Assembly (NCBI GenBank): GCA_035294085.1
Contig: DATGLP010000006.1
Span: 77,413 to 141,412 of the forward strand
Source: Acidimicrobiales bacterium
GTDB lineage: Bacteria > Actinomycetota > Acidimicrobiia > Acidimicrobiales > Bog-793
DNA: 64,000 bases
Reading direction: 5' to 3'
The number at the start of each line of letters is the position of its first letter. Positions within the stretch are counted from its first letter, which is position 1. The notes below the pieces were generated by a model. The model was given only the letters and a program-made list of their open reading frames with translations, ran no database searches and was not told the DNA's origin. The translations under genes and the position numbers were made by a program. Shown one piece after another: positions 1 to 64,000 of the stretch.

Positions 1-67
1 TGAGCTGGTCGAGGACCACCGCGCCGCCGAAGCGCTTCGACAGCTTGTCGACTGCCAGCCTCGGCAT
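1..67 (-). CDS. ABC transporter ATP-binding protein, N-terminal fragment (continues beyond window start)
   Basis: The reverse complement of 1-67 starts with ATG (65-67) and reads MPRLAVDKLSKRFGGAVVLDQL. This is the typical N-terminus of LivG/LivF-type ABC ATPases. It lies directly downstream of the binding-protein gene on the same strand. Confidence 0.5.
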   Translation of the reverse strand, partial: MPRLAVDKLSKRFGGAVVLDQL

Positions 68-137
68 GAGCTCGAGCCTTTCCGCCGAGCGGCGCCGCTC
101 GGCTTCGAGCCGAACGGCGCCGCTGCGGACTGCGGTG

Positions 138-1382
138 CTAGGGAAGCGGTGCGACAAGTCTCGCCGTCGCGACGCTCGGTGGCCAGACCGGCCGCTGCAG
201 GGAGCCGACGGTCTGGGTCACGATCTCGTGGAAGGGCGGCGTGCCGTTCCGCAGCAGCCTGAAGCTTCCCACGACCGTGTGGACCACGTGGCTCAGGAGC
301 CACGCCCGGATCTTCGCCTGGTTGAACGAGTGGGTGCCGACGACGCCCTGCTGGAGCATCTGCAAGATCGCGTAGGCGGTCAGGTCGTAGTTCGGCATCA
401 CCCGCTCACCACGCCGGCGGGCGAACGCCTGCAGGGTGGCCATCCCCGGGAAGTGCTGGGTCGGCCAGGCGACGTCGGTCCCGAGCACGCCGTTCGTGGC
501 CGCGCCGAGCGAGGGCCAGTTCGGCAGCGTGGTGACCTGCGAGCCGCACATGCACTCGATCATCGGCCGCCACCCGACAACCTTCACGGTCTTCGCGATG
601 AGGTCCGAGTCGTCCGGCAGGCCGAGCACGATGAGCGCCTGGGCGCCGGAGGCCTTCGCCTGCTCGATCGTCGAGGTGAAGTCGGTCGTCGACGCCGGGT
701 ACTCCTGGTCGAAGACCACCTTCATGTGGTTCTGACGGGCGAAGTTCAGCGCGCCACCGACGCCCTGGTAGCCGTTCTGGGCCACGATCGTGAACGGGTT
801 CTGCGCCGTGAGGATCGCGATCTTCTTCGGCCGCTTCGAGGCCGGCATGCGCTGCATGAGCCGGAAGACGCCGAGCGGGTAGTCAGGCTCCTGGTAGGTG
901 TAGGAGCCGACCATCCACCCGTTGTCCTGGTTGAAGTACTGGACCCCGACGAAGCCCCCGTTGAAGAGGATCTTCCCGGCCGCCTTGGCGATCGGGACGA
1001 TGGGTGCGCCGACGTAGGTCGTGTACGGGGCCAGCAGGAAGTCGACGTGGTCCTGGCTGATCAGCGTCTGGTACTCCGCCGCGGCCGTCGACGGCTGGCT
1101 GTTGTCGTTCAGGATGGTGATGCGCACCGGGTGGCCGAGGAGGCCGCCGTGCGCGTTGATCTGGCTCTGCCAGAGCTGGTAGACGGCCCGGTACTCGGCG
1201 GACGGCTCGCTGAACGCGCCCGTGATGCCGAGCGTGCCGCCGATGGTGATCGGCGTCTTCGTGCTCCGGTGCGTCCTCGGCGTGCCCGCGAAGGCCCCGG
1301 TCGCGAAGCCCGTCGCCAGCAGCACCCCCGCACCCAGCACCGATGCCGCGATGCGGACGCCTCGTCGTCTGAGCTGTCTCAT
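138..1382 (-). CDS. ABC transporter substrate-binding protein, branched-chain amino acid/amide (LivJ/LivK-like) family
   Basis: ORF 138..1448, with the start trimmed to the in-frame MRQLRRRGVRIAASVLGAGVLLATGF signal-like N-terminus. The body (ITIGGTLGITGAFSEPSAEYRAVYQLWQSQINAHGGLLGHPVRITILNDNSQP...) is typical of type I periplasmic binding proteins of Leu/Ile/Val type. Confidence 0.85.
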   Translation of the reverse strand: MRQLRRRGVRIAASVLGAGVLLATGFATGAFAGTPRTHRSTKTPITIGGTLGITGAFSEPSAEYRAVYQLWQSQINAHGGLLGHPVRITILNDNSQPSTAAAEYQTLISQDHVDFLLAPYTTYVGAPIVPIAKAAGKILFNGGFVGVQYFNQDNGWMVGSYTYQEPDYPLGVFRLMQRMPASKRPKKIAILTAQNPFTIVAQNGYQGVGGALNFARQNHMKVVFDQEYPASTTDFTSTIEQAKASGAQALIVLGLPDDSDLIAKTVKVVGWRPMIECMCGSQVTTLPNWPSLGAATNGVLGTDVAWPTQHFPGMATLQAFARRRGERVMPNYDLTAYAILQMLQQGVVGTHSFNQAKIRAWLLSHVVHTVVGSFRLLRNGTPPFHEIVTQTVGSLQRPVWPPSVATARLVAPLP

Positions 1383-1539
1383 CACTACCCCCCTTCCTCT
1401 GCCGGCGCCTTGCCGGCTCTCCTGGGCACCGAGGCCCCCTGCTGACACCGCACGAGCGCTCCTCGCTCGCGCTCCCTGCTCGCCGAAAGGTCCCTCCTCG
1501 CTCGTAGATGTCCGCTCTCGGCCGCCGCCAAGCGCGCCG

Positions 1540-2790
1540 CTAGTAGGCGTTGGCGACGAAGAGCTCCTCCGCCGGGAACAACGTGATGACCTGCGGACCG
1601 TTGTCGGTCACCACGATCTCCTCCTCGATCCGGGCGGCCGAGTGCCCGTCCGAGGCCGGGCAGTAGGTCTCGAGGGCGAAGACCATCCCCGCCTTGATCT
1701 CCATCGGGTGCTCGAGGGAGTTGAGGCGGCTGATGATCGGCCGCTCGTGGAGGGCCAGGCCGAGCCCGTGACCGAAGAGCAGCCCGAAGGCCTCGCGTTC
1801 GGAGGCGAGACCGATCTCCTCGGCAGTCGGCCAGCTCCTCGCGATCTGGTCGGTCGTCACGCCCGGCTTGATCATCTCGATCGCACCGTCCATCCACTCG
1901 CGGGCTCGCTTGTAGGCGTCCCGCTGCGCCTGGGTCGAGTAGCCGACCGAGAAGCACCGGTAGTAGCAGGTCCGGTAGCCGTTGAAGGCGTGCATGACGT
2001 CGAAGAAGGCCTGCTCGCCCGGGCGGATCATGCGGTCGGAGAAGTTGTGCGGATGGGGGACGCAGCGCTCGCCCGACACGGCGTTCACCGACTCGACGTC
2101 GTCGGAGCCCATCCGGTAGAGGGTGTCGTTGACGAGCGCCACGATCTCGTTCTCGCGCACGCCCGGCTTCAGGGCTTCGGCGACGAGCTGGTACGCGCCG
2201 TCCACCATGGCAGCAGCGCGAGACAGCAGCATGATCTCGTCGGGCGACTTGATCTGGCGAGCGTCGAGCATCACCTGCTGGCCGTCGCGCACCTCGATGC
2301 CGGCGCGCTGCAACGCGAAGATCGTCGGTGCGTCAACGATGTCGATGCCGATCGGCATGTCGGCGACGCCTGCCTGCCGCAGCGTGTCGAGGATCTCGCT
2401 CACGGCGAGGTCCGCGAGCCCGACCTCGGGGCCGACGGCACCCCGCATCGTCGTCCACGCGGCGCGGGAGTTCTCCGGCCGAAGCCACGGCGAGTACAGC
2501 CGGTGGTGGACCGCGGCCGAGCCGAAGTCCCACAGGACCGGCTCGGCGTTGCGCGCGAGCACCACGTAGCGACTCAGCTTGTCGCGCGTCCACTCCCCGA
2601 TCGCCGTGCTCGTGATGTAGCGAATGTTGTTGAGGTCGAAGCAGAGCAGCGCGCCCAGCTCAGAGCGCTCCAGTGCTTCGCGCGCCCGGCCGAGCCGGTA
2701 CTCGTGGAGGCGTCGGAAGTCGACCCGCTGCTCGAAGTCGACCGCCATCGCGCCCGGTGCAGGCGCTGCGCTCATGCCGGTGCGGCTCAT
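1540..2790 (-). CDS. M24-family protein (Xaa-Pro dipeptidase/creatinase-like)
   Basis: ORF 1540..2841. It shows a creatinase/prolidase N-domain and a pita-bread C-domain (GHGLGLALHERP, ALETY, ARIEEEIVVTDNG). I place the start at ATG 2790 (MSRTGMS...) because a GGAG lies 8 nt upstream. ATG 2841 is also possible. Confidence 0.85.
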   Translation of the reverse strand: MSRTGMSAAPAPGAMAVDFEQRVDFRRLHEYRLGRAREALERSELGALLCFDLNNIRYITSTAIGEWTRDKLSRYVVLARNAEPVLWDFGSAAVHHRLYSPWLRPENSRAAWTTMRGAVGPEVGLADLAVSEILDTLRQAGVADMPIGIDIVDAPTIFALQRAGIEVRDGQQVMLDARQIKSPDEIMLLSRAAAMVDGAYQLVAEALKPGVRENEIVALVNDTLYRMGSDDVESVNAVSGERCVPHPHNFSDRMIRPGEQAFFDVMHAFNGYRTCYYRCFSVGYSTQAQRDAYKRAREWMDGAIEMIKPGVTTDQIARSWPTAEEIGLASEREAFGLLFGHGLGLALHERPIISRLNSLEHPMEIKAGMVFALETYCPASDGHSAARIEEEIVVTDNGPQVITLFPAEELFVANAY

Positions 2791-3058
2791 CGATTGCGCT
2801 CCATACGATCCTCTACTTTCCCAGGTAGGAGGCATTGCCATCGCACTGCCTCAGCCAGGCACCCCTTCCCCCGCAGGCCACACGACCAGCGCCTCAGTCA
2901 TTCCCCCTGCTCACGGCGCTGCTGCCTTGATCCCAAACCTTTGCGTAACCATCGTGCGTCAGCACGCCCGCGCTGTCAAGAGGGGGCAGGGGGTCGAGAG
3001 AGGGGGGCAGGGGGCCGCCCGCCGGAGCGGCCGGCCACAACGGCCTGGGGGCCGCCGT

Positions 3059-4096
3059 TCAGCCGACCCGCGCCTCGACGGTCCTGACTGGCGCGGTCGA
3101 GCGCCGGACCACGAGCTCCGGGGGCAGCGCCACGCGGGGAGCCGGCGTGCCGGGCTTGTCGAGCAGGGAGAGCGCGAGCTCGGCGGCGAGCCGGCCGAGG
3201 TGGAACGAGGGCAGGCGAATGGTCGTGAGCGGCGGGCTGAGGTGGTCCGCGAGCACCATGTCGTCGTAGCCCACGATCGAGATGTCGTCCGGGCAGCGCA
3301 GGCCCGCCTCGGCGAACGCGTCGATCGCCCCCGCAGCGAGCAGGTCGTTGTGCGCGAACACCGCCGTCGGGAGCTCCGCCGCCTCCTCGACGAGCTCGCA
3401 GGCGAGCCGGTAGCCCTCCTCGATGCCGGGCACCCGGGCCGCTCCCTCGCTGCGGAGCTCGACGATGCCGGCCTCCTTGAGGCCGGCACGGAAGCCTGCA
3501 CGCCGCTGCACGAACGACGAGACGTCGCGAGCGCCGCCGATCTCCGCGACCCGCCGGTGGCCGAGCGACACGAGGTGGCGCGCGGCGAGGAGCCCGCCCT
3601 CGAAGTCGTCGTGCGCGACCGTCGGGAGCCGGGTACCCGGCAGCGTCCTCACGGCGAGGATCACCGGGAGGAACTGGGCGGCCTTCGTGATCGCCGGCTC
3701 GTCGCCGAAGCGCGCCGCCGTGACGATGATGGCGTCGGCGCGCCGGCCGACGAGGTGGTCGAGCGCGCGCTCGAGGCGCTTCGAGGAGTCGTGCGTCTCC
3801 GCGACGAGCGGCATGAGGCCGGCCTCCTCGAGGGACACCTCGACGCCGCGCAGGACCGGCGCGTTGTAGAGGTGCTCGAAGTCGGTGATGACGACGCCGA
3901 TCGTGCCCGTGCGCCCCTGGCGCAACCCTCGTGCCACGACGTTCGGGCGGTACCCGAGGGCAGTCGCAGCCTCGAGCACCTTGAGACGAGTTGCCTCGCT
4001 CACCTCGCGCGAGATCGTCGGGCTGAGCGCTCGCGAGGCGGTCGAGGGATGGACGTTCGCCAGCTTCGCGACCTCGAAGAGCGTGACCTTTGCCAC
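3059..4096 (-). CDS. LacI-family transcriptional regulator
   Basis: The C-terminal 345 aa of ORF 3059..4669, starting at GTG 4096 (VAKVTLFEVAKLANVHPSTASRALS = LacI-type HTH). A periplasmic-binding-fold effector domain follows (IGVVITDF..., AVFAHNDLLAAGAIDAF..., SIVGYDD). The upstream part of the long ORF is Arg/Pro-rich and looks non-coding. Confidence 0.9.
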   Translation of the reverse strand: MAKVTLFEVAKLANVHPSTASRALSPTISREVSEATRLKVLEAATALGYRPNVVARGLRQGRTGTIGVVITDFEHLYNAPVLRGVEVSLEEAGLMPLVAETHDSSKRLERALDHLVGRRADAIIVTAARFGDEPAITKAAQFLPVILAVRTLPGTRLPTVAHDDFEGGLLAARHLVSLGHRRVAEIGGARDVSSFVQRRAGFRAGLKEAGIVELRSEGAARVPGIEEGYRLACELVEEAAELPTAVFAHNDLLAAGAIDAFAEAGLRCPDDISIVGYDDMVLADHLSPPLTTIRLPSFHLGRLAAELALSLLDKPGTPAPRVALPPELVVRRSTAPVRTVEARVG

Positions 4097-5299
4097 CTCA
4101 GCCGCCCAACTCCGTCCGGCGGGCACTCGCCGCCTGCGCCTCGAGCGCGACCTCCCGCCGCCGAACGCCTCTCGAGCAACCCACGGCTGCACTCTATCGA
4201 GCCCGCCGAGGCGCTCCCGGAGGTCTGCTGCGCGAACCGCTCGCTCGCGGCGAGGGGGGCCCGTCAGCCGGAACCTCGCATCGCCGCCCTCCGCCGCGTG
4301 CGCACCCGAGCCCGGCGCCGTCGGGCGCGGCGTCGCGACACGCACGCGGAGCGACTCGGAGCGCGCAACCTGCGCCGACACGCCGGCCGAGGCAGCGGTT
4401 CCCGGCACTGCCCACCTTCGAGCGGCGGACGGTCCCGATCCTCCCGCCAGATCCGTGCGCGGGCGGCCGCTGCTGCCTCGCTCGTTGCGCTCGCTCCGAT
4501 GGCACCCCGACGGGGGTTCGCCAGCCGTGGCCGGGGCGGAGCACGCCGGCTCACCCGCAAGGAGTCGCGACGCGGGCGCACTGGAGTGCCACAGGAACTG
4601 CAAGATTCGTTGGCTCTCCACCGGCGCGCCGACGGTCGGCCGAGCTGGTCGGTCAGCTCGCCTGCCCACCCGGCGCCGCGGACCCGGCAGCGCCGGGATC
4701 GCACGGGGCCCTCGACGAGGCGCGTGGCGGGGCGCACCCCAACCTCCGGGCCATCCGGCGGCACCTCCGCAGCCACCCGGTTGCAGCGCGCTGGGCGACG
4801 CGCGGGCTCGCTGACACCGCCGCTGCTCGCACTCGAGGACAGCGGCGGGCTCGTCCTTCGACGGTGGCTGCAGCGATGACTCGTGGCAGACCGGCGCGGC
4901 GCGGCGGTCGCAGACGGGCCAGCCTCACGCGAGAGCACGCCGGAATCGTGACGGCGACCAGGTCGCCCCGTCCGTGACGGCAGCGTCTGGCGGACAGGAG
5001 GAGCTCTGCCCCGAGCAGGCGCGTCGCCCGGTGGGGGCGGCGGTCAAGCCCGCAGCGACGCCACACGCGTGGACGCGAGGCTGGCCGCCTGCCCCGTCGG
5101 CCGCCGCCGCGAGCAGCGCGCATCACGAGCGGCGGGCACGGCGGGGACCCGGCCTCGTGCCCGGCGACCCGGCCGCCCCGCCTGGGCGCTCGGCCCCGCT
5201 GGGACCGCCATGGCTCGCAGCCGGCTCTCGCCGGCAACGGGTGCAGCCCTCCGGCTGGACGCGGCGGCGGGGCAGCGTGCCGAAACGCCGCCACCTGCC

Positions 5300-5375
5300 T
5301 GGCAGCCCCAACGGGATTCGAACCCGTGTCTCCACCTTGAGAGGGTGGTGTCCTCGGCCTCTAGACGATGGGGCC
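5300..5375 (-). tRNA. tRNA-Glu (anticodon CTC), CCA encoded
   Basis: The reverse complement is GGCCCCATCGTCTAGAGGCCGAGGACACCACCCTCTCAAGGTGGAGACACGGGTTCGAATCCCGTTGGGGCTGCCA. It folds by hand into a cloverleaf with a 7-bp acceptor, anticodon stem CCACC/GGTGG, anticodon loop CT-CTC-AA and T-arm ACGGG-TTCGAAT-CCCGT. Confidence 0.9.
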
Positions 5376-5444
5376 ACGTCGCGCTCGGGCCGAGGGCCTT
5401 CGCCAACCGGCCGGATCCTAGCGTGGCGCGTGCGCCACGCTCAG

Positions 5445-5516
5445 CTCGGGGGGGAGGACTCGAACCCCCAATAACAGGGCCAGAACCTGTCGTGTTGCCG
5501 ATTACACCACCCCCGA
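5445..5516 (-). tRNA. tRNA-Gln (anticodon CTG), CCA not encoded
   Basis: The reverse complement is TCGGGGGTGGTGTAATCGGCAACACGACAGGTTCTGGCCCTGTTATTGGGGGTTCGAGTCCTCCCCCCCGAG. It has acceptor TCGGGGG/CCCCCGA with the U1-A72 pair typical of bacterial tRNA-Gln, anticodon stem ACAGG/CCTGT, loop TT-CTG-GC and T-loop TTCGAGT. Confidence 0.85.
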
Positions 5517-5564
5517 AGGCGTGCCCGCCGATCCTAACAGCCGCGCACGGCCGGCCGTCTCTGC

Positions 5565-6188
5565 TCAGGGCGCCGCCCAGGAGACCCGCCCGTAGCCGAT
5601 GATCCTGCCGGCCGCCACCGCGGTCGCCTGTCGCCAGAGCGGGCCGGACTCCGCGAGGAGGCTCCGTTCCGACCCCGTCGCCGGCGACACCTCGGGGTCG
5701 AGGCCCGCGCCGGCGGCGAGCCCCTTCGCGAAGAGCGCGTCGATGGCGTCGGTCACGAGGACGACGCGGGCGTGGGCCCCGAGCAGCTGGGCGGCCTGCG
5801 CGAGCCCGGAGGCAGCGCCCCCGGTGCGCAGCGCGCGCAGCGCGGAGGGCGAGACGCCCTCGCCGAGGAGCCAGGCGCGTCCGGCGTCCGCGGCCGAGGG
5901 TGCCCCGGGCGGCGAGTCGGCATCGGTGAGGAGGATTTGCGGCGCCCGGTGCGCCCGGTAGAGGGCGAGGGCCTGCCCGAGTCGGGCGGTGAGGTCGGGG
6001 CCCGGCTCTCTGCCGACGAGCGGCGCGCCGAGCACCACGATCGCCGAGGCGGGGTCGACCGCGTCGGCAGCCGACGGCAGGTGGGAGGCCTCGACCACCT
6101 GGACGCCCGAGACGACGACGTAGACCGCCGCGGCGAGGATCGCGAGGCGCAGGATCCGCAGCGCGAGCTTGACGGGCGCGAGGAGCAC
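5565..6188 (-). CDS. Membrane-anchored YdcF/DUF218-like protein
   Basis: The C-terminal 207 aa of the composite ORF 5565..8042, starting at GTG 6188, 12 nt after the gltX stop. The N-terminal TM segment is LALRILRLAILAAAVYVVVSGV. The following IVVLGAP...LYRAHRAPQILLT...VVLVTDAIDALFA pattern loosely resembles DUF218. Confidence 0.55.
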   Translation of the reverse strand: MLLAPVKLALRILRLAILAAAVYVVVSGVQVVEASHLPSAADAVDPASAIVVLGAPLVGREPGPDLTARLGQALALYRAHRAPQILLTDADSPPGAPSAADAGRAWLLGEGVSPSALRALRTGGAASGLAQAAQLLGAHARVVLVTDAIDALFAKGLAAGAGLDPEVSPATGSERSLLAESGPLWRQATAVAAGRIIGYGRVSWAAP

Positions 6189-6199
6189 CGGGCACCCGG

Positions 6200-7606
6200 C
6201 TACGCGGCGGGCCGCTCGGCCGCCGCGATGGCCGCGTCGACACGCGCGAGGACGCGCTCGCGCCCGAGCGCCTCGAGCGACTCGAACAGCGGCAGGCCGA
6301 CGGTCCGGCCCATCGTGGCAACCCTGATCGGCGCCTGCGCCTTGGCGAGGGGACGACCCGCCGCCTCGCCGAGCGAGCGCACGACCGCCTTCAGCGAATC
6401 GGCGTCGAAGGGGCACTCGGCGAAGCGCGCCCGCGCCTCGCGCAGGATCTCGAGGGCGCCGTCGTCGGCCCGGACGGCCCGGTCGAAGGAGGCCTCGTCC
6501 CACGCGAACGGCTCGGCGAACAGGAAGGCGACGAGCGCGGGGATCTCCGAGAGGACCGCGACGCGCTCTTGCACGAGAGGCGCAACCCGGACGAAGACGT
6601 CCTCTCGGTAGCGATCGGGCGGGAACCAGGCGTTCGCCGACTCGAGGAACGGCCGCGCCCGCTCGATGAACTCCGGGAGGTCGAGCGACCGGATGTACAC
6701 GCCGTTGAAGTGGGCGAGGCGCTTCTCGTCGAAGAAGGCGGGCGATCGGTTGACGTCCTCGAGGCGGAAGCGCTCGATGAGCTCCTCGAGGCTGAAGATC
6801 TCGCGGTCCTCCCCCGGTCCCCAGCCGAGGAGGGCGAGGTAGTTCCGCATCGCCTCCGGTAGGTAGCCGAGGGCGCGGTAGTCCTCGACGGCGACCCGGT
6901 CGCGTCGCTTGGAGAGCTTCTGGCGCCGCTCGTTGACGAGGACCGGCAGGTGGGCGAAGGCGGGCAGCTCGCCACCACCGAGCGCCTGCCAGAGGAGGAC
7001 CGCCTTCGGCGTCGTCGGCAGGTGCTCCTCGGCGCGGATCACGTGGGTGATGGCCATGTCGATGTCGTCGACGACGACGGCGAGGACGAAGAGCGGGTCC
7101 CCGTTCGACTTGACGAGGACGAAGTCCTCGATGGTCGCGTTGTCGAAGTCGACCCTCCCGCGCACGATGTCGTGCACGCTCGTCACGCCGGTGTCGGGCA
7201 CCTTGAAGCGCAGCACCCTGCCAGGTCCGGGCTCGAGGTGGCGGTCCCGGCAGAAGCCGTCGTAGCCAGGGACCGCGTTGCCCCTCGTGCGGGCCTCGAC
7301 CGCCTCCCGCGTGCAGTCGCACGCGTAGGCGTGGCCGCGCGCGACGAGCTGACGGGCAGCCGCGTCGTAGAGGTGCCGCCGCTCGGACTGGTAGTAGGGC
7401 CCCTCGTCCCAGGTGATCCCGAGCCAGGAGAGGGCGGCGAGGATCGGCGCCGTGAACGCCTCGTCGCTGCGGCTCCGGTCGGTGTCCTCGATCCGGAGGA
7501 TGAACGATCCCCCGACGCGGCGCGCGAAGAGCCAGTTGTACAGGGCCGTGCGGGCGCCGCCGACGTGGAAGTACCCGGTGGGGGACGGTGCGAAGCGGAC
7601 CCGCAC
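6200..7606 (-). CDS. gltX: Glutamate--tRNA ligase
   Basis: In-frame GTG 7606 gives VRVRFAPSPTGYFHVGGARTALYNWLFARR (HIGH motif as HVGG), then ILRIEDTD and the KMSKS-type KLSKRR. The product is 468 aa. The longer ORF 6200..7888 overlaps the ferredoxin gene. Confidence 0.93.
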   Translation of the reverse strand: MRVRFAPSPTGYFHVGGARTALYNWLFARRVGGSFILRIEDTDRSRSDEAFTAPILAALSWLGITWDEGPYYQSERRHLYDAAARQLVARGHAYACDCTREAVEARTRGNAVPGYDGFCRDRHLEPGPGRVLRFKVPDTGVTSVHDIVRGRVDFDNATIEDFVLVKSNGDPLFVLAVVVDDIDMAITHVIRAEEHLPTTPKAVLLWQALGGGELPAFAHLPVLVNERRQKLSKRRDRVAVEDYRALGYLPEAMRNYLALLGWGPGEDREIFSLEELIERFRLEDVNRSPAFFDEKRLAHFNGVYIRSLDLPEFIERARPFLESANAWFPPDRYREDVFVRVAPLVQERVAVLSEIPALVAFLFAEPFAWDEASFDRAVRADDGALEILREARARFAECPFDADSLKAVVRSLGEAAGRPLAKAQAPIRVATMGRTVGLPLFESLEALGRERVLARVDAAIAAAERPAA

Positions 7607-7620
7607 CGCGCCCGGCGCCC

Positions 7621-7812
7621 TCACCCCTCGATCGAGATCGCCTGCGTCGGGCAGGAGCGCACGGCCTGCTCGACGAGGGAGCGGGCGTCCTCGCCCGGCG
7701 TCTCGTCCAGGACGTACATGTAGCCGTCGTCGCGGATCTCGAACAGGTCGGGGGCGATCCCCACGCAGACTCCGTTGGACATGCAGCGTTCGTAGTCGAC
7801 GACGATGCGCAT
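7621..7812 (-). CDS. Small ferredoxin (single-cluster Fdx type)
   Basis: 63-aa ORF MRIVVDYERCMSNGVCVGIAPDLFEIRDDGYMYV...AVRSCPTQAISIEG. It carries the C-x(4-5)-C...CP pattern of small actinobacterial 3Fe-4S/4Fe-4S ferredoxins. Its stop lies 15 nt before the gltX start. Confidence 0.85.
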   Translation of the reverse strand: MRIVVDYERCMSNGVCVGIAPDLFEIRDDGYMYVLDETPGEDARSLVEQAVRSCPTQAISIEG

Positions 7813-7903
7813 CGAGGCCTCCCCGCAGCGGATGTGACGTCCGAAGCGTAGCGACGCACGCAGGCCGCGAGCAGCGGGGCAGCCCCAACTACCGTGGAGG
7901 GCC

Positions 7904-9184
7904 GTGACGCGCCGCGTCGTGCTCGGCCTCCTCCTCCTCGCCCTCCTCGCCGCCGGCCTCGGCGCCGCCGCCGGCCTCGGCGCCTTCCAGCCGGGCCTCT
8001 CGCCCGCCGAACGAGCCGCACTCGCGGCGAGGCGCGCCGCACGCCGGCTGCTCGCCGCGGAGGAGCGTGCCGTCGCCGCGTGCGTACGCCTCGTCGCCGT
8101 CCGCCTCCCCGCGAGGACCGGCGCCCCCGCGCCGCAGGACCCGACGAGGCTGTTCGCCCGGCCGATCGCCCGCCACGAGGTGCTCGGCTACGTTCCCTAC
8201 TGGACGATGGGCGCCCTCGGCGCCGCCGACTTCGCGAAGGCGAGCGAGCTCGCCTGGTTCGGGCTCACCCTGACCCCGACTGGCGTCCCAGCGCAGGGCG
8301 GGCCTGCCTGGGAGGCCCTGACCTCGCCCGCGTTCTCGAGCTTCGTGGCGAGCGCGCATGGCGCCGGCGACCGGGTCCTCCTCACCGTGACGAGCACCGC
8401 GAGCAACGCGATCGGCGCCCTCGTGCGCTCGCCGCGCCGAAGCGCCGACCAGCTGATGGGGGTCGTCGGTCCGCTGCTCGCCAGCGACCACCTCGACGGC
8501 CTCGACCTCGACGTCGAGGGCCAGGGGCGCTCGGGTCGGGCCGGCTTCGTCCGGTTCGTGCGCGCGTTGCGCGCCCGGCTCTCGGCGCTCGACCCGGCGG
8601 CGGAGCTCGTCGTCGATACCTACCCGCAGTCGGCCGGCGACGACGGCTTCTTCGACGTCGCCGCGCTCGGTCGCATCGCCGACCGCCTCTTCATCATGGC
8701 CTACGACATGAACGAGGACGCGAGCGCGAGCGCGTCGGCGCCTCTCGCGGACCCGACCCTGCACCTGAGCGACGTGCAGGCGCTCCTCCAGTACGTGCGG
8801 GTCGTCCCCCGACGCAAGCTGATCCTCGGCACCCCGTTCTACGGCAACGACTACACGACCGTGGGACCGCGGCCTGGCGCCCGGGCAGCGACGCGCTACC
8901 CGGTCCCGGTCACCTACGCCGCCATCTCGAGCGTCGGTCGTCCAGCGCTGTGGGACAGCGTCTCCTACAGCGTGTTCACCCGCTTCCGCCGCGCAGGCCG
9001 CTGGCACCAGACCTGGTACGACGACCCGGTTTCGCTCGCGCTGAAGACCGCTCTCGCAGCCCAGTTCCGCATCGCCGGCGTGGGCGCGTGGGCCTTCGGC
9101 ATGGAAGGTGGCGACACGGCGATGCTCGACGCCCTCGCCGGCACGGCGCCGCCAGTGAAGCTTCCGCTCCACCCCGCGCCGTAG
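7904..9184 (+). CDS. Secreted or membrane-anchored glycoside hydrolase family 18 (chitinase/YaaH-like) protein
   Basis: The N-terminal signal or anchor is MTRRVVLGLLLLALLAAGLGAAAG. The GH18 catalytic signature D-G-x-D-x-D-x-E is present as HLDGLDLDVEGQG. The C-terminal WAFGMEGGD is typical of GH18 barrels. Confidence 0.8.
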   Translation: MTRRVVLGLLLLALLAAGLGAAAGLGAFQPGLSPAERAALAARRAARRLLAAEERAVAACVRLVAVRLPARTGAPAPQDPTRLFARPIARHEVLGYVPYWTMGALGAADFAKASELAWFGLTLTPTGVPAQGGPAWEALTSPAFSSFVASAHGAGDRVLLTVTSTASNAIGALVRSPRRSADQLMGVVGPLLASDHLDGLDLDVEGQGRSGRAGFVRFVRALRARLSALDPAAELVVDTYPQSAGDDGFFDVAALGRIADRLFIMAYDMNEDASASASAPLADPTLHLSDVQALLQYVRVVPRRKLILGTPFYGNDYTTVGPRPGARAATRYPVPVTYAAISSVGRPALWDSVSYSVFTRFRRAGRWHQTWYDDPVSLALKTALAAQFRIAGVGAWAFGMEGGDTAMLDALAGTAPPVKLPLHPAP

Positions 9185-9197
9185 CGTCGAGCGCCCG

Positions 9198-9482
9198 CTA
9201 GCCCGCCGCCGCCTGCCGCTCCCCGCTCGCGGCGTTGACGCGGCGCATCAGGCGGCTCTTGCGGCGCGCCGCCTGGTTCGGGTGGATGATCCCCTTCGCC
9301 GCTGCCTTGTCGATGCGCCGGACCGCGGCCCGCAGCGCCTCGGCGACGTCCTCGGCACCGGCCTCGGCGGCGCGAAGGGCGCGCTTCGTGCGCGTCCGCA
9401 GCTCGGAGCGGACGGCCTTGTTCCGCTTCCGGCGCGCCTCGTTCTGGCGGTTCCGCTTCAGCTGACTCTTGATGTTCGCCAT
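9198..9482 (-). CDS. rpsT: 30S ribosomal protein S20
   Basis: In-frame ATG 9482 gives [35 protein letters not shown]... (94 aa), a textbook S20 N-terminus. Confidence 0.93.
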
Positions 9483-9588
9483 CGTCCCCTCGACGCGATG
9501 CTGCTCGCGGGGGAGCCTAGCAGGCCGACCGGCCGCGGCCGCCGGGCGGGCGAGCGGGCCGGCCCCCGGCGGGTGGCACGATGGACCC

Positions 9589-11376
9589 GTGGTCAACCCC
9601 GGCAGGCTCCGCAACTTCTCGATCATCAGCCACGTCGACCACGGCAAGTCGACGCTCTCGGACCGGATCCTCGAGCTCACCCACGCGGTCGACCCCCGCG
9701 AGATGCGCGAGCAGTACCTCGACTCGATGGACATCGAGCGCGAGCGCGGCATCACGATCAAGGCCCAGAGCGTGCGCGTCGCCTGGGGCGACCACGTCCT
9801 CCAGCTCATCGACACGCCGGGCCACGTCGACTTCGGCTACGAGGTGAGCCGCAGCCTCGCCGCCTGCGAGGGGGTCGTCCTCCTCGTCGACGCCTCCCAG
9901 GGGATCCAGGCCCAGACCCTCGCCAACTGCTACCTCGCGCTCGAGCACGACCTCGAGATCGTCGCCGCGCTGAACAAGATCGACCTGCCCGCCGCGGACC
10001 CGGAGCGCTGCGCGGCGGAGATCGAGCAGGTCCTCGGGCTCGATGCCTCGACGGTCCTGCGCATCTCGGCGAAGACCGGCGAGGGCGTCCCCGCGCTGCT
10101 CGACGCCGTCGTCGAGCGCATCCCCCCGCCGCGCGGCGAGGCCGACGCCCCGCTGCGGGCCCTCGTCTTCGACTCCTACTACGACCAGTACCGGGGCGTC
10201 GTGGCCTCGGTGCGCGTCGTCGACGGGACCTTGCGGGCGAACGGCCGGGTCCGCTTCTTCCAGGCCGGCACGACGCACGACGTCGAGGAGCTGGGCGTGC
10301 GCACGCCGAGCGCTCGCCCGGTTGACGAGCTCGGGCCGGGCGAGGTCGGCTACCTCGTCGCCGGCGTGCGCAACGTGCGCGAGGCGCGCGTCGGCGAGAC
10401 GGTGACCGACGCCGACCGGCCCGCCGACGCCCCCCTGCCCGGCTACCGGGACCCCAAGCCGATGGTGTTCTGCGGCCTGTACCCGCTCGACGGCGACGAC
10501 TTCCCGTCGCTTCGCGACGCGCTCGAGAAGCTCCAGCTCAACGACGCGAGCATCACCTACGTCCCGGAGACCTCGAGCGCGCTCGGCTTCGGCTTCCGCT
10601 GCGGCTTCCTCGGCCTGCTCCACATGGAGATCGTGCGCGAGCGCCTCGAGCGGGAGTTCGGGCTCTCGCTGATCGCCACCGCTCCCTCGGTCGCCTACGT
10701 GGCGCACCTCACGAACGGGACGACACGGGTCGTCGACAACCCCTCGGCGATGCCCCCGCCGCAGAACCTCGAGCGCATCGAGGAGCCGGTGCTGCGCGTC
10801 ACCATCATCACCCCCGCCGAGCACATCGGCACCGTCATGGAGCTGTGCCAGTCGCGCCGCGGGCGCCAGGAGAAGATGGCCTACCTGTCGGCCGAGCGCA
10901 TCGAGCTCGTCTACGTGCTCCCGCTCTCGGAGATCGTCGTCGACTTCTTCGACCAGCTGAAGAGCCGCACGAAGGGCTACGCGAGCCTCGACTACGAGCC
11001 GGCGGGCCTCGAGACGGCGCCCCTCGTGCGCGTCGACCTGCTGCTCAACGGCCAGCCGGTCGACGCCTTCTCCGCCATCGTCCACCGCAGCCGAGCCGAG
11101 GACTACGGGCGCAAGATGACCCAGCGCCTGCGCGAGCTCATCCCCCGCCAGCTCTTCGACGTGCCGATCCAGGCCGCGATCGGCGGGCGGATCATCGCCC
11201 GGGAGACGGTGAAGGCCAAGCGCAAGGACGTCCTCGCCAAGTGCTACGGCGGCGACATCACCCGCAAGCACAAGCTCCTCGAGAAGCAGCGAGCCGGCAA
11301 GAAGCGGATGAAGTCGATCGGGCGCGTCGAGGTTCCCCAGGAGGCGTTCGTCTCCGCACTGCGCCTGGAGGGCTAG
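9589..11376 (+). CDS. lepA: Elongation factor 4 (translational GTPase LepA)
   Basis: GTG 9589 gives [29 protein letters not shown]... with DTPGHVDF and NKID G-motifs and the LepA-specific C-terminus (...[43 protein letters not shown]). The product is 595 aa. Confidence 0.95.
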
Positions 11377-11383
11377 GGCTCGC

Positions 11384-12298
11384 GTGGTGGCCTGGCCCGC
11401 CGCCCGTGCCCGCGCCGCGCTGCGCTCGCTGCTCACGGCGAGCCTCGCCGGCGCGCTGCGCCCCGATCCGGCGGAGCTCGCGCGCTACGCCGAGCCGGCG
11501 GGGGACCCGGGGCTGTTCGGGCCAGGCTCGCTCGCCTGGGTCGTGCACGCGGACCTGCCCTCGATGCTCGTCGGCGGCCTCGCCGCGCTCATGTTCCAGA
11601 CGCTGCACCCCCTGGCGATGGCGGGCGTCGCCGACCACTCCGGCTTCCGGTCCGACCCGCTCGGCCGCCTCGAGCGGACGGCCCGCTTCGTCGCCGGGAC
11701 GACGTTCGGACCGACGCGGCTCGCCGAGGAGCTCCTCGACCGCGTCCGCCGCACCCACGAGCGCGTCGTCGGGACCGCCCGAGACGGCCGGCGCTACTCG
11801 GCGAACGACCCGGCGCTCCTCACCTACGTGCACGTCACGGAGGTCTGGTGCTTCCTCCGCTCCTTCCAGCGCTACGGGCCTCGCCCGCTGCTTCGATCCG
11901 AGCGCGACCGCTACCTCGCCGAGGTGGTGGTGGTCGCCGAGCGCCTCGGGGCCCGCGACGTGCCGGCGAGCGTCGCCGAGGTGCGCGCCTACCTCGCCGC
12001 GGTGGCCGGCGAGCTCGAGGCCACCCCGGAAGCCCTCGACACGGTGGCCTTCCTGCGCCGGCCGCTGGCGCGCCGGCCCGAGGCCGTGGTGGGACACCGC
12101 GTCCTCACGGACGCGGCGTTCGACCTCCTGCCCGCGCACGCCCGCGCGCTGCTCGGCGCGACGCCCTGCGGTGCGCTGCGGACCGTGCCCGTGCGGACGG
12201 CGGGGCGCGCCTTCACGGCGGCGATGCGCTGGGCCATCGGACCCTCCCTCGTCGCCGCCGCGGCCCGAGCGCGCTGCGCTCTGCGACCGGCCAGGTAG
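11384..12298 (+). CDS. Oxygenase MpaB-family / DUF2236 protein
   Basis: The 304-aa ORF carries the DUF2236-like core GPGSLAWVVHADLPSMLVGGLAALMFQTLHPLAMAGVADHSGFRSDPLGRLERTARFV. Confidence 0.7.
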   Translation: MVAWPAARARAALRSLLTASLAGALRPDPAELARYAEPAGDPGLFGPGSLAWVVHADLPSMLVGGLAALMFQTLHPLAMAGVADHSGFRSDPLGRLERTARFVAGTTFGPTRLAEELLDRVRRTHERVVGTARDGRRYSANDPALLTYVHVTEVWCFLRSFQRYGPRPLLRSERDRYLAEVVVVAERLGARDVPASVAEVRAYLAAVAGELEATPEALDTVAFLRRPLARRPEAVVGHRVLTDAAFDLLPAHARALLGATPCGALRTVPVRTAGRAFTAAMRWAIGPSLVAAAARARCALRPAR

Positions 12299-12321
12299 CA
12301 GTCGGTAGAATCGAGTGCTAG
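12295..12321 (+). promoter_or_regulatory. CIRCE operator (HrcA binding site) with an embedded -10-like TAGAAT
   Basis: gTAGCAGTC-ggtagaatc-GAGTGCTAg compared with the consensus TTAGCACTC-N9-GAGTGCTAA. The spacer is 9 nt and there is one arm mismatch. It lies 50 nt upstream of the hrcA start. The spacer contains TAGAAT (12306-12311). Confidence 0.8.
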
Positions 12322-12370
12322 CGCCCGGCACGGCCGCCCCGGCGGCGCGAGCGAGGGACGGGAGAGCCCG

Positions 12371-13417
12371 TTGGCAGCAAGGAAGCAGAACACGCCGACA
12401 GACGAGGTGCTCGACGCGAGGAAGGCGGCCATCCTCCGGCGCGTCGTCGCCGAGCACATCGAGAGCGGCCAGCCCGTCGGCTCGGCGCACATCGTGCGCG
12501 AGGGCGCGGTCGACGTCTCGCCGGCGACGGTGCGCGCGGACATGGCCGCGCTCGAGCGCGAGGGCTACCTGACCCACCCGCACACGAGCGCCGGACGCAT
12601 CCCGACCGACAAGGGCTACCGCTTCTTCGTCGACAGCCTCGAGGAGCCCTCCGCGCTCGACCCGGCACACGAGGAGCAGGTGCGGAACTTCTTCGCGCGA
12701 GCGCACGGCGAGCTCGAGCGGATGCTGCGCGACACCTCCCAGCTGCTCTCGCGCCTCACCGACTACGCCGCGGTCGTCGTGGGCCCCGCCCACGACGCGC
12801 TGAGCGTCCACTCCCTCCTGCTCACCCGTCTCGGCCCCCGGGTATGCCTGCTCGTCGTCGTGCTCTCGAACGGGGCGGTCGAGAAGCACGTCGTCGACGT
12901 CCCCGAGGAGACGACCGACGAGGAGATCGACGCCGCGGCCGCGGCGCTGCGCGAGCAGCTCATCGGCAAGCGCCTCGGCGCCCTCGGCCAGCCGAGGCGT
13001 TCCGGTCGGCGCGCGCTCGACGGCATCGTGTCGGCCTGCCACCGGGCGCTCGCCGGGGTGCGCGAGGTCGGGGACGCCGACGAGGTCTTCGTCGGCGGCG
13101 CGGCGCGCATGGCCGAGCAGTTCCGCGCCGTCGACACCGTACGCGAGGTCCTCGCCATCCTCGAGCAGTCCTTCGTCGTCGTCTCGCTCATCCGCGACGT
13201 CCTCGCGCAGGGCCAGTCGGTCTCGATCGGCACCGAGCACGGCGTGTCCTCCCTCGCCGAGTGCTCGCTCGTCGTCGCCCCCTACACCGTCGACGAGCGC
13301 GTCGTCGGCACGATCGGCGTGCTCGGCCCGACGCGCATGGACTACCGCCACGCCCTCGCCGCCGTGGCTGTGGTGAGCGAGCGCCTCGGTCGCCAGCTCT
13401 CGGGCGGGGGCGAGTGA
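12371..13417 (+). CDS. hrcA: Heat-inducible transcription repressor HrcA
   Basis: The 348-aa ORF reads [29 protein letters not shown]...[40 protein letters not shown], the canonical HrcA N-domain. It is preceded by CIRCE and followed by dnaJ. Confidence 0.93.
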
Positions 13418-14517
13418 TGGCGACCGACTACTACGAGCTCCTCGGGGTGCGCCGCGACGCGTCGGAGGACGAGATCAAGCGCGCCTACCGGCGGCTCGCG
13501 CGCGAGCTGCACCCCGACGCGAACGGGGGCGACCCGGCCGCCGAGGCCCGCTTCAAGGAGGTCACCGTCGCCTACGAGACGCTCCGTGACCCGGAGCGCC
13601 GGCGCCGCTACGACGCCTTCGGGCCCGACGGCCAGCGCGGCCCGGGGGACGTGTTCGGCGCCGGCATCGGCGACCTGTTCGACGCCTTCTTCGGCCAGAG
13701 CCCGTTCGCCACGCCGCGCCAGCGCGGGCCGCGGCGCGGCGACGACGTCGAGGCGGTGCTCGAGCTGCGCTTCGAGGAGGCGGTCTTCGGCGCCTCCCGC
13801 CCGATCGCCTTCCGCGGCTACGCCGTGTGCGAGGCCTGCGGGGGCTCGGGGGCCGCGCCCGGCACGGCCCCGACGCGCTGCCCGGACTGCGGCGGGACCG
13901 GGCAGGTCCGGCGGGTTCGCCAGTCGATCCTCGGCCAGGTCGTGACCTCCGCTCCGTGCCAGCGCTGCCAGGGCCTCGGCGAGGTCGTCGCCTCGCCCTG
14001 CCGCGACTGTCGAGGCGAGGGACGGCGCGTCGAGGAGCAGGTGGTGGAGATCGTCGTGCCCCCCGGCGTCGACGACGGCACGACGCTTCGCGTCGCGGGC
14101 GCCGGCGCCGCGCCGTACCGGGGCGGGATGCGCGGCGACCTCTACGTGCACGTGCGCGTCGCGCCGCACGACCGCTTCGTGCGCTCGGGGTCGGACCTCG
14201 AGACGGAGCTGCACGTCTCGGTGACCCAGGCTGCCCTCGGGGCCAGGATCGACGTCGAGACGCTCGACGGCATCGAGCCGCTCGACATCCCCGCCGGCAC
14301 CCAGACCGGACGCACCTTCCGCCTGCGGGGCCTCGGCGTGCCGCACGTGCGCGGACGGGGTCGGGGCGACCTCGTCGTCCACGTCGTCGTCGACACCCCG
14401 ACGGACCTCACGAAGGAGCAGGCCCAGCTGCTGCGTGAGCTCGCCGCCCTGCGGGGCGAGGCCGTGGCCGATCCCGATCACGGACTCATCGCGCGCATCC
14501 GCTCGAGCCTGTCGTGA
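13417..14517 (+). CDS. dnaJ: Molecular chaperone DnaJ
   Basis: ATG 13417 overlaps the hrcA stop. The J-domain is [36 protein letters not shown]. Four CxxCxGxG zinc-finger repeats are present ([32 protein letters not shown]). Confidence 0.95.
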
Positions 14518-15296
14518 CCTCGCCCGCCGTCGGCGCGCCCGACGAGGCGCTGCGGCGCGCCGCGGCGTTCGTCTTCGTCGAGCGCCTCGACGACCTCCGC
14601 CTCGAGCCGCCCGACGCCCACCACCTCCTCGAGGTCCTGCGGCTGGGGGAGGGCGCCGTCGTCGTCGCCGCCGACGGTGCCGGGCGCTGGTGCCTCGCGG
14701 CGCTCGCCGGAGCCCGCCGGCGCGCCCGGCGCTCGGAGGCGGCGCGCCTCGAGGCGCTCGGGCCGGTGCGCGAGGCGCCCCGCCCGCCCTTCGCCGTCGG
14801 CGTGGGGTTCGCCCTCCCGAAGGGCGACCGGGCGGAGTGGACCGTGCGCAAGCTCACCGAGCTCGGGGTCGACCGCATCGTCCCCCTGCTCACCGAGCGC
14901 ACCGTCGTCGCGCTCGACGCCGCGGCGCGGCGCCGGCGCGGGGAGCGCCTGCGGCGGGTCGCCCGCGAGGCCGCCGCGCAGGCGCGCCGGCCGGCCCTGC
15001 CGGAGGTCGCGGACCCGCTCCCGCTCGCCGACCTGCTCGCCGAGCCCCCGGACGGCCTCGTCGCCGCCGACTTCGGCGGCGGACCGCCCGAACCGTCCGC
15101 CCGCTTCGCCGTCGTCGGCCCGGAGGGCGGCTTCGCGCCGCGGGAGCTGCCCGCCACCCTCGCGCGCCTCGGGCTCGGCCCGACCGTGCTGCGCTGCGAC
15201 ACCGCCGCCCTCGCCGCTGGGGTACTGCTGTGCGCCCGGCGCACCTGGGGCGCAGGCGCCGAGCTCGTCGGGCACGCCGGGGTCGGCGCGGTCTAG
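14514..15296 (+). CDS. rsmE: 16S rRNA (uracil1498-N3)-methyltransferase RsmE
   Basis: GTG 14514 forms a GTGA overlap with the dnaJ stop. The protein has the PUA-like N-domain motif (HHLLEVLRL) and a SPOUT C-domain ([46 protein letters not shown]). Confidence 0.85.
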
Positions 15297-15364
15297 GTTG
15301 GGCCCGCGCCGAGGCTCGTGCCAGGCGCGCTCACGCTCGCGGCGCGAAGGAAGGGAAGTCGGAG

Positions 15365-16240
15365 ATGGCGACGGCGCTGTTCCGCATCGAGCACGGTGGC
15401 CTCGCGCGCTGGGCGATCGGCGAACCGGGAGCGGGTCCGCAGGCGCTGCTCGCCGAGACCTTCTCCCTCGATGCTGCCCTCGCCGCAGGCGGCCTGCGCC
15501 AGGCGGTCGAGGCGGCGGGGACGGCGGGGCCCGTCGGCGACCACCGGCTCCTCGCGCCGGTCGAGCACCAGCCGGTCTGGGCGGCGGGTGTCACCTACGA
15601 GCGCAGCCGCGACGCACGCACCGAGGAGTCGCACGGCTCGGACTTCTACGAGCGCGTCTACGACGCCGAGCGGCCGGAGCTGTTCTTCAAGGCGAACGGG
15701 GAGGCGGTGCGCGCCAGCGGCGAGACGATCGCGATCCGCGCCGACTCGAGCTGGAACGTGCCCGAGCCCGAGCTCGCGCTCGTGGCCGGTGCCGACGGCC
15801 GCCTCGAGGCCGTCACCCTCGGCAACGACGTCTCCTCGCGCTCGATCGAGGGCGAGAACCCCCTCTACCTGCCGCAGGCCAAGGTCTACGACCGCAGCTG
15901 CGCCATCGGGCCGTGCCTCGTCCTCGCCGACGGCCTCGGCGAGCTGGGCTCGCTCGTCGTCTCGATGCGCATCGAGCGCGCCGGCGCGCTCGTCTTCGCC
16001 GACGAGCTGCCCGTCGAGCGCATGCACCGCCGGCCGCTCGACCTGCTCGAGTGGCTCTACCACTCCCTCAGCTTCCCGCTCGGCGCATTCCTGCTGACCG
16101 GGACGTCGATGGTCCCGCCGTCGGAGCTCACCCTCGAGGTCGGCGACACGGTGCGCATCTCCTGCTCGGCGATCGGGACGCTCGAGAACGCCGTCGAGCG
16201 CCTGCCGGCCCGCCGGCGCGTCGCCGCATCGCCCGCCTGA
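15365..16240 (+). CDS. Fumarylacetoacetate hydrolase-family protein, 2-keto-3-deoxy-pentonate dehydratase-like (XylX/KdaD type)
   Basis: In-frame ATG 15365 is preceded by GGAAGGGAAG. The 291-aa product has FAH-fold motifs ([52 protein letters not shown]). It is directly followed by a KGSADH-type aldehyde dehydrogenase. Confidence 0.75.
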
Positions 16241-16260
16241 CGGATCGGAAGGAGGCTCGG

Positions 16261-17733
16261 GTGCCGGAGCTCGCCACCATCGAGGACACCTCGCCCGGGG
16301 CGCTCGACGCGCTGCTCGCCGCGGCCGTGGCAGCGAGCGACCCCTACGGCGCGCTCGGCGCTCCCGAGCGGGCCCGCTGCCTCGAGGCCGTCGCCGCCTC
16401 CCTCGAGGCCGCGGAGGCCGAGCTCGTGGAGCTCGCCGGGGAGGAGACGCACCTGTCGCACGAGCGGCTCTCGGGCGAGCTGCGCCGCACGACCTTCCAG
16501 CTGCGCCTGTTCGCCGAGGTCGTGCGGCGCGGCGAGTACCTCGAGGCCACGATCGACCACGCCGACCCCAGCTGGCCGCCGGCACCGAGGCCGGACCTGC
16601 GCCGCGTGCTCGTCCCGCTCGGACCGGCGCTCGTCTTCGCGGCGAGCAACTTCCCCTTCGCCTTCTCGGTGGCGGGCGGCGACACGGCGTCCGCGCTCGC
16701 CGCCGGCTGCCCCGTGATCCTCAAGGCGAGCCCCGGCCACCCGCGCCTGTCGGCGCGCACCGGGCAGCTCGTCGCCGAAGCCCTCGAGGCGGCCGGCGCG
16801 CCGGCGGGAACCTTCGGGGTCATCTTCGGGCAGGAGGCCGGCGCGGCCGCGATCGTCGACGCACGGGTGCGGGTCGCGGCGTTCACCGGCTCGCTGGCCG
16901 GCGGGCGCGCGCTCTTCGACCTCGCGACCTCGCGGGCCGACCCGATCCCCTTCTACGGCGAGCTCGGCAGCCTGAACCCCGTCTTCGTGACCGCCGCCGC
17001 GGCTCGGCGCCGGCGCGACGAGATCGTGCGCGGCTTCGTCTCCTCGTTCACCCTCGGCGCGGGCCAGTTCTGCACGAAGCCGGGCCTGCTGTTCGTGCCC
17101 GCTGGCGCCGGCTTCGAGGCTGCCGCGGCCGAGCTGGCGTCGGGTCAGGCCGGCGCCGAGCTCCTGAACGACCGCCTCGCCGAGGGCTACCGCCGCTCCC
17201 TCGAGGCGCTCGCACGCCGCCCGGGGGTCGACGTCGTGCTCGCCGGTTCGCCGGACGAGCGCCGCGTCACCCCGACGCTGCTCGCCACCGACCTCGCCAA
17301 CGTGGTCCGCGACGCCGAGCACCTGCTCGTCGAGTGCTTCGGGCCGGCGGCCCTCATCGTCGCCCACGACGACGACGACGCGCTCGTCGAGGTGGCGAGC
17401 CGTCTGCCCGGCCAGCTCAGCGCTGCCGTCCACGGCGAGGAGACCGGCGACCCGACGGCCGCGCGCCTCGTGGCGATGCTCGCCAAGGTCGCCGGCCGGG
17501 TCGTCTGGAACGGCTGGCCGACGGGGGTGGCGGTCACCTGGGCGACCCACCACGGCGGTCCCTACCCCGCGACGACCTCGCCGTCGCACACCTCGGTGGG
17601 GACGGCGGCGATCGAGCGCTTCCTGCGCCCGGTCGCCTTCCAGGACGTGCCCGACGCCCTCCTGCCGCCGGCCCTCCAGGAGGCGAACCCGCTCGGCATC
17701 CCCCGGCGCGTCGACGGCGTGGCGGGGCGTTGA
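16261..17733 (+). CDS. NAD(P)+-dependent aldehyde dehydrogenase, alpha-ketoglutarate-semialdehyde dehydrogenase-like
   Basis: GTG 16261 is preceded by GGAAGGAGG. ALDH motifs are present: FAASNFPFAFSVAGGDTASALAAGCPVILKASP, the catalytic-Glu region YGELGSLNP, and the catalytic-Cys region GAGQFCTKPG. The product is 490 aa. Confidence 0.85.
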   Translation: MPELATIEDTSPGALDALLAAAVAASDPYGALGAPERARCLEAVAASLEAAEAELVELAGEETHLSHERLSGELRRTTFQLRLFAEVVRRGEYLEATIDHADPSWPPAPRPDLRRVLVPLGPALVFAASNFPFAFSVAGGDTASALAAGCPVILKASPGHPRLSARTGQLVAEALEAAGAPAGTFGVIFGQEAGAAAIVDARVRVAAFTGSLAGGRALFDLATSRADPIPFYGELGSLNPVFVTAAAARRRRDEIVRGFVSSFTLGAGQFCTKPGLLFVPAGAGFEAAAAELASGQAGAELLNDRLAEGYRRSLEALARRPGVDVVLAGSPDERRVTPTLLATDLANVVRDAEHLLVECFGPAALIVAHDDDDALVEVASRLPGQLSAAVHGEETGDPTAARLVAMLAKVAGRVVWNGWPTGVAVTWATHHGGPYPATTSPSHTSVGTAAIERFLRPVAFQDVPDALLPPALQEANPLGIPRRVDGVAGR

Positions 17734-17801
17734 GCCGCGACCCTCGAAGCGCGAGGCACCCGTCGACTACCGTCTCCTAGGGGCCCAGCACACGACGCGC
17801 C

Positions 17802-18332
17802 ATGGCCAAGGAACGGGACGACTTCGAGGCGAGGTACGCGGCGGCGGTCGGGGCGCGCCTTCGCGCCGTGCGCCGCCAGAAGCACCTCTCCCTCCAGGCC
17901 GTCGAGATCGCCTCGCGCAAGGAGTTCAAGGCTTCCGTGCTCGGCGCCTACGAGCGCGGCGAGCGGGCGATCTCCGTGCCGCGCCTCCAGCGCCTCGCCC
18001 ACCTCTACCAGGTCCCCGTCGACCAGCTCCTCCCCGGCGACGTCCCCGCCGGCGACGCCGCGGCCCGCGCCGGCGAGGAGGGCGCGCGCTCGCGCGCCAC
18101 GCGCAAGGGCGTGCGCATCGACCTCGCCGCGCTGCGCCGCGCCGTCGGGCCGGAGGCCGCCGCGCTCCAGCGCTTCCTCTCCACGATCCAGCTCGAGCGC
18201 CAGGACTTCAACGGGCAGGTCCTGACCATCCGCAGCGAGGACCTGCGCGTCATCGGCGCCACGCTCGGCCACTCGCCCGAGGAGATGGTCAGCCGCCTCG
18301 AGCGCCTCGGCCTCCTGCGGCGCCCGTCGTAG
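17802..18332 (+). CDS. BldD-like transcriptional regulator (XRE-type HTH plus C-terminal domain with c-di-GMP RXD-X8-RXXD signature)
   Basis: The N-terminus (VGARLRAVRRQKHLSLQAVEIASRKEFKASVLGAYERGERAISVPRLQRLAHLYQVPVDQLLPG) closely follows the remembered Streptomyces BldD N-domain. The C-domain reads IQLE-RQD-FNGQVLTI-RSED-LR (nt 18198-18242). Confidence 0.7.
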   Translation: MAKERDDFEARYAAAVGARLRAVRRQKHLSLQAVEIASRKEFKASVLGAYERGERAISVPRLQRLAHLYQVPVDQLLPGDVPAGDAAARAGEEGARSRATRKGVRIDLAALRRAVGPEAAALQRFLSTIQLERQDFNGQVLTIRSEDLRVIGATLGHSPEEMVSRLERLGLLRRPS

Positions 18333-18338
18333 GCGGCG

Positions 18339-19445
18339 ATGACCGGCGCCGGCCTGGGCGCCTACGTCCACGTCCCGTTCTGCGCGGCGCGCTGCGACTA
18401 CTGCGCCTTCGCCACCTGGACCGACCGCGCCCACCTCGTGGATGACTACGTGCGCGCGGTGTGCCGCGAGATCGCCGGCGCGCGCGCCTCCGGCCTGCTC
18501 GGCCGGCCCGCCACCGCGTACGTCGGGGGCGGCACGCCGTCCCTGCTCGGCGCGACCCGCCTCGCCGAGATCCTCGCCGCCGTCGCGCCGGCGCCGGGCG
18601 CCGAGGTGACCGTCGAGTGCAACCCCGAGGACGTCGACGCGCCCCTCCTCGAGGCGCTGCACGCCGCCGGCGTGACGCGGGTGTCCCTCGGCGTCCAGTC
18701 CCTCGTCCCCCACGTCCTCGCCGGCCTCGGGCGGCGGGGGGTGCCGGAACGCTCGCTCGCGGCGCTCGCCCTCGTCGGCGCGGCGGGCTTCGCCTCCTTC
18801 AGCGTCGACCTCATCTACGGCGGGCCCGGCGAGCGCGCCGAGGACCTCGAGCGCACGCTCGACCTCCTCCTCGACGCCGACGCGGCTCCGCCCCACCTGA
18901 GCGCGTACGCCCTGAGCGTGGAGCCGGGGACGCCGCTCGCGCGCGACCCGGCGCGCCACCCCGACGACGACGTCCTCGCCGAGCGCTACGAGCGCCTCGA
19001 CGAGGTCCTCGCCGCCGCCGGCTACCGCTGGTACGAGGTGTCGAACTGGGCACGCCCGGGCCACGAGTGCCGCCACAACGAGAACTACTGGGCCCAGGGC
19101 GACTACCTCGGCTTCGGCCCGGCGGCGCACAGCCACCTCGGGGGCCGGCGCTTCCACAACGTCGTCTCGCTCGATCGCTACCTCGAGCGCCTCGCGGCCG
19201 GGCGCTCGCCGGTCGCCGCCGAGGTGCGCCGCAGCGACGCCGAGCGCGAGCTCGAGCGGCTCGAGCTCGCGCTCCGCACCCGCGCCGGCGTCGAGGCGGC
19301 GGCGCTGCGCGACGACCCCGCGATCGGCCACCTCGTCGAGCGCCGCGGCGACCGGGTCGTCCTCACCCGGGCGGGTCGCCTCCTCGCGAGCGAGGTCAGC
19401 CTCCGTCTGCAGGTCCCGCCGGCGCCACGAAGCGTGGCGATCTAG
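18339..19445 (+). CDS. hemW: Radical SAM heme chaperone HemW (oxygen-independent coproporphyrinogen-III oxidase-like)
   Basis: It carries the radical-SAM CxxxCxxC motif as YVHVPFCAARCDYCAF, then GGGTPSLL and an HemN_C-like C-terminus. The product is 368 aa. Confidence 0.9.
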   Translation: MTGAGLGAYVHVPFCAARCDYCAFATWTDRAHLVDDYVRAVCREIAGARASGLLGRPATAYVGGGTPSLLGATRLAEILAAVAPAPGAEVTVECNPEDVDAPLLEALHAAGVTRVSLGVQSLVPHVLAGLGRRGVPERSLAALALVGAAGFASFSVDLIYGGPGERAEDLERTLDLLLDADAAPPHLSAYALSVEPGTPLARDPARHPDDDVLAERYERLDEVLAAAGYRWYEVSNWARPGHECRHNENYWAQGDYLGFGPAAHSHLGGRRFHNVVSLDRYLERLAAGRSPVAAEVRRSDAERELERLELALRTRAGVEAAALRDDPAIGHLVERRGDRVVLTRAGRLLASEVSLRLQVPPAPRSVAI

Positions 19446-19496
19446 GAGGAACGATGCCATGAGAGGGCACGAAACGAGAGAGCCCTGCTACGCTAA

Positions 19497-19736
19497 GTGG
19501 CGATGAGTGCAGCACCACACTGGCTGAGCACGAAGGAGGCGTCGGAGTTCCTCGGCGTCAACCTGCGCACCCTCTACCGCTTCATCGACGAGGGTGAGCT
19601 GCCCGCGTACAAGTTCGGCCGGGTGATCCGCCTGAAGGAGGAGGACCTCGAGCGCTTCGTCGACGCCGCCCGGATCGAGCCGGGCAGCCTCGAGCACCTC
19701 TACCCCGAGCCGGCGGCCCGTCCGCACGCTTCGTGA
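19497..19736 (+). CDS. Small excisionase/MerR-like helix-turn-helix DNA-binding protein
   Basis: The 79-aa ORF has WLSTKEASEFLGVNLRTLYRFIDEGELPAYKFGRVIRLKEEDLERFV, an excisionase-family HTH pattern. Third codon positions are almost all G/C. Its stop overlaps the GTG start of the HIT gene. Confidence 0.75.
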   Translation: MAMSAAPHWLSTKEASEFLGVNLRTLYRFIDEGELPAYKFGRVIRLKEEDLERFVDAARIEPGSLEHLYPEPAARPHAS

Positions 19737-20107
19737 CCCAGGCCGGCGCCGAGGGGACCGGCCCCACCGACTGCCTGTTCTGCCGGATCGTCCGCCGGGA
19801 GCTGCCGGCGGAGATCGTCGAGGAGAACGAGCTCGCGCTGGCCTTCCGCGACATCGCGCCGGTCGCGCCGACCCACGTGCTCGTCGTGCCGCGCGCCCAC
19901 GTGCGGGACGCCTCGGTGCTCGACCGGGAACACGGGCCCCTGCTCGCCGAGCTCGCGGCGACGGCGCGCCGGGTCGCCGAGCGCGAGGGCGTCGCCGCCT
20001 CGGGCTACCGGCTCGTGTTCAACGTCGGCGAGGACGCCTCGAACTCGGTGCCGCACCTCCACCTCCACGTCATCGGCGGCCGCCGCCTCGGCTGGCCGCC
20101 GGGCTGA
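19733..20107 (+). CDS. HIT-family (histidine triad) nucleotide hydrolase
   Basis: CLFCRIVRRELPAEIV...APTHVLVVPR...VPHLHLHVIGG contains the H-x-H-x-H-x-x triad. The product is 124 aa. Confidence 0.9.
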   Translation: MTQAGAEGTGPTDCLFCRIVRRELPAEIVEENELALAFRDIAPVAPTHVLVVPRAHVRDASVLDREHGPLLAELAATARRVAEREGVAASGYRLVFNVGEDASNSVPHLHLHVIGGRRLGWPPG

Positions 20108-20162
20108 GGCACGGGAGGAGGGCCGGAGCCGGCGCCGGTGCTGGTAGCCTCGACGCGTCGCC

Positions 20163-21116
20163 GTGTCCGCAACCTCCCTCAAGATCCTCGTCCCGGAGAA
20201 CGACCTCATGGTCGGGCTCCTCGGCCAGCGCGACGAGCACCTCCGCCTCCTCGAGCAGGAGTTCGCGGACACCGCGATCCACGTGCGCGGCAACGAGATC
20301 ACCGTCGAGGGCGCCCAGGCCGAGCGAGTCGGCCAGATCCTCGACGAGCTCGTCGCCCTCCTCGAGGCCGGGCAGCTCCTCGACGCCGCGAACGTCGGAC
20401 GCACGATCGAGATGGTGAAGGCGGACGTGCGGGCCTCGGAGGTGCTCACCGTCGAGGTGCTGCGCGCGAGCGGCAAGCCGGTGCGCCCGAAGACGGTCGG
20501 CCAGAAGCGCTACGTGGAGGCGATCCGGCAGAACACGATCACCTTCGGGATCGGACCGGCGGGGACCGGCAAGTCCTACCTCGCCGTCGCGCTCGCCGTG
20601 CAGGCGCTGCAGGCCAAGCAGGTGAACCGGATCATCCTCGCCCGCCCCGCGGTCGAGGCGGGCGAGCGCCTCGGCTTCCTCCCGGGCGACCTCATGGCGA
20701 AGGTGGACCCCTACCTCCGCCCCCTCTACGACGCCCTCTACGACATGCTCGAGCCGGAGGGCACGCAGCGCCTCCTCGAGCGCGGCGCCATCGAGGTCGC
20801 CCCGCTCGCCTTCATGCGCGGCCGGACGCTCAACTCGAGCTTCGTCATCCTCGACGAGGCGCAGAACACGACGCCCGAGCAGATGAAGATGTTCCTCACC
20901 CGCATCGGGTTCGGGACGAAGGCCGTGGTCACCGGCGACGTCACGCAGGTCGACGTGCTCGCCGACCGCTCGGGGCTCGTCGGGCTCGAGGACATCCTCG
21001 CCGGGATCGACGGCCTCGCCTTCGTCCACCTCGACGAGCGCGACGTCGTGCGCAACCGGATCGTGCGCGACATCGTGAACGCCTACGACGGGCGAGCGGC
21101 GGGCGGGCGCCGCTGA
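20163..21116 (+). CDS. phoH: PhoH-family ATPase (YbeZ-like)
   Basis: It has Walker A GPAGTGKSYLAV, then ILARPAVEAGERLGFLPGD and ILDEAQNTTPEQMKMFLTRIG. It sits in the conserved phoH-ybeY-corC-era arrangement. Confidence 0.93.
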   Translation: MSATSLKILVPENDLMVGLLGQRDEHLRLLEQEFADTAIHVRGNEITVEGAQAERVGQILDELVALLEAGQLLDAANVGRTIEMVKADVRASEVLTVEVLRASGKPVRPKTVGQKRYVEAIRQNTITFGIGPAGTGKSYLAVALAVQALQAKQVNRIILARPAVEAGERLGFLPGDLMAKVDPYLRPLYDALYDMLEPEGTQRLLERGAIEVAPLAFMRGRTLNSSFVILDEAQNTTPEQMKMFLTRIGFGTKAVVTGDVTQVDVLADRSGLVGLEDILAGIDGLAFVHLDERDVVRNRIVRDIVNAYDGRAAGGRR

Positions 21117-21120
21117 GGCG

Positions 21121-21648
21121 ATGGCCCTCCAGGTCTTCGTCGCGAACGAGCAGTCCGACGAGGAGGTCGACTGCGAGCGCTGGGCCGCGCTGGCGCGCGC
21201 AGCGCTCGCCGCCCAAGGCGTGCGCGGCGACGCCGAGCTGTCGGTGCTCTACGTCGACGAGGCGACGATCGCCGCGCTGAACGAGCGCTTCCTCGGGCAC
21301 GCCGGCCCGACCGACGTGCTGTCCTTCCCCATCGAGGACGAGCTCACCCCGCCGGGGCGGGCGCCCGATGGCGGCGGGAGCGGACCGGGCTGGGAGCCGC
21401 CGGAGGACGGCGAGCTGCCCGTCCTGCTCGGGGACGTCGTCATCTGCCCGAGCGTCGCCCGGGCGAACGCGGCGCGCCACGCCGCCTCCTACGAGGACGA
21501 GCTCGCGCTCCTCCTCGTGCACGGGATCTTGCACCTCCTCGGCATGGACCACGAGGACGACGCCGAGGCCGAGGAGATGGAGGCGCGCGAGCGCGCGCTC
21601 CTCGCCGCCTACCACCACGGCGGCGCGCCGCACGCGCCGACGCCGTGA
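21121..21648 (+). CDS. ybeY: rRNA maturation endoribonuclease YbeY
   Basis: The zinc motif H-x-x-x-H-x-x-G-x-x-H is present as LLLVHGILHLLGMDHEDD. The upstream PTDVLSFP is also present. Confidence 0.93.
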   Translation: MALQVFVANEQSDEEVDCERWAALARAALAAQGVRGDAELSVLYVDEATIAALNERFLGHAGPTDVLSFPIEDELTPPGRAPDGGGSGPGWEPPEDGELPVLLGDVVICPSVARANAARHAASYEDELALLLVHGILHLLGMDHEDDAEAEEMEARERALLAAYHHGGAPHAPTP

Positions 21649-22955
21649 TCCTCGCCGCGCGCCTCGGCGCGGACGACCTCGGGATCCTGCTCGCGGTGAT
21701 CGTCCTCCTCGCCTTCTCGGCGCTCCTGGCGCTCGCCGAGACCGGCCTCGTGCGCACGAGCCGGGCGCGCGCGCGTGCCCTCGAGGCGGCCGGGAGGCGC
21801 GGCGCGCGCTCGCTGAGCCGCCTCGTCGAGGACCCCGAGGGCTTCCTCGCCCCCGTCCTGCTCCTCGTGCTCGTGTGCCAGCTCGTCGCCGCCACCCTCG
21901 TCGGGGTCGAGGCGGCCCGCATCTTCGGACCCCTCGGCGTGGCGCTCGCCACCGTCTTCGAGGTGGTCTTCATCTTCATCTTCGCCGAGGCCGTCCCGAA
22001 GGCCTGGGCCGTCGGCCACGCCGACCGTGCCGCACTCCTCGCTGCGCCGGTGGTCTCCGCCGTCGTCGCCTTCCCACCCTTCCGCTTCCTCTCAGCGCTG
22101 CTCATCGGGCTCGCGCACCTCGTCACGCCGGGCCGGGGCAACGCCCAGCCCGAGGTCACCGAGTCCGAGCTCCTCGCCCTCGCCGACGTCGCGGTGGACG
22201 AGGAGGTGATCGAGCGCGACGAGCGCGCCCTCATCTCCTCGATCATCGCCTTCGGCGACACCACCGTGCGGGAGGTGATGTCGCCCCGCCCCGACGTCGT
22301 CGCCGTCGAGGCCTCCACCCCGGTCGGCGCCGCGCTCGAACGGGCGATGGCCGCGGGCATGAGCCGCCTCCCCGTCTACCGCGAGAGCCTCGACGACATC
22401 GTCGGGATCGCCTACGCGCGCGACCTCATGCGCGCGGTGCGCGACCGGGGCGAGGACCGCCCGGTCGCCGAGGTCTGCCGACCGGCGCACTTCGTCCCGG
22501 AGACCAAGCGGGTCGGGCCGACGCTGCGGGAGATGCAGGCCCAGCAGTACCACCTGGCGGTCGTCGTCGACGAGTACGGGGGCACGGCGGGGATCGTCAC
22601 GCTCGAGGACCTCATCGAGGAGCTCGTCGGGGAGATCGCCGACGAGTACGACCTCGAGGAGCCACTCGTCGTGCCGCTGTCCGAGCGCGAGCACCGAGTC
22701 TCGGGGAAGATGCCCGTCGACGAGGTGAACGAGCTCCTCGGCACGGACCTGCCCGTCGGCGACGACTGGCACACGATCGGCGGCCTCCTCCTCCACCTGC
22801 GCGGGCAGGTGCCGGCGCAGGGGGACACGGTGCAGGCCGGCCGCCAGCTCCTCGTCGCCGAGCGGGTCCAGGGGCGGCGCATCCGCACCGTGCGCATCGT
22901 CCAGCTCGAGGAGGTGCCCGAAGCGGCCGGGGACCTCGAGCACGAGCAGCGGTGA
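21645..22955 (+). CDS. CNNM/CorC-family membrane protein (DUF21 + CBS pair + CorC_HlyC)
   Basis: GTG 21645 overlaps the ybeY stop. The N-terminal TM DUF21 region reads FAEAVPKAWA. The CBS region includes VREVMSPRPDVVAVE and IVGIAYARDL. The C-terminal part contains HLAVVVDEYGGTAGIVTLEDLIEELVGEI. Confidence 0.9.
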   Translation: MILAARLGADDLGILLAVIVLLAFSALLALAETGLVRTSRARARALEAAGRRGARSLSRLVEDPEGFLAPVLLLVLVCQLVAATLVGVEAARIFGPLGVALATVFEVVFIFIFAEAVPKAWAVGHADRAALLAAPVVSAVVAFPPFRFLSALLIGLAHLVTPGRGNAQPEVTESELLALADVAVDEEVIERDERALISSIIAFGDTTVREVMSPRPDVVAVEASTPVGAALERAMAAGMSRLPVYRESLDDIVGIAYARDLMRAVRDRGEDRPVAEVCRPAHFVPETKRVGPTLREMQAQQYHLAVVVDEYGGTAGIVTLEDLIEELVGEIADEYDLEEPLVVPLSEREHRVSGKMPVDEVNELLGTDLPVGDDWHTIGGLLLHLRGQVPAQGDTVQAGRQLLVAERVQGRRIRTVRIVQLEEVPEAAGDLEHEQR

Positions 22956-23860
22956 GCGGGTCGCGAGGCGGGCGAGTCGAGCCTGGCGAGCAGGGGCGGG
23001 CGGGGGGCGCGCTCGCGCACTCGGGCTTCGTCTCGCTCGTCGGGCGCCCGAACGTCGGCAAGTCCACCCTGCTCAACCGGATCCTCGACACGAAGGTCTC
23101 GATCACCTCGCGCAGCCCGAACACGACACGCACGAGGCTGCGGGGGATCCTGAACGGCCCGGACCACCAGGTCGTCTTCGTCGACACGCCGGGCATCCAC
23201 CGCCCACGCACGCCGCTCGGCGAGCGGCTCAACGAGACGGCCCGGGGCGCCCTCGAGGACGTGGACCTCGCCGTGCTCGTCGTCGACGCCAGCGCAGCGA
23301 TCGGGCGCGGCGACCGCTACGTCGCCGCCCGCCTCCCGAGCGACAGCGTCGTCGCCGTGAACAAGGTCGACCGCGCCTCTCGCCGCCAGGTCCTCGACCA
23401 GCTCGCCCGGGCGGCCGGCGAGCTCGGCCTCGAGGACGCCGAGTACTTCCCGGTCTCCGCCCGCACCGGCTCGGGGGTCGCCGAGCTCGTCGAACACCTC
23501 GTCTCGAGGCTGCCGCCCGGCCCCCGCTACTACCCCCCCGAGGCCGTCCGCGACGTCGACGAGGCCTTCTTCGTCGCCGAGCTCGTGCGCGAGCAGCTCC
23601 TGCGCGTCGCGCGCGACGAGCTCCCCCACTCGATCGCCTGCCGGGTCGTGGAGTGGGACTGGCCCTACGTGCGCTGCGAGATTGCCGTCGAGCGCGAGTC
23701 CCAGAAGGCCATCGTCGTGGGGCGCGCCGGCTCGGTGCTGAAGGCGGCCGGCACCGCAGCGCGCGCCCAGCTCCCGCCCGGCACCTACCTCGACCTGCGC
23801 GTCGTCGTGGAGCGCGACTGGCAGCGCCGCAGCGAGGTCATCGAGCGCTTCGGCTACTGA
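22952..23860 (+). CDS. era: GTPase Era
   Basis: GTG 22952 forms a GTGA overlap with the preceding stop. The G1 motif is GRPNVGKSTLLN and G3 is DTPGIH, followed by NKVD. The KH-domain C-terminus reads CEIAVERESQKAIVVGRAGSVLK. The product is 302 aa. Confidence 0.93.
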   Translation: MSGSRGGRVEPGEQGRAGGALAHSGFVSLVGRPNVGKSTLLNRILDTKVSITSRSPNTTRTRLRGILNGPDHQVVFVDTPGIHRPRTPLGERLNETARGALEDVDLAVLVVDASAAIGRGDRYVAARLPSDSVVAVNKVDRASRRQVLDQLARAAGELGLEDAEYFPVSARTGSGVAELVEHLVSRLPPGPRYYPPEAVRDVDEAFFVAELVREQLLRVARDELPHSIACRVVEWDWPYVRCEIAVERESQKAIVVGRAGSVLKAAGTAARAQLPPGTYLDLRVVVERDWQRRSEVIERFGY

Positions 23861-23889
23861 CCTCGCCGCGCAGGACGCGCGGCCCGAGG
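23861..23889. terminator. GC-rich hairpin between convergent era and dinG-like genes (possible bidirectional terminator)
   Basis: CCTC-GCCGCGC-aggac-GCGCGGC-cc-GAGG. It has a 7-bp perfect core stem plus a 4-bp extension and no obvious U-tract. Confidence 0.4.
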
Positions 23890-23901
23890 CGCGCCCCGCC
23901 C

Positions 23902-25827
23902 TCAGGCGGGCGATGCTGCCGGGGCGCTGGTGCCAGCTCGCAGCGCCCGCAGGAAGGCGGCGACCTCCTCGCGCGAGCGCGTCCGACGCATCGGCGGCAG
24001 GGCGCGCACGAGGTCCCAGCGGTAGGGGGCGGTGGCGAGACGCGAGTCGAGCACCGCGACGACACCCCGGTCGCTCGCCGTCCGCACGAGGCGACCCGCG
24101 CCCTGGGCGAGGAGGCTCGCGGCGCGCGGCAGGTCGACGGTGCGGAAGGCCGCGGGCCCGGCGCGCTCGCGGCGCGCCGCGGCGAGCGGGTCGTCCGGAC
24201 GGGAGAAGGGCAGGCGGTCGATCGCGACGAGCGAGCAGGTCTGCCCGGGCACGTCCACCCCCTGCCAGAACCCCATCGTGGCGAACAGGCACGTCTCGGG
24301 CGCCGCGGCGAAGGCGGCCAGCAGAGCGGCCTTCGGCGCGTCGCCCTGGACGAGGACCGGGTAGGCGACGCGCGCTCGCACCGCGGCCGCGGCCTCGAGC
24401 ATCGCGGCGCGGCTCGTGAAGAGCGCGAGGGTACGCCCCCCCGCAGCGTCGATGAGGAAGGCGAGCTCCTCGGCGATGGCGGCCGCGGCCTCCGGCCGTC
24501 GGCGGTCCGGCAGGTGCGCCGCGCAGTAGAGGAGGGCGTGCTCCTCGTAGTGGAAGGGGCTCCCGACGTCGAGCTCGTCGGTGCGGTCGGGATCTGCGCC
24601 GAGGCGCGCGGCGAGGCCCGGCGGCACCGTCGCGCTCGTGAGGACGACCGGCAGGCGCGCGAAGAGGCGCTCGGCGAGCAGCGGTGCGAGCTCGAGCGGC
24701 GCGAGCTCGAGCGTCGGCCGCTCCCCGCCCGCCACCCAGGCGACGTCGTCGGGGCCGAGCGCGAGGAGCGCGACGAGCTGCTCGCGCAGCCGGCCGGCCG
24801 CGCGCGCCGCCCGGGCCGCTCGCTGGTCCGTCTCGCTCGCCGCCTCGCGCCGGCGCAGCGCGGCCTCGAGGCGCTCGAGACGCGTCGCGGCGAGCTCCAC
24901 CACCTCGGCGAGCCCGCCGAGGCCGTCGGGGGCGAGCCGTTGGCCCTCCAGCGGCGCGAGCGCTCCCTCGAAGCGGGCCGCGAGGTCGACGAGCGCGTCG
25001 CAGACCTCCTGGTCGGCGCGTCGCGCCGGGCCGAGCGCCAGGCGGGCGGCCGTCGCGAGGGCGCGCAGCCGGCCCGCGCCGATCGAGGCGCCGAGGCTGG
25101 CGCTGAGCACCTCCTCGAGCTCGTGGGCCTCGTCCACGACGAGGGCGTCGTGGTCGGGCAGCACGGTGCCGCCCCCGGCGAGGTCGGCGCCGAGGAGGTG
25201 GAGGTTGACGACGACGAGGTCCGCTTCCGCCGCGGCGGCACGCGCCGCCTCGGCGAAGCACTCGTCGCCCGCCGGGCAGCGCGAGGCGCCGGGGCACTCC
25301 TCGGCGGTGACGCTGAGGGCGGACCAGACGCGCGGATCGACCTCGAAGTCGAGCTCCGCCCGGTCGCCGCTCGAGGTGCTCGAGGCCCACGCGAGGACGC
25401 GGCGGGCCTGCGCGGCGAGGGGGCCGCTCCCCCGCTCGTCCGCACCGAGCTGGCCCTGCACCCCGGCTGCGCCGGCCTCGCGCACGCGCTGGGCGCAGAG
25501 GTAGTTGGCACGCCCCTTCAGGACGGCGGCGCGCACCGGGCGGCGCAGCCCGGCGCGCACGAGCGGCACGTCCTTGGTGACGAGCTGGTCCTGCAGCGCC
25601 TTCGTCGCGGTCGCGACGACGACGCGCCGGCCCGAGCGGACGGCCGGCACGAGGTAGGCGAGGGACTTGCCGGTGCCCGTCCCGGCCCGCACGACGAGGT
25701 GACGGCGAGCCTCGAGCGCTGCGGCGACGGCCGTCGCCATCGCCACCTGCCCCGGGCGGGCCTCGCCGCCTTCGGGGAGCGCGGCGACGACCCGAGCGAG
25801 GTCGCGCTCGAGGTCACCGCTCGCCAC
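23902..25827 (-). CDS. dinG: ATP-dependent DNA helicase, DinG/Rad3-like (XPD family)
   Basis: The 641-aa ORF starts with GTG. It reads PGQVAMATAVAAALEARRHLVVRAGTGTGKSLAYLVPA (Walker A), then DEAHELEE (DEAH box) and the C-terminal helicase motifs LFTSRAAM and FWQGVDVPG. Confidence 0.85.
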   Translation of the reverse strand: MASGDLERDLARVVAALPEGGEARPGQVAMATAVAAALEARRHLVVRAGTGTGKSLAYLVPAVRSGRRVVVATATKALQDQLVTKDVPLVRAGLRRPVRAAVLKGRANYLCAQRVREAGAAGVQGQLGADERGSGPLAAQARRVLAWASSTSSGDRAELDFEVDPRVWSALSVTAEECPGASRCPAGDECFAEAARAAAAEADLVVVNLHLLGADLAGGGTVLPDHDALVVDEAHELEEVLSASLGASIGAGRLRALATAARLALGPARRADQEVCDALVDLAARFEGALAPLEGQRLAPDGLGGLAEVVELAATRLERLEAALRRREAASETDQRAARAARAAGRLREQLVALLALGPDDVAWVAGGERPTLELAPLELAPLLAERLFARLPVVLTSATVPPGLAARLGADPDRTDELDVGSPFHYEEHALLYCAAHLPDRRRPEAAAAIAEELAFLIDAAGGRTLALFTSRAAMLEAAAAVRARVAYPVLVQGDAPKAALLAAFAAAPETCLFATMGFWQGVDVPGQTCSLVAIDRLPFSRPDDPLAAARRERAGPAAFRTVDLPRAASLLAQGAGRLVRTASDRGVVAVLDSRLATAPYRWDLVRALPPMRRTRSREEVAAFLRALRAGTSAPAASPA

Positions 25828-25865
25828 GGGACCACGCTACCGAGGAGGCACCCGGAAGGCCGGCC

Positions 25866-28800
25866 TCAGCCGCGCCCGCCGAGCGCCGCCGCGGCCGCCG
25901 CCCGGGCGGCCGCGCACGCCGCGGGCAGGTCGGCGACCTCGACCTCGACCGCCCCGCCGGGCGCGGCGAGGAAGACGAAGGTGAAGCGGTCGACCGGGCG
26001 GCCGAGCGCGCCGCCGAGGGCGAGGGCGTAGGCGCCGGCCTGCAGGCGGTGGCCGGCCGCGGCGGCGCGGGCCAGGCCGGGGGCGGCGAGCACGTCCGTC
26101 TTGTAGTCGACCGCGACGAGCTCGCCCCCCTGCACGAACACGAGGTCCACGACGCCGTCGAGGTTGCCCTCCGGCAGCACCGCCGTGACGGGGACCTCGC
26201 GCTCGACGACGTCGGCGAGCGCCGCGCGCCGCAAGACCGGCGACGCGAGCGCGGCCGAGGCGAGGGAGGCCACGCTCGCGGCGAGCTCGGGGCAGCCCTC
26301 GGCGGCGGCCGTGCGGCGCGCCAGGGCCGCGAGGTCGTCGCCGCCCCGCAGGTCGACCACCTGGAGCAGCGCGTGGACCGCCCGGCCGAGGGCCGTCGCG
26401 GCCCGGCGCTCGGCCTCCTCGGGGACGGTGGCGACGAGGGCGGTTGCCGCCACGCTCGTCGGTCGGCCGGCCGACGCGGCGAGCTGCGCACGGCGCGCGA
26501 GCAGGGCGTCGTAGGCAGGCTCGTCGACGGGGGGGTCCGGCTCGGCGCCGGGCGCGCCGAGCGCCCGACCGGGTGCCGGGGCGCGGCGCGGGCCGAGGCG
26601 ACGCCACGAGCCGGGCGCCGCCTCGAGGCGGCTGGCGACGAGCTCGGCGAGCGACGGCCGGCCCGAGCGCGCCGGCGCGTGGTGGAGCGCGACGACGAGG
26701 TGGTCGCGGGCGCGGGTCGCGCCGACGTAGGCGAGCCGCCGCCGCTCGCCCTCCTCGCGGCGCGCCTCCTCGGCGGCGAGCGCGGCGAACCCCGGGGTCT
26801 CGAGGCCGGCGCGCACCCGCAGCTCGGGCCGTCCGTCCCCGCCGACCACGAGGCGCGGGCCGGACTGGGCGGACGCAGCGCTGCCGAGCTCGGCGAGCAC
26901 GACGATCGGGAACTCGAGGCCCTTCGCGCCGTGCACCGTGCGAATGGAGACCGCGTCGCCCTGCTCGCCGGGCGCCTCGACGAGGCGCGCGTTGTTGGCG
27001 GCGCGCAGCTCCGCCCACGCCAGCAGCTCGGCGAGGCCGGTGCCGCCCGCCTCGGCGAAGGCGCGCGCCTCCTCGACGACGAAGTCGATCCGGCGCACGG
27101 CCTCGGGCCCGTGGCGCAGCGCGACGGCGAGCTGGCGCGCGCGCCGCTCGTGGACGAGCGCGAGGACGGTGTCGACCACTCCGCTCAGTCGGCAGCGCAC
27201 GGCGGCCTCGGCGAGGTAGTCGAGGGCGGTCGCGACCCGCTCGGGGGAGCCGACGGGCCGCGGCGCGTCGAGGCTCCAGCTCCCGCCCGCGCGCCGGTGG
27301 GCGAGGAGGTCGTCGTCGCTGCAGCCGAACAGCGGGGTACGCAGCGCCGCGACGACGGCGGAGGCGTCCGCGGGGTAGGCGAGGGCGCGCAGGCAGGCCA
27401 GGAGGTCGCGCACCTCCTGCGCCCGGTAGACGAGGGAGACGGACTCGACCCGGTAGGGGACGCCGGCGTCGTCGAGCGCCTCCTCGAAGACGGCGAGACC
27501 GGTGCGGCGCGGCACGAGGAGGGCGACGTCGCCGAAGCGCGCCGGGCGGCGCGCGCCTGCGACCTCGACCGTCCAGCCCTCCTCGACCGCCCGCACGATC
27601 GCCTCGGCGACGTCGGCCGCCTCCCGGGCGCGCCGCTCGTCCGCCCGCTCGCGGCCCTCGGCGGCACCGCCGAGCACGACGACCGGGGCGCCCCCGTCGA
27701 GCGCCGGCCGCACCGGCGTGAGCGGCGCGAAGCGGGCCGGTGCCTCGCCGTCGGGGACGAGGAGGGGGCCGAAGACGGCGTTCACGAAGTCGACGACGCC
27801 GGGAACGGAGCGGAAGCTCGTGACGAGCTCCGTCGGCCCCTCCGGCACCAGCTCGGCGAGCGCGCCGAGGTAGGCGTCGAGGTCGGCACCGCGGAAGCGG
27901 TAGATGGACTGGCGCGGGTCGCCGACGAAGAAGAGCTTGCCGGGCACCGCCGTGCCGGAGGCGTCCTCAGCGAGGAGGCGGACGATGTCGAGCTGGAGCG
28001 GGTCGGTGTCCTGGAACTCGTCGACGAGGAGGTAGCGGTAGCGGCGGCGGAGGCGCTCGAGGACCGCCGGTGACGAGCGGAGCAGACCCATCGCCCGCGC
28101 GAGCAGGTCGTGGAAGCGCAGCTCGCCCCGGGTGCAGCGCTCTGCCGCCGCTCGGCGGGCCTCGACGGCGAGGCGACGGGCGAGGGTGGCGAGGACCTCG
28201 CCGGAGAGCCTCGACACGACCGCCCTGCGCTCGTCCTCGAGGTCGGCGATCGCACGGCGCAGGCCGTCGAGCGGACCGCCCCCCGCCCCGCTGCTCCTGC
28301 GGCCCGCCCTGCACGCCGGGACGGAGCACAGCCACTCGAGGTGGTCGAGCCAGTCGTGCCCGGGCGGGCGCCTCGACGCGGCGGCAGCCACCTCGGCGGC
28401 CACCGCCTCGAGGGTGTCGGCCCCGGGCGCACCGCTCGAGGCGGCGAGGACCTCGCCGATGGACGCGGCGAGCTGCTCGCTCGCCGCGAGGACCTCGGCG
28501 CCGAGGGGCTCGAGGTCCGGCACGGCGAGGCCCTCCAGGCGGTCCCAGCACTCGTCGAGGCGCGCGGCGAGCGCCTCGACGTGGCGCAGCGTGAGCCCGA
28601 CGGCGAGGGCCGCGCCGAGGAGCGCGGCGCCCGCCGGCTCGCCCGCCAGGCGCTCGGCGAGGTCACCGAGGCGGCGTTCGAGCTCGAGCGCGCCGGCGAC
28701 CTCGTCGAGGACCCGGAAGCGCAGCGGCAGCCCCGCCTCGAGGGGGTGCTCGGCGAGCAGGGAGTGCGCAAAGCCGTGGATCGTGGTGATCGCCGCGTCG

Positions 28801-29090
28801 TCGAGGTGCGCGAGGGCGGTGCGCGCCCAGCCCCCCTCCGCCCCGGCCGCCTCCTCGGCGAGCGCGCGCTGCAGCCGCTCGCGCAGCTCCGCGGCAGCCG
28901 CCTCGGTGAAGGTGATCGCCGCGATCTCCTCGATCGGCGCGCGCCCGGTCCGCACGAGGGCGAGGACGCGCCCGACGAGGGCTCCGGTCTTGCCCGTGCC
29001 GGCACCCGCCTCGACGAAGAGCGTCTCGTCGAGGCAGGCACGCACCCGCTCGCGCGCCGCGGCGTCGGGGAGCGCGGCGCGCTCAGGCAT
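25866..29090 (-). CDS. UvrD/Rep-type helicase fused to PD-(D/E)XK nuclease (AddA/AdnB-like subunit)
   Basis: In-frame ATG 29090 overlaps the upstream gene's stop by 8 nt (ATGCCTGA). The protein has Walker A EAGAGTGKTGALV, LLVDEFQDTDPLQ and GDPRQSIYRFRGA, and the C-terminal nuclease motif VVDLVFVQGGELVAVDYKTD. The product is 1074 aa. Confidence 0.85.
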   Translation of the reverse strand: MPERAALPDAAARERVRACLDETLFVEAGAGTGKTGALVGRVLALVRTGRAPIEEIAAITFTEAAAAELRERLQRALAEEAAGAEGGWARTALAHLDDAAITTIHGFAHSLLAEHPLEAGLPLRFRVLDEVAGALELERRLGDLAERLAGEPAGAALLGAALAVGLTLRHVEALAARLDECWDRLEGLAVPDLEPLGAEVLAASEQLAASIGEVLAASSGAPGADTLEAVAAEVAAAASRRPPGHDWLDHLEWLCSVPACRAGRRSSGAGGGPLDGLRRAIADLEDERRAVVSRLSGEVLATLARRLAVEARRAAAERCTRGELRFHDLLARAMGLLRSSPAVLERLRRRYRYLLVDEFQDTDPLQLDIVRLLAEDASGTAVPGKLFFVGDPRQSIYRFRGADLDAYLGALAELVPEGPTELVTSFRSVPGVVDFVNAVFGPLLVPDGEAPARFAPLTPVRPALDGGAPVVVLGGAAEGRERADERRAREAADVAEAIVRAVEEGWTVEVAGARRPARFGDVALLVPRRTGLAVFEEALDDAGVPYRVESVSLVYRAQEVRDLLACLRALAYPADASAVVAALRTPLFGCSDDDLLAHRRAGGSWSLDAPRPVGSPERVATALDYLAEAAVRCRLSGVVDTVLALVHERRARQLAVALRHGPEAVRRIDFVVEEARAFAEAGGTGLAELLAWAELRAANNARLVEAPGEQGDAVSIRTVHGAKGLEFPIVVLAELGSAASAQSGPRLVVGGDGRPELRVRAGLETPGFAALAAEEARREEGERRRLAYVGATRARDHLVVALHHAPARSGRPSLAELVASRLEAAPGSWRRLGPRRAPAPGRALGAPGAEPDPPVDEPAYDALLARRAQLAASAGRPTSVAATALVATVPEEAERRAATALGRAVHALLQVVDLRGGDDLAALARRTAAAEGCPELAASVASLASAALASPVLRRAALADVVEREVPVTAVLPEGNLDGVVDLVFVQGGELVAVDYKTDVLAAPGLARAAAAGHRLQAGAYALALGGALGRPVDRFTFVFLAAPGGAVEVEVADLPAACAAARAAAAAALGGRG

Positions 29091-32000
29091 CGCCCGCCTG
29101 CTCGACGAGGGACACGTAGGCGGCGAGCTCGGGGGCGGCGCGCGCCTCGTCCCAGGCGCGCGCCCGGTCCGCGACGCACAGGCGGTCGAAGTCGCAGCGG
29201 CGGCAGTGCGCGAACCCGCCGCGCTCGGCTCGGCCCGGGCGCAGCGGGAAGCACCCGGCATCGATCGAGGACACGAGGACGGTGAGGACCTCCTCGAGGC
29301 GCCGCACCGTCGCCTCGTCCACCTCGATACCGAAACGGTCGCCGCCGTGGTCGAGGAAGCGGTAGGTGGCGGCGACGCGCGCCGGCTCGCCGTCGAGGGA
29401 GCGCGCGGCGAGACCGTAGAGGGGGAGCTGGAGGTGGCGCCCGGCGTCGACCGGGTCGCGCTCGAGGCCGGCGAAGTCGTTCGGGGCGCCGGACTTGTAG
29501 TCGATGACGGCGAGCGTGCCGTCCGGTGCGCGGTCGATACGGTCGATCGTCCCGCGAAAGGCGAGCTCGCGGCCGGCGATGCGCAGCCGCACGGGGGGCT
29601 GCCCGGCCATGCCGAAGGAGCGCTCGACGGCGACCGGAACCGCGCCCGACGCGGCGCGCCGCGCCGCGTCGCGTCGGCGCTCGGCCTCGAGGAGGGCGAG
29701 GAGCTGCCGGCGTCGGCGCAGCCACAGGGCGGGCCGGCCCGTACGGCCGAGCCGCTCGTAGCGGGCGAAGACCTCCTCCGCGATCGCCGCGAGGCGCGCC
29801 TCGCTGCCGGGGCCGTCGCCGGCCTCCTCGACGGGGGCCTCGACGAGCTCGCGCACGAAGCGCTCCAGCACCTCGTGGAGGATCCGGCCGCGCTCGCGCG
29901 GGTCGAGGTCGAGGCGGGCCTCCGGCGGGTCGACGACCTCGCAGCCGAGCTCGTGCTCGAGGAAGTAGGCGAACGGACACGTGGCGTAGCGCTCGAGGGT
30001 CGTCGGCGAGAACGCCCTGGTGGCGAGCGTCTCGGCGAGGCCGCGGACGCCCACACGTCCGCTGTAGGGTCCGAAGGCCTGCCGCCCGCCGATGAGCTCG
30101 AGACCGGCGCGAAGCTGCGGGGCTCGCCCGACGAGGAAGTGCCTGGCGAGCGGCTCCCCGCCACGGCGCGCCCGCTCCAGGAGGGCGACCTCGAGTTCGT
30201 CGCGCCCGATCGGTGGCCAGGAGCTCCGGGCCGGCAGGCCGTCACCGGCGGGCGCGGGGACGAAGCGCGAGCGGACCGGCCGCCGCCCGGTCGTCCCGTC
30301 GCGTCGAGGGAGGGCGACGACCGCGCGCACGCACGACCTGGCCGCAGCGAGCAGGCGCCTGCGGTCGGCGACCACCACCTCCGCCGCGCTCGCGGCCGCG
30401 AGCCCGAGGGCCCTCCGCTGCGCCTGGCCGAGCAGCGGGCTCGAGCGCGCCCGCCGGGGGAGCGCACCCTCGACGCAGCCGAGCACGACGGCGCTGTCGA
30501 GGTCGAGGCCGGCGGCCAACTCGAGCGGCGCGAGGAGGATCCCTGACCCGAGGTGGCCGGACGGCGCGGCCGAGCGGTCCAGCGCGCGCGCCACGGCCGC
30601 AGAAAAGCGCGTCAGGTCGGGCGACGGGTCGAGGCCGTCCAGCTCGGCGAGGCTCTCGAGGGCACCGACGACGGCGCGGTCGGCTGGACCGGCGAAGCCG
30701 GGCCACGAAGCGCGCTCCTCGTCGGGACCGAGGTACGCCCGGAGGAGCGACGCCGCCCACTCGACGAAACCCGACCAGCGCGCGAGGCGGGTTCCGGCCG
30801 CGAGCCGCGCCTCGAGCCCGGTGACGAAGCGCGCCAGGGCGGTGGCCGCCAGCTCGGCGCGCTCGGCGCCGCCGCCCGGCGCCACCTCGGTGCCGTCGGC
30901 GCCCTTCCCGGAGCGCCGGCGCGCCTCGACGCTGGCCTCCTCGACGAGCGCGCCGAGCTGGCGCCGCCAGGCGGCGGCGTCGCCGCCGACCACGCCCGCA
31001 AGACGCGAGCAGCGGTCCCACTCCCCGAGCGGCGCGAGGCCCCCGTCGGGGTCGCGCACCGGACCGGCCGCGAGGAGCGCCACGACGCCCGAACGGCTGA
31101 GGCCGCCCTCCGCGAGCGCGAGGAGGCAGGCGAGGACCCGCGCGGTCGGGGCGTCGGCGAGGCGCCTCGGGCTCGGCCCGTTCCAGGCGAGGCCGGCCTC
31201 CTCCAGGCATGCCGCCGCACGCGAGGCGTAGCGGCGCCACGACGTGCACAGGAGGGCCAGGCGGGCGGGCTCGGCACCCGCCTCGAGGCGCTCGAGGAGG
31301 AGGCGCACGGCGGCACGCACCTCGGCGTCGGGGTCCTCGGCCTCGAGGACGCGCAGGCCAGCGACGGCCGTGTCGGCCTCGCCCGGCGAGGGCGGGTCCG
31401 GAAGCTCGCCGACGAGGGTGAGGCCGGCGGCGACCAGCTCGCGCACGAGCTCGGCCGCTGGCGCGTCCGCGGCGGGGTCGCCGACGAGTCCGACGTGGAC
31501 GGTGAGCGCCCCGGCCCGGCCGAGCGCGGCGAGGAGACGCCGCTCGGCCGGCGAGAGGTCCTCGGGGAGGTGGACGACGACGCTGCCGATGCGGCCTTCC
31601 GGCCACGACTCGAGCGCTCGGCGCGCTGCCTCGAGGCGGTCGACGTCGTCGTGGAACCTCGGCTCGAGGGCGGCGCGCATGGCACGCACCAGCCGGACGA
31701 GGTCGCGGTCGTGCCGCTCGAGGCGCGCGAGCGCCGCGAGCCCGTCCTCGTGGCGGCGCAGGTCGAGGTAGACGGTGGCGAGCTCCGCCTCCGTCGACGG
31801 GTGCGCTGCCACCGCGGCGAGCCGGCCGGGCGACGCACGCAGCGCGCCGCGCGCCGCCGCCGCGAGCGCCGCCGCCGTAGCCGGTCGCCGCTCGCCGAGC
31901 AGGCCGGCGCGGCTCGCGAGCGACGCGGCGAGGTCGGCGAGGGGTTCGAGGCGCACGTTCACGAGGCCGGTGCGCCCCCCGGCCCGGGCGAGCCGGCGGC

Positions 32001-32130
32001 GCAGGTCGAAGGCGGCGCGACGGGAGGCGACGACGACGTGGACCGGCGCGAGGGGATCTGCCTCCTTCGCCGCCTCCACCGCCTCAGCCAGCGCAGCGAA
32101 GGCGGGGGGGCCGTAGGCGACGGTGCGCAC
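29083..32130 (-). CDS. AddB/AdnA-like nuclease subunit with degenerate motor domain and Fe-S cysteine staple
   Basis: ORF 29083..32280. I chose GTG 32130 (VRTVAYGPP...) to leave an intergenic gap to cysH, so the start is uncertain. The C-terminal nuclease motif is IDRIDRAPDGTLAVIDYKSG. The cysteines RYATCPFAYF ... HCRRCDFDRLC match the AddB C...CX2CX5C pattern. I found no GxGKT/S Walker A anywhere in the translation. Confidence 0.75.
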   Translation of the reverse strand: MRTVAYGPPAFAALAEAVEAAKEADPLAPVHVVVASRRAAFDLRRRLARAGGRTGLVNVRLEPLADLAASLASRAGLLGERRPATAAALAAAARGALRASPGRLAAVAAHPSTEAELATVYLDLRRHEDGLAALARLERHDRDLVRLVRAMRAALEPRFHDDVDRLEAARRALESWPEGRIGSVVVHLPEDLSPAERRLLAALGRAGALTVHVGLVGDPAADAPAAELVRELVAAGLTLVGELPDPPSPGEADTAVAGLRVLEAEDPDAEVRAAVRLLLERLEAGAEPARLALLCTSWRRYASRAAACLEEAGLAWNGPSPRRLADAPTARVLACLLALAEGGLSRSGVVALLAAGPVRDPDGGLAPLGEWDRCSRLAGVVGGDAAAWRRQLGALVEEASVEARRRSGKGADGTEVAPGGGAERAELAATALARFVTGLEARLAAGTRLARWSGFVEWAASLLRAYLGPDEERASWPGFAGPADRAVVGALESLAELDGLDPSPDLTRFSAAVARALDRSAAPSGHLGSGILLAPLELAAGLDLDSAVVLGCVEGALPRRARSSPLLGQAQRRALGLAAASAAEVVVADRRRLLAAARSCVRAVVALPRRDGTTGRRPVRSRFVPAPAGDGLPARSSWPPIGRDELEVALLERARRGGEPLARHFLVGRAPQLRAGLELIGGRQAFGPYSGRVGVRGLAETLATRAFSPTTLERYATCPFAYFLEHELGCEVVDPPEARLDLDPRERGRILHEVLERFVRELVEAPVEEAGDGPGSEARLAAIAEEVFARYERLGRTGRPALWLRRRRQLLALLEAERRRDAARRAASGAVPVAVERSFGMAGQPPVRLRIAGRELAFRGTIDRIDRAPDGTLAVIDYKSGAPNDFAGLERDPVDAGRHLQLPLYGLAARSLDGEPARVAATYRFLDHGGDRFGIEVDEATVRRLEEVLTVLVSSIDAGCFPLRPGRAERGGFAHCRRCDFDRLCVADRARAWDEARAAPELAAYVSLVEQAGDA

Positions 32131-32227
32131 GCGGCCCGGCACGGCGGTCGAGCCTACGAGCCGGCTGTCGCGCCGCAGGGCCCGGCGGCCGCCTCGCTGC
32201 GCGCGCCGCGCGCCCCCGAGCGGCTCG

Positions 32228-32938
32228 TCAGAGGTGCAGGCCGCACTCGGTCTTGCCCGTGCCGGCCCAGCGACCGGCACGCGGGTGGTCGCCCTCCGCG
32301 ACCGGGGCGGTGACCGGCGCGCAGCCGATCGAGCGGTACCCGCGTGCGCTGAGCGGGTGACGCGGCAGGCCCCGCTGCGCGACGTACGCGTCGACGTCGT
32401 CCTCGGTCCAGGTGGCGATGGGGTTCACCTTGACCACCCCCTTGCCAGGGTCGAAGCCGACGACCGGCGCGTCGGCGCGCTCGGGCGTGTCGACCCGCTT
32501 CACGCCGGTGACCCACGCGTCGTAGTCGCGCAGCAGCTCGCGAAGCGGCGCGACCTTGCGCCGCTCGCAGCAGTCCGGCGCGCCGCAGGGGGACTCCTCG
32601 GGCCCGAGGCCGGCGGAGACGACGCGCACGGTGAACCCGTAGCGGCGCTCGACCTGGCGCAGGTAGGCGAGCGTCTCGGGGAAGTGGAAGCCGGTGTCGA
32701 GGAACGCGATCGGCACCTCGGGTGCCACGCGCCGCACGAGGTCGACGAGGACGCAGTCCTGGAACGACGAGGTGACGAGGATGCGCTCTCGAAAGCGCGA
32801 GGCGGCCCAGCGGAGCACCTCGAGGGGGCTCTCCGTCTCGAGCGCCTCGGCGACCTCGGCGAGCTCGGCGAGCGCGATCGCCCCGGGAGGCGCCGCTTCC
32901 TCGGTGGCGTCGGGTTCCCGGCCCATGACGGCGGCCAC
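32228..32938 (-). CDS. cysH: Adenylyl-sulfate/phosphoadenylyl-sulfate reductase (thioredoxin-dependent), CysH family
   Basis: It has a PAPS_reduct fold (ILVTSSFQDCVLVDL, FLDTGFHFPETL), the CC pair (PDCCERRKV) and the catalytic KTECGLH at the C-terminus. The SIGC-x-PCT motif reads SIGCAPVT here. Confidence 0.9.
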   Translation of the reverse strand: MAAVMGREPDATEEAAPPGAIALAELAEVAEALETESPLEVLRWAASRFRERILVTSSFQDCVLVDLVRRVAPEVPIAFLDTGFHFPETLAYLRQVERRYGFTVRVVSAGLGPEESPCGAPDCCERRKVAPLRELLRDYDAWVTGVKRVDTPERADAPVVGFDPGKGVVKVNPIATWTEDDVDAYVAQRGLPRHPLSARGYRSIGCAPVTAPVAEGDHPRAGRWAGTGKTECGLHL

Positions 32939-32987
32939 CGTACCTCCCCGCGCGCCGCGGCGTGGGCAGCAACTGCGATCGACCCGA

Positions 32988-33020
32988 TCAGGAATATATC
33001 CTGACCTGACGAGTCAGGAA
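32988..33020. promoter_or_regulatory. AT-rich operator-like inverted repeats in the divergent cysH / sirC-like intergenic region
   Basis: TCAGGA-ATATA-TCCTGA (32988-33004) is immediately followed by CCTGAC-GA-GTCAGG (33005-33018). TCAGGAAT occurs twice in direct orientation (32988 and 33014). On the minus strand the first spacer gives TATATT, a good -10 for cysH. TAGGCT (33022-33027) lies 6 nt before the GTG of the sirC-like gene, which suggests a leaderless transcript. Confidence 0.5.
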
Positions 33021-33033
33021 TTAGGCTCGCACC

Positions 33034-33732
33034 GTGCCACTCGACGCACCGGCCCTACCCGTCTCGCTCGTCGTGGCGGGCCGCCGCTGCCTCGTCGTCG
33101 GCGGCGGCCCGGTCGCGCTGCGGAAGGCGTCGGCGCTCTGCGAGGCGGGCGCCGCGCTCACGGCCGTCGCGCCGAGCTTCGTCGAGGGCTTCCTCGAGCT
33201 GCCGGCCCGCCTCCACCGGCGCCCCTACCAGCCGGGCGAGGCCGCCAGCTACCGTCTCGTCGTCGCGGCGACTGGTCGGCGCGAGGTGGACCGGCAGGTC
33301 TCCGCCGACGCGGAGGCGGCCGGCGTCCTCGTCAACGCCGTCGACGACCCGGCGAGCTGCTCGCTCATCTGGCCAGCCGTGCTGCGCCGCGGCTGCGTGA
33401 CGGTCGCGGTGTCGACCGGCGGGGCGAGCCCCGCGCTCGCCAGCTGGCTGCGCGACCGCATCGCCGCGCTCGTCGGCCCGGAGACGGCGGTCCTCGCCGA
33501 GCTCGTCGGCGCGGCGCGCCGAGCCGTGCACGAGGCGGGCAGCTCGACCGAGGGCCTCGACTGGCCCGCGGCGATCGCGACGGCCGAGGGCGCACTCGCC
33601 GAGGGCGGCACCGAAGCAGCCGCCCGCGCCCTGGCGCGCTGGGTGACGGCAGCGCTCGGCCCGACGGGCTCCGGAGGGCCTGCCGGGCCGGACGGCGGGG
33701 CCCGCCAGGGCGGGACGCCGGGGGGCGGCTAA
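33034..33732 (+). CDS. Precorrin-2 dehydrogenase / sirohydrochlorin ferrochelatase (siroheme synthase N-terminal-domain type, SirC/Met8-like)
   Basis: It has the Rossmann motif LVVGGGPVALRKASALCEAGAALTAVAP, then VNAVDDPASCSLIWPAVLRRGCVTVAVSTGGASPALASWLR, typical of CysG-N/SirC. The product is 232 aa. Confidence 0.8.
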   Translation: MPLDAPALPVSLVVAGRRCLVVGGGPVALRKASALCEAGAALTAVAPSFVEGFLELPARLHRRPYQPGEAASYRLVVAATGRREVDRQVSADAEAAGVLVNAVDDPASCSLIWPAVLRRGCVTVAVSTGGASPALASWLRDRIAALVGPETAVLAELVGAARRAVHEAGSSTEGLDWPAAIATAEGALAEGGTEAAARALARWVTAALGPTGSGGPAGPDGGARQGGTPGGG

Positions 33733-33742
33733 CTTCCGGTCC

Positions 33743-34459
33743 GTGGCCGCAGACGCGAGCGAGCAGCGAGTTCCGCGCCACGTCGGCTGCGTGATGGACG
33801 GCAACGGCCGCTGGGCGCTCCAGCGGGGGCTGGCGCGCACCGAGGGCCACGCGGCCGGCGAGCGCGCCCTGCTCGAGGTCATCGACGGCGCCCTCGAGCT
33901 CGGAATCGAGTGGCTCACGGTCTACGCCTTCTCCACGGAGAACTGGCGGCGCCCACCGGACGAGGTGCGCTTCCTCATGCACTTCAACCGCGGCATCCTC
34001 GAGCGCCACCGGGACGAGCTGCACGCCAAGGGGGTCCGCATCCGCTTCGCCGGCCGGCGCGACTGGCGCGTGCCGAGGCGCCTGCTTCGCGACATGGACG
34101 CGGCGATGGAGCTCACCCGTGCCAACCGCCGGATGACGCTCACCATCTGCTTCAACTACGGCGGGCGCGCCGAGATCGTCGACGCCGTGCGCCGTCTCGT
34201 CGCCGATGGCGTCGACCCGGACAAGGTCGACGAGCGAGCGATCGGGGCGCGCCTGTACTACCCCGACATGCCCGACCCGGACCTCGTCGTGCGCACCTCG
34301 GGCGAGTACCGGATCTCGAACTTCCTCCTGTGGGAGCTCGCCTACTCCGAGCTCGTCTTCAGCGACGTGCTGTGGCCCGACTTCACCCGCGAGCACCTGT
34401 ACGCCGCGGTGGCCGAGTTCCGCCACCGCGAGCGCCGCTACGGCGGGATCGACCAGTGA
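33743..34459 (+). CDS. uppS: Isoprenyl transferase (undecaprenyl-diphosphate synthase family)
   Basis: It reads HVGCVMDGNGRWA, YAFSTENWRRPPDEV and RTSGEYRISNFLLWELAYSELVF, the canonical cis-prenyltransferase motifs. Confidence 0.93.
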   Translation: MAADASEQRVPRHVGCVMDGNGRWALQRGLARTEGHAAGERALLEVIDGALELGIEWLTVYAFSTENWRRPPDEVRFLMHFNRGILERHRDELHAKGVRIRFAGRRDWRVPRRLLRDMDAAMELTRANRRMTLTICFNYGGRAEIVDAVRRLVADGVDPDKVDERAIGARLYYPDMPDPDLVVRTSGEYRISNFLLWELAYSELVFSDVLWPDFTREHLYAAVAEFRHRERRYGGIDQ

Positions 34460-34686
34460 GCCGGGAGGTACCTCGCGGGGAGGGGGCAGCGGAGGCGCCC
34501 GTACCCTGGCGCACGTGGCTGTGGGACCACATCGGCCGGATCGCCGGCACCCTCCTCGGCCTCGCCCTCGTCGCCGCGATCGCGCTCCTCGCCGCCGCCG
34601 GCTTCAAGCCTGCCCTCGTGCTCCTCCTCGTCGTCGTCGCCGGCGCCGGCCTCGTCGCGCTCGGCGGCCGCCTGCGCGAGGACTGA
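34456..34686 (+). CDS. Small hypothetical membrane protein (two predicted TM helices)
   Basis: GTG 34456 forms a GTGA overlap with the uppS stop. The 76-aa product contains IAGTLLGLALVAAIALLAAAGF and ALVLLLVVVAGAGLVALGG. Third codon positions are almost all G/C. The gene ends 3 nt before recO. Confidence 0.55.
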   Translation: MSREVPRGEGAAEAPVPWRTWLWDHIGRIAGTLLGLALVAAIALLAAAGFKPALVLLLVVVAGAGLVALGGRLRED

Positions 34687-34689
34687 GCC

Positions 34690-35436
34690 GTGCACTACCG
34701 GGACGAGGGGGTGGTGCTGCGCACGATCCGCCTCGGCGAGGCGGATCGGATCGTCACCATCGTCACCCCCGGACACGGCAAGGTCCGCGCCGTCGCGAAG
34801 GGCGTCCGCAGGACGAAGAGCCGCTTCGGCGCTCGCCTCGAGCCGCTCAGCCACGTCGCCCTGCTGTGCTGGCGCGGGCGCGACCTCGACGTCGTCACCG
34901 GGGTCGAGGTGATCGACTCCTTCCGCGCCGTGCGCGACGACCTCGGGCGGCTGCAGGTCGCGACGACGATGCTCGAGATCGTCGACCAGGTCGCGCAGGA
35001 GCGCCACGGCGCGCCGGCGGTCTTCACCCTCCTCGTCCGGGCGCTGCGCACGCTCGAGCGCGACGGCGCACCGCTCGTGCTCGGCGCCTTCTGCCTCAAG
35101 CTGCTCGCGATCGAAGGCGTCGGGCCCGTGGTCGACGCCTGCGCGTCGTGCGGCCGCGACGGACCGCTCGTCGCGTTCGACGCCGGGGAGGGCGGCTTCC
35201 TCTGCGCCACCTGCCGGCGCGGCCGCCAGGTCTCCCCGCCGGTCGTCGAGCTCGCCCGCCAGGTCCTGTCGGGAGGGCTCGCGCGAGCGCTGTCCACCGG
35301 GGCGACGCCGGCCGTCGCCGCCCTCGAGGACCTCGCCATCGGCGCGGTCGAGCACCACCTCGACCGCCGGCTGCGCTCGGTGCGCCACCCCATCGGCGCC
35401 GGTGGCCGGCCCGAGCCGGCCGCGTCGGGCCGGTAG
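34690..35436 (+). CDS. recO: DNA repair protein RecO
   Basis: The OB-fold N-terminus is YRDEGVVLRTIRLGEADRIVTIVTPGHGKVRAVAKGVRR. The C-terminal zinc motif is CASCG...FLCATC. The product is 248 aa. Confidence 0.9.
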   Translation: MHYRDEGVVLRTIRLGEADRIVTIVTPGHGKVRAVAKGVRRTKSRFGARLEPLSHVALLCWRGRDLDVVTGVEVIDSFRAVRDDLGRLQVATTMLEIVDQVAQERHGAPAVFTLLVRALRTLERDGAPLVLGAFCLKLLAIEGVGPVVDACASCGRDGPLVAFDAGEGGFLCATCRRGRQVSPPVVELARQVLSGGLARALSTGATPAVAALEDLAIGAVEHHLDRRLRSVRHPIGAGGRPEPAASGR

Positions 35437-35445
35437 TCTCCTCGC

Positions 35446-36762
35446 ATGTCGATCGCGGCCGGTCACGGCGGCGCGCGCCTGGAGGCCGTCGTCAACCTGT
35501 GCAAGCGGCGCGGGTTCGTCTTCCCCTCCGCCGAGATCTACGGGGGCATCCGCTCCACCTACGACTACGGCCCGCTCGGCGCGCTCATGCTGCGCAACGT
35601 GCGCGAGGCGTGGTGGCGCGCCATGGTGCAAGAGCGCGACGACGTCGTGCCGATCGAGGCGGCAATCCTCACGAACCCGAAGGTCTGGGAGGCCTCCGGG
35701 CACCTCGCGACCTTCACCGACCCGCTCGTGGACTGCCGCAGCTGCAAGGAGCGCTGGCGCGCCGACCAGATCGACGGTCGGTGCCCGAACTGCGGCTCGA
35801 CCGACCTCACCGAGGCGCGCCCGTTCAACCTCATGTTCAAGACCTTCGTCGGCCCGGTCGAGGACGACTCCGCCGTCGCCTACCTGCGCCCGGAGACGGC
35901 TCAGGGCATGTTCGTCAACTTCGCCAACGTGATGACGACGATGCGCCTCCGCCCGCCCTTCGGCATCGCCCAGATCGGCCGGAGCTTCCGCAACGAGATC
36001 ACGCCGGGCAACTTCGTGTTCCGCACCCGCGAGTTCGAGCAGATGGAGCTCGAGTACTTCGTCCCGCCGGCGGAGGCCGCCCGGTACTTCGACTACTGGT
36101 GCCAAGAGCGCCTCGCCTGGTACGAGCGCCTCGGCATTCCGAAGGACCAGCTCCGGCTGCGGCGCCACGCGGCCGAGGAGCTCTCGCACTACTCGGCGGG
36201 CACGGCGGACATCGAGTTCGCCTTCCCCTGGGGCTGGGGCGAGCTCGAGGGCATCGCGAACCGCACCGACTACGACCTGCGCGCGCACGCCGCCCACGCC
36301 GGGGTGCGCCTCGAGTTCTACGACCAGGCGAGCGGGGAGCGCTACGTGCCGCACGTGATCGAGCCGGCCGCGGGTGCGACGCGCACGATGATGGCCTTCC
36401 TCCTCGCCGCCTACGACGAGGACGAGGTCGGCGGCGAGCGGCGCACCGTGCTGCGCCTCCACCCCCGCCTCGCCCCCTACCAGGTCGCCGTCCTGCCGCT
36501 GTCGCGGCGGGCCGAGCTCACCGCCCTCGCCCGGCAGGTGCTCGCCGGCCTGCGATCCCGGTTCGTGTGCGCCTACGACGACGCCCAGTCGATCGGCCGG
36601 CGCTACCGGCGCCAGGACGAGATCGGCACGCCGCTGTGCGTGACGGTCGACTTCGACAGCCTCGAGGACGGCGCTGCGACCGTCCGAGACCGCGACACGA
36701 CCGAGCAGGTGCGCCTCCCCCTCGACGCCCTCGGCGACGAGCTCGCCCGGCGCGTCGGCTGA
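35446..36762 (+). CDS. glyQS: Glycine--tRNA ligase (alpha2 homodimeric type)
   Basis: It reads LCKRRGFVFPSAEIYGGIRSTYDYGPLGALMLRNV, YLRPETAQGMFVNF and GRSFRNEITPGNFVFRTREFEQMELEYF. The anticodon-binding C-domain contains QSIGRRYRRQDEIGTP. Confidence 0.95.
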   Translation: MSIAAGHGGARLEAVVNLCKRRGFVFPSAEIYGGIRSTYDYGPLGALMLRNVREAWWRAMVQERDDVVPIEAAILTNPKVWEASGHLATFTDPLVDCRSCKERWRADQIDGRCPNCGSTDLTEARPFNLMFKTFVGPVEDDSAVAYLRPETAQGMFVNFANVMTTMRLRPPFGIAQIGRSFRNEITPGNFVFRTREFEQMELEYFVPPAEAARYFDYWCQERLAWYERLGIPKDQLRLRRHAAEELSHYSAGTADIEFAFPWGWGELEGIANRTDYDLRAHAAHAGVRLEFYDQASGERYVPHVIEPAAGATRTMMAFLLAAYDEDEVGGERRTVLRLHPRLAPYQVAVLPLSRRAELTALARQVLAGLRSRFVCAYDDAQSIGRRYRRQDEIGTPLCVTVDFDSLEDGAATVRDRDTTEQVRLPLDALGDELARRVG

Positions 36763-36807
36763 CCGCCGGCCCGCCGGCGCGCTCCGCCGAGCGGGTACCG
36801 TCCGGGC

Positions 36808-38657
36808 ATGGCGATCCCTGAGGAGGACGTCGCCCGGGTGCGCGCCGCCACCGACCTCGCCGCGCTCGTCGGAGAGCACACGGCCTTGCGGCGCGTCGGC
36901 CGGCGCCTCATCGGGCTCTGCCCGTTCCACAGCGAGCGGACGCCCTCGTTCAGCGTGAACGCCGAGCAGGGGCTCTACTACTGCTTCGGCTGCCAGGCCT
37001 CCGGCGACGCCATCAGCTTCGTGCGAGCCGTCGAGGGCTGCGACTTCCGAGAGGCGGTCGAGCGCCTCGCAGCGCGAGCGGGCATCGCCATCCGCGACGA
37101 AGCGGGCGCTCGGGCGCCGCAGGAGCGAGGCCGACGCGAGCGCCTCCACGAGGTGCTCGAGGCCGCCGTCGACCACTACCACCGGGTGCTCCTCGACCGG
37201 CCCGAGGCGCGCCGCGCCCGCCAGTACCTGCGGGCGCGGGGCTACAGCGGCGAGACGGTTCGTCGCTTCCGCCTCGGCTTCGCGCCGGCTGGTCGGGACG
37301 GGCTTGTGCGCGCGCTGCGCCGACCCGGCGATCTGCTCGTCGAGGCCGGCCTCGCCTACCGCTCGAGCGCGGGCCTCTACGACGCCTTCCGGGAACGGCT
37401 CATCTTCCCCATCTTCGACCCCGGCGGGCGCCCGATCGCGCTCGGCGGACGCGTGCTGCCGCCCGAGCTACGTATCGGCGGCGGCGACCCGGGGCCGAAG
37501 TACCGGAACTCGCCCGAGAGCGCGATCTACCACAAGCGCCGCACGCTCTACGGCCTGAACTGGGCGAAGTCGGAGATCACGCGCTCGGGCGAGGCCATCG
37601 TCTGCGAGGGCTACACCGACGTCATCGGCTTCTTCGAGGCCGGGCTCCCCCGCGCCGTCGCGACCTGCGGGACCGCGCTCACCGAGGACCACCTCGCCCT
37701 GCTCGCCCGCTTCGCCCGACGGGTCGTGCTCTGCTTCGACGCGGACCGCGCCGGCCAGGCCGCCGCGGCTCGCCTGTACGAGTGGGAGGGGCGCCACGGG
37801 CTCGAGCTGGCGGTCGCGGCGCTGCCCGAAGGGAGCGACCCCGCGGACCTCGCCCGGGCCGACCCCGAGGCCCTCGTCGCGGCGGTGCGGTCGGCCCGCC
37901 CCTACCTCGGCTTCCTCGTCGAGCAGGCCCTCGCGGATGCCGACCTCCACAGCCCCGAGGGTCGGGCGCGCGCCGCCGAAGCCGCCGTCGCCACGATCGC
38001 GCAGCACCCCAACGGCCTCGTGCGCGACCAGTACCTCGCCGCCGTCGCCGACCGCACCCACCACGACCTCGCCGCGCTGCGGGCCCTCCTCGAGCGCCGG
38101 CGCCGCTCGGGCGACGGGCGCGAGCGCGAGCCGAGCTCGGGCGGGCGTGGGCGCGCCGGAACGGCCGCCCCCGGCGCCCGCCGGCGGGACGCCCGTCCCG
38201 GCCTCGACGCGCTCGCCCTCGCGATTCAGCGCCCCGAGGCGGTGGCGGGACTGCTCGACGAGGTGTGCTTCCTCGACCCCCTGCAGCGCCGTGCGTTCAG
38301 GGCGCTGAGCGAGGCGACGGAGCTGCACGCTGCGATCGCCGCGGCCGACGAGGAGGTGGCCGACCTGCTCCGGCGCCTGGCGGCGACGGAGGTGGAGGCG
38401 GAGGCCGACGGCACCGTGATCGCCCTCGTGCGCGTCGCCGCCGAGCACGCGCTCGACGAGCTCGAGACCGAGGCACGCCTCGCCGAGCAGGACGGCGACG
38501 CGGCTCGCGTCGCCGAGGCGACCGCCACGAACGCCTGGCTGAAGGGCGAGCTGCCCGCGCTCAGCACCCTCCTCGAGCGCCCGGACGAGCGCGCCCGCGG
38601 GCTGGAGTCGGCCCGGCGGTTGGTAGCGTGGCTTCGCGATCGGGAAGAAGGTCGACG

Positions 38658-38661
<4 letters not shown>
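36808..38661 (+). CDS. dnaG: DNA primase
   Basis: The zinc finger is [36 protein letters not shown]. The RNA-polymerase and TOPRIM regions contain [28 protein letters not shown] and [13 protein letters not shown]. The product is 617 aa. Confidence 0.93.
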
Positions 38662-39770
<1,109 letters not shown>

Positions 39771-39974
39771 GCCTCCTTCGCCAGGGCGCCGCGCCGAAGG
39801 CCGCGAGCGCGGCCGAGGGCGGCGGCCTAGGCTGTCGGAGGGGGCCGGGCAGGGCTCGTCCGGCACGAGGACGGAGCGCCTCGTCGCCCGGGCGTACCCG
39901 CGTGCCCTGCGCTCGCCTCGGGCTCGGCGGGAGCGGCCGCGCCCGGCGCCGGCACGGAGCAGAGGGGGTGGGCG

Positions 39975-41957
<1,983 letters not shown>

Positions 41958-41970
41958 CCCCCGCCAGCCG

Positions 41971-41990
41971 GGCCGAGAGGCGCCTCGGCC
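41971..41990 (+). terminator. GC-rich hairpin downstream of acs (possible terminator)
   Basis: GGCCGAG-aggcgc-CTCGGCC lies 14 nt after the acs stop. There is no U-tract. Confidence 0.35.
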
Positions 41991-42040
41991 GGGGCGACTA
42001 CTGGCCTTGACCGCGGTGGTCCGCCGTGGGAAGCTCATGA

Positions 42041-42052
42041 GGAATCGATTCC
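42041..42052. promoter_or_regulatory. Operator copy 1: perfect palindrome GGAATCGATTCC upstream of hyuA1
   Basis: A perfect 12-bp palindrome lies 14 nt before the GTG of hyuA1. A TTGACC -35-like hexamer is at 42007-42012. The local sequence is AT-rich in an otherwise about 72% GC context. Confidence 0.6.
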
Positions 42053-42065
42053 GGCGAGGTGGGGC

Positions 42066-44171
42066 GTGCAGCCTGGGGAGCGGTGGAAGGTCGGGGTCGA
42101 CACCGGGGGGACCTTCACCGACCTCGTCGCACTCGGCCCGAGCGGCGAGGTCCGCCTCGTGAAGGTGAGCTCGACGCCGCGAGCGCCCGCGGACGCGGTG
42201 TTCGCCGCCCTCGAGCGCACCGGCCTCGCCCTCGGGACCGACCTCGAGCAGTTCGTGCTCGGCACGACGATCGCGACGAACGCGGTACTCCAGCGCAGCG
42301 GCGTGCGCACCCTGCTCCTCACGACGGCGGGGTTCGAGGACCTCCTCTACATCCAGCGGATCGACCGGCGAGGCCTGTACGACCTCCAGTGGGTGAAGAC
42401 CGCTCCGCTCGTGCCGAGCCACGACACGATCGGCGTCGCCGAGCGGATCCTCGCCGACGGCTCGGTCCTGCACGAGCTCACCGATGCCGAGCTCGAGCGC
42501 GTCGTGGCCGCGGTCGGCGCGCGCCTCGTCGAGCCGGAGCCCGCCCGCGCCGTGTCGATCTGCCTCCTGTTCAGCTACGTGAACGACCTCCACGAGCGGC
42601 GCCTCGCCGAGCGGCTCCGTCAGGCCTTCCCGGGCCTCGCGGTCTCGGTGTCGAGCGAGGTGGCCCCGATCTGGCGGGAGTACGAGCGCGCGAGCACGAC
42701 CACGATCGACGCCTTCGTCAAGCCGATCGTCACCGGCTTCTGCGAGTCCCTCGCCGAGGGGCTGGAGCGGCGCGCCGTGGGAGGGTGGCACGGGCTCATG
42801 AAGTCGAACGGGGGCCAGGTGCCGCTCGCGCGCGCCGCGGCCCGACCGGCCGAGCTCGTGCTCTCCGGGCTCGCCGGGGGCGTCATCGCCGGGAACCACT
42901 GGTGTCGCCGGCTCGGCTCGGACCGGGCCGTCACCCTCGACATGGGAGGGACGAGCGCCGACGTCGGCGTCATCGTCGACGGCCAGCTGATGTTCTCTGG
43001 GCTGTTCGAGGTCGAGTGGGGAATGCCGCTGTGCCTGCCGCTCATCGACGTCACGACCATCGGTGCCGGCGGGAGCTCGATCGCGTCGATCGACCGCACC
43101 GGGCTCGTACGCGTCGGGCCTGCGAGCGCGGGCGCCGACCCAGGGCCCGCCTGTTACGGCAGGGGCGGCCAGGACCCGACGATGACGGACGCCAACCTCG
43201 TGCTCGGCCGCCTGGACCCCGGCTACTTCCTCGGTGGCGAGCTCGTGCTCGACGAAGGCCGCGCCCGGTCGGCCATCGAGCCGCTCGCCGACACGCTCGG
43301 CCTCTCGGTCCCCGAGGCGGCCGACGCCATCATCGCGGTCGCGATCGAGAACATGGCCGGGGCAGTCCGCCTCGTCACCGTCGACCGCGGCCTCGACTAC
43401 CGGGACTTCGACCTCGTGGCCTTCGGCGGCGCCGGCCCGCTGCACGCCGCCGAGCTGGCGCGCCGGCTCGGCATGCGTCGCGTCGTCGTCCCGCCGGCAC
43501 CAGGGCTCGTCTCCGCCTTCGGCGCGGTGATCGCCGACGCGCGCGTGGACCGGCGGGCGACGCTCGTGCGCCGCCTCGACCGCCCGGAGGCCAAGGACGT
43601 GCCCGTCGAGCTCGCCCGGGTGGCCGAGCAGGCCGCCGCCGAGCTCGCCGCGCACGGGCGCGCGACCGACGAGATCGCGCTCAGCACCTACGTCGCCTGC
43701 CGCTACCTCGGTCAGAACTACGAGCAGGAGATCCGGATGTACCACGGTCACGTGGACAAGACGTTCGAGCTCGCGATCCCGATCAGGCCAGGCTCCCCGT
43801 CCTTCGTCGAGGAGCTCGCGGCGCGCTTCCACGAGCAGCACGAGCGCGCCTACGGGTACCACCTCGAGGACCAGCCGATCCAGGCCATCTACCTCGGCGC
43901 GACGGCCCTCGTCCCGGGACCCTCGGTCACCCTCCGGCCCTACGAGGGCGGCGCCCGCCAGCCGGCGACGCAGCGCCGGGTGCTGTGCGGTCGCGGCCAG
44001 TGGGCGCAGGCCACGGTGGTGCGCCGCGCCGGGCTCCGGCCGGGCACCTCGCTCGCCGGACCGGCGATCGTCGAGGAGCCGGACTCCACCACCTACGTGC
44101 CGCCCGGGTTCCTGCTCGAGGTGGACGACTCGGCCTGCCTCGTCCTGTCCGAGCGACCGGACCGGAGCTGA
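42066..44171 (+). CDS. Hydantoinase/oxoprolinase A-family subunit (HyuA-like), copy 1
   Basis: The 701-aa ORF reads WKVGVDTGGTFTDLVAL...GTTIATNAVLQRSGVRTLLLTTAGFEDLLYIQR, then DMGGTSADVG and GAGGSSIA, the ASKHA-fold motifs of the HyuA family. Confidence 0.9.
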   Translation: MQPGERWKVGVDTGGTFTDLVALGPSGEVRLVKVSSTPRAPADAVFAALERTGLALGTDLEQFVLGTTIATNAVLQRSGVRTLLLTTAGFEDLLYIQRIDRRGLYDLQWVKTAPLVPSHDTIGVAERILADGSVLHELTDAELERVVAAVGARLVEPEPARAVSICLLFSYVNDLHERRLAERLRQAFPGLAVSVSSEVAPIWREYERASTTTIDAFVKPIVTGFCESLAEGLERRAVGGWHGLMKSNGGQVPLARAAARPAELVLSGLAGGVIAGNHWCRRLGSDRAVTLDMGGTSADVGVIVDGQLMFSGLFEVEWGMPLCLPLIDVTTIGAGGSSIASIDRTGLVRVGPASAGADPGPACYGRGGQDPTMTDANLVLGRLDPGYFLGGELVLDEGRARSAIEPLADTLGLSVPEAADAIIAVAIENMAGAVRLVTVDRGLDYRDFDLVAFGGAGPLHAAELARRLGMRRVVVPPAPGLVSAFGAVIADARVDRRATLVRRLDRPEAKDVPVELARVAEQAAAELAAHGRATDEIALSTYVACRYLGQNYEQEIRMYHGHVDKTFELAIPIRPGSPSFVEELAARFHEQHERAYGYHLEDQPIQAIYLGATALVPGPSVTLRPYEGGARQPATQRRVLCGRGQWAQATVVRRAGLRPGTSLAGPAIVEEPDSTTYVPPGFLLEVDDSACLVLSERPDRS

Positions 44172-44175
44172 GGAC

Positions 44176-45975
44176 GTGGCGACGCACCTCCTCGCCGACG
44201 ACGCCGGGGCCGTCGACCGCGTCACCCTCACGCTCTTGCACCGCCAGCTCGTCAACATCTGCGACGAGATGGCGGTGTCGATGATGCGGACCGCCTACTC
44301 CCCCATCTTCTCGGAGGGGCTCGACTTCTCGACGCTGATCCTCGACCGGCACGGCGGCCTCGTCGCGACGGCCGGTCTCAACCCGGCGATGCTCGGGGCG
44401 TCCCTCTACGCCGCGACGTGGGTGATCCGCGAGGTCGGGCCGGACAACTTCAGCCCCGGCGACGTGTGGATCCACAACGACCCCTACCGCGGCGGCTCGC
44501 ACATGCCCGAGCACATGATGATCATGCCGATCTTCGTCGAGGACGAGATCGTGGCCTACGTCGGCAACATCGCGCACCTCGCCGAGATCGGGGGCATGGC
44601 ACCGGGATCCTTCGCCGCCACGGCGACCGACGTCTTCCAGGAGGGGCTGCGGCTCCCACCGGTCCGGCTCTTCCAAGGAGGCGAGCCCGTCCGGGACATC
44701 TGGCGGATCATGCTCTCGAACCACCGGACGCCGGCCAACAGCTGGGGCGACCTGCACGCCATGCTCGGGTCGCTGCGCGTCGGCGAGCGCCGGCTGCGCC
44801 AGCTCCTCGCGGAACGGGGCGTCGCGGAGCTCGACGAGGCCTTCGCGAGGCTGCAGGACTTCACCGAGGCCTGCCTGCGCCGGGAGGTCGCGGCGCTCCC
44901 CGACGGCGTCTACCGGGCCGAGGACTGCTTCGACGACGACGGGATCACCGATCGCCGCCACGTCGTGCGCCTCGCCGTCATCGTCGAGGGGGACGAGATC
45001 GTCTTCGACTACTCCGCATCGGACCCGCAGGCGATCGGCCCGATCAACGCACCCTACGTCGTCACGCTCTCGGCCTCGTTGAACGGCCTCCTCTACATCA
45101 TCGGCGAGGGGATCCCCGTCAACGCCGGCGTGGCCCGCGTCGCGCGCGTCGTCGCGCCGGCGGGGTCGATCTGCTGCGTGAAGCTCCCCGGCGCCTGCGT
45201 CGGCGGCCAGACGGAGAACCAGCCCCGGGTCATGGAGATGGTGATGGGCAGCGTGCTCGGGCAGCTCCTGCCCGAGCGCTGCGCCGCGGCGAGCGGCAAC
45301 ACGTCGCTGAACTTCCTCTTCGGCGGGGTCGACCCCCGCAGCGGCGAGTACTTCGCCCACTACCACTTCGAGGCGAACGGCTGGGGAGGCCGTGCTACGA
45401 GCGACGGGAACAACGCCCAGATCGTCCCCCACGCCAACTGCCGCAACACGCCGGTCGAGATCTTCGAGACGCGCTGGCCGTGGATCCACCACCGGTACGC
45501 GCTCAACCGGGACTCCGCGGGCGCCGGACGCCACCGGGGCGGGCTCGGGATCGAGCGAGTCCTCGAGGTGGCGGCGGACGTGATCACCGTGAGCGTGCTC
45601 GCCGACCGCGCCAAGGTGCCGCCGTGGGGCCTGTTCGGCGGCCAACCCGGGAGCCTGACGCGCGTCGAGCTGCGCCGCGCCGGCGAACGGGACTTCGCGT
45701 CCTTCCAGGAGCACTTCGGGCTCGTCAGCCCCTCGAAGTTCTCGAACGTGCGCCTGGTCCGCGGCGACCAGGTGCGCCTCGTCTCGCCGTCGGGTGGCGG
45801 CTACGGCGACCCCGCGACGCGCGACCCCGCCCTCGTCGCCGCCGACGTCCGCGAGGGCTTCGTCTCCCGGGAGAGCGCCGAGCGGTACTACCGCGTCGTC
45901 CTCGACGACAGCGGTGCGCTCGACGAGCGACGGACACGCGAGCTGCGGACGGGAGGCGGCGATGCCCTGGCGTGA
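44176..45975 (+). CDS. Hydantoinase B/oxoprolinase-family subunit (HyuB-like), copy 1
   Basis: The 599-aa ORF reads LLHRQLVNICDEMAVSMMRTAYSPIFSEGLDFSTLILD, GDVWIHNDPYRGGSHMPEH and DSAGAGRHRGGLG, the characteristic HyuB motifs. Confidence 0.9.
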   Translation: MATHLLADDAGAVDRVTLTLLHRQLVNICDEMAVSMMRTAYSPIFSEGLDFSTLILDRHGGLVATAGLNPAMLGASLYAATWVIREVGPDNFSPGDVWIHNDPYRGGSHMPEHMMIMPIFVEDEIVAYVGNIAHLAEIGGMAPGSFAATATDVFQEGLRLPPVRLFQGGEPVRDIWRIMLSNHRTPANSWGDLHAMLGSLRVGERRLRQLLAERGVAELDEAFARLQDFTEACLRREVAALPDGVYRAEDCFDDDGITDRRHVVRLAVIVEGDEIVFDYSASDPQAIGPINAPYVVTLSASLNGLLYIIGEGIPVNAGVARVARVVAPAGSICCVKLPGACVGGQTENQPRVMEMVMGSVLGQLLPERCAAASGNTSLNFLFGGVDPRSGEYFAHYHFEANGWGGRATSDGNNAQIVPHANCRNTPVEIFETRWPWIHHRYALNRDSAGAGRHRGGLGIERVLEVAADVITVSVLADRAKVPPWGLFGGQPGSLTRVELRRAGERDFASFQEHFGLVSPSKFSNVRLVRGDQVRLVSPSGGGYGDPATRDPALVAADVREGFVSRESAERYYRVVLDDSGALDERRTRELRTGGGDALA

Positions 45976-46153
45976 GCTCGGCAAGTCCTGGCACGACACC
46001 ACCGTCGACTACTGCGAGGTGTGCGGCAACCTCCTCATCCGCGCCTACTTCGAGTTCCGCGCGCCGGACGGGACCACCCGCCGGGCCTGCTGCGAGGACG
46101 ACGAGCGCCTCCTCGCGCTCCTCGAGCGACACCGAGTGGCGCCGGGCGGCTGA
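45962..46153 (+). CDS. Small Cys-rich hypothetical protein (63 aa) between the two HyuAB pairs
   Basis: ATG 45962 overlaps the hyuB1 3' end by 14 nt. The product is MPWRELGKSWHDTTVDYCEVCGNLLIRAYFEFRAPDGTTRRACCEDDERLLALLERHRVAPGG. Four Cys are present (CxxC plus CC). Third codon positions are almost all G/C. The stop lies 5 nt before the hyuA2 GTG. Confidence 0.6.
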   Translation: MPWRELGKSWHDTTVDYCEVCGNLLIRAYFEFRAPDGTTRRACCEDDERLLALLERHRVAPGG

Positions 46154-46158
46154 TCGCC

Positions 46159-48243
46159 GTGGACCGCTGGCGCGTCGGGATCGATACGGGCGGCACCTTC
46201 ACCGACCTCGTCGCCGTGCGCGGCTCGGCGCTGTCGAGCGCGAAGGTCCCCTCCACACCGCCCCGCTACGAGCAGGGGGTGCTCGACGCCCTGGCGGCGG
46301 CGGGCATCGACCTCGCCGAGACCGAGCTCGTGGCGCACGGCACGACGGTGGCGACGAACGCGGTGATCACGGGGCAGGTCGCGCCCACCGCGCTCCTCAC
46401 GACCGCGGGCTTCCGGGACGTCCTCGAGCTGCGCCGCCACAACCGGGGTGACCCCTTCGACATCATGTGGGACCCGCCGGCGCCGATCGTGCCCCGCCGC
46501 CACCGCTACGAGGTGCGCGAGCGCCTCGACTACGCCGGCGCGATCGTCGAGCCCCTCGAGGAGGCGGACGTCCTCGCCGCCGTCAAGTCGGCCCGTGCCG
46601 CGCGCATCACCTCCTTCGCCACCTGCTTCCTCCACTCCTACGAGAACCCCGACCACGAGCTGCGGGCGCGCTCGCTCATCCTCGAGGCCATGCCCGAGGC
46701 GACGGTCTCGTGCTCGTGCGAGCTGCTGCGCGAGCCCGACGAGTTCGAGCGCACCTCGACGACGGTGATCAACGCGTGCCTCGTGCCGGTCGTCGCGGGC
46801 TACCTGCGCTCCCTCGAGCGCCTCCTCGCCGCGGCGGGATTCCGCGGCAGGCTCGCCGTCATGCACTCCGGCGGCGGGCTGCTCTCGGTCGAGAGCGCGG
46901 CGCGCTTCCCGGCACGCCTCGTCACCTCGGGACCGGCCGCGGGCGCGATGGCGGCCGCCGGCGTCGCCGGGTCAGGCAGCCCGGCCGGCGGCGTGACCGC
47001 CGCCGAGGGGATCGCCCGGGCGACAGGCCTCGACGAGGTGATCTCCCTCGACATCGGCGGGACGAGCGCGGACATCGCGGTCATCAGGGGCGGCCGGGCG
47101 CGCCTCGTCAACGAGTACTCGCCGCAGTTCGGCCAGGTGATCCGCTTCCCGGCAGTCGACCTCGTCACGATCGGCGCCGGGGGCGGCTCGATCGCGTGGG
47201 TGGACGCGGGGGGCCTGCCGCACGTCGGGCCGCAGAGCGCGGGGGCCGTCCCCGGCCCCGCGGCCTACCTGCGCGGCGGCACCGCCGCGACGGTGACCGA
47301 CGCGAACGTCGTGCTCGGGCGCCTCGGCGGGGGCTTCGGCCTGGCGGGCGGGGTCGCGCTCGACGAGGGCGCGGCGACGCGTGCCGTCGAGGAGTTCGCG
47401 TCCCGGCTCGGGCTCACGGTAGCGGCGGCTGCGCTCGGCATCGTCGAGCTGGTCGTCGACAGCATGGCCCGGTCGATCCGCGTCGTCACCGTCGAGCGCG
47501 GCCTCGACCCGCGGGACTTCACCCTCGTCGCCTTCGGGGGCGCCGGGCCGCTGCTCGCCGCCGAGCTCGCCGCCGCCCTCGACATGCGCCGGGTCGTCGT
47601 CCCGCTCGCGCCCGGGGTGACCTCGGCCCTCGGGTGCCTGCACGTCGACATCGCCCACGACGTCGCCGAGGCGTTCATCGCCCCGCTCTCGGCGCTCGGG
47701 CGCGACGCTGTGGCCGCGCGCCTCGGCGCGCTCGCCGCGCAGCTCCACGAGCGGCTCGACCTCGACGGCGTGGCGCCGGACGAGCGGCGCATCGAGCTCG
47801 CGCTCGACCTGCGCTACGTCGGGCAGGTGAAGGCGCTCACCATCCCCGTCACCCCGGAGGCGCTCGCCGGGGACCTCGCCGGGACGCTGCTCGAGCGGTT
47901 CTACGAGGAGTACGAGCGCCAGTTCCACTTCGCCACCCGCGACATCCCGGTCGAGACCGCCGCGCTGCGGGCCCGTGGGCTGCGGCCGGCGCGTCGGCCG
48001 ACGATCCCATTCGTCCCGGGACGGTCGGGCGCGCCGACGACCGAGCGGAAGGTGGTGACGAAGGCCGGCGAGCTGCCCACGCCCGTGTACGCGCGCAAGG
48101 AGCTGCCGGTCGGCACGCGCCTGCGCGGTCCGGCCATCGCGGTGCAGGCCGACTCGACGACCTGGGTCCCGCCGGGCTGGCAGGCAGAGGTCGACGCGCT
48201 GGGCAACCTCGTCATCGAGCGGACGAGCTGGGAGGCGCCGTGA
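46159..48243 (+). CDS. Hydantoinase/oxoprolinase A-family subunit (HyuA-like), copy 2
   Basis: In-frame GTG 46159 gives VDRWRVGIDTGGTFTDLVAV...GTTVATNAVITGQVAPTALLTTAGFRDVLELRR, then DIGGTSADIA and GAGGGSIA. The product is 694 aa and is clearly paralogous to copy 1. Confidence 0.9.
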   Translation: MDRWRVGIDTGGTFTDLVAVRGSALSSAKVPSTPPRYEQGVLDALAAAGIDLAETELVAHGTTVATNAVITGQVAPTALLTTAGFRDVLELRRHNRGDPFDIMWDPPAPIVPRRHRYEVRERLDYAGAIVEPLEEADVLAAVKSARAARITSFATCFLHSYENPDHELRARSLILEAMPEATVSCSCELLREPDEFERTSTTVINACLVPVVAGYLRSLERLLAAAGFRGRLAVMHSGGGLLSVESAARFPARLVTSGPAAGAMAAAGVAGSGSPAGGVTAAEGIARATGLDEVISLDIGGTSADIAVIRGGRARLVNEYSPQFGQVIRFPAVDLVTIGAGGGSIAWVDAGGLPHVGPQSAGAVPGPAAYLRGGTAATVTDANVVLGRLGGGFGLAGGVALDEGAATRAVEEFASRLGLTVAAAALGIVELVVDSMARSIRVVTVERGLDPRDFTLVAFGGAGPLLAAELAAALDMRRVVVPLAPGVTSALGCLHVDIAHDVAEAFIAPLSALGRDAVAARLGALAAQLHERLDLDGVAPDERRIELALDLRYVGQVKALTIPVTPEALAGDLAGTLLERFYEEYERQFHFATRDIPVETAALRARGLRPARRPTIPFVPGRSGAPTTERKVVTKAGELPTPVYARKELPVGTRLRGPAIAVQADSTTWVPPGWQAEVDALGNLVIERTSWEAP

Positions 48244-50036
48244 ACGCGGGGCGGGATGGCCTTCGGACGCGGGACCCGATCCTGTTCCAGGTGCTCTACA
48301 ACGCCTTCTCGAGCGTCGTCGACGAGATGGGGGCGCTGCTCCAGAAGGTGGCGTTCTCGCTCGTCGTGAGCGAGGGGCGAGACTACTCGGGGACGATCTG
48401 CACCGCGAGCGGCGACCTCGTCGCGTCGGGGAGCACGGACCTCCCCGCGCACCTCGGGACGATCCCGTTCACGGTGAAGGGGACCCTCGCGTGGGTCGGA
48501 CCGCACCCCGAGCGCTTCTTCCGCGAGGGCGACGTCGTCCTCGTCAACGACCCCTACATCGGGGGCACGCACCACAACGACGTGCGCGCGATCATGCCGG
48601 TCTTCCTCGGCGGACGCCTCGCCGCCTTCGTCCAGTGCTCCGCGCACTGGACCGACATCGGCGGGGCGGTCCCGGGCACCTTCGACCCGAACGCGCGCAG
48701 CTCCTACGGGGAGGGCCTGGCCATCACGCCGGTCCACGTCGTGCGTGGCGGGGTCCTCGAGCGCGAGGTCGTCGACCTCATCTTGCGCAACGTGCGCATG
48801 CCGGAGGTCGCCTACGGGGACCTCCTCGCCCAGATCGGCGCGGTCCGCCTCGGCGAGCGGCGGCTGCAGGAGCTGGCGCGCCGCCACGGCGAGGAGACGA
48901 TCGTCGCGGTCATGGACGAGGTGATCGGCTACGCCGAGGACGTGCTGCGCCACGAGTTCGCGCAGCTGCCCGACGTGTCCATCCCGGTCGAGGCGCTCAT
49001 CGACCGGGACCCGGGGGCCGACGACGACACCCCGCTCGCGGTGCGCATGCGCCTCACGATCAGCGGGGACCGGGCGACGATGGACTTCTCCGAGTCCTCG
49101 GGTCTCGCGCGCGGGGCGATGAACGCCTCCAAGGCCGTGTGCATCTCGTCGGCCGTCGTGACCTTGAAGATGATCTTCCCCCACGTCCTCATGAACGAGG
49201 GCGTGTTCCGGGCGGTCGACTTCGTCGTGCCCGACGGCCTGCTCGTCTCGGCACCTTTCCCCGCCCCGACCTCGGGCATGGCTGCCGGCGTCTACCCGGC
49301 TGTCGCCGACTGCGTGCTGAAGGCCTTCATCCAGATCGCGCCGGAGCGGTGCATGGCGGGGCCGACGGGCCTCCTCAACATCGTCATCGGTGGCTACGAC
49401 CCGCGGCCGGGGTTCGAGCGCGACTACGTCGCGTACCTGTGGCTCGAGGGCGGCTGGGGCGGGCGCCCCGCGGCCCGGGACAACCACACGGCGATGACCA
49501 CGTTCGCGACGACGGCGACGAACCAGCCCGTCGAGCTCCAGGAGCGCCTCTTCCCGCTGCGCTACGAGTGCTACCGGCTCGAGCCCGACAGCGCCGGCCC
49601 CGGTCGCTCCCGAGGCGGTCTCGGCGTGCGCCGGCGCTGGTACCTCACGGAGGCCGAGGGGGTGCTGTCGGACCTCGGCGACGGCGAGCGCTTCGGGCCC
49701 TGGGGCTGGGCCGGCGGCGGCGACGCGGCGCCGAACCGCTTCGTCTACGGCCCGGGCACCCCCGAGGAGGTGAACATCGGGATGTTCTGCACCGGCATGC
49801 GCCTCGAGCCCGGCCGCATCCTCGACTGCTTCCAGCCCGGCGGTGGCGGCTACGGGGACCCCTTCGAGCGCGACCCCGCCTGGGTCCTCGACGACGTCCT
49901 CGACGGCTACGTCTCGGTCGCGGCAGCCGAGCGGGACTACGGCGTCGTCGTCCGCCCCCTCGCCACGGGGGGCTTCGCCGTCGACGAGGAGGCGACCCGC
50001 GCGGCTCGCTCGCGCCCGAGGCGGCAGCGAGCGTGA
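48240..50036 (+). CDS. Hydantoinase B/oxoprolinase-family subunit (HyuB-like), copy 2
   Basis: GTG 48240 forms a GTGA overlap with the preceding stop. It reads FQVLYNAFSSVVDEMGALLQKVAFSLVVSEGRDYSGTI, GDVVLVNDPYIGGTHHND and DSAGPGRSRGGLG. The product is 598 aa. Confidence 0.9.
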   Translation: MNAGRDGLRTRDPILFQVLYNAFSSVVDEMGALLQKVAFSLVVSEGRDYSGTICTASGDLVASGSTDLPAHLGTIPFTVKGTLAWVGPHPERFFREGDVVLVNDPYIGGTHHNDVRAIMPVFLGGRLAAFVQCSAHWTDIGGAVPGTFDPNARSSYGEGLAITPVHVVRGGVLEREVVDLILRNVRMPEVAYGDLLAQIGAVRLGERRLQELARRHGEETIVAVMDEVIGYAEDVLRHEFAQLPDVSIPVEALIDRDPGADDDTPLAVRMRLTISGDRATMDFSESSGLARGAMNASKAVCISSAVVTLKMIFPHVLMNEGVFRAVDFVVPDGLLVSAPFPAPTSGMAAGVYPAVADCVLKAFIQIAPERCMAGPTGLLNIVIGGYDPRPGFERDYVAYLWLEGGWGGRPAARDNHTAMTTFATTATNQPVELQERLFPLRYECYRLEPDSAGPGRSRGGLGVRRRWYLTEAEGVLSDLGDGERFGPWGWAGGGDAAPNRFVYGPGTPEEVNIGMFCTGMRLEPGRILDCFQPGGGGYGDPFERDPAWVLDDVLDGYVSVAAAERDYGVVVRPLATGGFAVDEEATRAARSRPRRQRA

Positions 50037-50788
50037 GCAGCGCGCACGAGCGGCCGGTCGTCGCGCTCACCGGCGCGGCGGGGACGATCGGGTCGGCGAT
50101 CGCCCGTGAGCTCGCGCGCCGGGAAGCCCGCCTCGTCCTCGTCGACCGTGACGAGGACGCGCTGCGGTCGCTCGCCGCGCTCCGTGCGGACCACCTCCTC
50201 CTCGCCGAGGACGTCAGCGCCGAGGGGGCAGCTGCGCGCGTGCTCGACGCCGCGCGCGACCGGTTCGGCCGTCTCGACGCCGTCGTCAACAACGCCGGCA
50301 TCGCGGGACCGGTCGGTCCGATCGAGGACGCGCCGTTCGCCGAGGTCGAGCGCGTCTTCGACGTGAACGTGCTCGCCGTGGTCCGCGTGCTGCAGGCGGT
50401 CATCCCCCACTTCCGCGCCCGGGGCAACGGCCGCGTCGTCAACGTCGCCTCGGGCGCCGGCCTGGCCGGGACCGCCTACCTGGCCGCCTACAGCGCGACC
50501 AAGCACGCGGTCGTGGGACTGACCCGCTCGGTCGCCGCGGAGCTCGCGCGCTGCGGCGTCTCGGTGAACGCCGTCTGCCCGGGCTGCGTCGCCTCCCCGA
50601 TGATGGGCCGCATCGAGGCCGCCCTGGCGGACGCGCTCGGCGCCCCGGCCTCCTTCGAGGCGGCGATCCCCGCGGGCCGCTACGCACGGCCCGAGGAGGT
50701 CGCGAACCTCACCGCCTACCTCGCGCTCGACGCCCCGCCCTACCTCACCGGGGCGGCGGTCGTCCTCGACGGCGCGATGCGCGCCTAG
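50033..50788 (+). CDS. Short-chain dehydrogenase/reductase (SDR) 1
   Basis: GTG 50033 forms a GTGA overlap with the preceding stop. It has TGAAGTIGSAIA, NNAG and the catalytic YSATKHAV. The product is 251 aa. Confidence 0.85.
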   Translation: MSSAHERPVVALTGAAGTIGSAIARELARREARLVLVDRDEDALRSLAALRADHLLLAEDVSAEGAAARVLDAARDRFGRLDAVVNNAGIAGPVGPIEDAPFAEVERVFDVNVLAVVRVLQAVIPHFRARGNGRVVNVASGAGLAGTAYLAAYSATKHAVVGLTRSVAAELARCGVSVNAVCPGCVASPMMGRIEAALADALGAPASFEAAIPAGRYARPEEVANLTAYLALDAPPYLTGAAVVLDGAMRA

Positions 50789-50789
50789 C

Positions 50790-51554
50790 GTGGCCGTGGC
50801 GGCGCGCCGAGCCGTCGTGACCGGGGCGAGCCGGGGGATTGGCGCCGCCATCGCCAGGCGTCTCGCCCTCGACGGCCACCAGGTCGCCCTCCTCGGGACC
50901 GACGCCGACGCGCTGGCGGCGGTCGCCGCCTCGATCGAGGCAGCGGGCGGCGAGGCCGAGGTGCGCTGCTGCGACCTCGCCGACGACGCTGCGCTGTCTC
51001 GCACCGCCGCCGAGCTCGCCGGGCGCGGCCCGGTCCACTCGCTCGTGAACAACGCCGGCGTCGTGCGCGTCGGCCCTCCGAGTACGCAGGGGGGCAGCGC
51101 CTGGGACGCCGTGATGCGGGTCGACGTGCGCGCGGTCTTCGAGCTCACTCGCCAGCTCGAGGAGGCGCTGGCGCGAGCGCAGGGCGCGAGCGTCGTCAAC
51201 GTCAGCTCGGTGATGGGGCAGCTGGCGACGCGCGGCATCATCTCCTACGTCGCCGCCAAGGGCGCGCTCAACCAGCTCACGCGGGGCCTCGCCCTCGAGT
51301 ACGCACCGATGGGGATCCGGGTCAACGCCGTCGCGCCGGGGTTCATCCGCACCGACATGTTCGAGACCTCGCACCCGCCGTCGCGCCGAGCCGCGCTCGG
51401 ACGCGCGCACCCCCTCGGACGTGTCGGGACCCCCGAGGAGGTCGCGGCCGTCGTCTCGTTCCTCTGCTCGCCCGACGCGAGCTTCGTGTCGGGCGCGGTC
51501 ATCCCCGTCGACGGGGCGCTCGCCTGCGCGCTCGCGATCCCGCCGATCGACTGA
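50790..51554 (+). CDS. Short-chain dehydrogenase/reductase (SDR) 2
   Basis: It has VTGASRGIGAAIA, NNAG and the catalytic YVAAKGAL, then PGFIRTDM. The product is 254 aa. Confidence 0.88.
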   Translation: MAVAARRAVVTGASRGIGAAIARRLALDGHQVALLGTDADALAAVAASIEAAGGEAEVRCCDLADDAALSRTAAELAGRGPVHSLVNNAGVVRVGPPSTQGGSAWDAVMRVDVRAVFELTRQLEEALARAQGASVVNVSSVMGQLATRGIISYVAAKGALNQLTRGLALEYAPMGIRVNAVAPGFIRTDMFETSHPPSRRAALGRAHPLGRVGTPEEVAAVVSFLCSPDASFVSGAVIPVDGALACALAIPPID

Positions 51555-51629
51555 GGCGCCCCGCTGGGCGTGCGCGCGGCGCTCGCCGCGGCGGTCGGTC
51601 CGGGTACCGGCGAGCCCGGCCCCCCGAGG

Positions 51630-51658
51630 TTGACGGCGCCGGGCGACCCTCCTAGCAT
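51630..51658 (+). promoter_or_regulatory. Sigma-70-type promoter of the ABC-transporter operon
   Basis: TTGACG (51630-51635), a 17-nt spacer, then TAGCAT (51653-51658). Operator copy 2 begins 8 nt downstream of the -10. Confidence 0.55.
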
Positions 51659-51666
51659 CGTTCCTT

Positions 51667-51678
51667 GGAATCGATTGC
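51667..51678. promoter_or_regulatory. Operator copy 2: GGAATCGATTGC
   Basis: It matches the copy-1 palindrome at 11 of 12 positions. It lies around the predicted transcription start of the binding-protein gene. Confidence 0.6.
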
Positions 51679-51724
51679 GAGCGCCGCCAGACAGCGCGGC
51701 GATCTCGCGGTGAGGGGGAAGCGC

Positions 51725-52876
51725 GTGAGACACAGCAAGACGAACAAGCACTTCATGCCCGTCGCGGGCGCCGTGGTGGCCGCAGGGTCGCTGCTCGTGG
51801 CGTCCGCCTGCTCCACCTCCGCCACACCGAAGGTGGCGCGTGGGGCCAAGGCGCCGCAGACCGTGAAGTTCAAGTGGGGAACCTTCCATCTGGCGAGCAG
51901 GATCGAGTCGAAGATCAAGGCCCACAAGCCGCTCGTCATGGACCTCTCCTTCCAGGCGCTCTCCGAGCCGGGCGCGCCGGCGCTCCTGCGGGCGGGGCTG
52001 CAGCGGGGTGCCGCGTGGGCGAAGCACCGCTACGGCGTGACGATCAAGGTCAACCTCATCGGCACGCCGGAGACCGATCCGCCGAGCCAGATCAGCCAGA
52101 TCCAGAGCCTGGTGAGCGCCGGTCAGGTTGACTGCGTCGGCGTCGAGCCGGTCACGCCCGGCGCCTTCCTCAAGGTGATCAACACGACGATGCAGTCGGG
52201 CGTCCCGGTGATGACCGTCAACACCGACAGCCCGGCTTCGCACCGCATCGCCTACTACGGGGTGAACGACACCGCACCGTCGGGCCGGTTCTTCACCGGC
52301 AAGATCGCCGGCGACTTCACGGTCGCCTGGGCGAGGGCGCACAAGGTGAAGCTGACCTCTGCCGCGCTCATCACCGGCGACACGACGGCCTCGTGGGCGC
52401 AGGGCCGGATGCAGGGCTGGCTGAGCACCGTGAAGAAGGCCTTCCCGAAGATGAGCGTCGTCGGGACCCCGACGAACGCCTTCACGACCGGCTACGACCC
52501 CGCGCAGATCAACTCGAAGATGTCCGCCTTCATGACCGGGCACCCGAACGTCCAGTTCTACTTCGACAGCGACTGGGGCGCGGCGGTCATCGCCCAGCTG
52601 ATCGGTTCCCGGCACCTCAAGGGCAAGGTGTACACGCTGGGGTTCAACGTGGACTCCACCTACCTGAAGGACCTGCAGCAGGGGACCCTGATCGGCACGA
52701 TCGACCAGCGCTACGACCTGCAGGCGGAGAACTTCGTGAAGGGCTGCGCCCAGTTCCTCCTCGGCGGGGTCGTCCCGAAGACGCCCTTCCAGTACCTCAA
52801 CCCGTCGATCTGGACGCCCGCCAACGTGGCCAAGGCCATCAAGCTGTACAACAGCATCCCGGGCGCCCTCGGCTGA
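51725..52876 (+). CDS. Sugar (CUT2/ribose-type) ABC transporter substrate-binding lipoprotein
   Basis: ORF 51665..52876. I place the start at GTG 51725 after GAGGGGGAAG, giving the signal VRHSKTNKHFMPVAGAVVAAGSLLVASAC, which is lipobox-like. The body has type I sugar-binding-protein features (VDCVGVEP, GVPVMTVNTD, GTIDQRYDLQAEN). Confidence 0.85.
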   Translation: MRHSKTNKHFMPVAGAVVAAGSLLVASACSTSATPKVARGAKAPQTVKFKWGTFHLASRIESKIKAHKPLVMDLSFQALSEPGAPALLRAGLQRGAAWAKHRYGVTIKVNLIGTPETDPPSQISQIQSLVSAGQVDCVGVEPVTPGAFLKVINTTMQSGVPVMTVNTDSPASHRIAYYGVNDTAPSGRFFTGKIAGDFTVAWARAHKVKLTSAALITGDTTASWAQGRMQGWLSTVKKAFPKMSVVGTPTNAFTTGYDPAQINSKMSAFMTGHPNVQFYFDSDWGAAVIAQLIGSRHLKGKVYTLGFNVDSTYLKDLQQGTLIGTIDQRYDLQAENFVKGCAQFLLGGVVPKTPFQYLNPSIWTPANVAKAIKLYNSIPGALG

Positions 52877-52901
52877 CCCTGGGCGCCAGGCGGTGAGCGG
52901 C

Positions 52902-52954
52902 GGCACGGCGCTCGTCCTGCCGGGGCTCGTTGTCCCGGCGGTCGGCGCCGTGCC
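52902..52954 (+). other. Nested stem-loop between the binding-protein and ATPase genes
   Basis: The outer 10-bp stem is GGCACGGCGC (52902-52911) paired with GCGCCGTGCC (52945-52954). It encloses an inner CCGGG/CCCGG hairpin. It sits in the 129-nt spacer after the binding-protein stop. Confidence 0.45.
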
Positions 52955-53005
52955 GTCCTCGTCGCCCCCCGCCCTTGAGGGCGGACCGACTGACCACCAA
53001 CCGAG

Positions 53006-54469
53006 GTGACGAGCCCGACGTTGCACGAGACACGAACACTGCGCATCGAGGCGCTGGACAAGTCCTACGGGCCGACGCACGCTCTCAAGGGCCTCTCCCT
53101 CGCCGTGGCCTCGAACCGAATCGTCGGCATCGTGGGCCCGAACGGCGCGGGCAAGAGCACCCTCGTCAAGATCCTCGCCGGCGAAGAGCGCGAGGACGGC
53201 GGCACGCTCTCGGTCGACTCCACGGTGTGGAGCGCGGAGCGTCGCCGCCGATCGGTCGCGATCGTGCACCAGGAGCCCCAGCTCTTCCCGAACCTCACCG
53301 TCGCCGAGAACCTCCTCGTCGAGAACGCCGGCCTGCGCCGGCCGCGCCCGACGCGCGAGGTGCGCGCGCTCCTCGAGCGCCTCGAGATCGCCCCGATGGC
53401 GGACGTGCTGCTCGAGAACACCTCGATCGTCGTCTGGCAGCTGACGGAGATCGCTCGGGCGCTCCTGCGCTCCGCCGAGGTCTTCCTCTTCGACGAGCCC
53501 AACTCGGCGCTCACGCGGGAGGAGTCCCGGCGCCTGTTCGAGCAGATGGAGCTGCTCAAGAGCCCCGACCGCTTCGTCTTCCTCGTCTCGCACCGCCTCG
53601 GCGAGGTCGCCGAGGTCTGCCAGGAGGTCGCCGTCGTGCGCGACGGCGCGGTCGTCACGACGCTGGCGGGCGACGAGGTGACCTCCGACCGCCTGGCGTC
53701 GCTGCTCGCCGCCGAGGAGCTCGGCGCCAGCGCAGCGCCGGCGGCCGTCCCGGCGAGCGCGCCCGCGCCCCCCGCGGCCGCGTCGGCTCGCCCGCTCCCC
53801 GCCCCGGGCGCGCGGCTCGAGGGGATCCCCGGCCTCGTGATCGCCGTGACCGGCCCGGAGGGCGGCGGCGGACGCGAGATCGTGCGCGCCGCGTCGGTAC
53901 GCGCGCCCGCACCCGACGGCCGGCGGCGGGCGACAGAGCGGGCCTACATGCCCTCGGACCGCCAGCACAGCCTCTTCTTCAACCTCTCCGTCGCGGCCAA
54001 CATCGCGGCCCGTCTCCGGCGCGACCAGCTCCCGGGCCGGCCGCGGCTGCTGACCCAGCGGGCCTTCGCCAGAGCGGCACAGGCCTACATCGAGGAGTTC
54101 GACATCAAGACCGAACGGCCGGGCGCGAGCGTCGGCAGCCTGAGCGGGGGCAACCAGCAGAAGGTCGCGCTGGCGAGCGCCCTCGCCGTGGATCCCGCGC
54201 TGCTCGTCGTCGAGGAGCCGACGCGCGGCGTCGACGTCTCGACGAAGCGCCAGATCTACGCGATCCTGCGGAACTTCGCGGCTGCCGGCGGTGCCGTCGT
54301 CCTGTACGTCACCGAGCTCGAGGACGCCCTCGGGTGCGCGGATCAGCTCTACGTCGTGAGCGAGCACGCGATTCGGGGCATGATCGACGTCAAGGCGGTC
54401 GGCGAGCTCGAGGAGCTCGGCGTCGCCGTGAACCGCCTCCTCTCGCGAAGGAGGGACGATGCCGCGTAG
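53006..54469 (+). CDS. Sugar ABC transporter ATP-binding protein (fused double NBD, RbsA/MglA type)
   Basis: The first NBD has GPNGAGKSTLVKILAG and LFDEPNSAL. The second NBD has LSGGNQQKVALA and VVEEPTRGVD, with the degenerate Walker A typical of CUT2 ATPases. An Ala/Pro-rich linker separates them. TTG 53021 is an alternative start. Confidence 0.9.
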   Translation: MTSPTLHETRTLRIEALDKSYGPTHALKGLSLAVASNRIVGIVGPNGAGKSTLVKILAGEEREDGGTLSVDSTVWSAERRRRSVAIVHQEPQLFPNLTVAENLLVENAGLRRPRPTREVRALLERLEIAPMADVLLENTSIVVWQLTEIARALLRSAEVFLFDEPNSALTREESRRLFEQMELLKSPDRFVFLVSHRLGEVAEVCQEVAVVRDGAVVTTLAGDEVTSDRLASLLAAEELGASAAPAAVPASAPAPPAAASARPLPAPGARLEGIPGLVIAVTGPEGGGGREIVRAASVRAPAPDGRRRATERAYMPSDRQHSLFFNLSVAANIAARLRRDQLPGRPRLLTQRAFARAAQAYIEEFDIKTERPGASVGSLSGGNQQKVALASALAVDPALLVVEEPTRGVDVSTKRQIYAILRNFAAAGGAVVLYVTELEDALGCADQLYVVSEHAIRGMIDVKAVGELEELGVAVNRLLSRRRDDAA

Positions 54470-55598
54470 CGAGCGCCGGCTCGCCGAGCGCCTCCGGGCC
54501 TGGGACGGGCTACACGCGAGCCGGGACGGCACCGGACGGCTCGCGCGCCCGGTCGAACGGGAGGCGGGCGCGTCCGGGGGAGCCTCCGAGCGGGCAGGCG
54601 GCAGCTGGGCGACGGCGAGGCGGGTGCTCCGGTCGTGGTCCCGACTCGGCGGCCTCCTCGCCGCCGTGCTCATCTGCGCCTTCGTCTTCGACGGCCTGAA
54701 CACGGCCTTCCTCAGCGCGAACAACATCCTCAACATCTTCAAGACGACGAGCAGCCTGGCCATCATCTCGTTGGGCGAGATGATCGTCCTGCTCGTGGGC
54801 GAGATCGACCTGTCGGTGGGGTCGGTCTACGGGCTCGGCGCCATGGTCACCGGGCTGCTGTGGACGAACGGCACCCCGTTCGTGCCCGCCCTGCTCGCCG
54901 GGCTCGCGACCGGGGTCGCGGCCGGGATCGTCAACGGCTTCGTGACGACCGTCGTGCGGGTCAACTCGTTCATCGCGACCCTCGGCATGCTGAACCTCGC
55001 CGAGGGGATCGACTTCCTGATCTCGAACTCAGCCTCGATCAACCCGAACACGACGCTCGGCGGCTACAACATCTTCGCGGCCTTCGGCCAGGACCAGCTG
55101 TTCGGCCAGATTCCCGTGCAGATCGCGTGGCTCGTCGGGATCAGCCTCGTCATGTACCTCCTCGTCCACCGGAGCATGTTCGGCTTCCGCTCGGCGGCGA
55201 TCGGCGGCAACCCCAGCGCTGCTCGGGTCGCGCATCTGCCGGTGCGCAGCTACAAGGTCGTGGCCTTCGCGCTCGCCGGGCTGCTCGCCGTCGTCGGCGG
55301 GATCATGGACTTCTCGCTCGTCGGCGCCACCGACCCGACGTCCGGGTCGAACCTCCCCTTCACCGTGTTCGCGGCCGTCATCATCGGCGGCGCGAGCCTG
55401 TCGGGCGGGCGGGGCACCGTGTGGGGTACCTTCCTCGGCGCACTCTTCCTCACGTTGATCTCGAACGGGCTGTCCCTCCTCGGCTACGGCGCCTTCGTCC
55501 AGCTGATCTTCGTCGGCCTCATCATCATCGTGGCCGTGGCGATCGACTGGTGGACGGGGCGTGGGCGCGAGAGCAGGGCCGCCCAGGTGCAGTGGTGA
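54459..55598 (+). CDS. Sugar ABC transporter permease (RbsC/AraH-like)
   Basis: The multi-TM protein reads NILNIFKTTSSLAIISLGEMIVLLVGEIDLSVGSVYGL and AAIGGNPSAARVAHLPV, typical of the BPD_transp_2 family. ATG 54459 overlaps the ATPase 3' end. The true start may lie further downstream because the N-terminal 55 aa are non-hydrophobic. Confidence 0.88.
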   Translation: MPRSERRLAERLRAWDGLHASRDGTGRLARPVEREAGASGGASERAGGSWATARRVLRSWSRLGGLLAAVLICAFVFDGLNTAFLSANNILNIFKTTSSLAIISLGEMIVLLVGEIDLSVGSVYGLGAMVTGLLWTNGTPFVPALLAGLATGVAAGIVNGFVTTVVRVNSFIATLGMLNLAEGIDFLISNSASINPNTTLGGYNIFAAFGQDQLFGQIPVQIAWLVGISLVMYLLVHRSMFGFRSAAIGGNPSAARVAHLPVRSYKVVAFALAGLLAVVGGIMDFSLVGATDPTSGSNLPFTVFAAVIIGGASLSGGRGTVWGTFLGALFLTLISNGLSLLGYGAFVQLIFVGLIIIVAVAIDWWTGRGRESRAAQVQW

Positions 55599-57496
55599 CC
55601 GGCACCGACGTGCGCGCCCGGCTCGAGGCGGGGGACCTCGCCTGCGTGCTCGACGGCGCGGACGTGCGCGACCTGTCGTTCGCCGGCCGCCGTCTCCTGA
55701 CGAGGCTCTACATCGCGGTGCGCGACGAGGCGTGGAACACCATCCCCTTCGAGGTGACGAGGCGCGACGTCTCGAGCGGACCCGGCCGCTTCGACGTCGC
55801 GCTGTCCTGCAGCGTCGACGACGGCCCGATCCGCGCCGAGTGGAGCGTGTCGATCGCCGGCCGCGCCGACGGAGAGTTCTCCTACTCGATGCGCGGCCGG
55901 ATGCTCTCGAGCTTCCGCTACGCGAAGCTCGGCCTCAACCTCCACCACCCCCTCCCCGAGAGCCTCGGTGCGCGCTGGGTGTCGCGCCGCGGCGACCGGC
56001 GAGCGAGCGGCCGGATCCCCGGGCTCATCGAGCCCCAGTTCTTCGTCGACGGCAAGCTCACCGGGATGTTCATGCCCTACGACGAGCTCGTCCTCGAGGC
56101 CGCCGCTGGCGAGGAGGTCGTCTTCAGCTTCACCGGGGACGAGTTCGAGATGCAGGACCACCGGAACTGGACGGACTACAACCTGAAGTCCTACAGCACG
56201 CCGCTCGAGATCCCGATCCCCCTCACCGCCGAGCCGGGCCAGCCCCTCGAGCAGGCGGTGACCATCCGCCCCCGCTACGCCAACGGCCCGCTCCCCACGC
56301 CCGACGCCGGTCACGTGGCCGTGGCCGTCGACCGCCGGCGGGTGGCCTCGCTGCCGAGGATCGGCTCGGAGTTCCCCGACGAGCTGGACGCGCTCGAGGC
56401 CCCGGCCGCCGACCTCGTGCGCGAGCTCTCGCTCGACTACGTACGTGTCAACCTCGACCTGACCTCCGACGAGGCGGTCGAGGTGGGCGCCCGCCGGGCC
56501 GAGGCGGCGCTCGCCTGCGGCGCGCCGCTCGAGCTCGTGCTCGTCGTGAGCCCGGGCGAGGTGCGCGCCGAGGAGGTCGGCCGCCTCGAGCGCTGGCTCG
56601 CCCGGTCCCGCCCGAGGCTGGAGCGCGTCGTCGTGCTCGAGGCGCCCCGCGGCTTCATCATCGGCCGCACGGCGACGGCGGGCGCCAAGGTGCGCGCCCT
56701 GCGGAGCGCCGTCGAGAGCTGCTGCGGCCCGAGCGCGCTCGTCTCGGCGACCGAGCAGTTCTTCGCCGACCTGAACCGGCAGTGGCCGGACCTCACCGGC
56801 GTGGACGGCGTGGGCTACACGATCTGCCCGCAGGTCCATGCCGCCGATGACACCTCGCTCATGGAGAACTCCTGGGGCCAGGCCGACACGGTGCTCACCG
56901 CCCGCGCCCGCGGCGGCAGGCGGCCCGTCCACGTCATCTCCGTCGCCCTGATCGGCAAGTTCGGCCCCTACCCGGGCGGCGTGCCCGACGTCCCCGTCCG
57001 CACCGCCTACGGCGATCCCCGCCAGTTCCTCCCCTTCGCCGCCGCGTGGACGGTGAGCTCGCTCGGCCAGCTCGTCGACGCCGAGGCGGCCTCCGTGACC
57101 TACTTCGAGCTCGCCGGCGACCGCGGACTCGTACGTCGAGCGGCCGGCTCGCCTTGGTACGCCGGCCCCGTCTACCGCGTGCTCGAGTCCGTCACCCACT
57201 GGCGCGGCGGGAACCTCGTGCGCCTCGCCTGCCCCCACGGCGGCACGCTCGCCGGCCTCGGCATGGAGTGGCCCGATCGCTCCGAGCTCCTCGTCGCCAA
57301 CCTGGCCCCCGAGGGGCGCCGGGTCGTCCTCTCCGGCCTCGCGGGCGACGCCGAGCTCCACGAGCTCGCCTCGCCGGCACCCGGCGGGGGAGCCGACTGG
57401 GTCGGCCCGCGCCGCGCCGAGCGGGCCGACGGGGCGCGAGGCACCGCCGCCTTCGAGATCGGCGGGTACGGCGTCGCCCGCCTGCGGACCGGCTAG
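55595..57496 (+). CDS. Hypothetical protein, 633 aa, family not recognised
   Basis: GTG 55595 forms a GTGA overlap with the permease stop. Third positions are consistently G/C and the composition is not Arg/Pro-rich. The sequence includes RLYIAVRDEAWNTIPFEV, FEMQDHRNWTDYNLKSY and GYTICPQVHAADDTSLMEN. I recognise no known family signature. Confidence 0.75.
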   Translation: MTGTDVRARLEAGDLACVLDGADVRDLSFAGRRLLTRLYIAVRDEAWNTIPFEVTRRDVSSGPGRFDVALSCSVDDGPIRAEWSVSIAGRADGEFSYSMRGRMLSSFRYAKLGLNLHHPLPESLGARWVSRRGDRRASGRIPGLIEPQFFVDGKLTGMFMPYDELVLEAAAGEEVVFSFTGDEFEMQDHRNWTDYNLKSYSTPLEIPIPLTAEPGQPLEQAVTIRPRYANGPLPTPDAGHVAVAVDRRRVASLPRIGSEFPDELDALEAPAADLVRELSLDYVRVNLDLTSDEAVEVGARRAEAALACGAPLELVLVVSPGEVRAEEVGRLERWLARSRPRLERVVVLEAPRGFIIGRTATAGAKVRALRSAVESCCGPSALVSATEQFFADLNRQWPDLTGVDGVGYTICPQVHAADDTSLMENSWGQADTVLTARARGGRRPVHVISVALIGKFGPYPGGVPDVPVRTAYGDPRQFLPFAAAWTVSSLGQLVDAEAASVTYFELAGDRGLVRRAAGSPWYAGPVYRVLESVTHWRGGNLVRLACPHGGTLAGLGMEWPDRSELLVANLAPEGRRVVLSGLAGDAELHELASPAPGGGADWVGPRRAERADGARGTAAFEIGGYGVARLRTG

Positions 57497-57502
57497 GGCG
57501 CG

Positions 57503-58264
57503 ATGTTCGAGCTGACCGGCACGATCGCCCTCGTCACGGGCGGCGGGAGCGGCCTCGGCGCCGCCATCGCGGAGGGACTCGCCGCACAGGGTGCGCACGT
57601 CGCGATCGCCGACCTCGACCTGGCGCGGGCCGAGGAGGTCGCCGGGCGCGTGCACGAGCGCGGCGGCCAGGCAAGCGCCTGGCGCCTCGACGTGAGCCGC
57701 CACGCCGAGGTCGAGGCGTGCGTCGCCGAGATCGCCGGCACCGTGGGCCCCATCGACGTCCTCGTCGCCTCGGCTGGGATCGGCGTCCGCCGACCGGCCG
57801 TCTCGCTCAGCCCCGAGGACTGGCAGCGCGTCATCGACGTCAACCTGAGCGGCTGCTGGTTCTGCGACCAGGCGGTCGGCCGGCGGATGATCGAGGACGG
57901 GAGGCCCGGGTCGATCATCAACATCGGGTCGGTGGTGGGCCAGGTGGGCATCGACACCGGGAACGCCAACTACGCCGCGAGCAAGGGAGGCATCATCGGC
58001 CTCACCAAGTGCCTGGCCGTCGAGTGGGCCCCGGCGGGCGTGCGCGTCAACGTCATCGCCCCAACGCACTTCAAGACGCCGCTCGTCGAGCAGGCCATCG
58101 CGGACCGGCCCGAGCTCGAGCAGCGGTTCCTCGCCAACATCCCCCTCGGACGGCTCGGCGAGCCGAGGGAGATCGTCGGCGCCGCCGTCTTCCTCGCCTC
58201 CGACGAGTCCTCGATGGTCACCGGCCACGTGCTGAACGTCGACGGGGGACACACCGCGAGGTGA
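57503..58264 (+). CDS. Short-chain dehydrogenase/reductase (SDR) 3, KduD/gluconate-5-dehydrogenase-like
   Basis: It has VTGGGSGLGAAIA, the catalytic YAASKGGI, then IAPTHFKTP and GHVLNVDGG. The product is 253 aa. Confidence 0.9.
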   Translation: MFELTGTIALVTGGGSGLGAAIAEGLAAQGAHVAIADLDLARAEEVAGRVHERGGQASAWRLDVSRHAEVEACVAEIAGTVGPIDVLVASAGIGVRRPAVSLSPEDWQRVIDVNLSGCWFCDQAVGRRMIEDGRPGSIINIGSVVGQVGIDTGNANYAASKGGIIGLTKCLAVEWAPAGVRVNVIAPTHFKTPLVEQAIADRPELEQRFLANIPLGRLGEPREIVGAAVFLASDESSMVTGHVLNVDGGHTAR

Positions 58265-58382
58265 ACGAGGCGAGGCGGCCACCTGGCGCCGGGGCGGCCG
58301 GCGCCGGCCACGACACCACGACGGCAAGGTCAGGGAGGCAGATGGCTGGTCGAACCCTTCGAGGCGAGCTGGAGCGGCGGCG

Positions 58383-59150
58383 ATGACCTGGGACCTCGGC
58401 GCAGGGCTCGAGTCGCGCGCCGTGATCGTGACCGGCGCGGCCGGCGGGATCGGCCGCGAGGTGGCCAAGGCCTTCGCCGCGGCGGGCGCGAAGGTGCTGG
58501 CGGTCGACCGGCCCGGCGCGGACGCCGGCGGGCTCCTCGAGTCGCTCGAGGGGACCGACCACCGCTACCGCGCCGTCGACCTCGGCGACCTGTCGACCCA
58601 CGACGCCCTCGTCGCCGAGGCTCGCTCGGCCTTCGGCGAGCTGTACGCGCTCGTCCACCTCGCCGCGGTGCTGCGACGCCAGCAGCACCTCAGCGACGTG
58701 CGGGAGGAGGACTGGGACTTCCAGGTCGACACGAACCTGAAGGCGACCTTCTTCCTCTGCCGCGCCGCCGCCGAGGCGATGGTGGAGCAGGGCCGCGGCG
58801 GGCGCATCATCACCTTCACCTCCCAGGGGTGGTGGACGGGCGGCTTCGGGGGCTCGGTCGTCTACAACGCGACGAAGGGCGGCATCGTCACGATGACGCG
58901 GGGCATGGCCCGCACGTACGGGCCGCACGAGATCACCTGCAACTCCATCGCCCCCGGGCAGGTGCGCACTCCGATGCTGCTGACCGGCCTGAGCGACGAG
59001 GTGCTCGAGACGATGACGCGCGCGACGCCGCTCGGCCGCATCGCCGAGCCCGAGGAGATCGCGGGGGTCGCCGTCTTCCTCGCCAGCCGGCACGCCGCCT
59101 TCATCACCGGGGCGACGATCAACATCACCGGAGGCTTCCTCATGTACTGA
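58383..59150 (+). CDS. Short-chain dehydrogenase/reductase (SDR) 4
   Basis: It has VTGAAGGIGREVA, the catalytic YNATKGGI, then IAPGQVRTPM and GATINITGG. The product is 255 aa. Confidence 0.88.
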   Translation: MTWDLGAGLESRAVIVTGAAGGIGREVAKAFAAAGAKVLAVDRPGADAGGLLESLEGTDHRYRAVDLGDLSTHDALVAEARSAFGELYALVHLAAVLRRQQHLSDVREEDWDFQVDTNLKATFFLCRAAAEAMVEQGRGGRIITFTSQGWWTGGFGGSVVYNATKGGIVTMTRGMARTYGPHEITCNSIAPGQVRTPMLLTGLSDEVLETMTRATPLGRIAEPEEIAGVAVFLASRHAAFITGATINITGGFLMY

Positions 59151-59194
59151 CCGTGGGACCCGGTGGACGTCGGCAGGCCGCGCCGGCGCCAGCC

Positions 59195-59223
59195 TTGACG
59201 CCCTCGCGGCCGACCAGTAGTTT
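59195..59223 (+). promoter_or_regulatory. Sigma-70-type promoter of the enolase/CoA-transferase/E1 operon
   Basis: TTGACG (59195-59200), a 17-nt spacer, then TAGTTT (59218-59223). It has the same -35 hexamer and spacing as the promoter at 51630. Confidence 0.55.
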
Positions 59224-59247
59224 GAAACCGATTCTGGAATCGATAAC
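59224..59247. promoter_or_regulatory. Operator copies 3a and 3b (tandem): GAAACCGATTCT + GGAATCGATAAC
   Basis: Two adjacent 12-mers match GGAATCGATTCC at 9 of 12 and 10 of 12 positions. They start immediately after the -10 hexamer and end 14 nt before the GTG at 59261. Confidence 0.6.
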
Positions 59248-59260
59248 AGGGGAACCGACC

Positions 59261-60376
59261 GTGCAGCTTCGAATCCGCGCCATCGAGACGATCCCGATCC
59301 GGGTGAGCCTCGCACGGCTGTATCGCGGCAGCCACTACAAGATGCCGAACCGCTGCACGATCATCACGCGCGTCGTCACCGAGGAGGGCGTCGTCGGCCA
59401 GTCCTACAACGCGGACGCCGACGAGGAGCAGGCGACGATCGTCCGCATCATCCACGACGAGCTCGCCCCGCTCGTCACCGGACGTGACGCCTTCGCCTAC
59501 GAGGACTGCTGGGAGGCGATGCGCCGGATCACCTTCGACCAGCTGCGCGACCGGCGCTTCGCGATGCAGGCCATCGCCTGCGTCGACTCGGCGGCCTGGG
59601 ACGCGATCGGCAAGGCCCTCGGCGTGCCGCTCTTCAGGCTGTGGGGAGGTTTCCGCAACGCCGTGCCGATCATCGGGATCGGCGGCTACTACACGGATGA
59701 CCCCGGGAGCATCGAGCAGGAGGTGGGCTTCTTCTCCGACGAGGGGTTCACCGGCATGAAGTTCAAGATCGGGGGCCTCTCGCCGGCCGAGGACGCCGAA
59801 CGGCTCCGGCGCGCCGTCAAGGCGGCCCGACCCGGATTCCGCTTCCTCGTCGACGCCAACCAGGCCTGGACGGTCGCCGAGGCCGTCGAGTTCGTCGCCC
59901 GGGTCCGCGACTTCGTCGACCTTCGCTGGTTCGAGGAGCCGTGCCAGTGGCCCGACGACCGGCGTGCGATGCGCGACGTCCGCTACAAGACCGGCGTGCC
60001 CGTCGCCGCGGGCCAGATGGAGATCACGCGGTCGGGGATGCGGGACCTCATGGTCGCCGGCGCCATCGACGTCTCCAACTTCGACGCCTCCTGGGGCGGC
60101 GGGCCGACGGAGTGGCGCCGCGTCGCGCAGCTCGCCGCGAGCTTCGGCGTCGAGATGGGCCACCACGAGGAGGCCCAGGTCTCGAGCCACCTCCTCGCCG
60201 CCATCCCGCACGGCACCTACGTCGAGGCGTTCCACCCCGAGCGCGACCCGATCTTCTGGCGGATGCTCGCCAACCGGCCGGACCTGAGCGAGGGGCTCTT
60301 CACGCTCCCGGAGGCGCCGGGCTTCGGCTGGGACCTCGACGAGGACTTCGTCGAGGAGTTCCGGGCGGACCGCTGA
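59261..60376 (+). CDS. Enolase-superfamily enzyme (mandelate racemase/muconate lactonizing family, probable acid-sugar dehydratase)
   Basis: In-frame GTG 59261 gives a 371-aa product. It reads AIACVDSAAWDAIGKALGVPLFRLWGG, FKIGG, the metal-ligand regions FLVDANQAW and WFEEP, then PVAAGQ and DVSNFD. Confidence 0.88.
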   Translation: MQLRIRAIETIPIRVSLARLYRGSHYKMPNRCTIITRVVTEEGVVGQSYNADADEEQATIVRIIHDELAPLVTGRDAFAYEDCWEAMRRITFDQLRDRRFAMQAIACVDSAAWDAIGKALGVPLFRLWGGFRNAVPIIGIGGYYTDDPGSIEQEVGFFSDEGFTGMKFKIGGLSPAEDAERLRRAVKAARPGFRFLVDANQAWTVAEAVEFVARVRDFVDLRWFEEPCQWPDDRRAMRDVRYKTGVPVAAGQMEITRSGMRDLMVAGAIDVSNFDASWGGGPTEWRRVAQLAASFGVEMGHHEEAQVSSHLLAAIPHGTYVEAFHPERDPIFWRMLANRPDLSEGLFTLPEAPGFGWDLDEDFVEEFRADR

Positions 60377-60441
60377 GCGCGAGCCGTGCACGGGCGCGCA
60401 CCTGGCCACGAGGACCGGCCCGGCACCGCCGGGCGGCACGC

Positions 60442-61674
60442 ATGAGCGCTCCCCGGCCGCTCGAGGGCGTCCGGATCCTCGCCCTCGAGCAGTACGGCGC
60501 GGGGCCCTTCGCCACCCTGCAGCTCGTCGACCTCGGCGCCGACGTGATCAAGGTCGAGGACCCGGCGACCGGCGGGGACGTCGGCCGGCGGGTCCCCCCC
60601 TACGCCACCGACGACGCGAGCGTCTTCTTCGAGTCGTTCAACCGTGGCAAGCGCTCGATCGCGCTCGACCTCTCGAGCGACGCGGGGCGCGCGCTGTTCG
60701 AGCGGCTCGTCGAGCGCTGCGACGCCGTCTTCGCCAACCTGCGCGGTGACGTGCCCGCCAAGCTGCGGCTGCGCTACGAGGACCTGCGCCACCTGAACGA
60801 GCGCGTCGTGTGCTGCTTCCTCAGCTCCTACGGCATCGAGGGCAGCGAGCAGCGCGAGCCGGGCTACGACTACGTGATCCAGGGGCGCGCCGGGTGGATG
60901 TCGCTCACCGGCGAGCCCGACGACCCACCCGAGAAGACCGGGCTGTCCCTCGTCGACTACTCGACCGGCCTCGTCGCCGCGCTCTCCCTCGTCAGCGCGC
61001 TCCACGCCGCCCGCCGCACCGGTAAGGGCGCGGACTGCGACGTCGCCCTCTTCGACACCGCCATCGCGATGCTCACCTACCCGGGGGCCTGGCACCTGAG
61101 CCGCGGCTTCTCGCCGACGCGCACGACGCGCTCGGCCCACCCGTCGCTCATCCCCTTCCAGAACTTCCGCACCGCGGATGGCTGGATCGTCGTCGCCTGC
61201 GCGAAGGAGAAGTTCTGGCAGCGCCTGGTCCACGTGCTCGGCCGGCCGGAGCTCGCCGACGATGCGCGCTACTCGAGCTTCGAGGCGCGCCGGGAGAACG
61301 CGTCGATCCTGCTCCCCGAGCTCGACCGTCTCTTCGCGGCGCGGCACACCGGGGAGCTCCTCGCCGCCCTGCGCGCTGCGGGCGTCCCCTGCGGCCCGGT
61401 CAACGACGTCGCCGGCGCGCTCGCGGACCCCCTCGTCGCGGAGCGCGGGCTCGTCGTCGAGACCGAGCACCCGAGCCTCGGGACCGTCCGGCAGCTCGCT
61501 AGCGCGCCGCGCGTCGGCCCCTTCGAGCCGGCGCGCCGGCGCGGCCCCTTCCTCGGCGAGCACACCGAGGAGGTCCTCGGCGAGCTGCTCGGGCTCGACG
61601 AGGCGGCCATCGCCGACCTCGGGCGCGAGGGGGCGTTCGGCCGGGAGTGGCGCAGCGCCTCTCGGGCGAGCTAG
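60442..61674 (+). CDS. Class III (CaiB/BaiF-family) CoA-transferase
   Basis: In-frame ATG 60442. It reads PLEGVRILALEQYGAGPFATLQLVDLGADVIKVE and NRGKRSIALDL, then the catalytic-Asp region SLVDYSTG, then LGEHTEEVL. The product is 410 aa. Confidence 0.9.
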   Translation: MSAPRPLEGVRILALEQYGAGPFATLQLVDLGADVIKVEDPATGGDVGRRVPPYATDDASVFFESFNRGKRSIALDLSSDAGRALFERLVERCDAVFANLRGDVPAKLRLRYEDLRHLNERVVCCFLSSYGIEGSEQREPGYDYVIQGRAGWMSLTGEPDDPPEKTGLSLVDYSTGLVAALSLVSALHAARRTGKGADCDVALFDTAIAMLTYPGAWHLSRGFSPTRTTRSAHPSLIPFQNFRTADGWIVVACAKEKFWQRLVHVLGRPELADDARYSSFEARRENASILLPELDRLFAARHTGELLAALRAAGVPCGPVNDVAGALADPLVAERGLVVETEHPSLGTVRQLASAPRVGPFEPARRRGPFLGEHTEEVLGELLGLDEAAIADLGREGAFGREWRSASRAS

Positions 61675-61682
61675 TGAGGTAG

Positions 61683-61700
61683 GCAGAAGTCGCAGAAGTC
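61683..61700 (+). repeat. Perfect tandem 9-mer GCAGAAGTC x2 in the CoA-transferase / E1-beta spacer
   Basis: ag-GCAGAAGTC-GCAGAAGTC-gacg lies within the 44-nt intergenic spacer. It is relatively AT-rich and is followed by the RBS-like GGGAG and ATG 61719. Confidence 0.6.
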
Positions 61701-61718
61701 GACGATGCGGGAGCGAGC

Positions 61719-62729
61719 ATGGCGAAGCTGCGGATGAACCAGGCCATCGCCCTGGCCCTCGGCGAGGAGATGGCGCGCGACGAGCGCGTCGTGCTGCTGG
61801 GCGAGGACGTGGCCGAGGCGGAGGGGCCCTTCAAGACCTCGGAGGGCCTGCTGCGCCGCTTCGGCCCGACGCGGGTGCGCGACACGCCGATCTCGGAGAT
61901 GGGCTTCCTCGGCGCGGCCGTCGGAGCGGCGATGACCGGGCTGCGCCCGGTCGTCGAGATCATGTTCATCGAGTTCCTCGGGGTCGCCCTCGACCAGGTC
62001 GTCACCGAGGCCGCGATGATGCACTTCCTGTCGGGCGGGAAGGTGAGCGTCCCGCTCACCGTGCGAGCCTCGGCCGGCGCGGGGCTCGGCTTCGGCTGCC
62101 AGCACTCCCAGACGCTCGAGCGCTGGCTGCTCGGCACACCGGGCCTCAAGCTGGCGGTCGCCTCCGGCGCGCGCAGCGCCTACGGCCTCACGAAGGCCGC
62201 CATCCGCCACGACGACCCGGTCGTGCTCCTCGAGCCGCGCACCCTCTACGGCCGGCGGGAGGACTTCGAGCCGGGCGAGGACGCCGTCGTCCCCCTCGGC
62301 AGCGCGGAGGTGCTACGCGAGGGCTCTGACGTCACGATCGTGGCGCTCGGCCAGACGGTGGGCGTCGCGCTCGAGGCGGCCGAGGCCTCGAAGGACTTCT
62401 CGGCGGAGGTCATCGACCTGCGGACGCTCCTGCCCTGGGACCGGGACCTCCTGCGAGCCTCGGTCGCGAAGACGCGCCGGCTCGTCACCGTGGAGGAGAA
62501 CCAGTACACCGGGGGGTGGGGCACCGACATCGTCGCGCACCTGGCGTCGGTCGCCCACGCGGAGCTCGCGGCGCCGCCGGTGCGGGTCACCGCACCGGAC
62601 ACGCACGTCCCCTACGGCACCGAGCTCGAGGCTCGCTTCGTCCCGACGAGCGAGTACCTCGCGGCCCAGGTTCGTTCGCTGCTCCGCACGGGCACGGCGC
62701 CGAGGCACTGGTGGGAGGAGGAGCTGTGA
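61719..62729 (+). CDS. Thiamine-diphosphate-dependent 2-oxoacid/acetoin dehydrogenase E1 component, beta subunit
   Basis: It reads MNQAIALALGEEMARDERVVLLGEDV, RVRDTPISEMGFLGAAVGAAMTGLRPVVEIMF and LLPWDRD. The product is 336 aa. Confidence 0.92.
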   Translation: MAKLRMNQAIALALGEEMARDERVVLLGEDVAEAEGPFKTSEGLLRRFGPTRVRDTPISEMGFLGAAVGAAMTGLRPVVEIMFIEFLGVALDQVVTEAAMMHFLSGGKVSVPLTVRASAGAGLGFGCQHSQTLERWLLGTPGLKLAVASGARSAYGLTKAAIRHDDPVVLLEPRTLYGRREDFEPGEDAVVPLGSAEVLREGSDVTIVALGQTVGVALEAAEASKDFSAEVIDLRTLLPWDRDLLRASVAKTRRLVTVEENQYTGGWGTDIVAHLASVAHAELAAPPVRVTAPDTHVPYGTELEARFVPTSEYLAAQVRSLLRTGTAPRHWWEEEL

Positions 62730-63733
62730 CGCAGGTCGACGAGTCGACGAAGGAGCCGCTCGCGCGCCGGGAGGCGCTGCAGTCCGGCCGGCGCGCCCGC
62801 TACGAACGGATGGTCGAGATCCGCCTCGTCGAGGACAAGGTCATGGAGCTGTTCGCGCAGGGCATGATCGCCGGCACGACGCACACCGCGCAGGGCCAGG
62901 AGGCGGTCTGCGTCGGCATCGCCGCGGTGGCCCGTCCCGACGACGTGGTCGCCTGCACCTACCGGGGTCACGGGATGGCGCTGGCCCTCGGCGCGACGCG
63001 CGAGGCGGTGCTCGGCGAGATCCTCAACCGCCAGGTGGGCTGCATGGGCGGCCTCGGCGGCTCGATGCACCTGAGCGAGCTGTCGGTCGGCCTGCTCCCG
63101 ACGATGGCGATCGTCGGCGCGGGCATCCCGATCGGCGCGGGCGCGGCGCTCAGCGCGCAGGTCCTCGGGCGGGACAACGTCGCGATCTCCGTCTTCGGCG
63201 ACGGCGCGTCCAACATCGGGGCCTTCCACGAGGGGCTCAACCTCGCGGCGATCTGGAAGCTGCCGGTCGTGTTCGTCTGCGAGAACAACCAGTACGGCGA
63301 GTACACCCGGATCGACCGGACCACGCCGGTACAGGACATCGCGACGCGCGCCGCCTCGTACGCGATCCCCGGTGAGATCGTCGACGGCCAGGACGTCGAC
63401 GCGGTGGAGGCCGCCGTGTCGAGGGCGATCGCGAGAGCCCGCGCCGGCGAGGGGCCGACGCTCATCGAGGCGAAGACCTACCGCTACTCGGGGCACTCGC
63501 GCTCGGACAAGGCGACCTACCGGCCGCCGGGCGAGCTCGAGGCGTGGCGGGCGCGCGACCCGATCACCCTGTTCGGGCGCAAGCTCGTGGAGGAGGGGAC
63601 GGTGCGGCCGGAGGAGCTCGAGGCGATCGAAGGCGAGCAACGGCGCCTCGTCGAGGAGACGGTCGCGCGCGTCCTCGACAGCCCGCGTCCCACGGCGGCG
63701 CAGATGCTCGAGCGGGTCGCGGCGAGCAGCTAG
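62726..63733 (+). CDS. Thiamine-diphosphate-dependent 2-oxoacid/acetoin dehydrogenase E1 component, alpha subunit
   Basis: GTG 62726 forms a GTGA overlap with the preceding stop. It reads YRGHGMALA, the ThDP motif GDGASNIGAFHEGLNLAAIWKLPVVFVCENNQY, and YRYSGHSRSD. The product is 335 aa. Confidence 0.92.
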   Translation: MTQVDESTKEPLARREALQSGRRARYERMVEIRLVEDKVMELFAQGMIAGTTHTAQGQEAVCVGIAAVARPDDVVACTYRGHGMALALGATREAVLGEILNRQVGCMGGLGGSMHLSELSVGLLPTMAIVGAGIPIGAGAALSAQVLGRDNVAISVFGDGASNIGAFHEGLNLAAIWKLPVVFVCENNQYGEYTRIDRTTPVQDIATRAASYAIPGEIVDGQDVDAVEAAVSRAIARARAGEGPTLIEAKTYRYSGHSRSDKATYRPPGELEAWRARDPITLFGRKLVEEGTVRPEELEAIEGEQRRLVEETVARVLDSPRPTAAQMLERVAASS

Positions 63734-63742
63734 GAGGAAACG

Positions 63743-63982
63743 GTGCGCTACGAGGTCACGCTCCCCAAGCTCGGCGACGCGATGCAGAGCGCGCTCGTCA
63801 CGGAGTGGCGCTGCGCTGTCGGCGATCGGGTGGAGGCGGGGGCGCCGCTCGTCACCGTCGAGACGGACAAGGTGACGACCGAGGTCCCCTCGCCGGTCGC
63901 CGGCACGGTGGTCGAGCTGGCCGTCGCCCCCGACGACGAGGTCGAGGTCGGGGCGCTGCTGTGCACGATCGAGACGGCCTGA
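63743..63982 (+). CDS. Stand-alone lipoyl-attachment domain protein (79 aa)
   Basis: MRYEVTLPKLGDAMQSALVTEWRCAVGDRVEAGAPLVTVETDKVTTEVPSPVAGTVVELAV... is a complete lipoyl domain with the lipoyl-lysine motif ETDKV. The ORF ends with TGA at 63980-63982, with no E2 catalytic domain attached. Confidence 0.8.
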   Translation: MRYEVTLPKLGDAMQSALVTEWRCAVGDRVEAGAPLVTVETDKVTTEVPSPVAGTVVELAVAPDDEVEVGALLCTIETA

Positions 63983-64000
63983 CGGGCGGGAGGCGGAGCG

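Follow-up and report, generated by a model that had tools for sequence, protein, structure and literature searches.

LacI-family regulators are about 90% local regulators of sugar utilization, and 72% are autoregulated, as catalogued for local LacI-family sugar regulons by Ravcheev et al. 2014 (PMC4052901). Of the 1303 motifs in that catalogue, 1173 have the form of an even palindrome centered on CG, and 110 operons carry overlapping sites spaced by about 13 bp. The locus described here lies in and beyond a 64,000-nucleotide stretch of DNA (the window), and it resembles such regulons (RbsR, GalR/GalS, and CcpA-cre; PMC4052901) in its even palindrome with a central CG and the TGNAANCGNTTNCA architecture. 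Similarly, a regulator combining a helix-turn-helix (HTH) with a periplasmic-binding-protein-like domain is encoded inside the sugar cluster and is probably autoregulated, and several operons carry one or two sites each, with overlapping tandems about 12–13 bp apart. In contrast, the half-site of the island is a specific one (GGAAT), and the host is an uncultured member of the Actinomycetota, probably of the Acidimicrobiia. No description of the island's target-gene set was found in the literature.

We put at roughly 80% the probability that a local LacI-family repressor, the product of the gene that closes the third operon, uses GGAATCGATTCC (consensus tGGAATCGATTCCa) as its operator. This regulator-operator pairing is predicted from co-localization and co-conservation; the regulator, the gene order, and the operator positions are conserved jointly in related genomes. 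The proposal of an earlier note on this DNA, that a catabolic island is co-regulated through a LacI-type operator found at several of its promoters, is supported by the sequence tests. Such a switch would be of an ordinary kind, while the sugar-oxidation cluster under its predicted control recurs among uncultured actinobacteria.

Table 1. Features of the island in the window and on the continuation of its contig (coordinates with the prefix L002)
Feature	Position	Strand	Description	Basis
Operator O1	42041..42052	.	GGAATCGATTCC, perfect palindrome	matrix, 23.2 bits
hyuA1	42066..44171	+	hydantoinase/oxoprolinase A-type subunit	Pfam Hydantoinase_A, Hydant_A_N, Hydant_A_C
hyuB1	44176..45975	+	hydantoinase B-type subunit	Pfam Hydantoinase_B
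hyuA2	46021..48243	+	divergent second HyuA paralog	Pfam
hyuB2	48240..50036	+		Pfam
SDR1	50033..50788	+	short-chain dehydrogenase	Pfam
SDR2	50790..51554	+	final gene of operon 1	Pfam
Operon 2 promoter-like site	51630..51658	+	TTGACG-17-TAGCAT	scan: 9/12 matches, none in shuffles
Operator O2	51667..51678	.	GGAATCGATTGC	matrix, 25.5 bits
SBP	51725..52876	+	CUT2-type solute-binding protein, Peripla_BP_4	Pfam
ABC ATPase	53006..54469	+	two ABC_tran domains	Pfam
ABC permease	54459..55598	+	BPD_transp_2	Pfam
ApnL-like protein	55595..57496	+	633 aa, putative sugar lactonase	precomputed Pfam PF25837/PF25838 (Apionate_lact_N/_M)
SDR3	57503..58264	+		Pfam
SDR4	58383..59150	+	final gene of operon 2	Pfam, ortholog comparison
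Operon 3 weak promoter-like site	59195..59223	+	TTGACG-17-TAGTTT	read directly in sequence
Operator O3a	59224..59235	.	GAAACCGATTCT, distal tandem copy	matrix, 19.5 bits
Operator O3b	59236..59247	.	GGAATCGATAAC, proximal tandem copy	matrix, 22.2 bits
MR_MLE(a)	59261..60376	+	enolase-superfamily enzyme resembling acid-sugar dehydratases	Pfam, NCBIfam
CoA-transferase	60442..61674	+	family III	Pfam
E1 beta	61719..62729	+	ThDP-dependent E1 beta subunit	Pfam
E1 alpha	62726..63733	+	ThDP-dependent E1 alpha subunit	Pfam
Lipoyl carrier	63743..63982	+	free-standing, 79 aa, motif ETDKV	Pfam
MR_MLE(b)	L002:10286-11413		second enolase-superfamily gene, operon 3, past window end	
Island LacI-family gene	L002:11479-12522 (about window 65221-66264)		window's own contig, after MR_MLE(b)	
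Operator O4	L002:15204-15215 (about window 68946)		perfect GGAATCGATTCC, upstream of the SDR5/AP_endonuc_2 gene pair	
SDR5	L002:15229-15981		after the fourth operator	
AP_endonuc_2 gene	L002:16007-16912		TIM-barrel, after SDR5	

Operator copies and promoter context

As the earlier note had claimed, the 9-mer GGAATCGAT occurs at three places in the 64-kb window, each intergenic and upstream of an operon: 42041 (+)/42044 (−), which is one palindrome, 51667, and 59236, giving four strand-matches. Its rough estimate of 0.1 chance matches is close to the 0.14 expected from the shuffled window. A 16-bp matrix was then run across 74 kb, made up of the window and the next 10 kb downstream on its contig. 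The five island sites scored 19.5–25.5 bits, the next-ranked match (15.8 bits) was a CIRCE element before hrcA, and all others scored at most 11.6 bits. Within these 74 kb, the motif is confined to four promoter-proximal intergenic regions, all belonging to the island, and confinement of this kind was a check that the earlier note had proposed. The loose skeleton AANCGNTT occurs seven times in the same 74 kb, and the island operators account for four of the seven. The operator has even palindromic symmetry around a central CG pair, and A4, C6, G7, and T9 are invariant in the consensus of 32 sites.

Operator centers lie 19–52 bp from the start codons, partly nearer than the 30–140 bp typical of LacI-family operators (PMC4052901). 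O1 is separated from the GTG of hyuA1 (42066) by 13 nt, whereas O2 lies 8 nt past the −10 hexamer, with 47 nt between it and the SBP start codon. In front of operon 3, GGAATCGATAAC follows directly after GAAACCGATTCT, so that the centers of O3a and O3b are 12 bp apart. The degenerate copy at 59224 (O3a) had been noticed before; taken alone it is at chance level (matches with at most three mismatches, 14 observed vs 18.8 expected), and it is accepted as real because the tandem is conserved in relatives.

The operators begin 0–8 nt past −10-like hexamers (TAGCAT, TAGTTT, and TAGGAT). The promoter scan recovered the predicted TTGACG-17-TAGCAT site 8 nt before the operator at 51667. Similarly, the proposed site at 59195 is present in the sequence, but it falls under the scan threshold because its second hexamer matches at only 3/6 positions. 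A TAGNNT hexamer also stands directly before the tandem operator in relatives (TAGCTT in L006; TAGACT in L008 and L009). Ahead of O1 and of O4, the scan gave no promoter-like site. A dimeric repressor would bind over the −10/+1 region and block transcription initiation, and two overlapping dimers 12 bp apart might be accommodated at two promoters.

The sites are probably part of transcribed leaders, near ribosome-binding sites, and GGAAUCGAUUCC can fold into a 4-bp stem with a tetraloop; the palindrome might therefore act as an RNA hairpin in 5′ leaders, affecting stability or translation, rather than as a DNA operator. However, the leaders fold no more stably than shuffled sequences do (z = +1.1, 0.0, and +0.25), and no Rfam family matches the operator regions. 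Moreover, departures from the palindrome are non-compensatory, with a complementary pair at positions 2/11 in 16 of 32 sites and at 3/10 and 5/8 in 19 of 32, and invariance is limited to the central A-CG-T. A role as an RNA hairpin is thus highly improbable.

The probable regulator gene

According to the earlier note, the island contains no regulator gene. In contrast, a LacI-family gene is located at the end of operon 3, about 1.2 kb past base 64000, and the apparent lack of a regulator arose because the window edge falls before it. This LacI-family protein is encoded together with the regulated genes on the window's own contig, is full-length, and is closest to CcpA, RbsR, and PurR, which it matches over the full length. 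Its orthologs from five loci are 62–65% identical overall, with a nearly invariant HTH (IKIKEVAxLAxVAPSSVSRxLN). The gene follows MR_MLE(b) in L004, L006/L007, L008, L009, and L011 and is next to the E1/lipoyl genes in L012 and L013.

The LacI-family gene at 3059-4096, the only one within the window, had been named as a candidate regulator. Its recognition helix is partly like that of the island LacI (VHPSTASRAL vs VAPSSVSRAL), and some cross-recognition is possible. Nevertheless, its product shares only 29% identity with the island LacI, and its recognition helix is followed by a 2-residue insertion; the gene lies 38 kb away, beside M24 peptidase and Peripla_BP_6 genes; and no operator-like site is found near it, the top matrix score within 1-5000 being 5.9 bits. 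Furthermore, the operator-adjacent LacI proteins of relatives are 49–66% identical to the island LacI but only 30–36% identical to this paralog. Binding of the operator by the 3059-4096 protein instead is therefore quite improbable, and the island LacI gene is the likely regulator.

A regulator of another family encoded elsewhere (e.g., ROK, GntR, or IclR) would leave the island LacI to control something else, and L010 might be read in this way: operators are kept upstream of its SBP gene, while no LacI gene occurs in the 21 kb retrieved. However, the even palindrome, central CG, and AANCGNTT arms are a LacI-family signature (PMC4052901), and eight of the nine related loci (L004, L006-L009, and L011-L013) contain both the motif and the LacI gene, as does the window's own contig. 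In L012, the LacI gene is itself immediately preceded by an operator site, and no other regulator gene is conserved across the related loci. Collectively, these observations make a regulator of another family unlikely. For the island LacI, a transported sugar or pathway intermediate may bind the periplasmic-binding-protein-like domain and release the repressor, and autoregulation is inferred because the LacI gene lies in operon 3.

Conservation in related loci

To the further check proposed earlier, conservation upstream of orthologous operons, nine related metagenomic loci of widely differing GC content (L004 and L006-L013; 59–69% GC) gave a positive answer within 10 kb of the cluster. They share, whole or in part, the order transporter, ApnL-like gene, two SDRs, MR_MLE, CoA-transferase, E1beta/alpha, lipoyl carrier, MR_MLE, and LacI. 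The operators form a phylogenetic footprint, occupying non-coding DNA ahead of target operons and recurring before their orthologs: they precede SBP, ApnL, MR_MLE(a), hyuA1, the LacI gene (L012), and rhaM (L013). The site before the hyuA1 ortholog of L008, orthologous to O1, is GGTATCGATTCC, and four lineages, the relatives among them being L006/L007, L008, and L009, retain the 12-bp tandem ahead of MR_MLE(a). In the aligned SBP upstream regions, the operator is the sole invariant block, and the remainder is 43% identical.

For matrix validation, six loci were left out of matrix building, and matches of at least 16 bits were counted. In these held-out loci, 14 of 16 strong matches are intergenic, although intergenic sequence makes up 10.2% of the DNA (binomial P = 1.3e-12). 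Of the two that fall in called coding sequence, one (L006:3753) is inside a LutB-like gene and the other (L009:9882) inside a probably spurious ORF of 40 codons. The idea that the shared sequence is due to chance, or is a functionless remnant of duplicated promoter DNA, can draw on the 17-nt context ATGAGGAATCGATTCCG, which is identical at O1 and O4. However, none of 100 shuffles attains the four matches observed, and the motif stands at orthologous positions in 59–69% GC genomes with otherwise diverged intergenic DNA; this idea is effectively refuted.

The extent of the island exceeds the ~22 kb first proposed because a fourth operator and its operon lie past the window. The SDR5/AP_endonuc_2 pair in L009 and L010 has no operator; therefore, membership of this fourth operon is lineage-specific.

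Predicted catabolic functions

Pfam agrees with the gene content listed for the three operons in the earlier note. In operon 2, the Peripla_BP_4 SBP, the fused double ABC_tran ATPase, and the BPD_transp_2 permease constitute a CUT2 sugar ABC importer, and the SBP has only weak PDB relatives (best 6gq0, E = 4.5e-19). The 633-aa protein, previously listed as unknown, belongs to the D-apionate lactonase (ApnL) superfamily as a distant relative; it matches NCBIfam NF049900 over its full length (E = 1.5e-42), and its 146 bits against a curated cut-off of 750 exclude it as an ApnL equivalog. Neither the PDB nor the local Pfam copy gave a match to it. SDR3 orthologs in six loci are 71–83% identical. 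In operon 3, MR_MLE(a) matches PDB entries 3MSY, 4H83, and 3NO1, which have no assigned function, at E of about 1e-137. The nearest models for the CoA-transferase, succinate-glutarate and succinyl-CoA:mesaconate CoA-transferases, are both under cut-off.

Non-phosphorylative L-fucose, L-rhamnose, and pentose pathways comprise a sugar dehydrogenase, a lactonase, an enolase-superfamily dehydratase, and an SDR 2-keto-3-deoxy-acid dehydrogenase. Similarly, the island has an SDR, a lactonase, an MR_MLE dehydratase, and a further SDR, together with a CUT2 transporter. In contrast, its lactonase is ApnL-type, no FAH-type hydrolase is encoded in the island, and an HpcH/HpaI-family gene, possibly an aldolase or CoA-ester lyase, is absent from the window and present in relatives. 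Furthermore, the island adds a CoA-transferase, E1 alpha/beta, a free lipoyl carrier, a second MR_MLE, and HyuAB.

An oxidative route of D-apiose/D-apionate catabolism was reportedly described by Carter et al. in 2018 (Nat Chem Biol 14:696; cited in PMC12994016). The island resembles it in having an ApnL-family gene beside a CUT2 ABC transporter and sugar dehydrogenases. Genes of the oxidative D-apiose pathway encode the oxidoisomerase ApnO, the kinase OiaK, and a RuBisCO-like decarboxylase or transcarboxylase. By Pfam, no ApnO, OiaK, RuBisCO-like, or DUF1537-type gene occurs in the island and its 10-kb extension, where nearly all genes are assigned to other families. On the absence of these genes, the known oxidative D-apiose pathways were rejected for the island, which differs from them also in its low ApnL score and in an SBP without a close PDB relative.

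The E1 subunits are nearest to pyruvate dehydrogenase E1, with pyruvate dehydrogenase E1 alpha as the closest solved relatives of E1 alpha, and the lipoyl protein carries an ETDK motif, as in pyruvate/acetoin-type 2-oxoacid dehydrogenase complexes. In contrast, the lipoyl carrier is a free 78–81-aa protein in every locus having one. An E2 catalytic domain and E3 are encoded neither in the island nor in any related locus, and a complete 2-oxoacid or acetoin dehydrogenase complex was rejected on this ground.

Operon 1 carries two copies of each subunit family of the ATP-dependent HyuAB enzymes (caprolactamase, N-methylhydantoinase, 5-oxoprolinase, and acetone and acetophenone carboxylases), with matches over the full length. 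The nearest NCBIfam model of hyuA1 is caprolactamase alpha, and its nearest PDB entries are the N-methylhydantoinases 7hk5 and 6yra. Assignment as caprolactamase CapAB (467 bits for hyuA1, and 276 bits, vs 1000) or as acetone/acetophenone carboxylase (250 vs 1500) was rejected, and Pfam found no third (gamma) subunit gene beside hyuAB. Unlike the known enzymes, the island hyuAB genes stand in a sugar-catabolism context, for which the searchable literature gave no precedent, and score far below all equivalog cut-offs. HyuB1 is 84% identical to its L008 ortholog, and the SDR2 ortholog of that locus (74% identical) is also placed after hyuAB. The HyuA gene of L001 is an ortholog of hyuA2 (59% identity), with only 37% identity to hyuA1.

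Derepression by the island LacI would switch on CUT2 ABC uptake and oxidative aldose catabolism, and the substrate is probably an aldose oxidized via a lactone. An SDR sugar 1-dehydrogenase might act first, followed by the ApnL-like lactonase, the enolase-superfamily dehydratase, and a second SDR. The lower pathway may then involve the family III CoA-transferase and the PDH-like E1 alpha/beta with the free lipoyl carrier and, in this lineage, also the two ATP-dependent HyuAB enzymes.

In a further resemblance to the non-phosphorylative L-fucose, L-rhamnose, and pentose pathways, the genes adjoining the cluster in relatives include fucosidases and an Amidohydro_2 lactonase (L004 and L011), rhaM (L013), and lactate-utilization genes (L006).

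Operator sites and promoters

The earlier note had placed the 9-mer GGAATCGAT in front of three operons. It occurs at 42041, 51667, and 59236. The first of these positions holds the perfectly palindromic 12-mer GGAATCGATTCC, which gives a further match at 42044 on the minus strand. The mean chance expectation is 0.14 matches, and none of 100 dinucleotide-preserving shuffles reached the four strand-matches. Counting and direct reading bore out this three-place motif and each of its positional details. The palindrome of the first operator, O1, ends 13 nt short of the hyuA1 GTG, and the second operator, O2, starts 8 nt 3' of the promoter-like TTGACG-17-TAGCAT. In the tandem before operon 3, O3a lies directly 5' of O3b, and O3a starts immediately 3' of TTGACG-17-TAGTTT. 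As for the two promoters claimed, that before O2 was also picked up by the promoter scan, while TTGACG-17-TAGTTT is read in the sequence but lies under the scan threshold. Upstream of the O1 palindrome, the scan returned no promoter-like site. Window matches with up to three mismatches to the palindrome occur at chance level, and the degenerate copy O3a therefore requires independent support, which it gains from the tandem kept in relatives. Two such three-mismatch matches, GGATTCGAACCC at 5314 and GGACTCGAACCC at 5456, come from the T-arms of two tRNA genes.

A 16-bp symmetrised matrix was built from five sites and scanned over 73,982 bp (window and downstream contig). The five operator sites scored 19.5-25.5 bits, the next match scored 15.8 bits at 12307, and all others scored at most 11.6 bits. 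The match at 12307 was rejected as an operator; it falls across the spacer and the right-hand arm of a CIRCE element (GTAGCAGTC-N9-GAGTGCTAG) just 5' of hrcA and is unrelated. Additionally, the loose skeleton AANCGNTT occurs only 7 times in 74 kb, and 4 of these are island operators.

Coding frames were called from third-position GC content (window GC, 74.3%), and genes were identified by Pfam, whose assignments match the gene list given earlier for the three operons. The BldD-like regulator gene, along with the order of the housekeeping genes from hrcA to sigma, speaks for an origin in Actinomycetota. The synthetase-like gene ahead of hyuA1 is without an operator of its own, and no terminator was predicted ahead of O1.

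Features of the island and its surroundings (window coordinates; L002, the same contig with 10 kb of further downstream DNA)
Feature	Position	Strand	Content
LacI-family gene	3059-4096	minus	beside M24 peptidase gene and Peripla_BP_6 gene
Housekeeping region	~5-39 kb		gltX, lepA, hrcA, dnaJ, phoH, ybeY, era, recO, glyS, dnaG, sigma-70 gene; order hrcA-dnaJ...era-recO-glyS-dnaG-sigma
tRNA genes	5303-5375, 5445-5516	minus	
CIRCE element	12296-12322		
BldD-like regulator gene	17781-18332		HTH_3 and BldD-like_C
Acetyl-/acetoacetyl-CoA-synthetase-like gene	39975-41957		ACAS_N and AMP-binding; between sigma-70 gene and hyuA1
O1	42041-42052		GGAATCGATTCC
Operon 1	42066-51554		hyuA1, hyuB1, hyuA2, hyuB2, SDR1, SDR2 (Pfam)
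TTGACG-17-TAGCAT	51630-51658		
O2	51667-51678		GGAATCGATTGC
Operon 2	51725-59150		Peripla_BP_4 solute-binding protein (SBP), double-domain ABC ATPase, BPD_transp_2 permease, 633-aa protein (55595-57496), SDR3, SDR4
O3a	59224-59235		GAAACCGATTCT
O3b	59236-59247		GGAATCGATAAC
Operon 3, in window	59261-63982		MR_MLE(a), family III CoA-transferase, E1 beta, E1 alpha, 79-aa lipoyl protein (last three, 61719-63982)
MR_MLE(b), second MR_MLE gene	L002:10286-11413		next after lipoyl gene
Island LacI, 347 aa	L002:11479-12522 (~window 65221-66264)		65 bp past MR_MLE(b)
DAP_DH_C-type dehydrogenase gene, then 152-aa ORF	L002		after island LacI
PIN-domain toxin and RHH antitoxin (VapBC-like)	L002:14335-14990 (~window 68077-68732)	minus	between island LacI and O4
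O4	L002:15204-15215		fourth, perfect GGAATCGATTCC; 2 bases after TAGGAT hexamer
SDR5, then AP_endonuc_2 TIM-barrel gene	L002		SDR5 13 nt downstream of O4

A probable LacI-family regulator beyond the window edge

A lookup of the lipoyl protein led to the window's own contig (ena:ERZ27279669:k141_640419, 212,856 bp), whose overlap with the window is identical. The earlier note's statement that no regulator gene lies inside the island reflects the window edge, because this contig continues with a LacI-family gene just past the window end. The gene at 3059-4096 is indeed the only LacI-family gene of the window, but it is no longer the best candidate regulator: its product is 29% identical to the island LacI and carries two extra residues following the recognition helix, and the matrix scan found no operator-like site nearby. 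O1 and the downstream operator O4 have an identical 17-nt context, ATGAGGAATCGATTCCG (window 42036-42053; L002:15199-15216), and each lies 13 nt ahead of a GTG start, which suggests promoter duplication or extended constraint.

The LacI encoded in the island is a complete member of its family, nearest to CcpA, RbsR, and PurR. Five orthologues share 62-65% identity overall, and their DNA-binding head is nearly invariant (IKIKEVAxLAxVAPSSVSRxLN...GYQPNFLAQSLR), in agreement with the conserved operator. Of 1303 motifs of this family, 1173 are even palindromes centred on CG; ~90% of regulators are local sugar regulators, and 72% are autoregulated; two or more sites serve ~20% of regulated operons, and overlapping sites ~13 bp apart are found at 110 operons (Ravcheev et al. 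2014, PMC4052901). The island matches all these features (central-CG palindrome, local regulation, autoregulation, multiple and overlapping sites), where we infer autoregulation because the LacI gene is the last of operon 3. It is therefore an ordinary LacI regulon in kind, and a local LacI repressor with palindromic operators is textbook regulatory logic, in itself unsurprising to a specialist.

In the proposed mechanism, a repressor dimer would sit on the -10/+1 region; at 3 of 4 promoters, the operator starts 0-8 nt after a -10-like hexamer. Two overlapping dimers may be bound at tandem sites, the regulator would control its own gene, and a sugar or pathway intermediate would release the repressor. 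A role of the motif at the RNA level is unlikely: the leaders have no Rfam match and fold no better than shuffled sequences, and among 32 sites, the departures from the palindrome are non-compensatory and without covariation.

Conservation of gene order and operators in relatives

Relatives were reached via homologous proteins and their encoding contigs. Orthologues of the 633-aa protein show 53-65% identity and those of the island LacI 49-70%, and all come from metagenomes or MAGs; the few named carriers are Acidimicrobiales, Acidimicrobiaceae, Acidimicrobiia, Solirubrobacteraceae, and Euzebyaceae. The nine related loci (L004-L013, 59-69% GC) include L006/L007, two assemblies that are near-identical in sequence. 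In full, the gene order runs SBP, ATPase, permease, 633-aa (ApnL-like) protein, SDR, SDR, MR_MLE(a), CoA-transferase, E1 beta, E1 alpha, lipoyl protein, MR_MLE(b), and LacI. It is present as a whole in L006/L007 and L008, and from the ApnL-like gene onward in L004, L009, and L011; it is rearranged in L005, L012, and L013, and the retrieved part of L010 has no E1, lipoyl, or LacI gene. Enzyme identities across loci are mostly 60 to 87%, and MIase-like, MaoC/Htd2-like, and HpcH/CitE-like genes often follow the cluster in relatives. A HyuB2 search of genome contigs reached a single distant MAG (L001, 59% GC), with hyuA2B2 orthologues, SDRs, MR_MLE genes, E1 beta, and a lipoyl gene. It carries GGAAACGATACC at L001:5854 in an SDR/MR_MLE divergent intergenic region, and its retrieved 21.8 kb holds no LacI gene.

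The window-built matrix found strong sites at equivalent positions in 9 of 9 related loci. Directly 5' of MR_MLE(a), tandem pairs 12 bp apart are kept in L006/L007, L008, and L009, with a TAGNNT hexamer ahead of each, as in the window. The SBP gene is preceded by one or two sites in L005, L006, L008, and L010, and the ApnL-like gene by two in its divergent upstream region in L004 and L011 and by one in L009. In L012, one site stands directly 5' of the LacI gene. In L008, GGTATCGATTCC precedes the orthologues of hyuA1B1, which are 75-84% identical. The LacI of L013 is only 49% identical, and this locus carries the variant GGTATCGTTTCC both 5' of rhaM and in the GFO/SDR divergent region. The tandem before MR_MLE(a) in L010 (13471-13554) has decayed (GTAAACAGTTCTAGGACCAACA), and two good sites persist upstream of its SBP gene. 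A search 5' of the SDR5/AP_endonuc_2 orthologues of L009 and L010 gave no operator.

When orthologous upstream regions are aligned, they are invariant in the operator and otherwise only in the ribosome-binding site and start codon. In six loci left out of matrix building (130 kb, 10.2% intergenic), 14 of the 16 matches that reached 16 bits fall between genes (binomial P = 1.3e-12), and of the two in coding sequence, one is in a probably spurious ORF of 40 codons. A match at L006:3753 (also L007:3233; GGAATCGATCCC, 18.3 bits), within a LutB/LutC-like lactate-utilisation gene beside the cluster, may be due to chance or be an internal site. The consensus from 32 sites is tGGAATCGATTCCa, with A4, C6, G7, and T9 invariant. 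Collectively, the motif positions, the co-localised regulator, and joint conservation in relatives support the co-regulated island proposed earlier.

The regulated pathway

The regulated pathway is of more interest than its regulatory system, which belongs to a well-known kind. The 633-aa protein, formerly listed as unknown, can now be placed: precomputed Pfam matches give Apionate_lact_N and _M (PF25837, PF25838), and the NCBIfam D-apionate lactonase model aligns over the full length (E = 1.5e-42; 146 bits, cut-off 750). By sequence, it is thus assigned to the ApnL superfamily and not to the ApnL equivalog. It has no family in our local Pfam-A copy, because of the age of that library and not as a sign of novelty, and no PDB match by sequence. 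With the CUT2 importer, two SDRs, and the dehydratase-like MR_MLE enzymes, it is predicted to supply the upper steps of a non-phosphorylative oxidative aldose pathway. For the SBP of this importer, PDB offers no more than weak relatives.

The CoA-transferase is nearest to succinate-glutarate and mesaconate transferases, and E1 alpha is nearest to pyruvate dehydrogenase E1. E1 beta/alpha followed by a lipoyl protein recurs in most of L004, L006-L009, and L011-L013. The lipoyl carrier has an ETDK motif (ETDKV in the window) and is free-standing, with 78-81 aa, in every locus having one; neither an E2 catalytic domain nor an E3 gene lies near these genes in the window or related loci. For both HyuAB pairs, the closest enzymes are caprolactamase and N-methylhydantoinase, at scores far under equivalog level.

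Known apiose pathways are marked by ApnO, OiaK, and RuBisCO-like proteins; these genes are absent from the island. A literature search turned up no account of a sugar pathway with this set of enzymes. It also gave nothing relevant on ApnL/apionolactonase, on PDB 3MSY/4H83/3NO1 or 6GQ0, or linking hydantoinase, or lipoyl/CoA-transferase, to sugar-acid clusters or pathways. The regulated pathway is probably uncharacterised. Tentatively, at a probability of about 0.4, we propose that the regulon marks an undescribed oxidative sugar route, carried in these data almost exclusively by uncultured Actinomycetota (Acidimicrobiia-like MAGs). In this route, an ApnL-type lactonase and two enolase-superfamily enzymes would lead to a PDH-like E1 alpha/beta, which would be paired with a free lipoyl carrier, without its own E2/E3, and with a family III CoA-transferase. 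Relatives would contribute MIase-like, MaoC-like, and CitE/HpcH-like genes, and this lineage would have recruited two ATP-dependent HyuAB enzymes under the same operator.

If true, this would be the first carbohydrate-breakdown role for the HyuAB family. The operator and conserved gene order guide the assignment of cluster membership (two HyuAB pairs, ApnL-like lactonase, E1 alpha/beta with free lipoyl carrier) across uncultured Acidimicrobiia-like bacteria. Ligand screening and reconstitution in vitro can now draw on a concrete regulator, operator, binding protein, and set of enzymes. A branched or 6-deoxy sugar from plants or algae, for example apiose, fucose, or rhamnose, may be the substrate. 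The genes beside the cluster in relatives point, although not decisively, to deoxy or branched sugars of plants or algae; among them are fucosidases and an Amidohydro_2 lactonase (L004, L011), rhaM (L013), and genes for lactate utilisation (L006).
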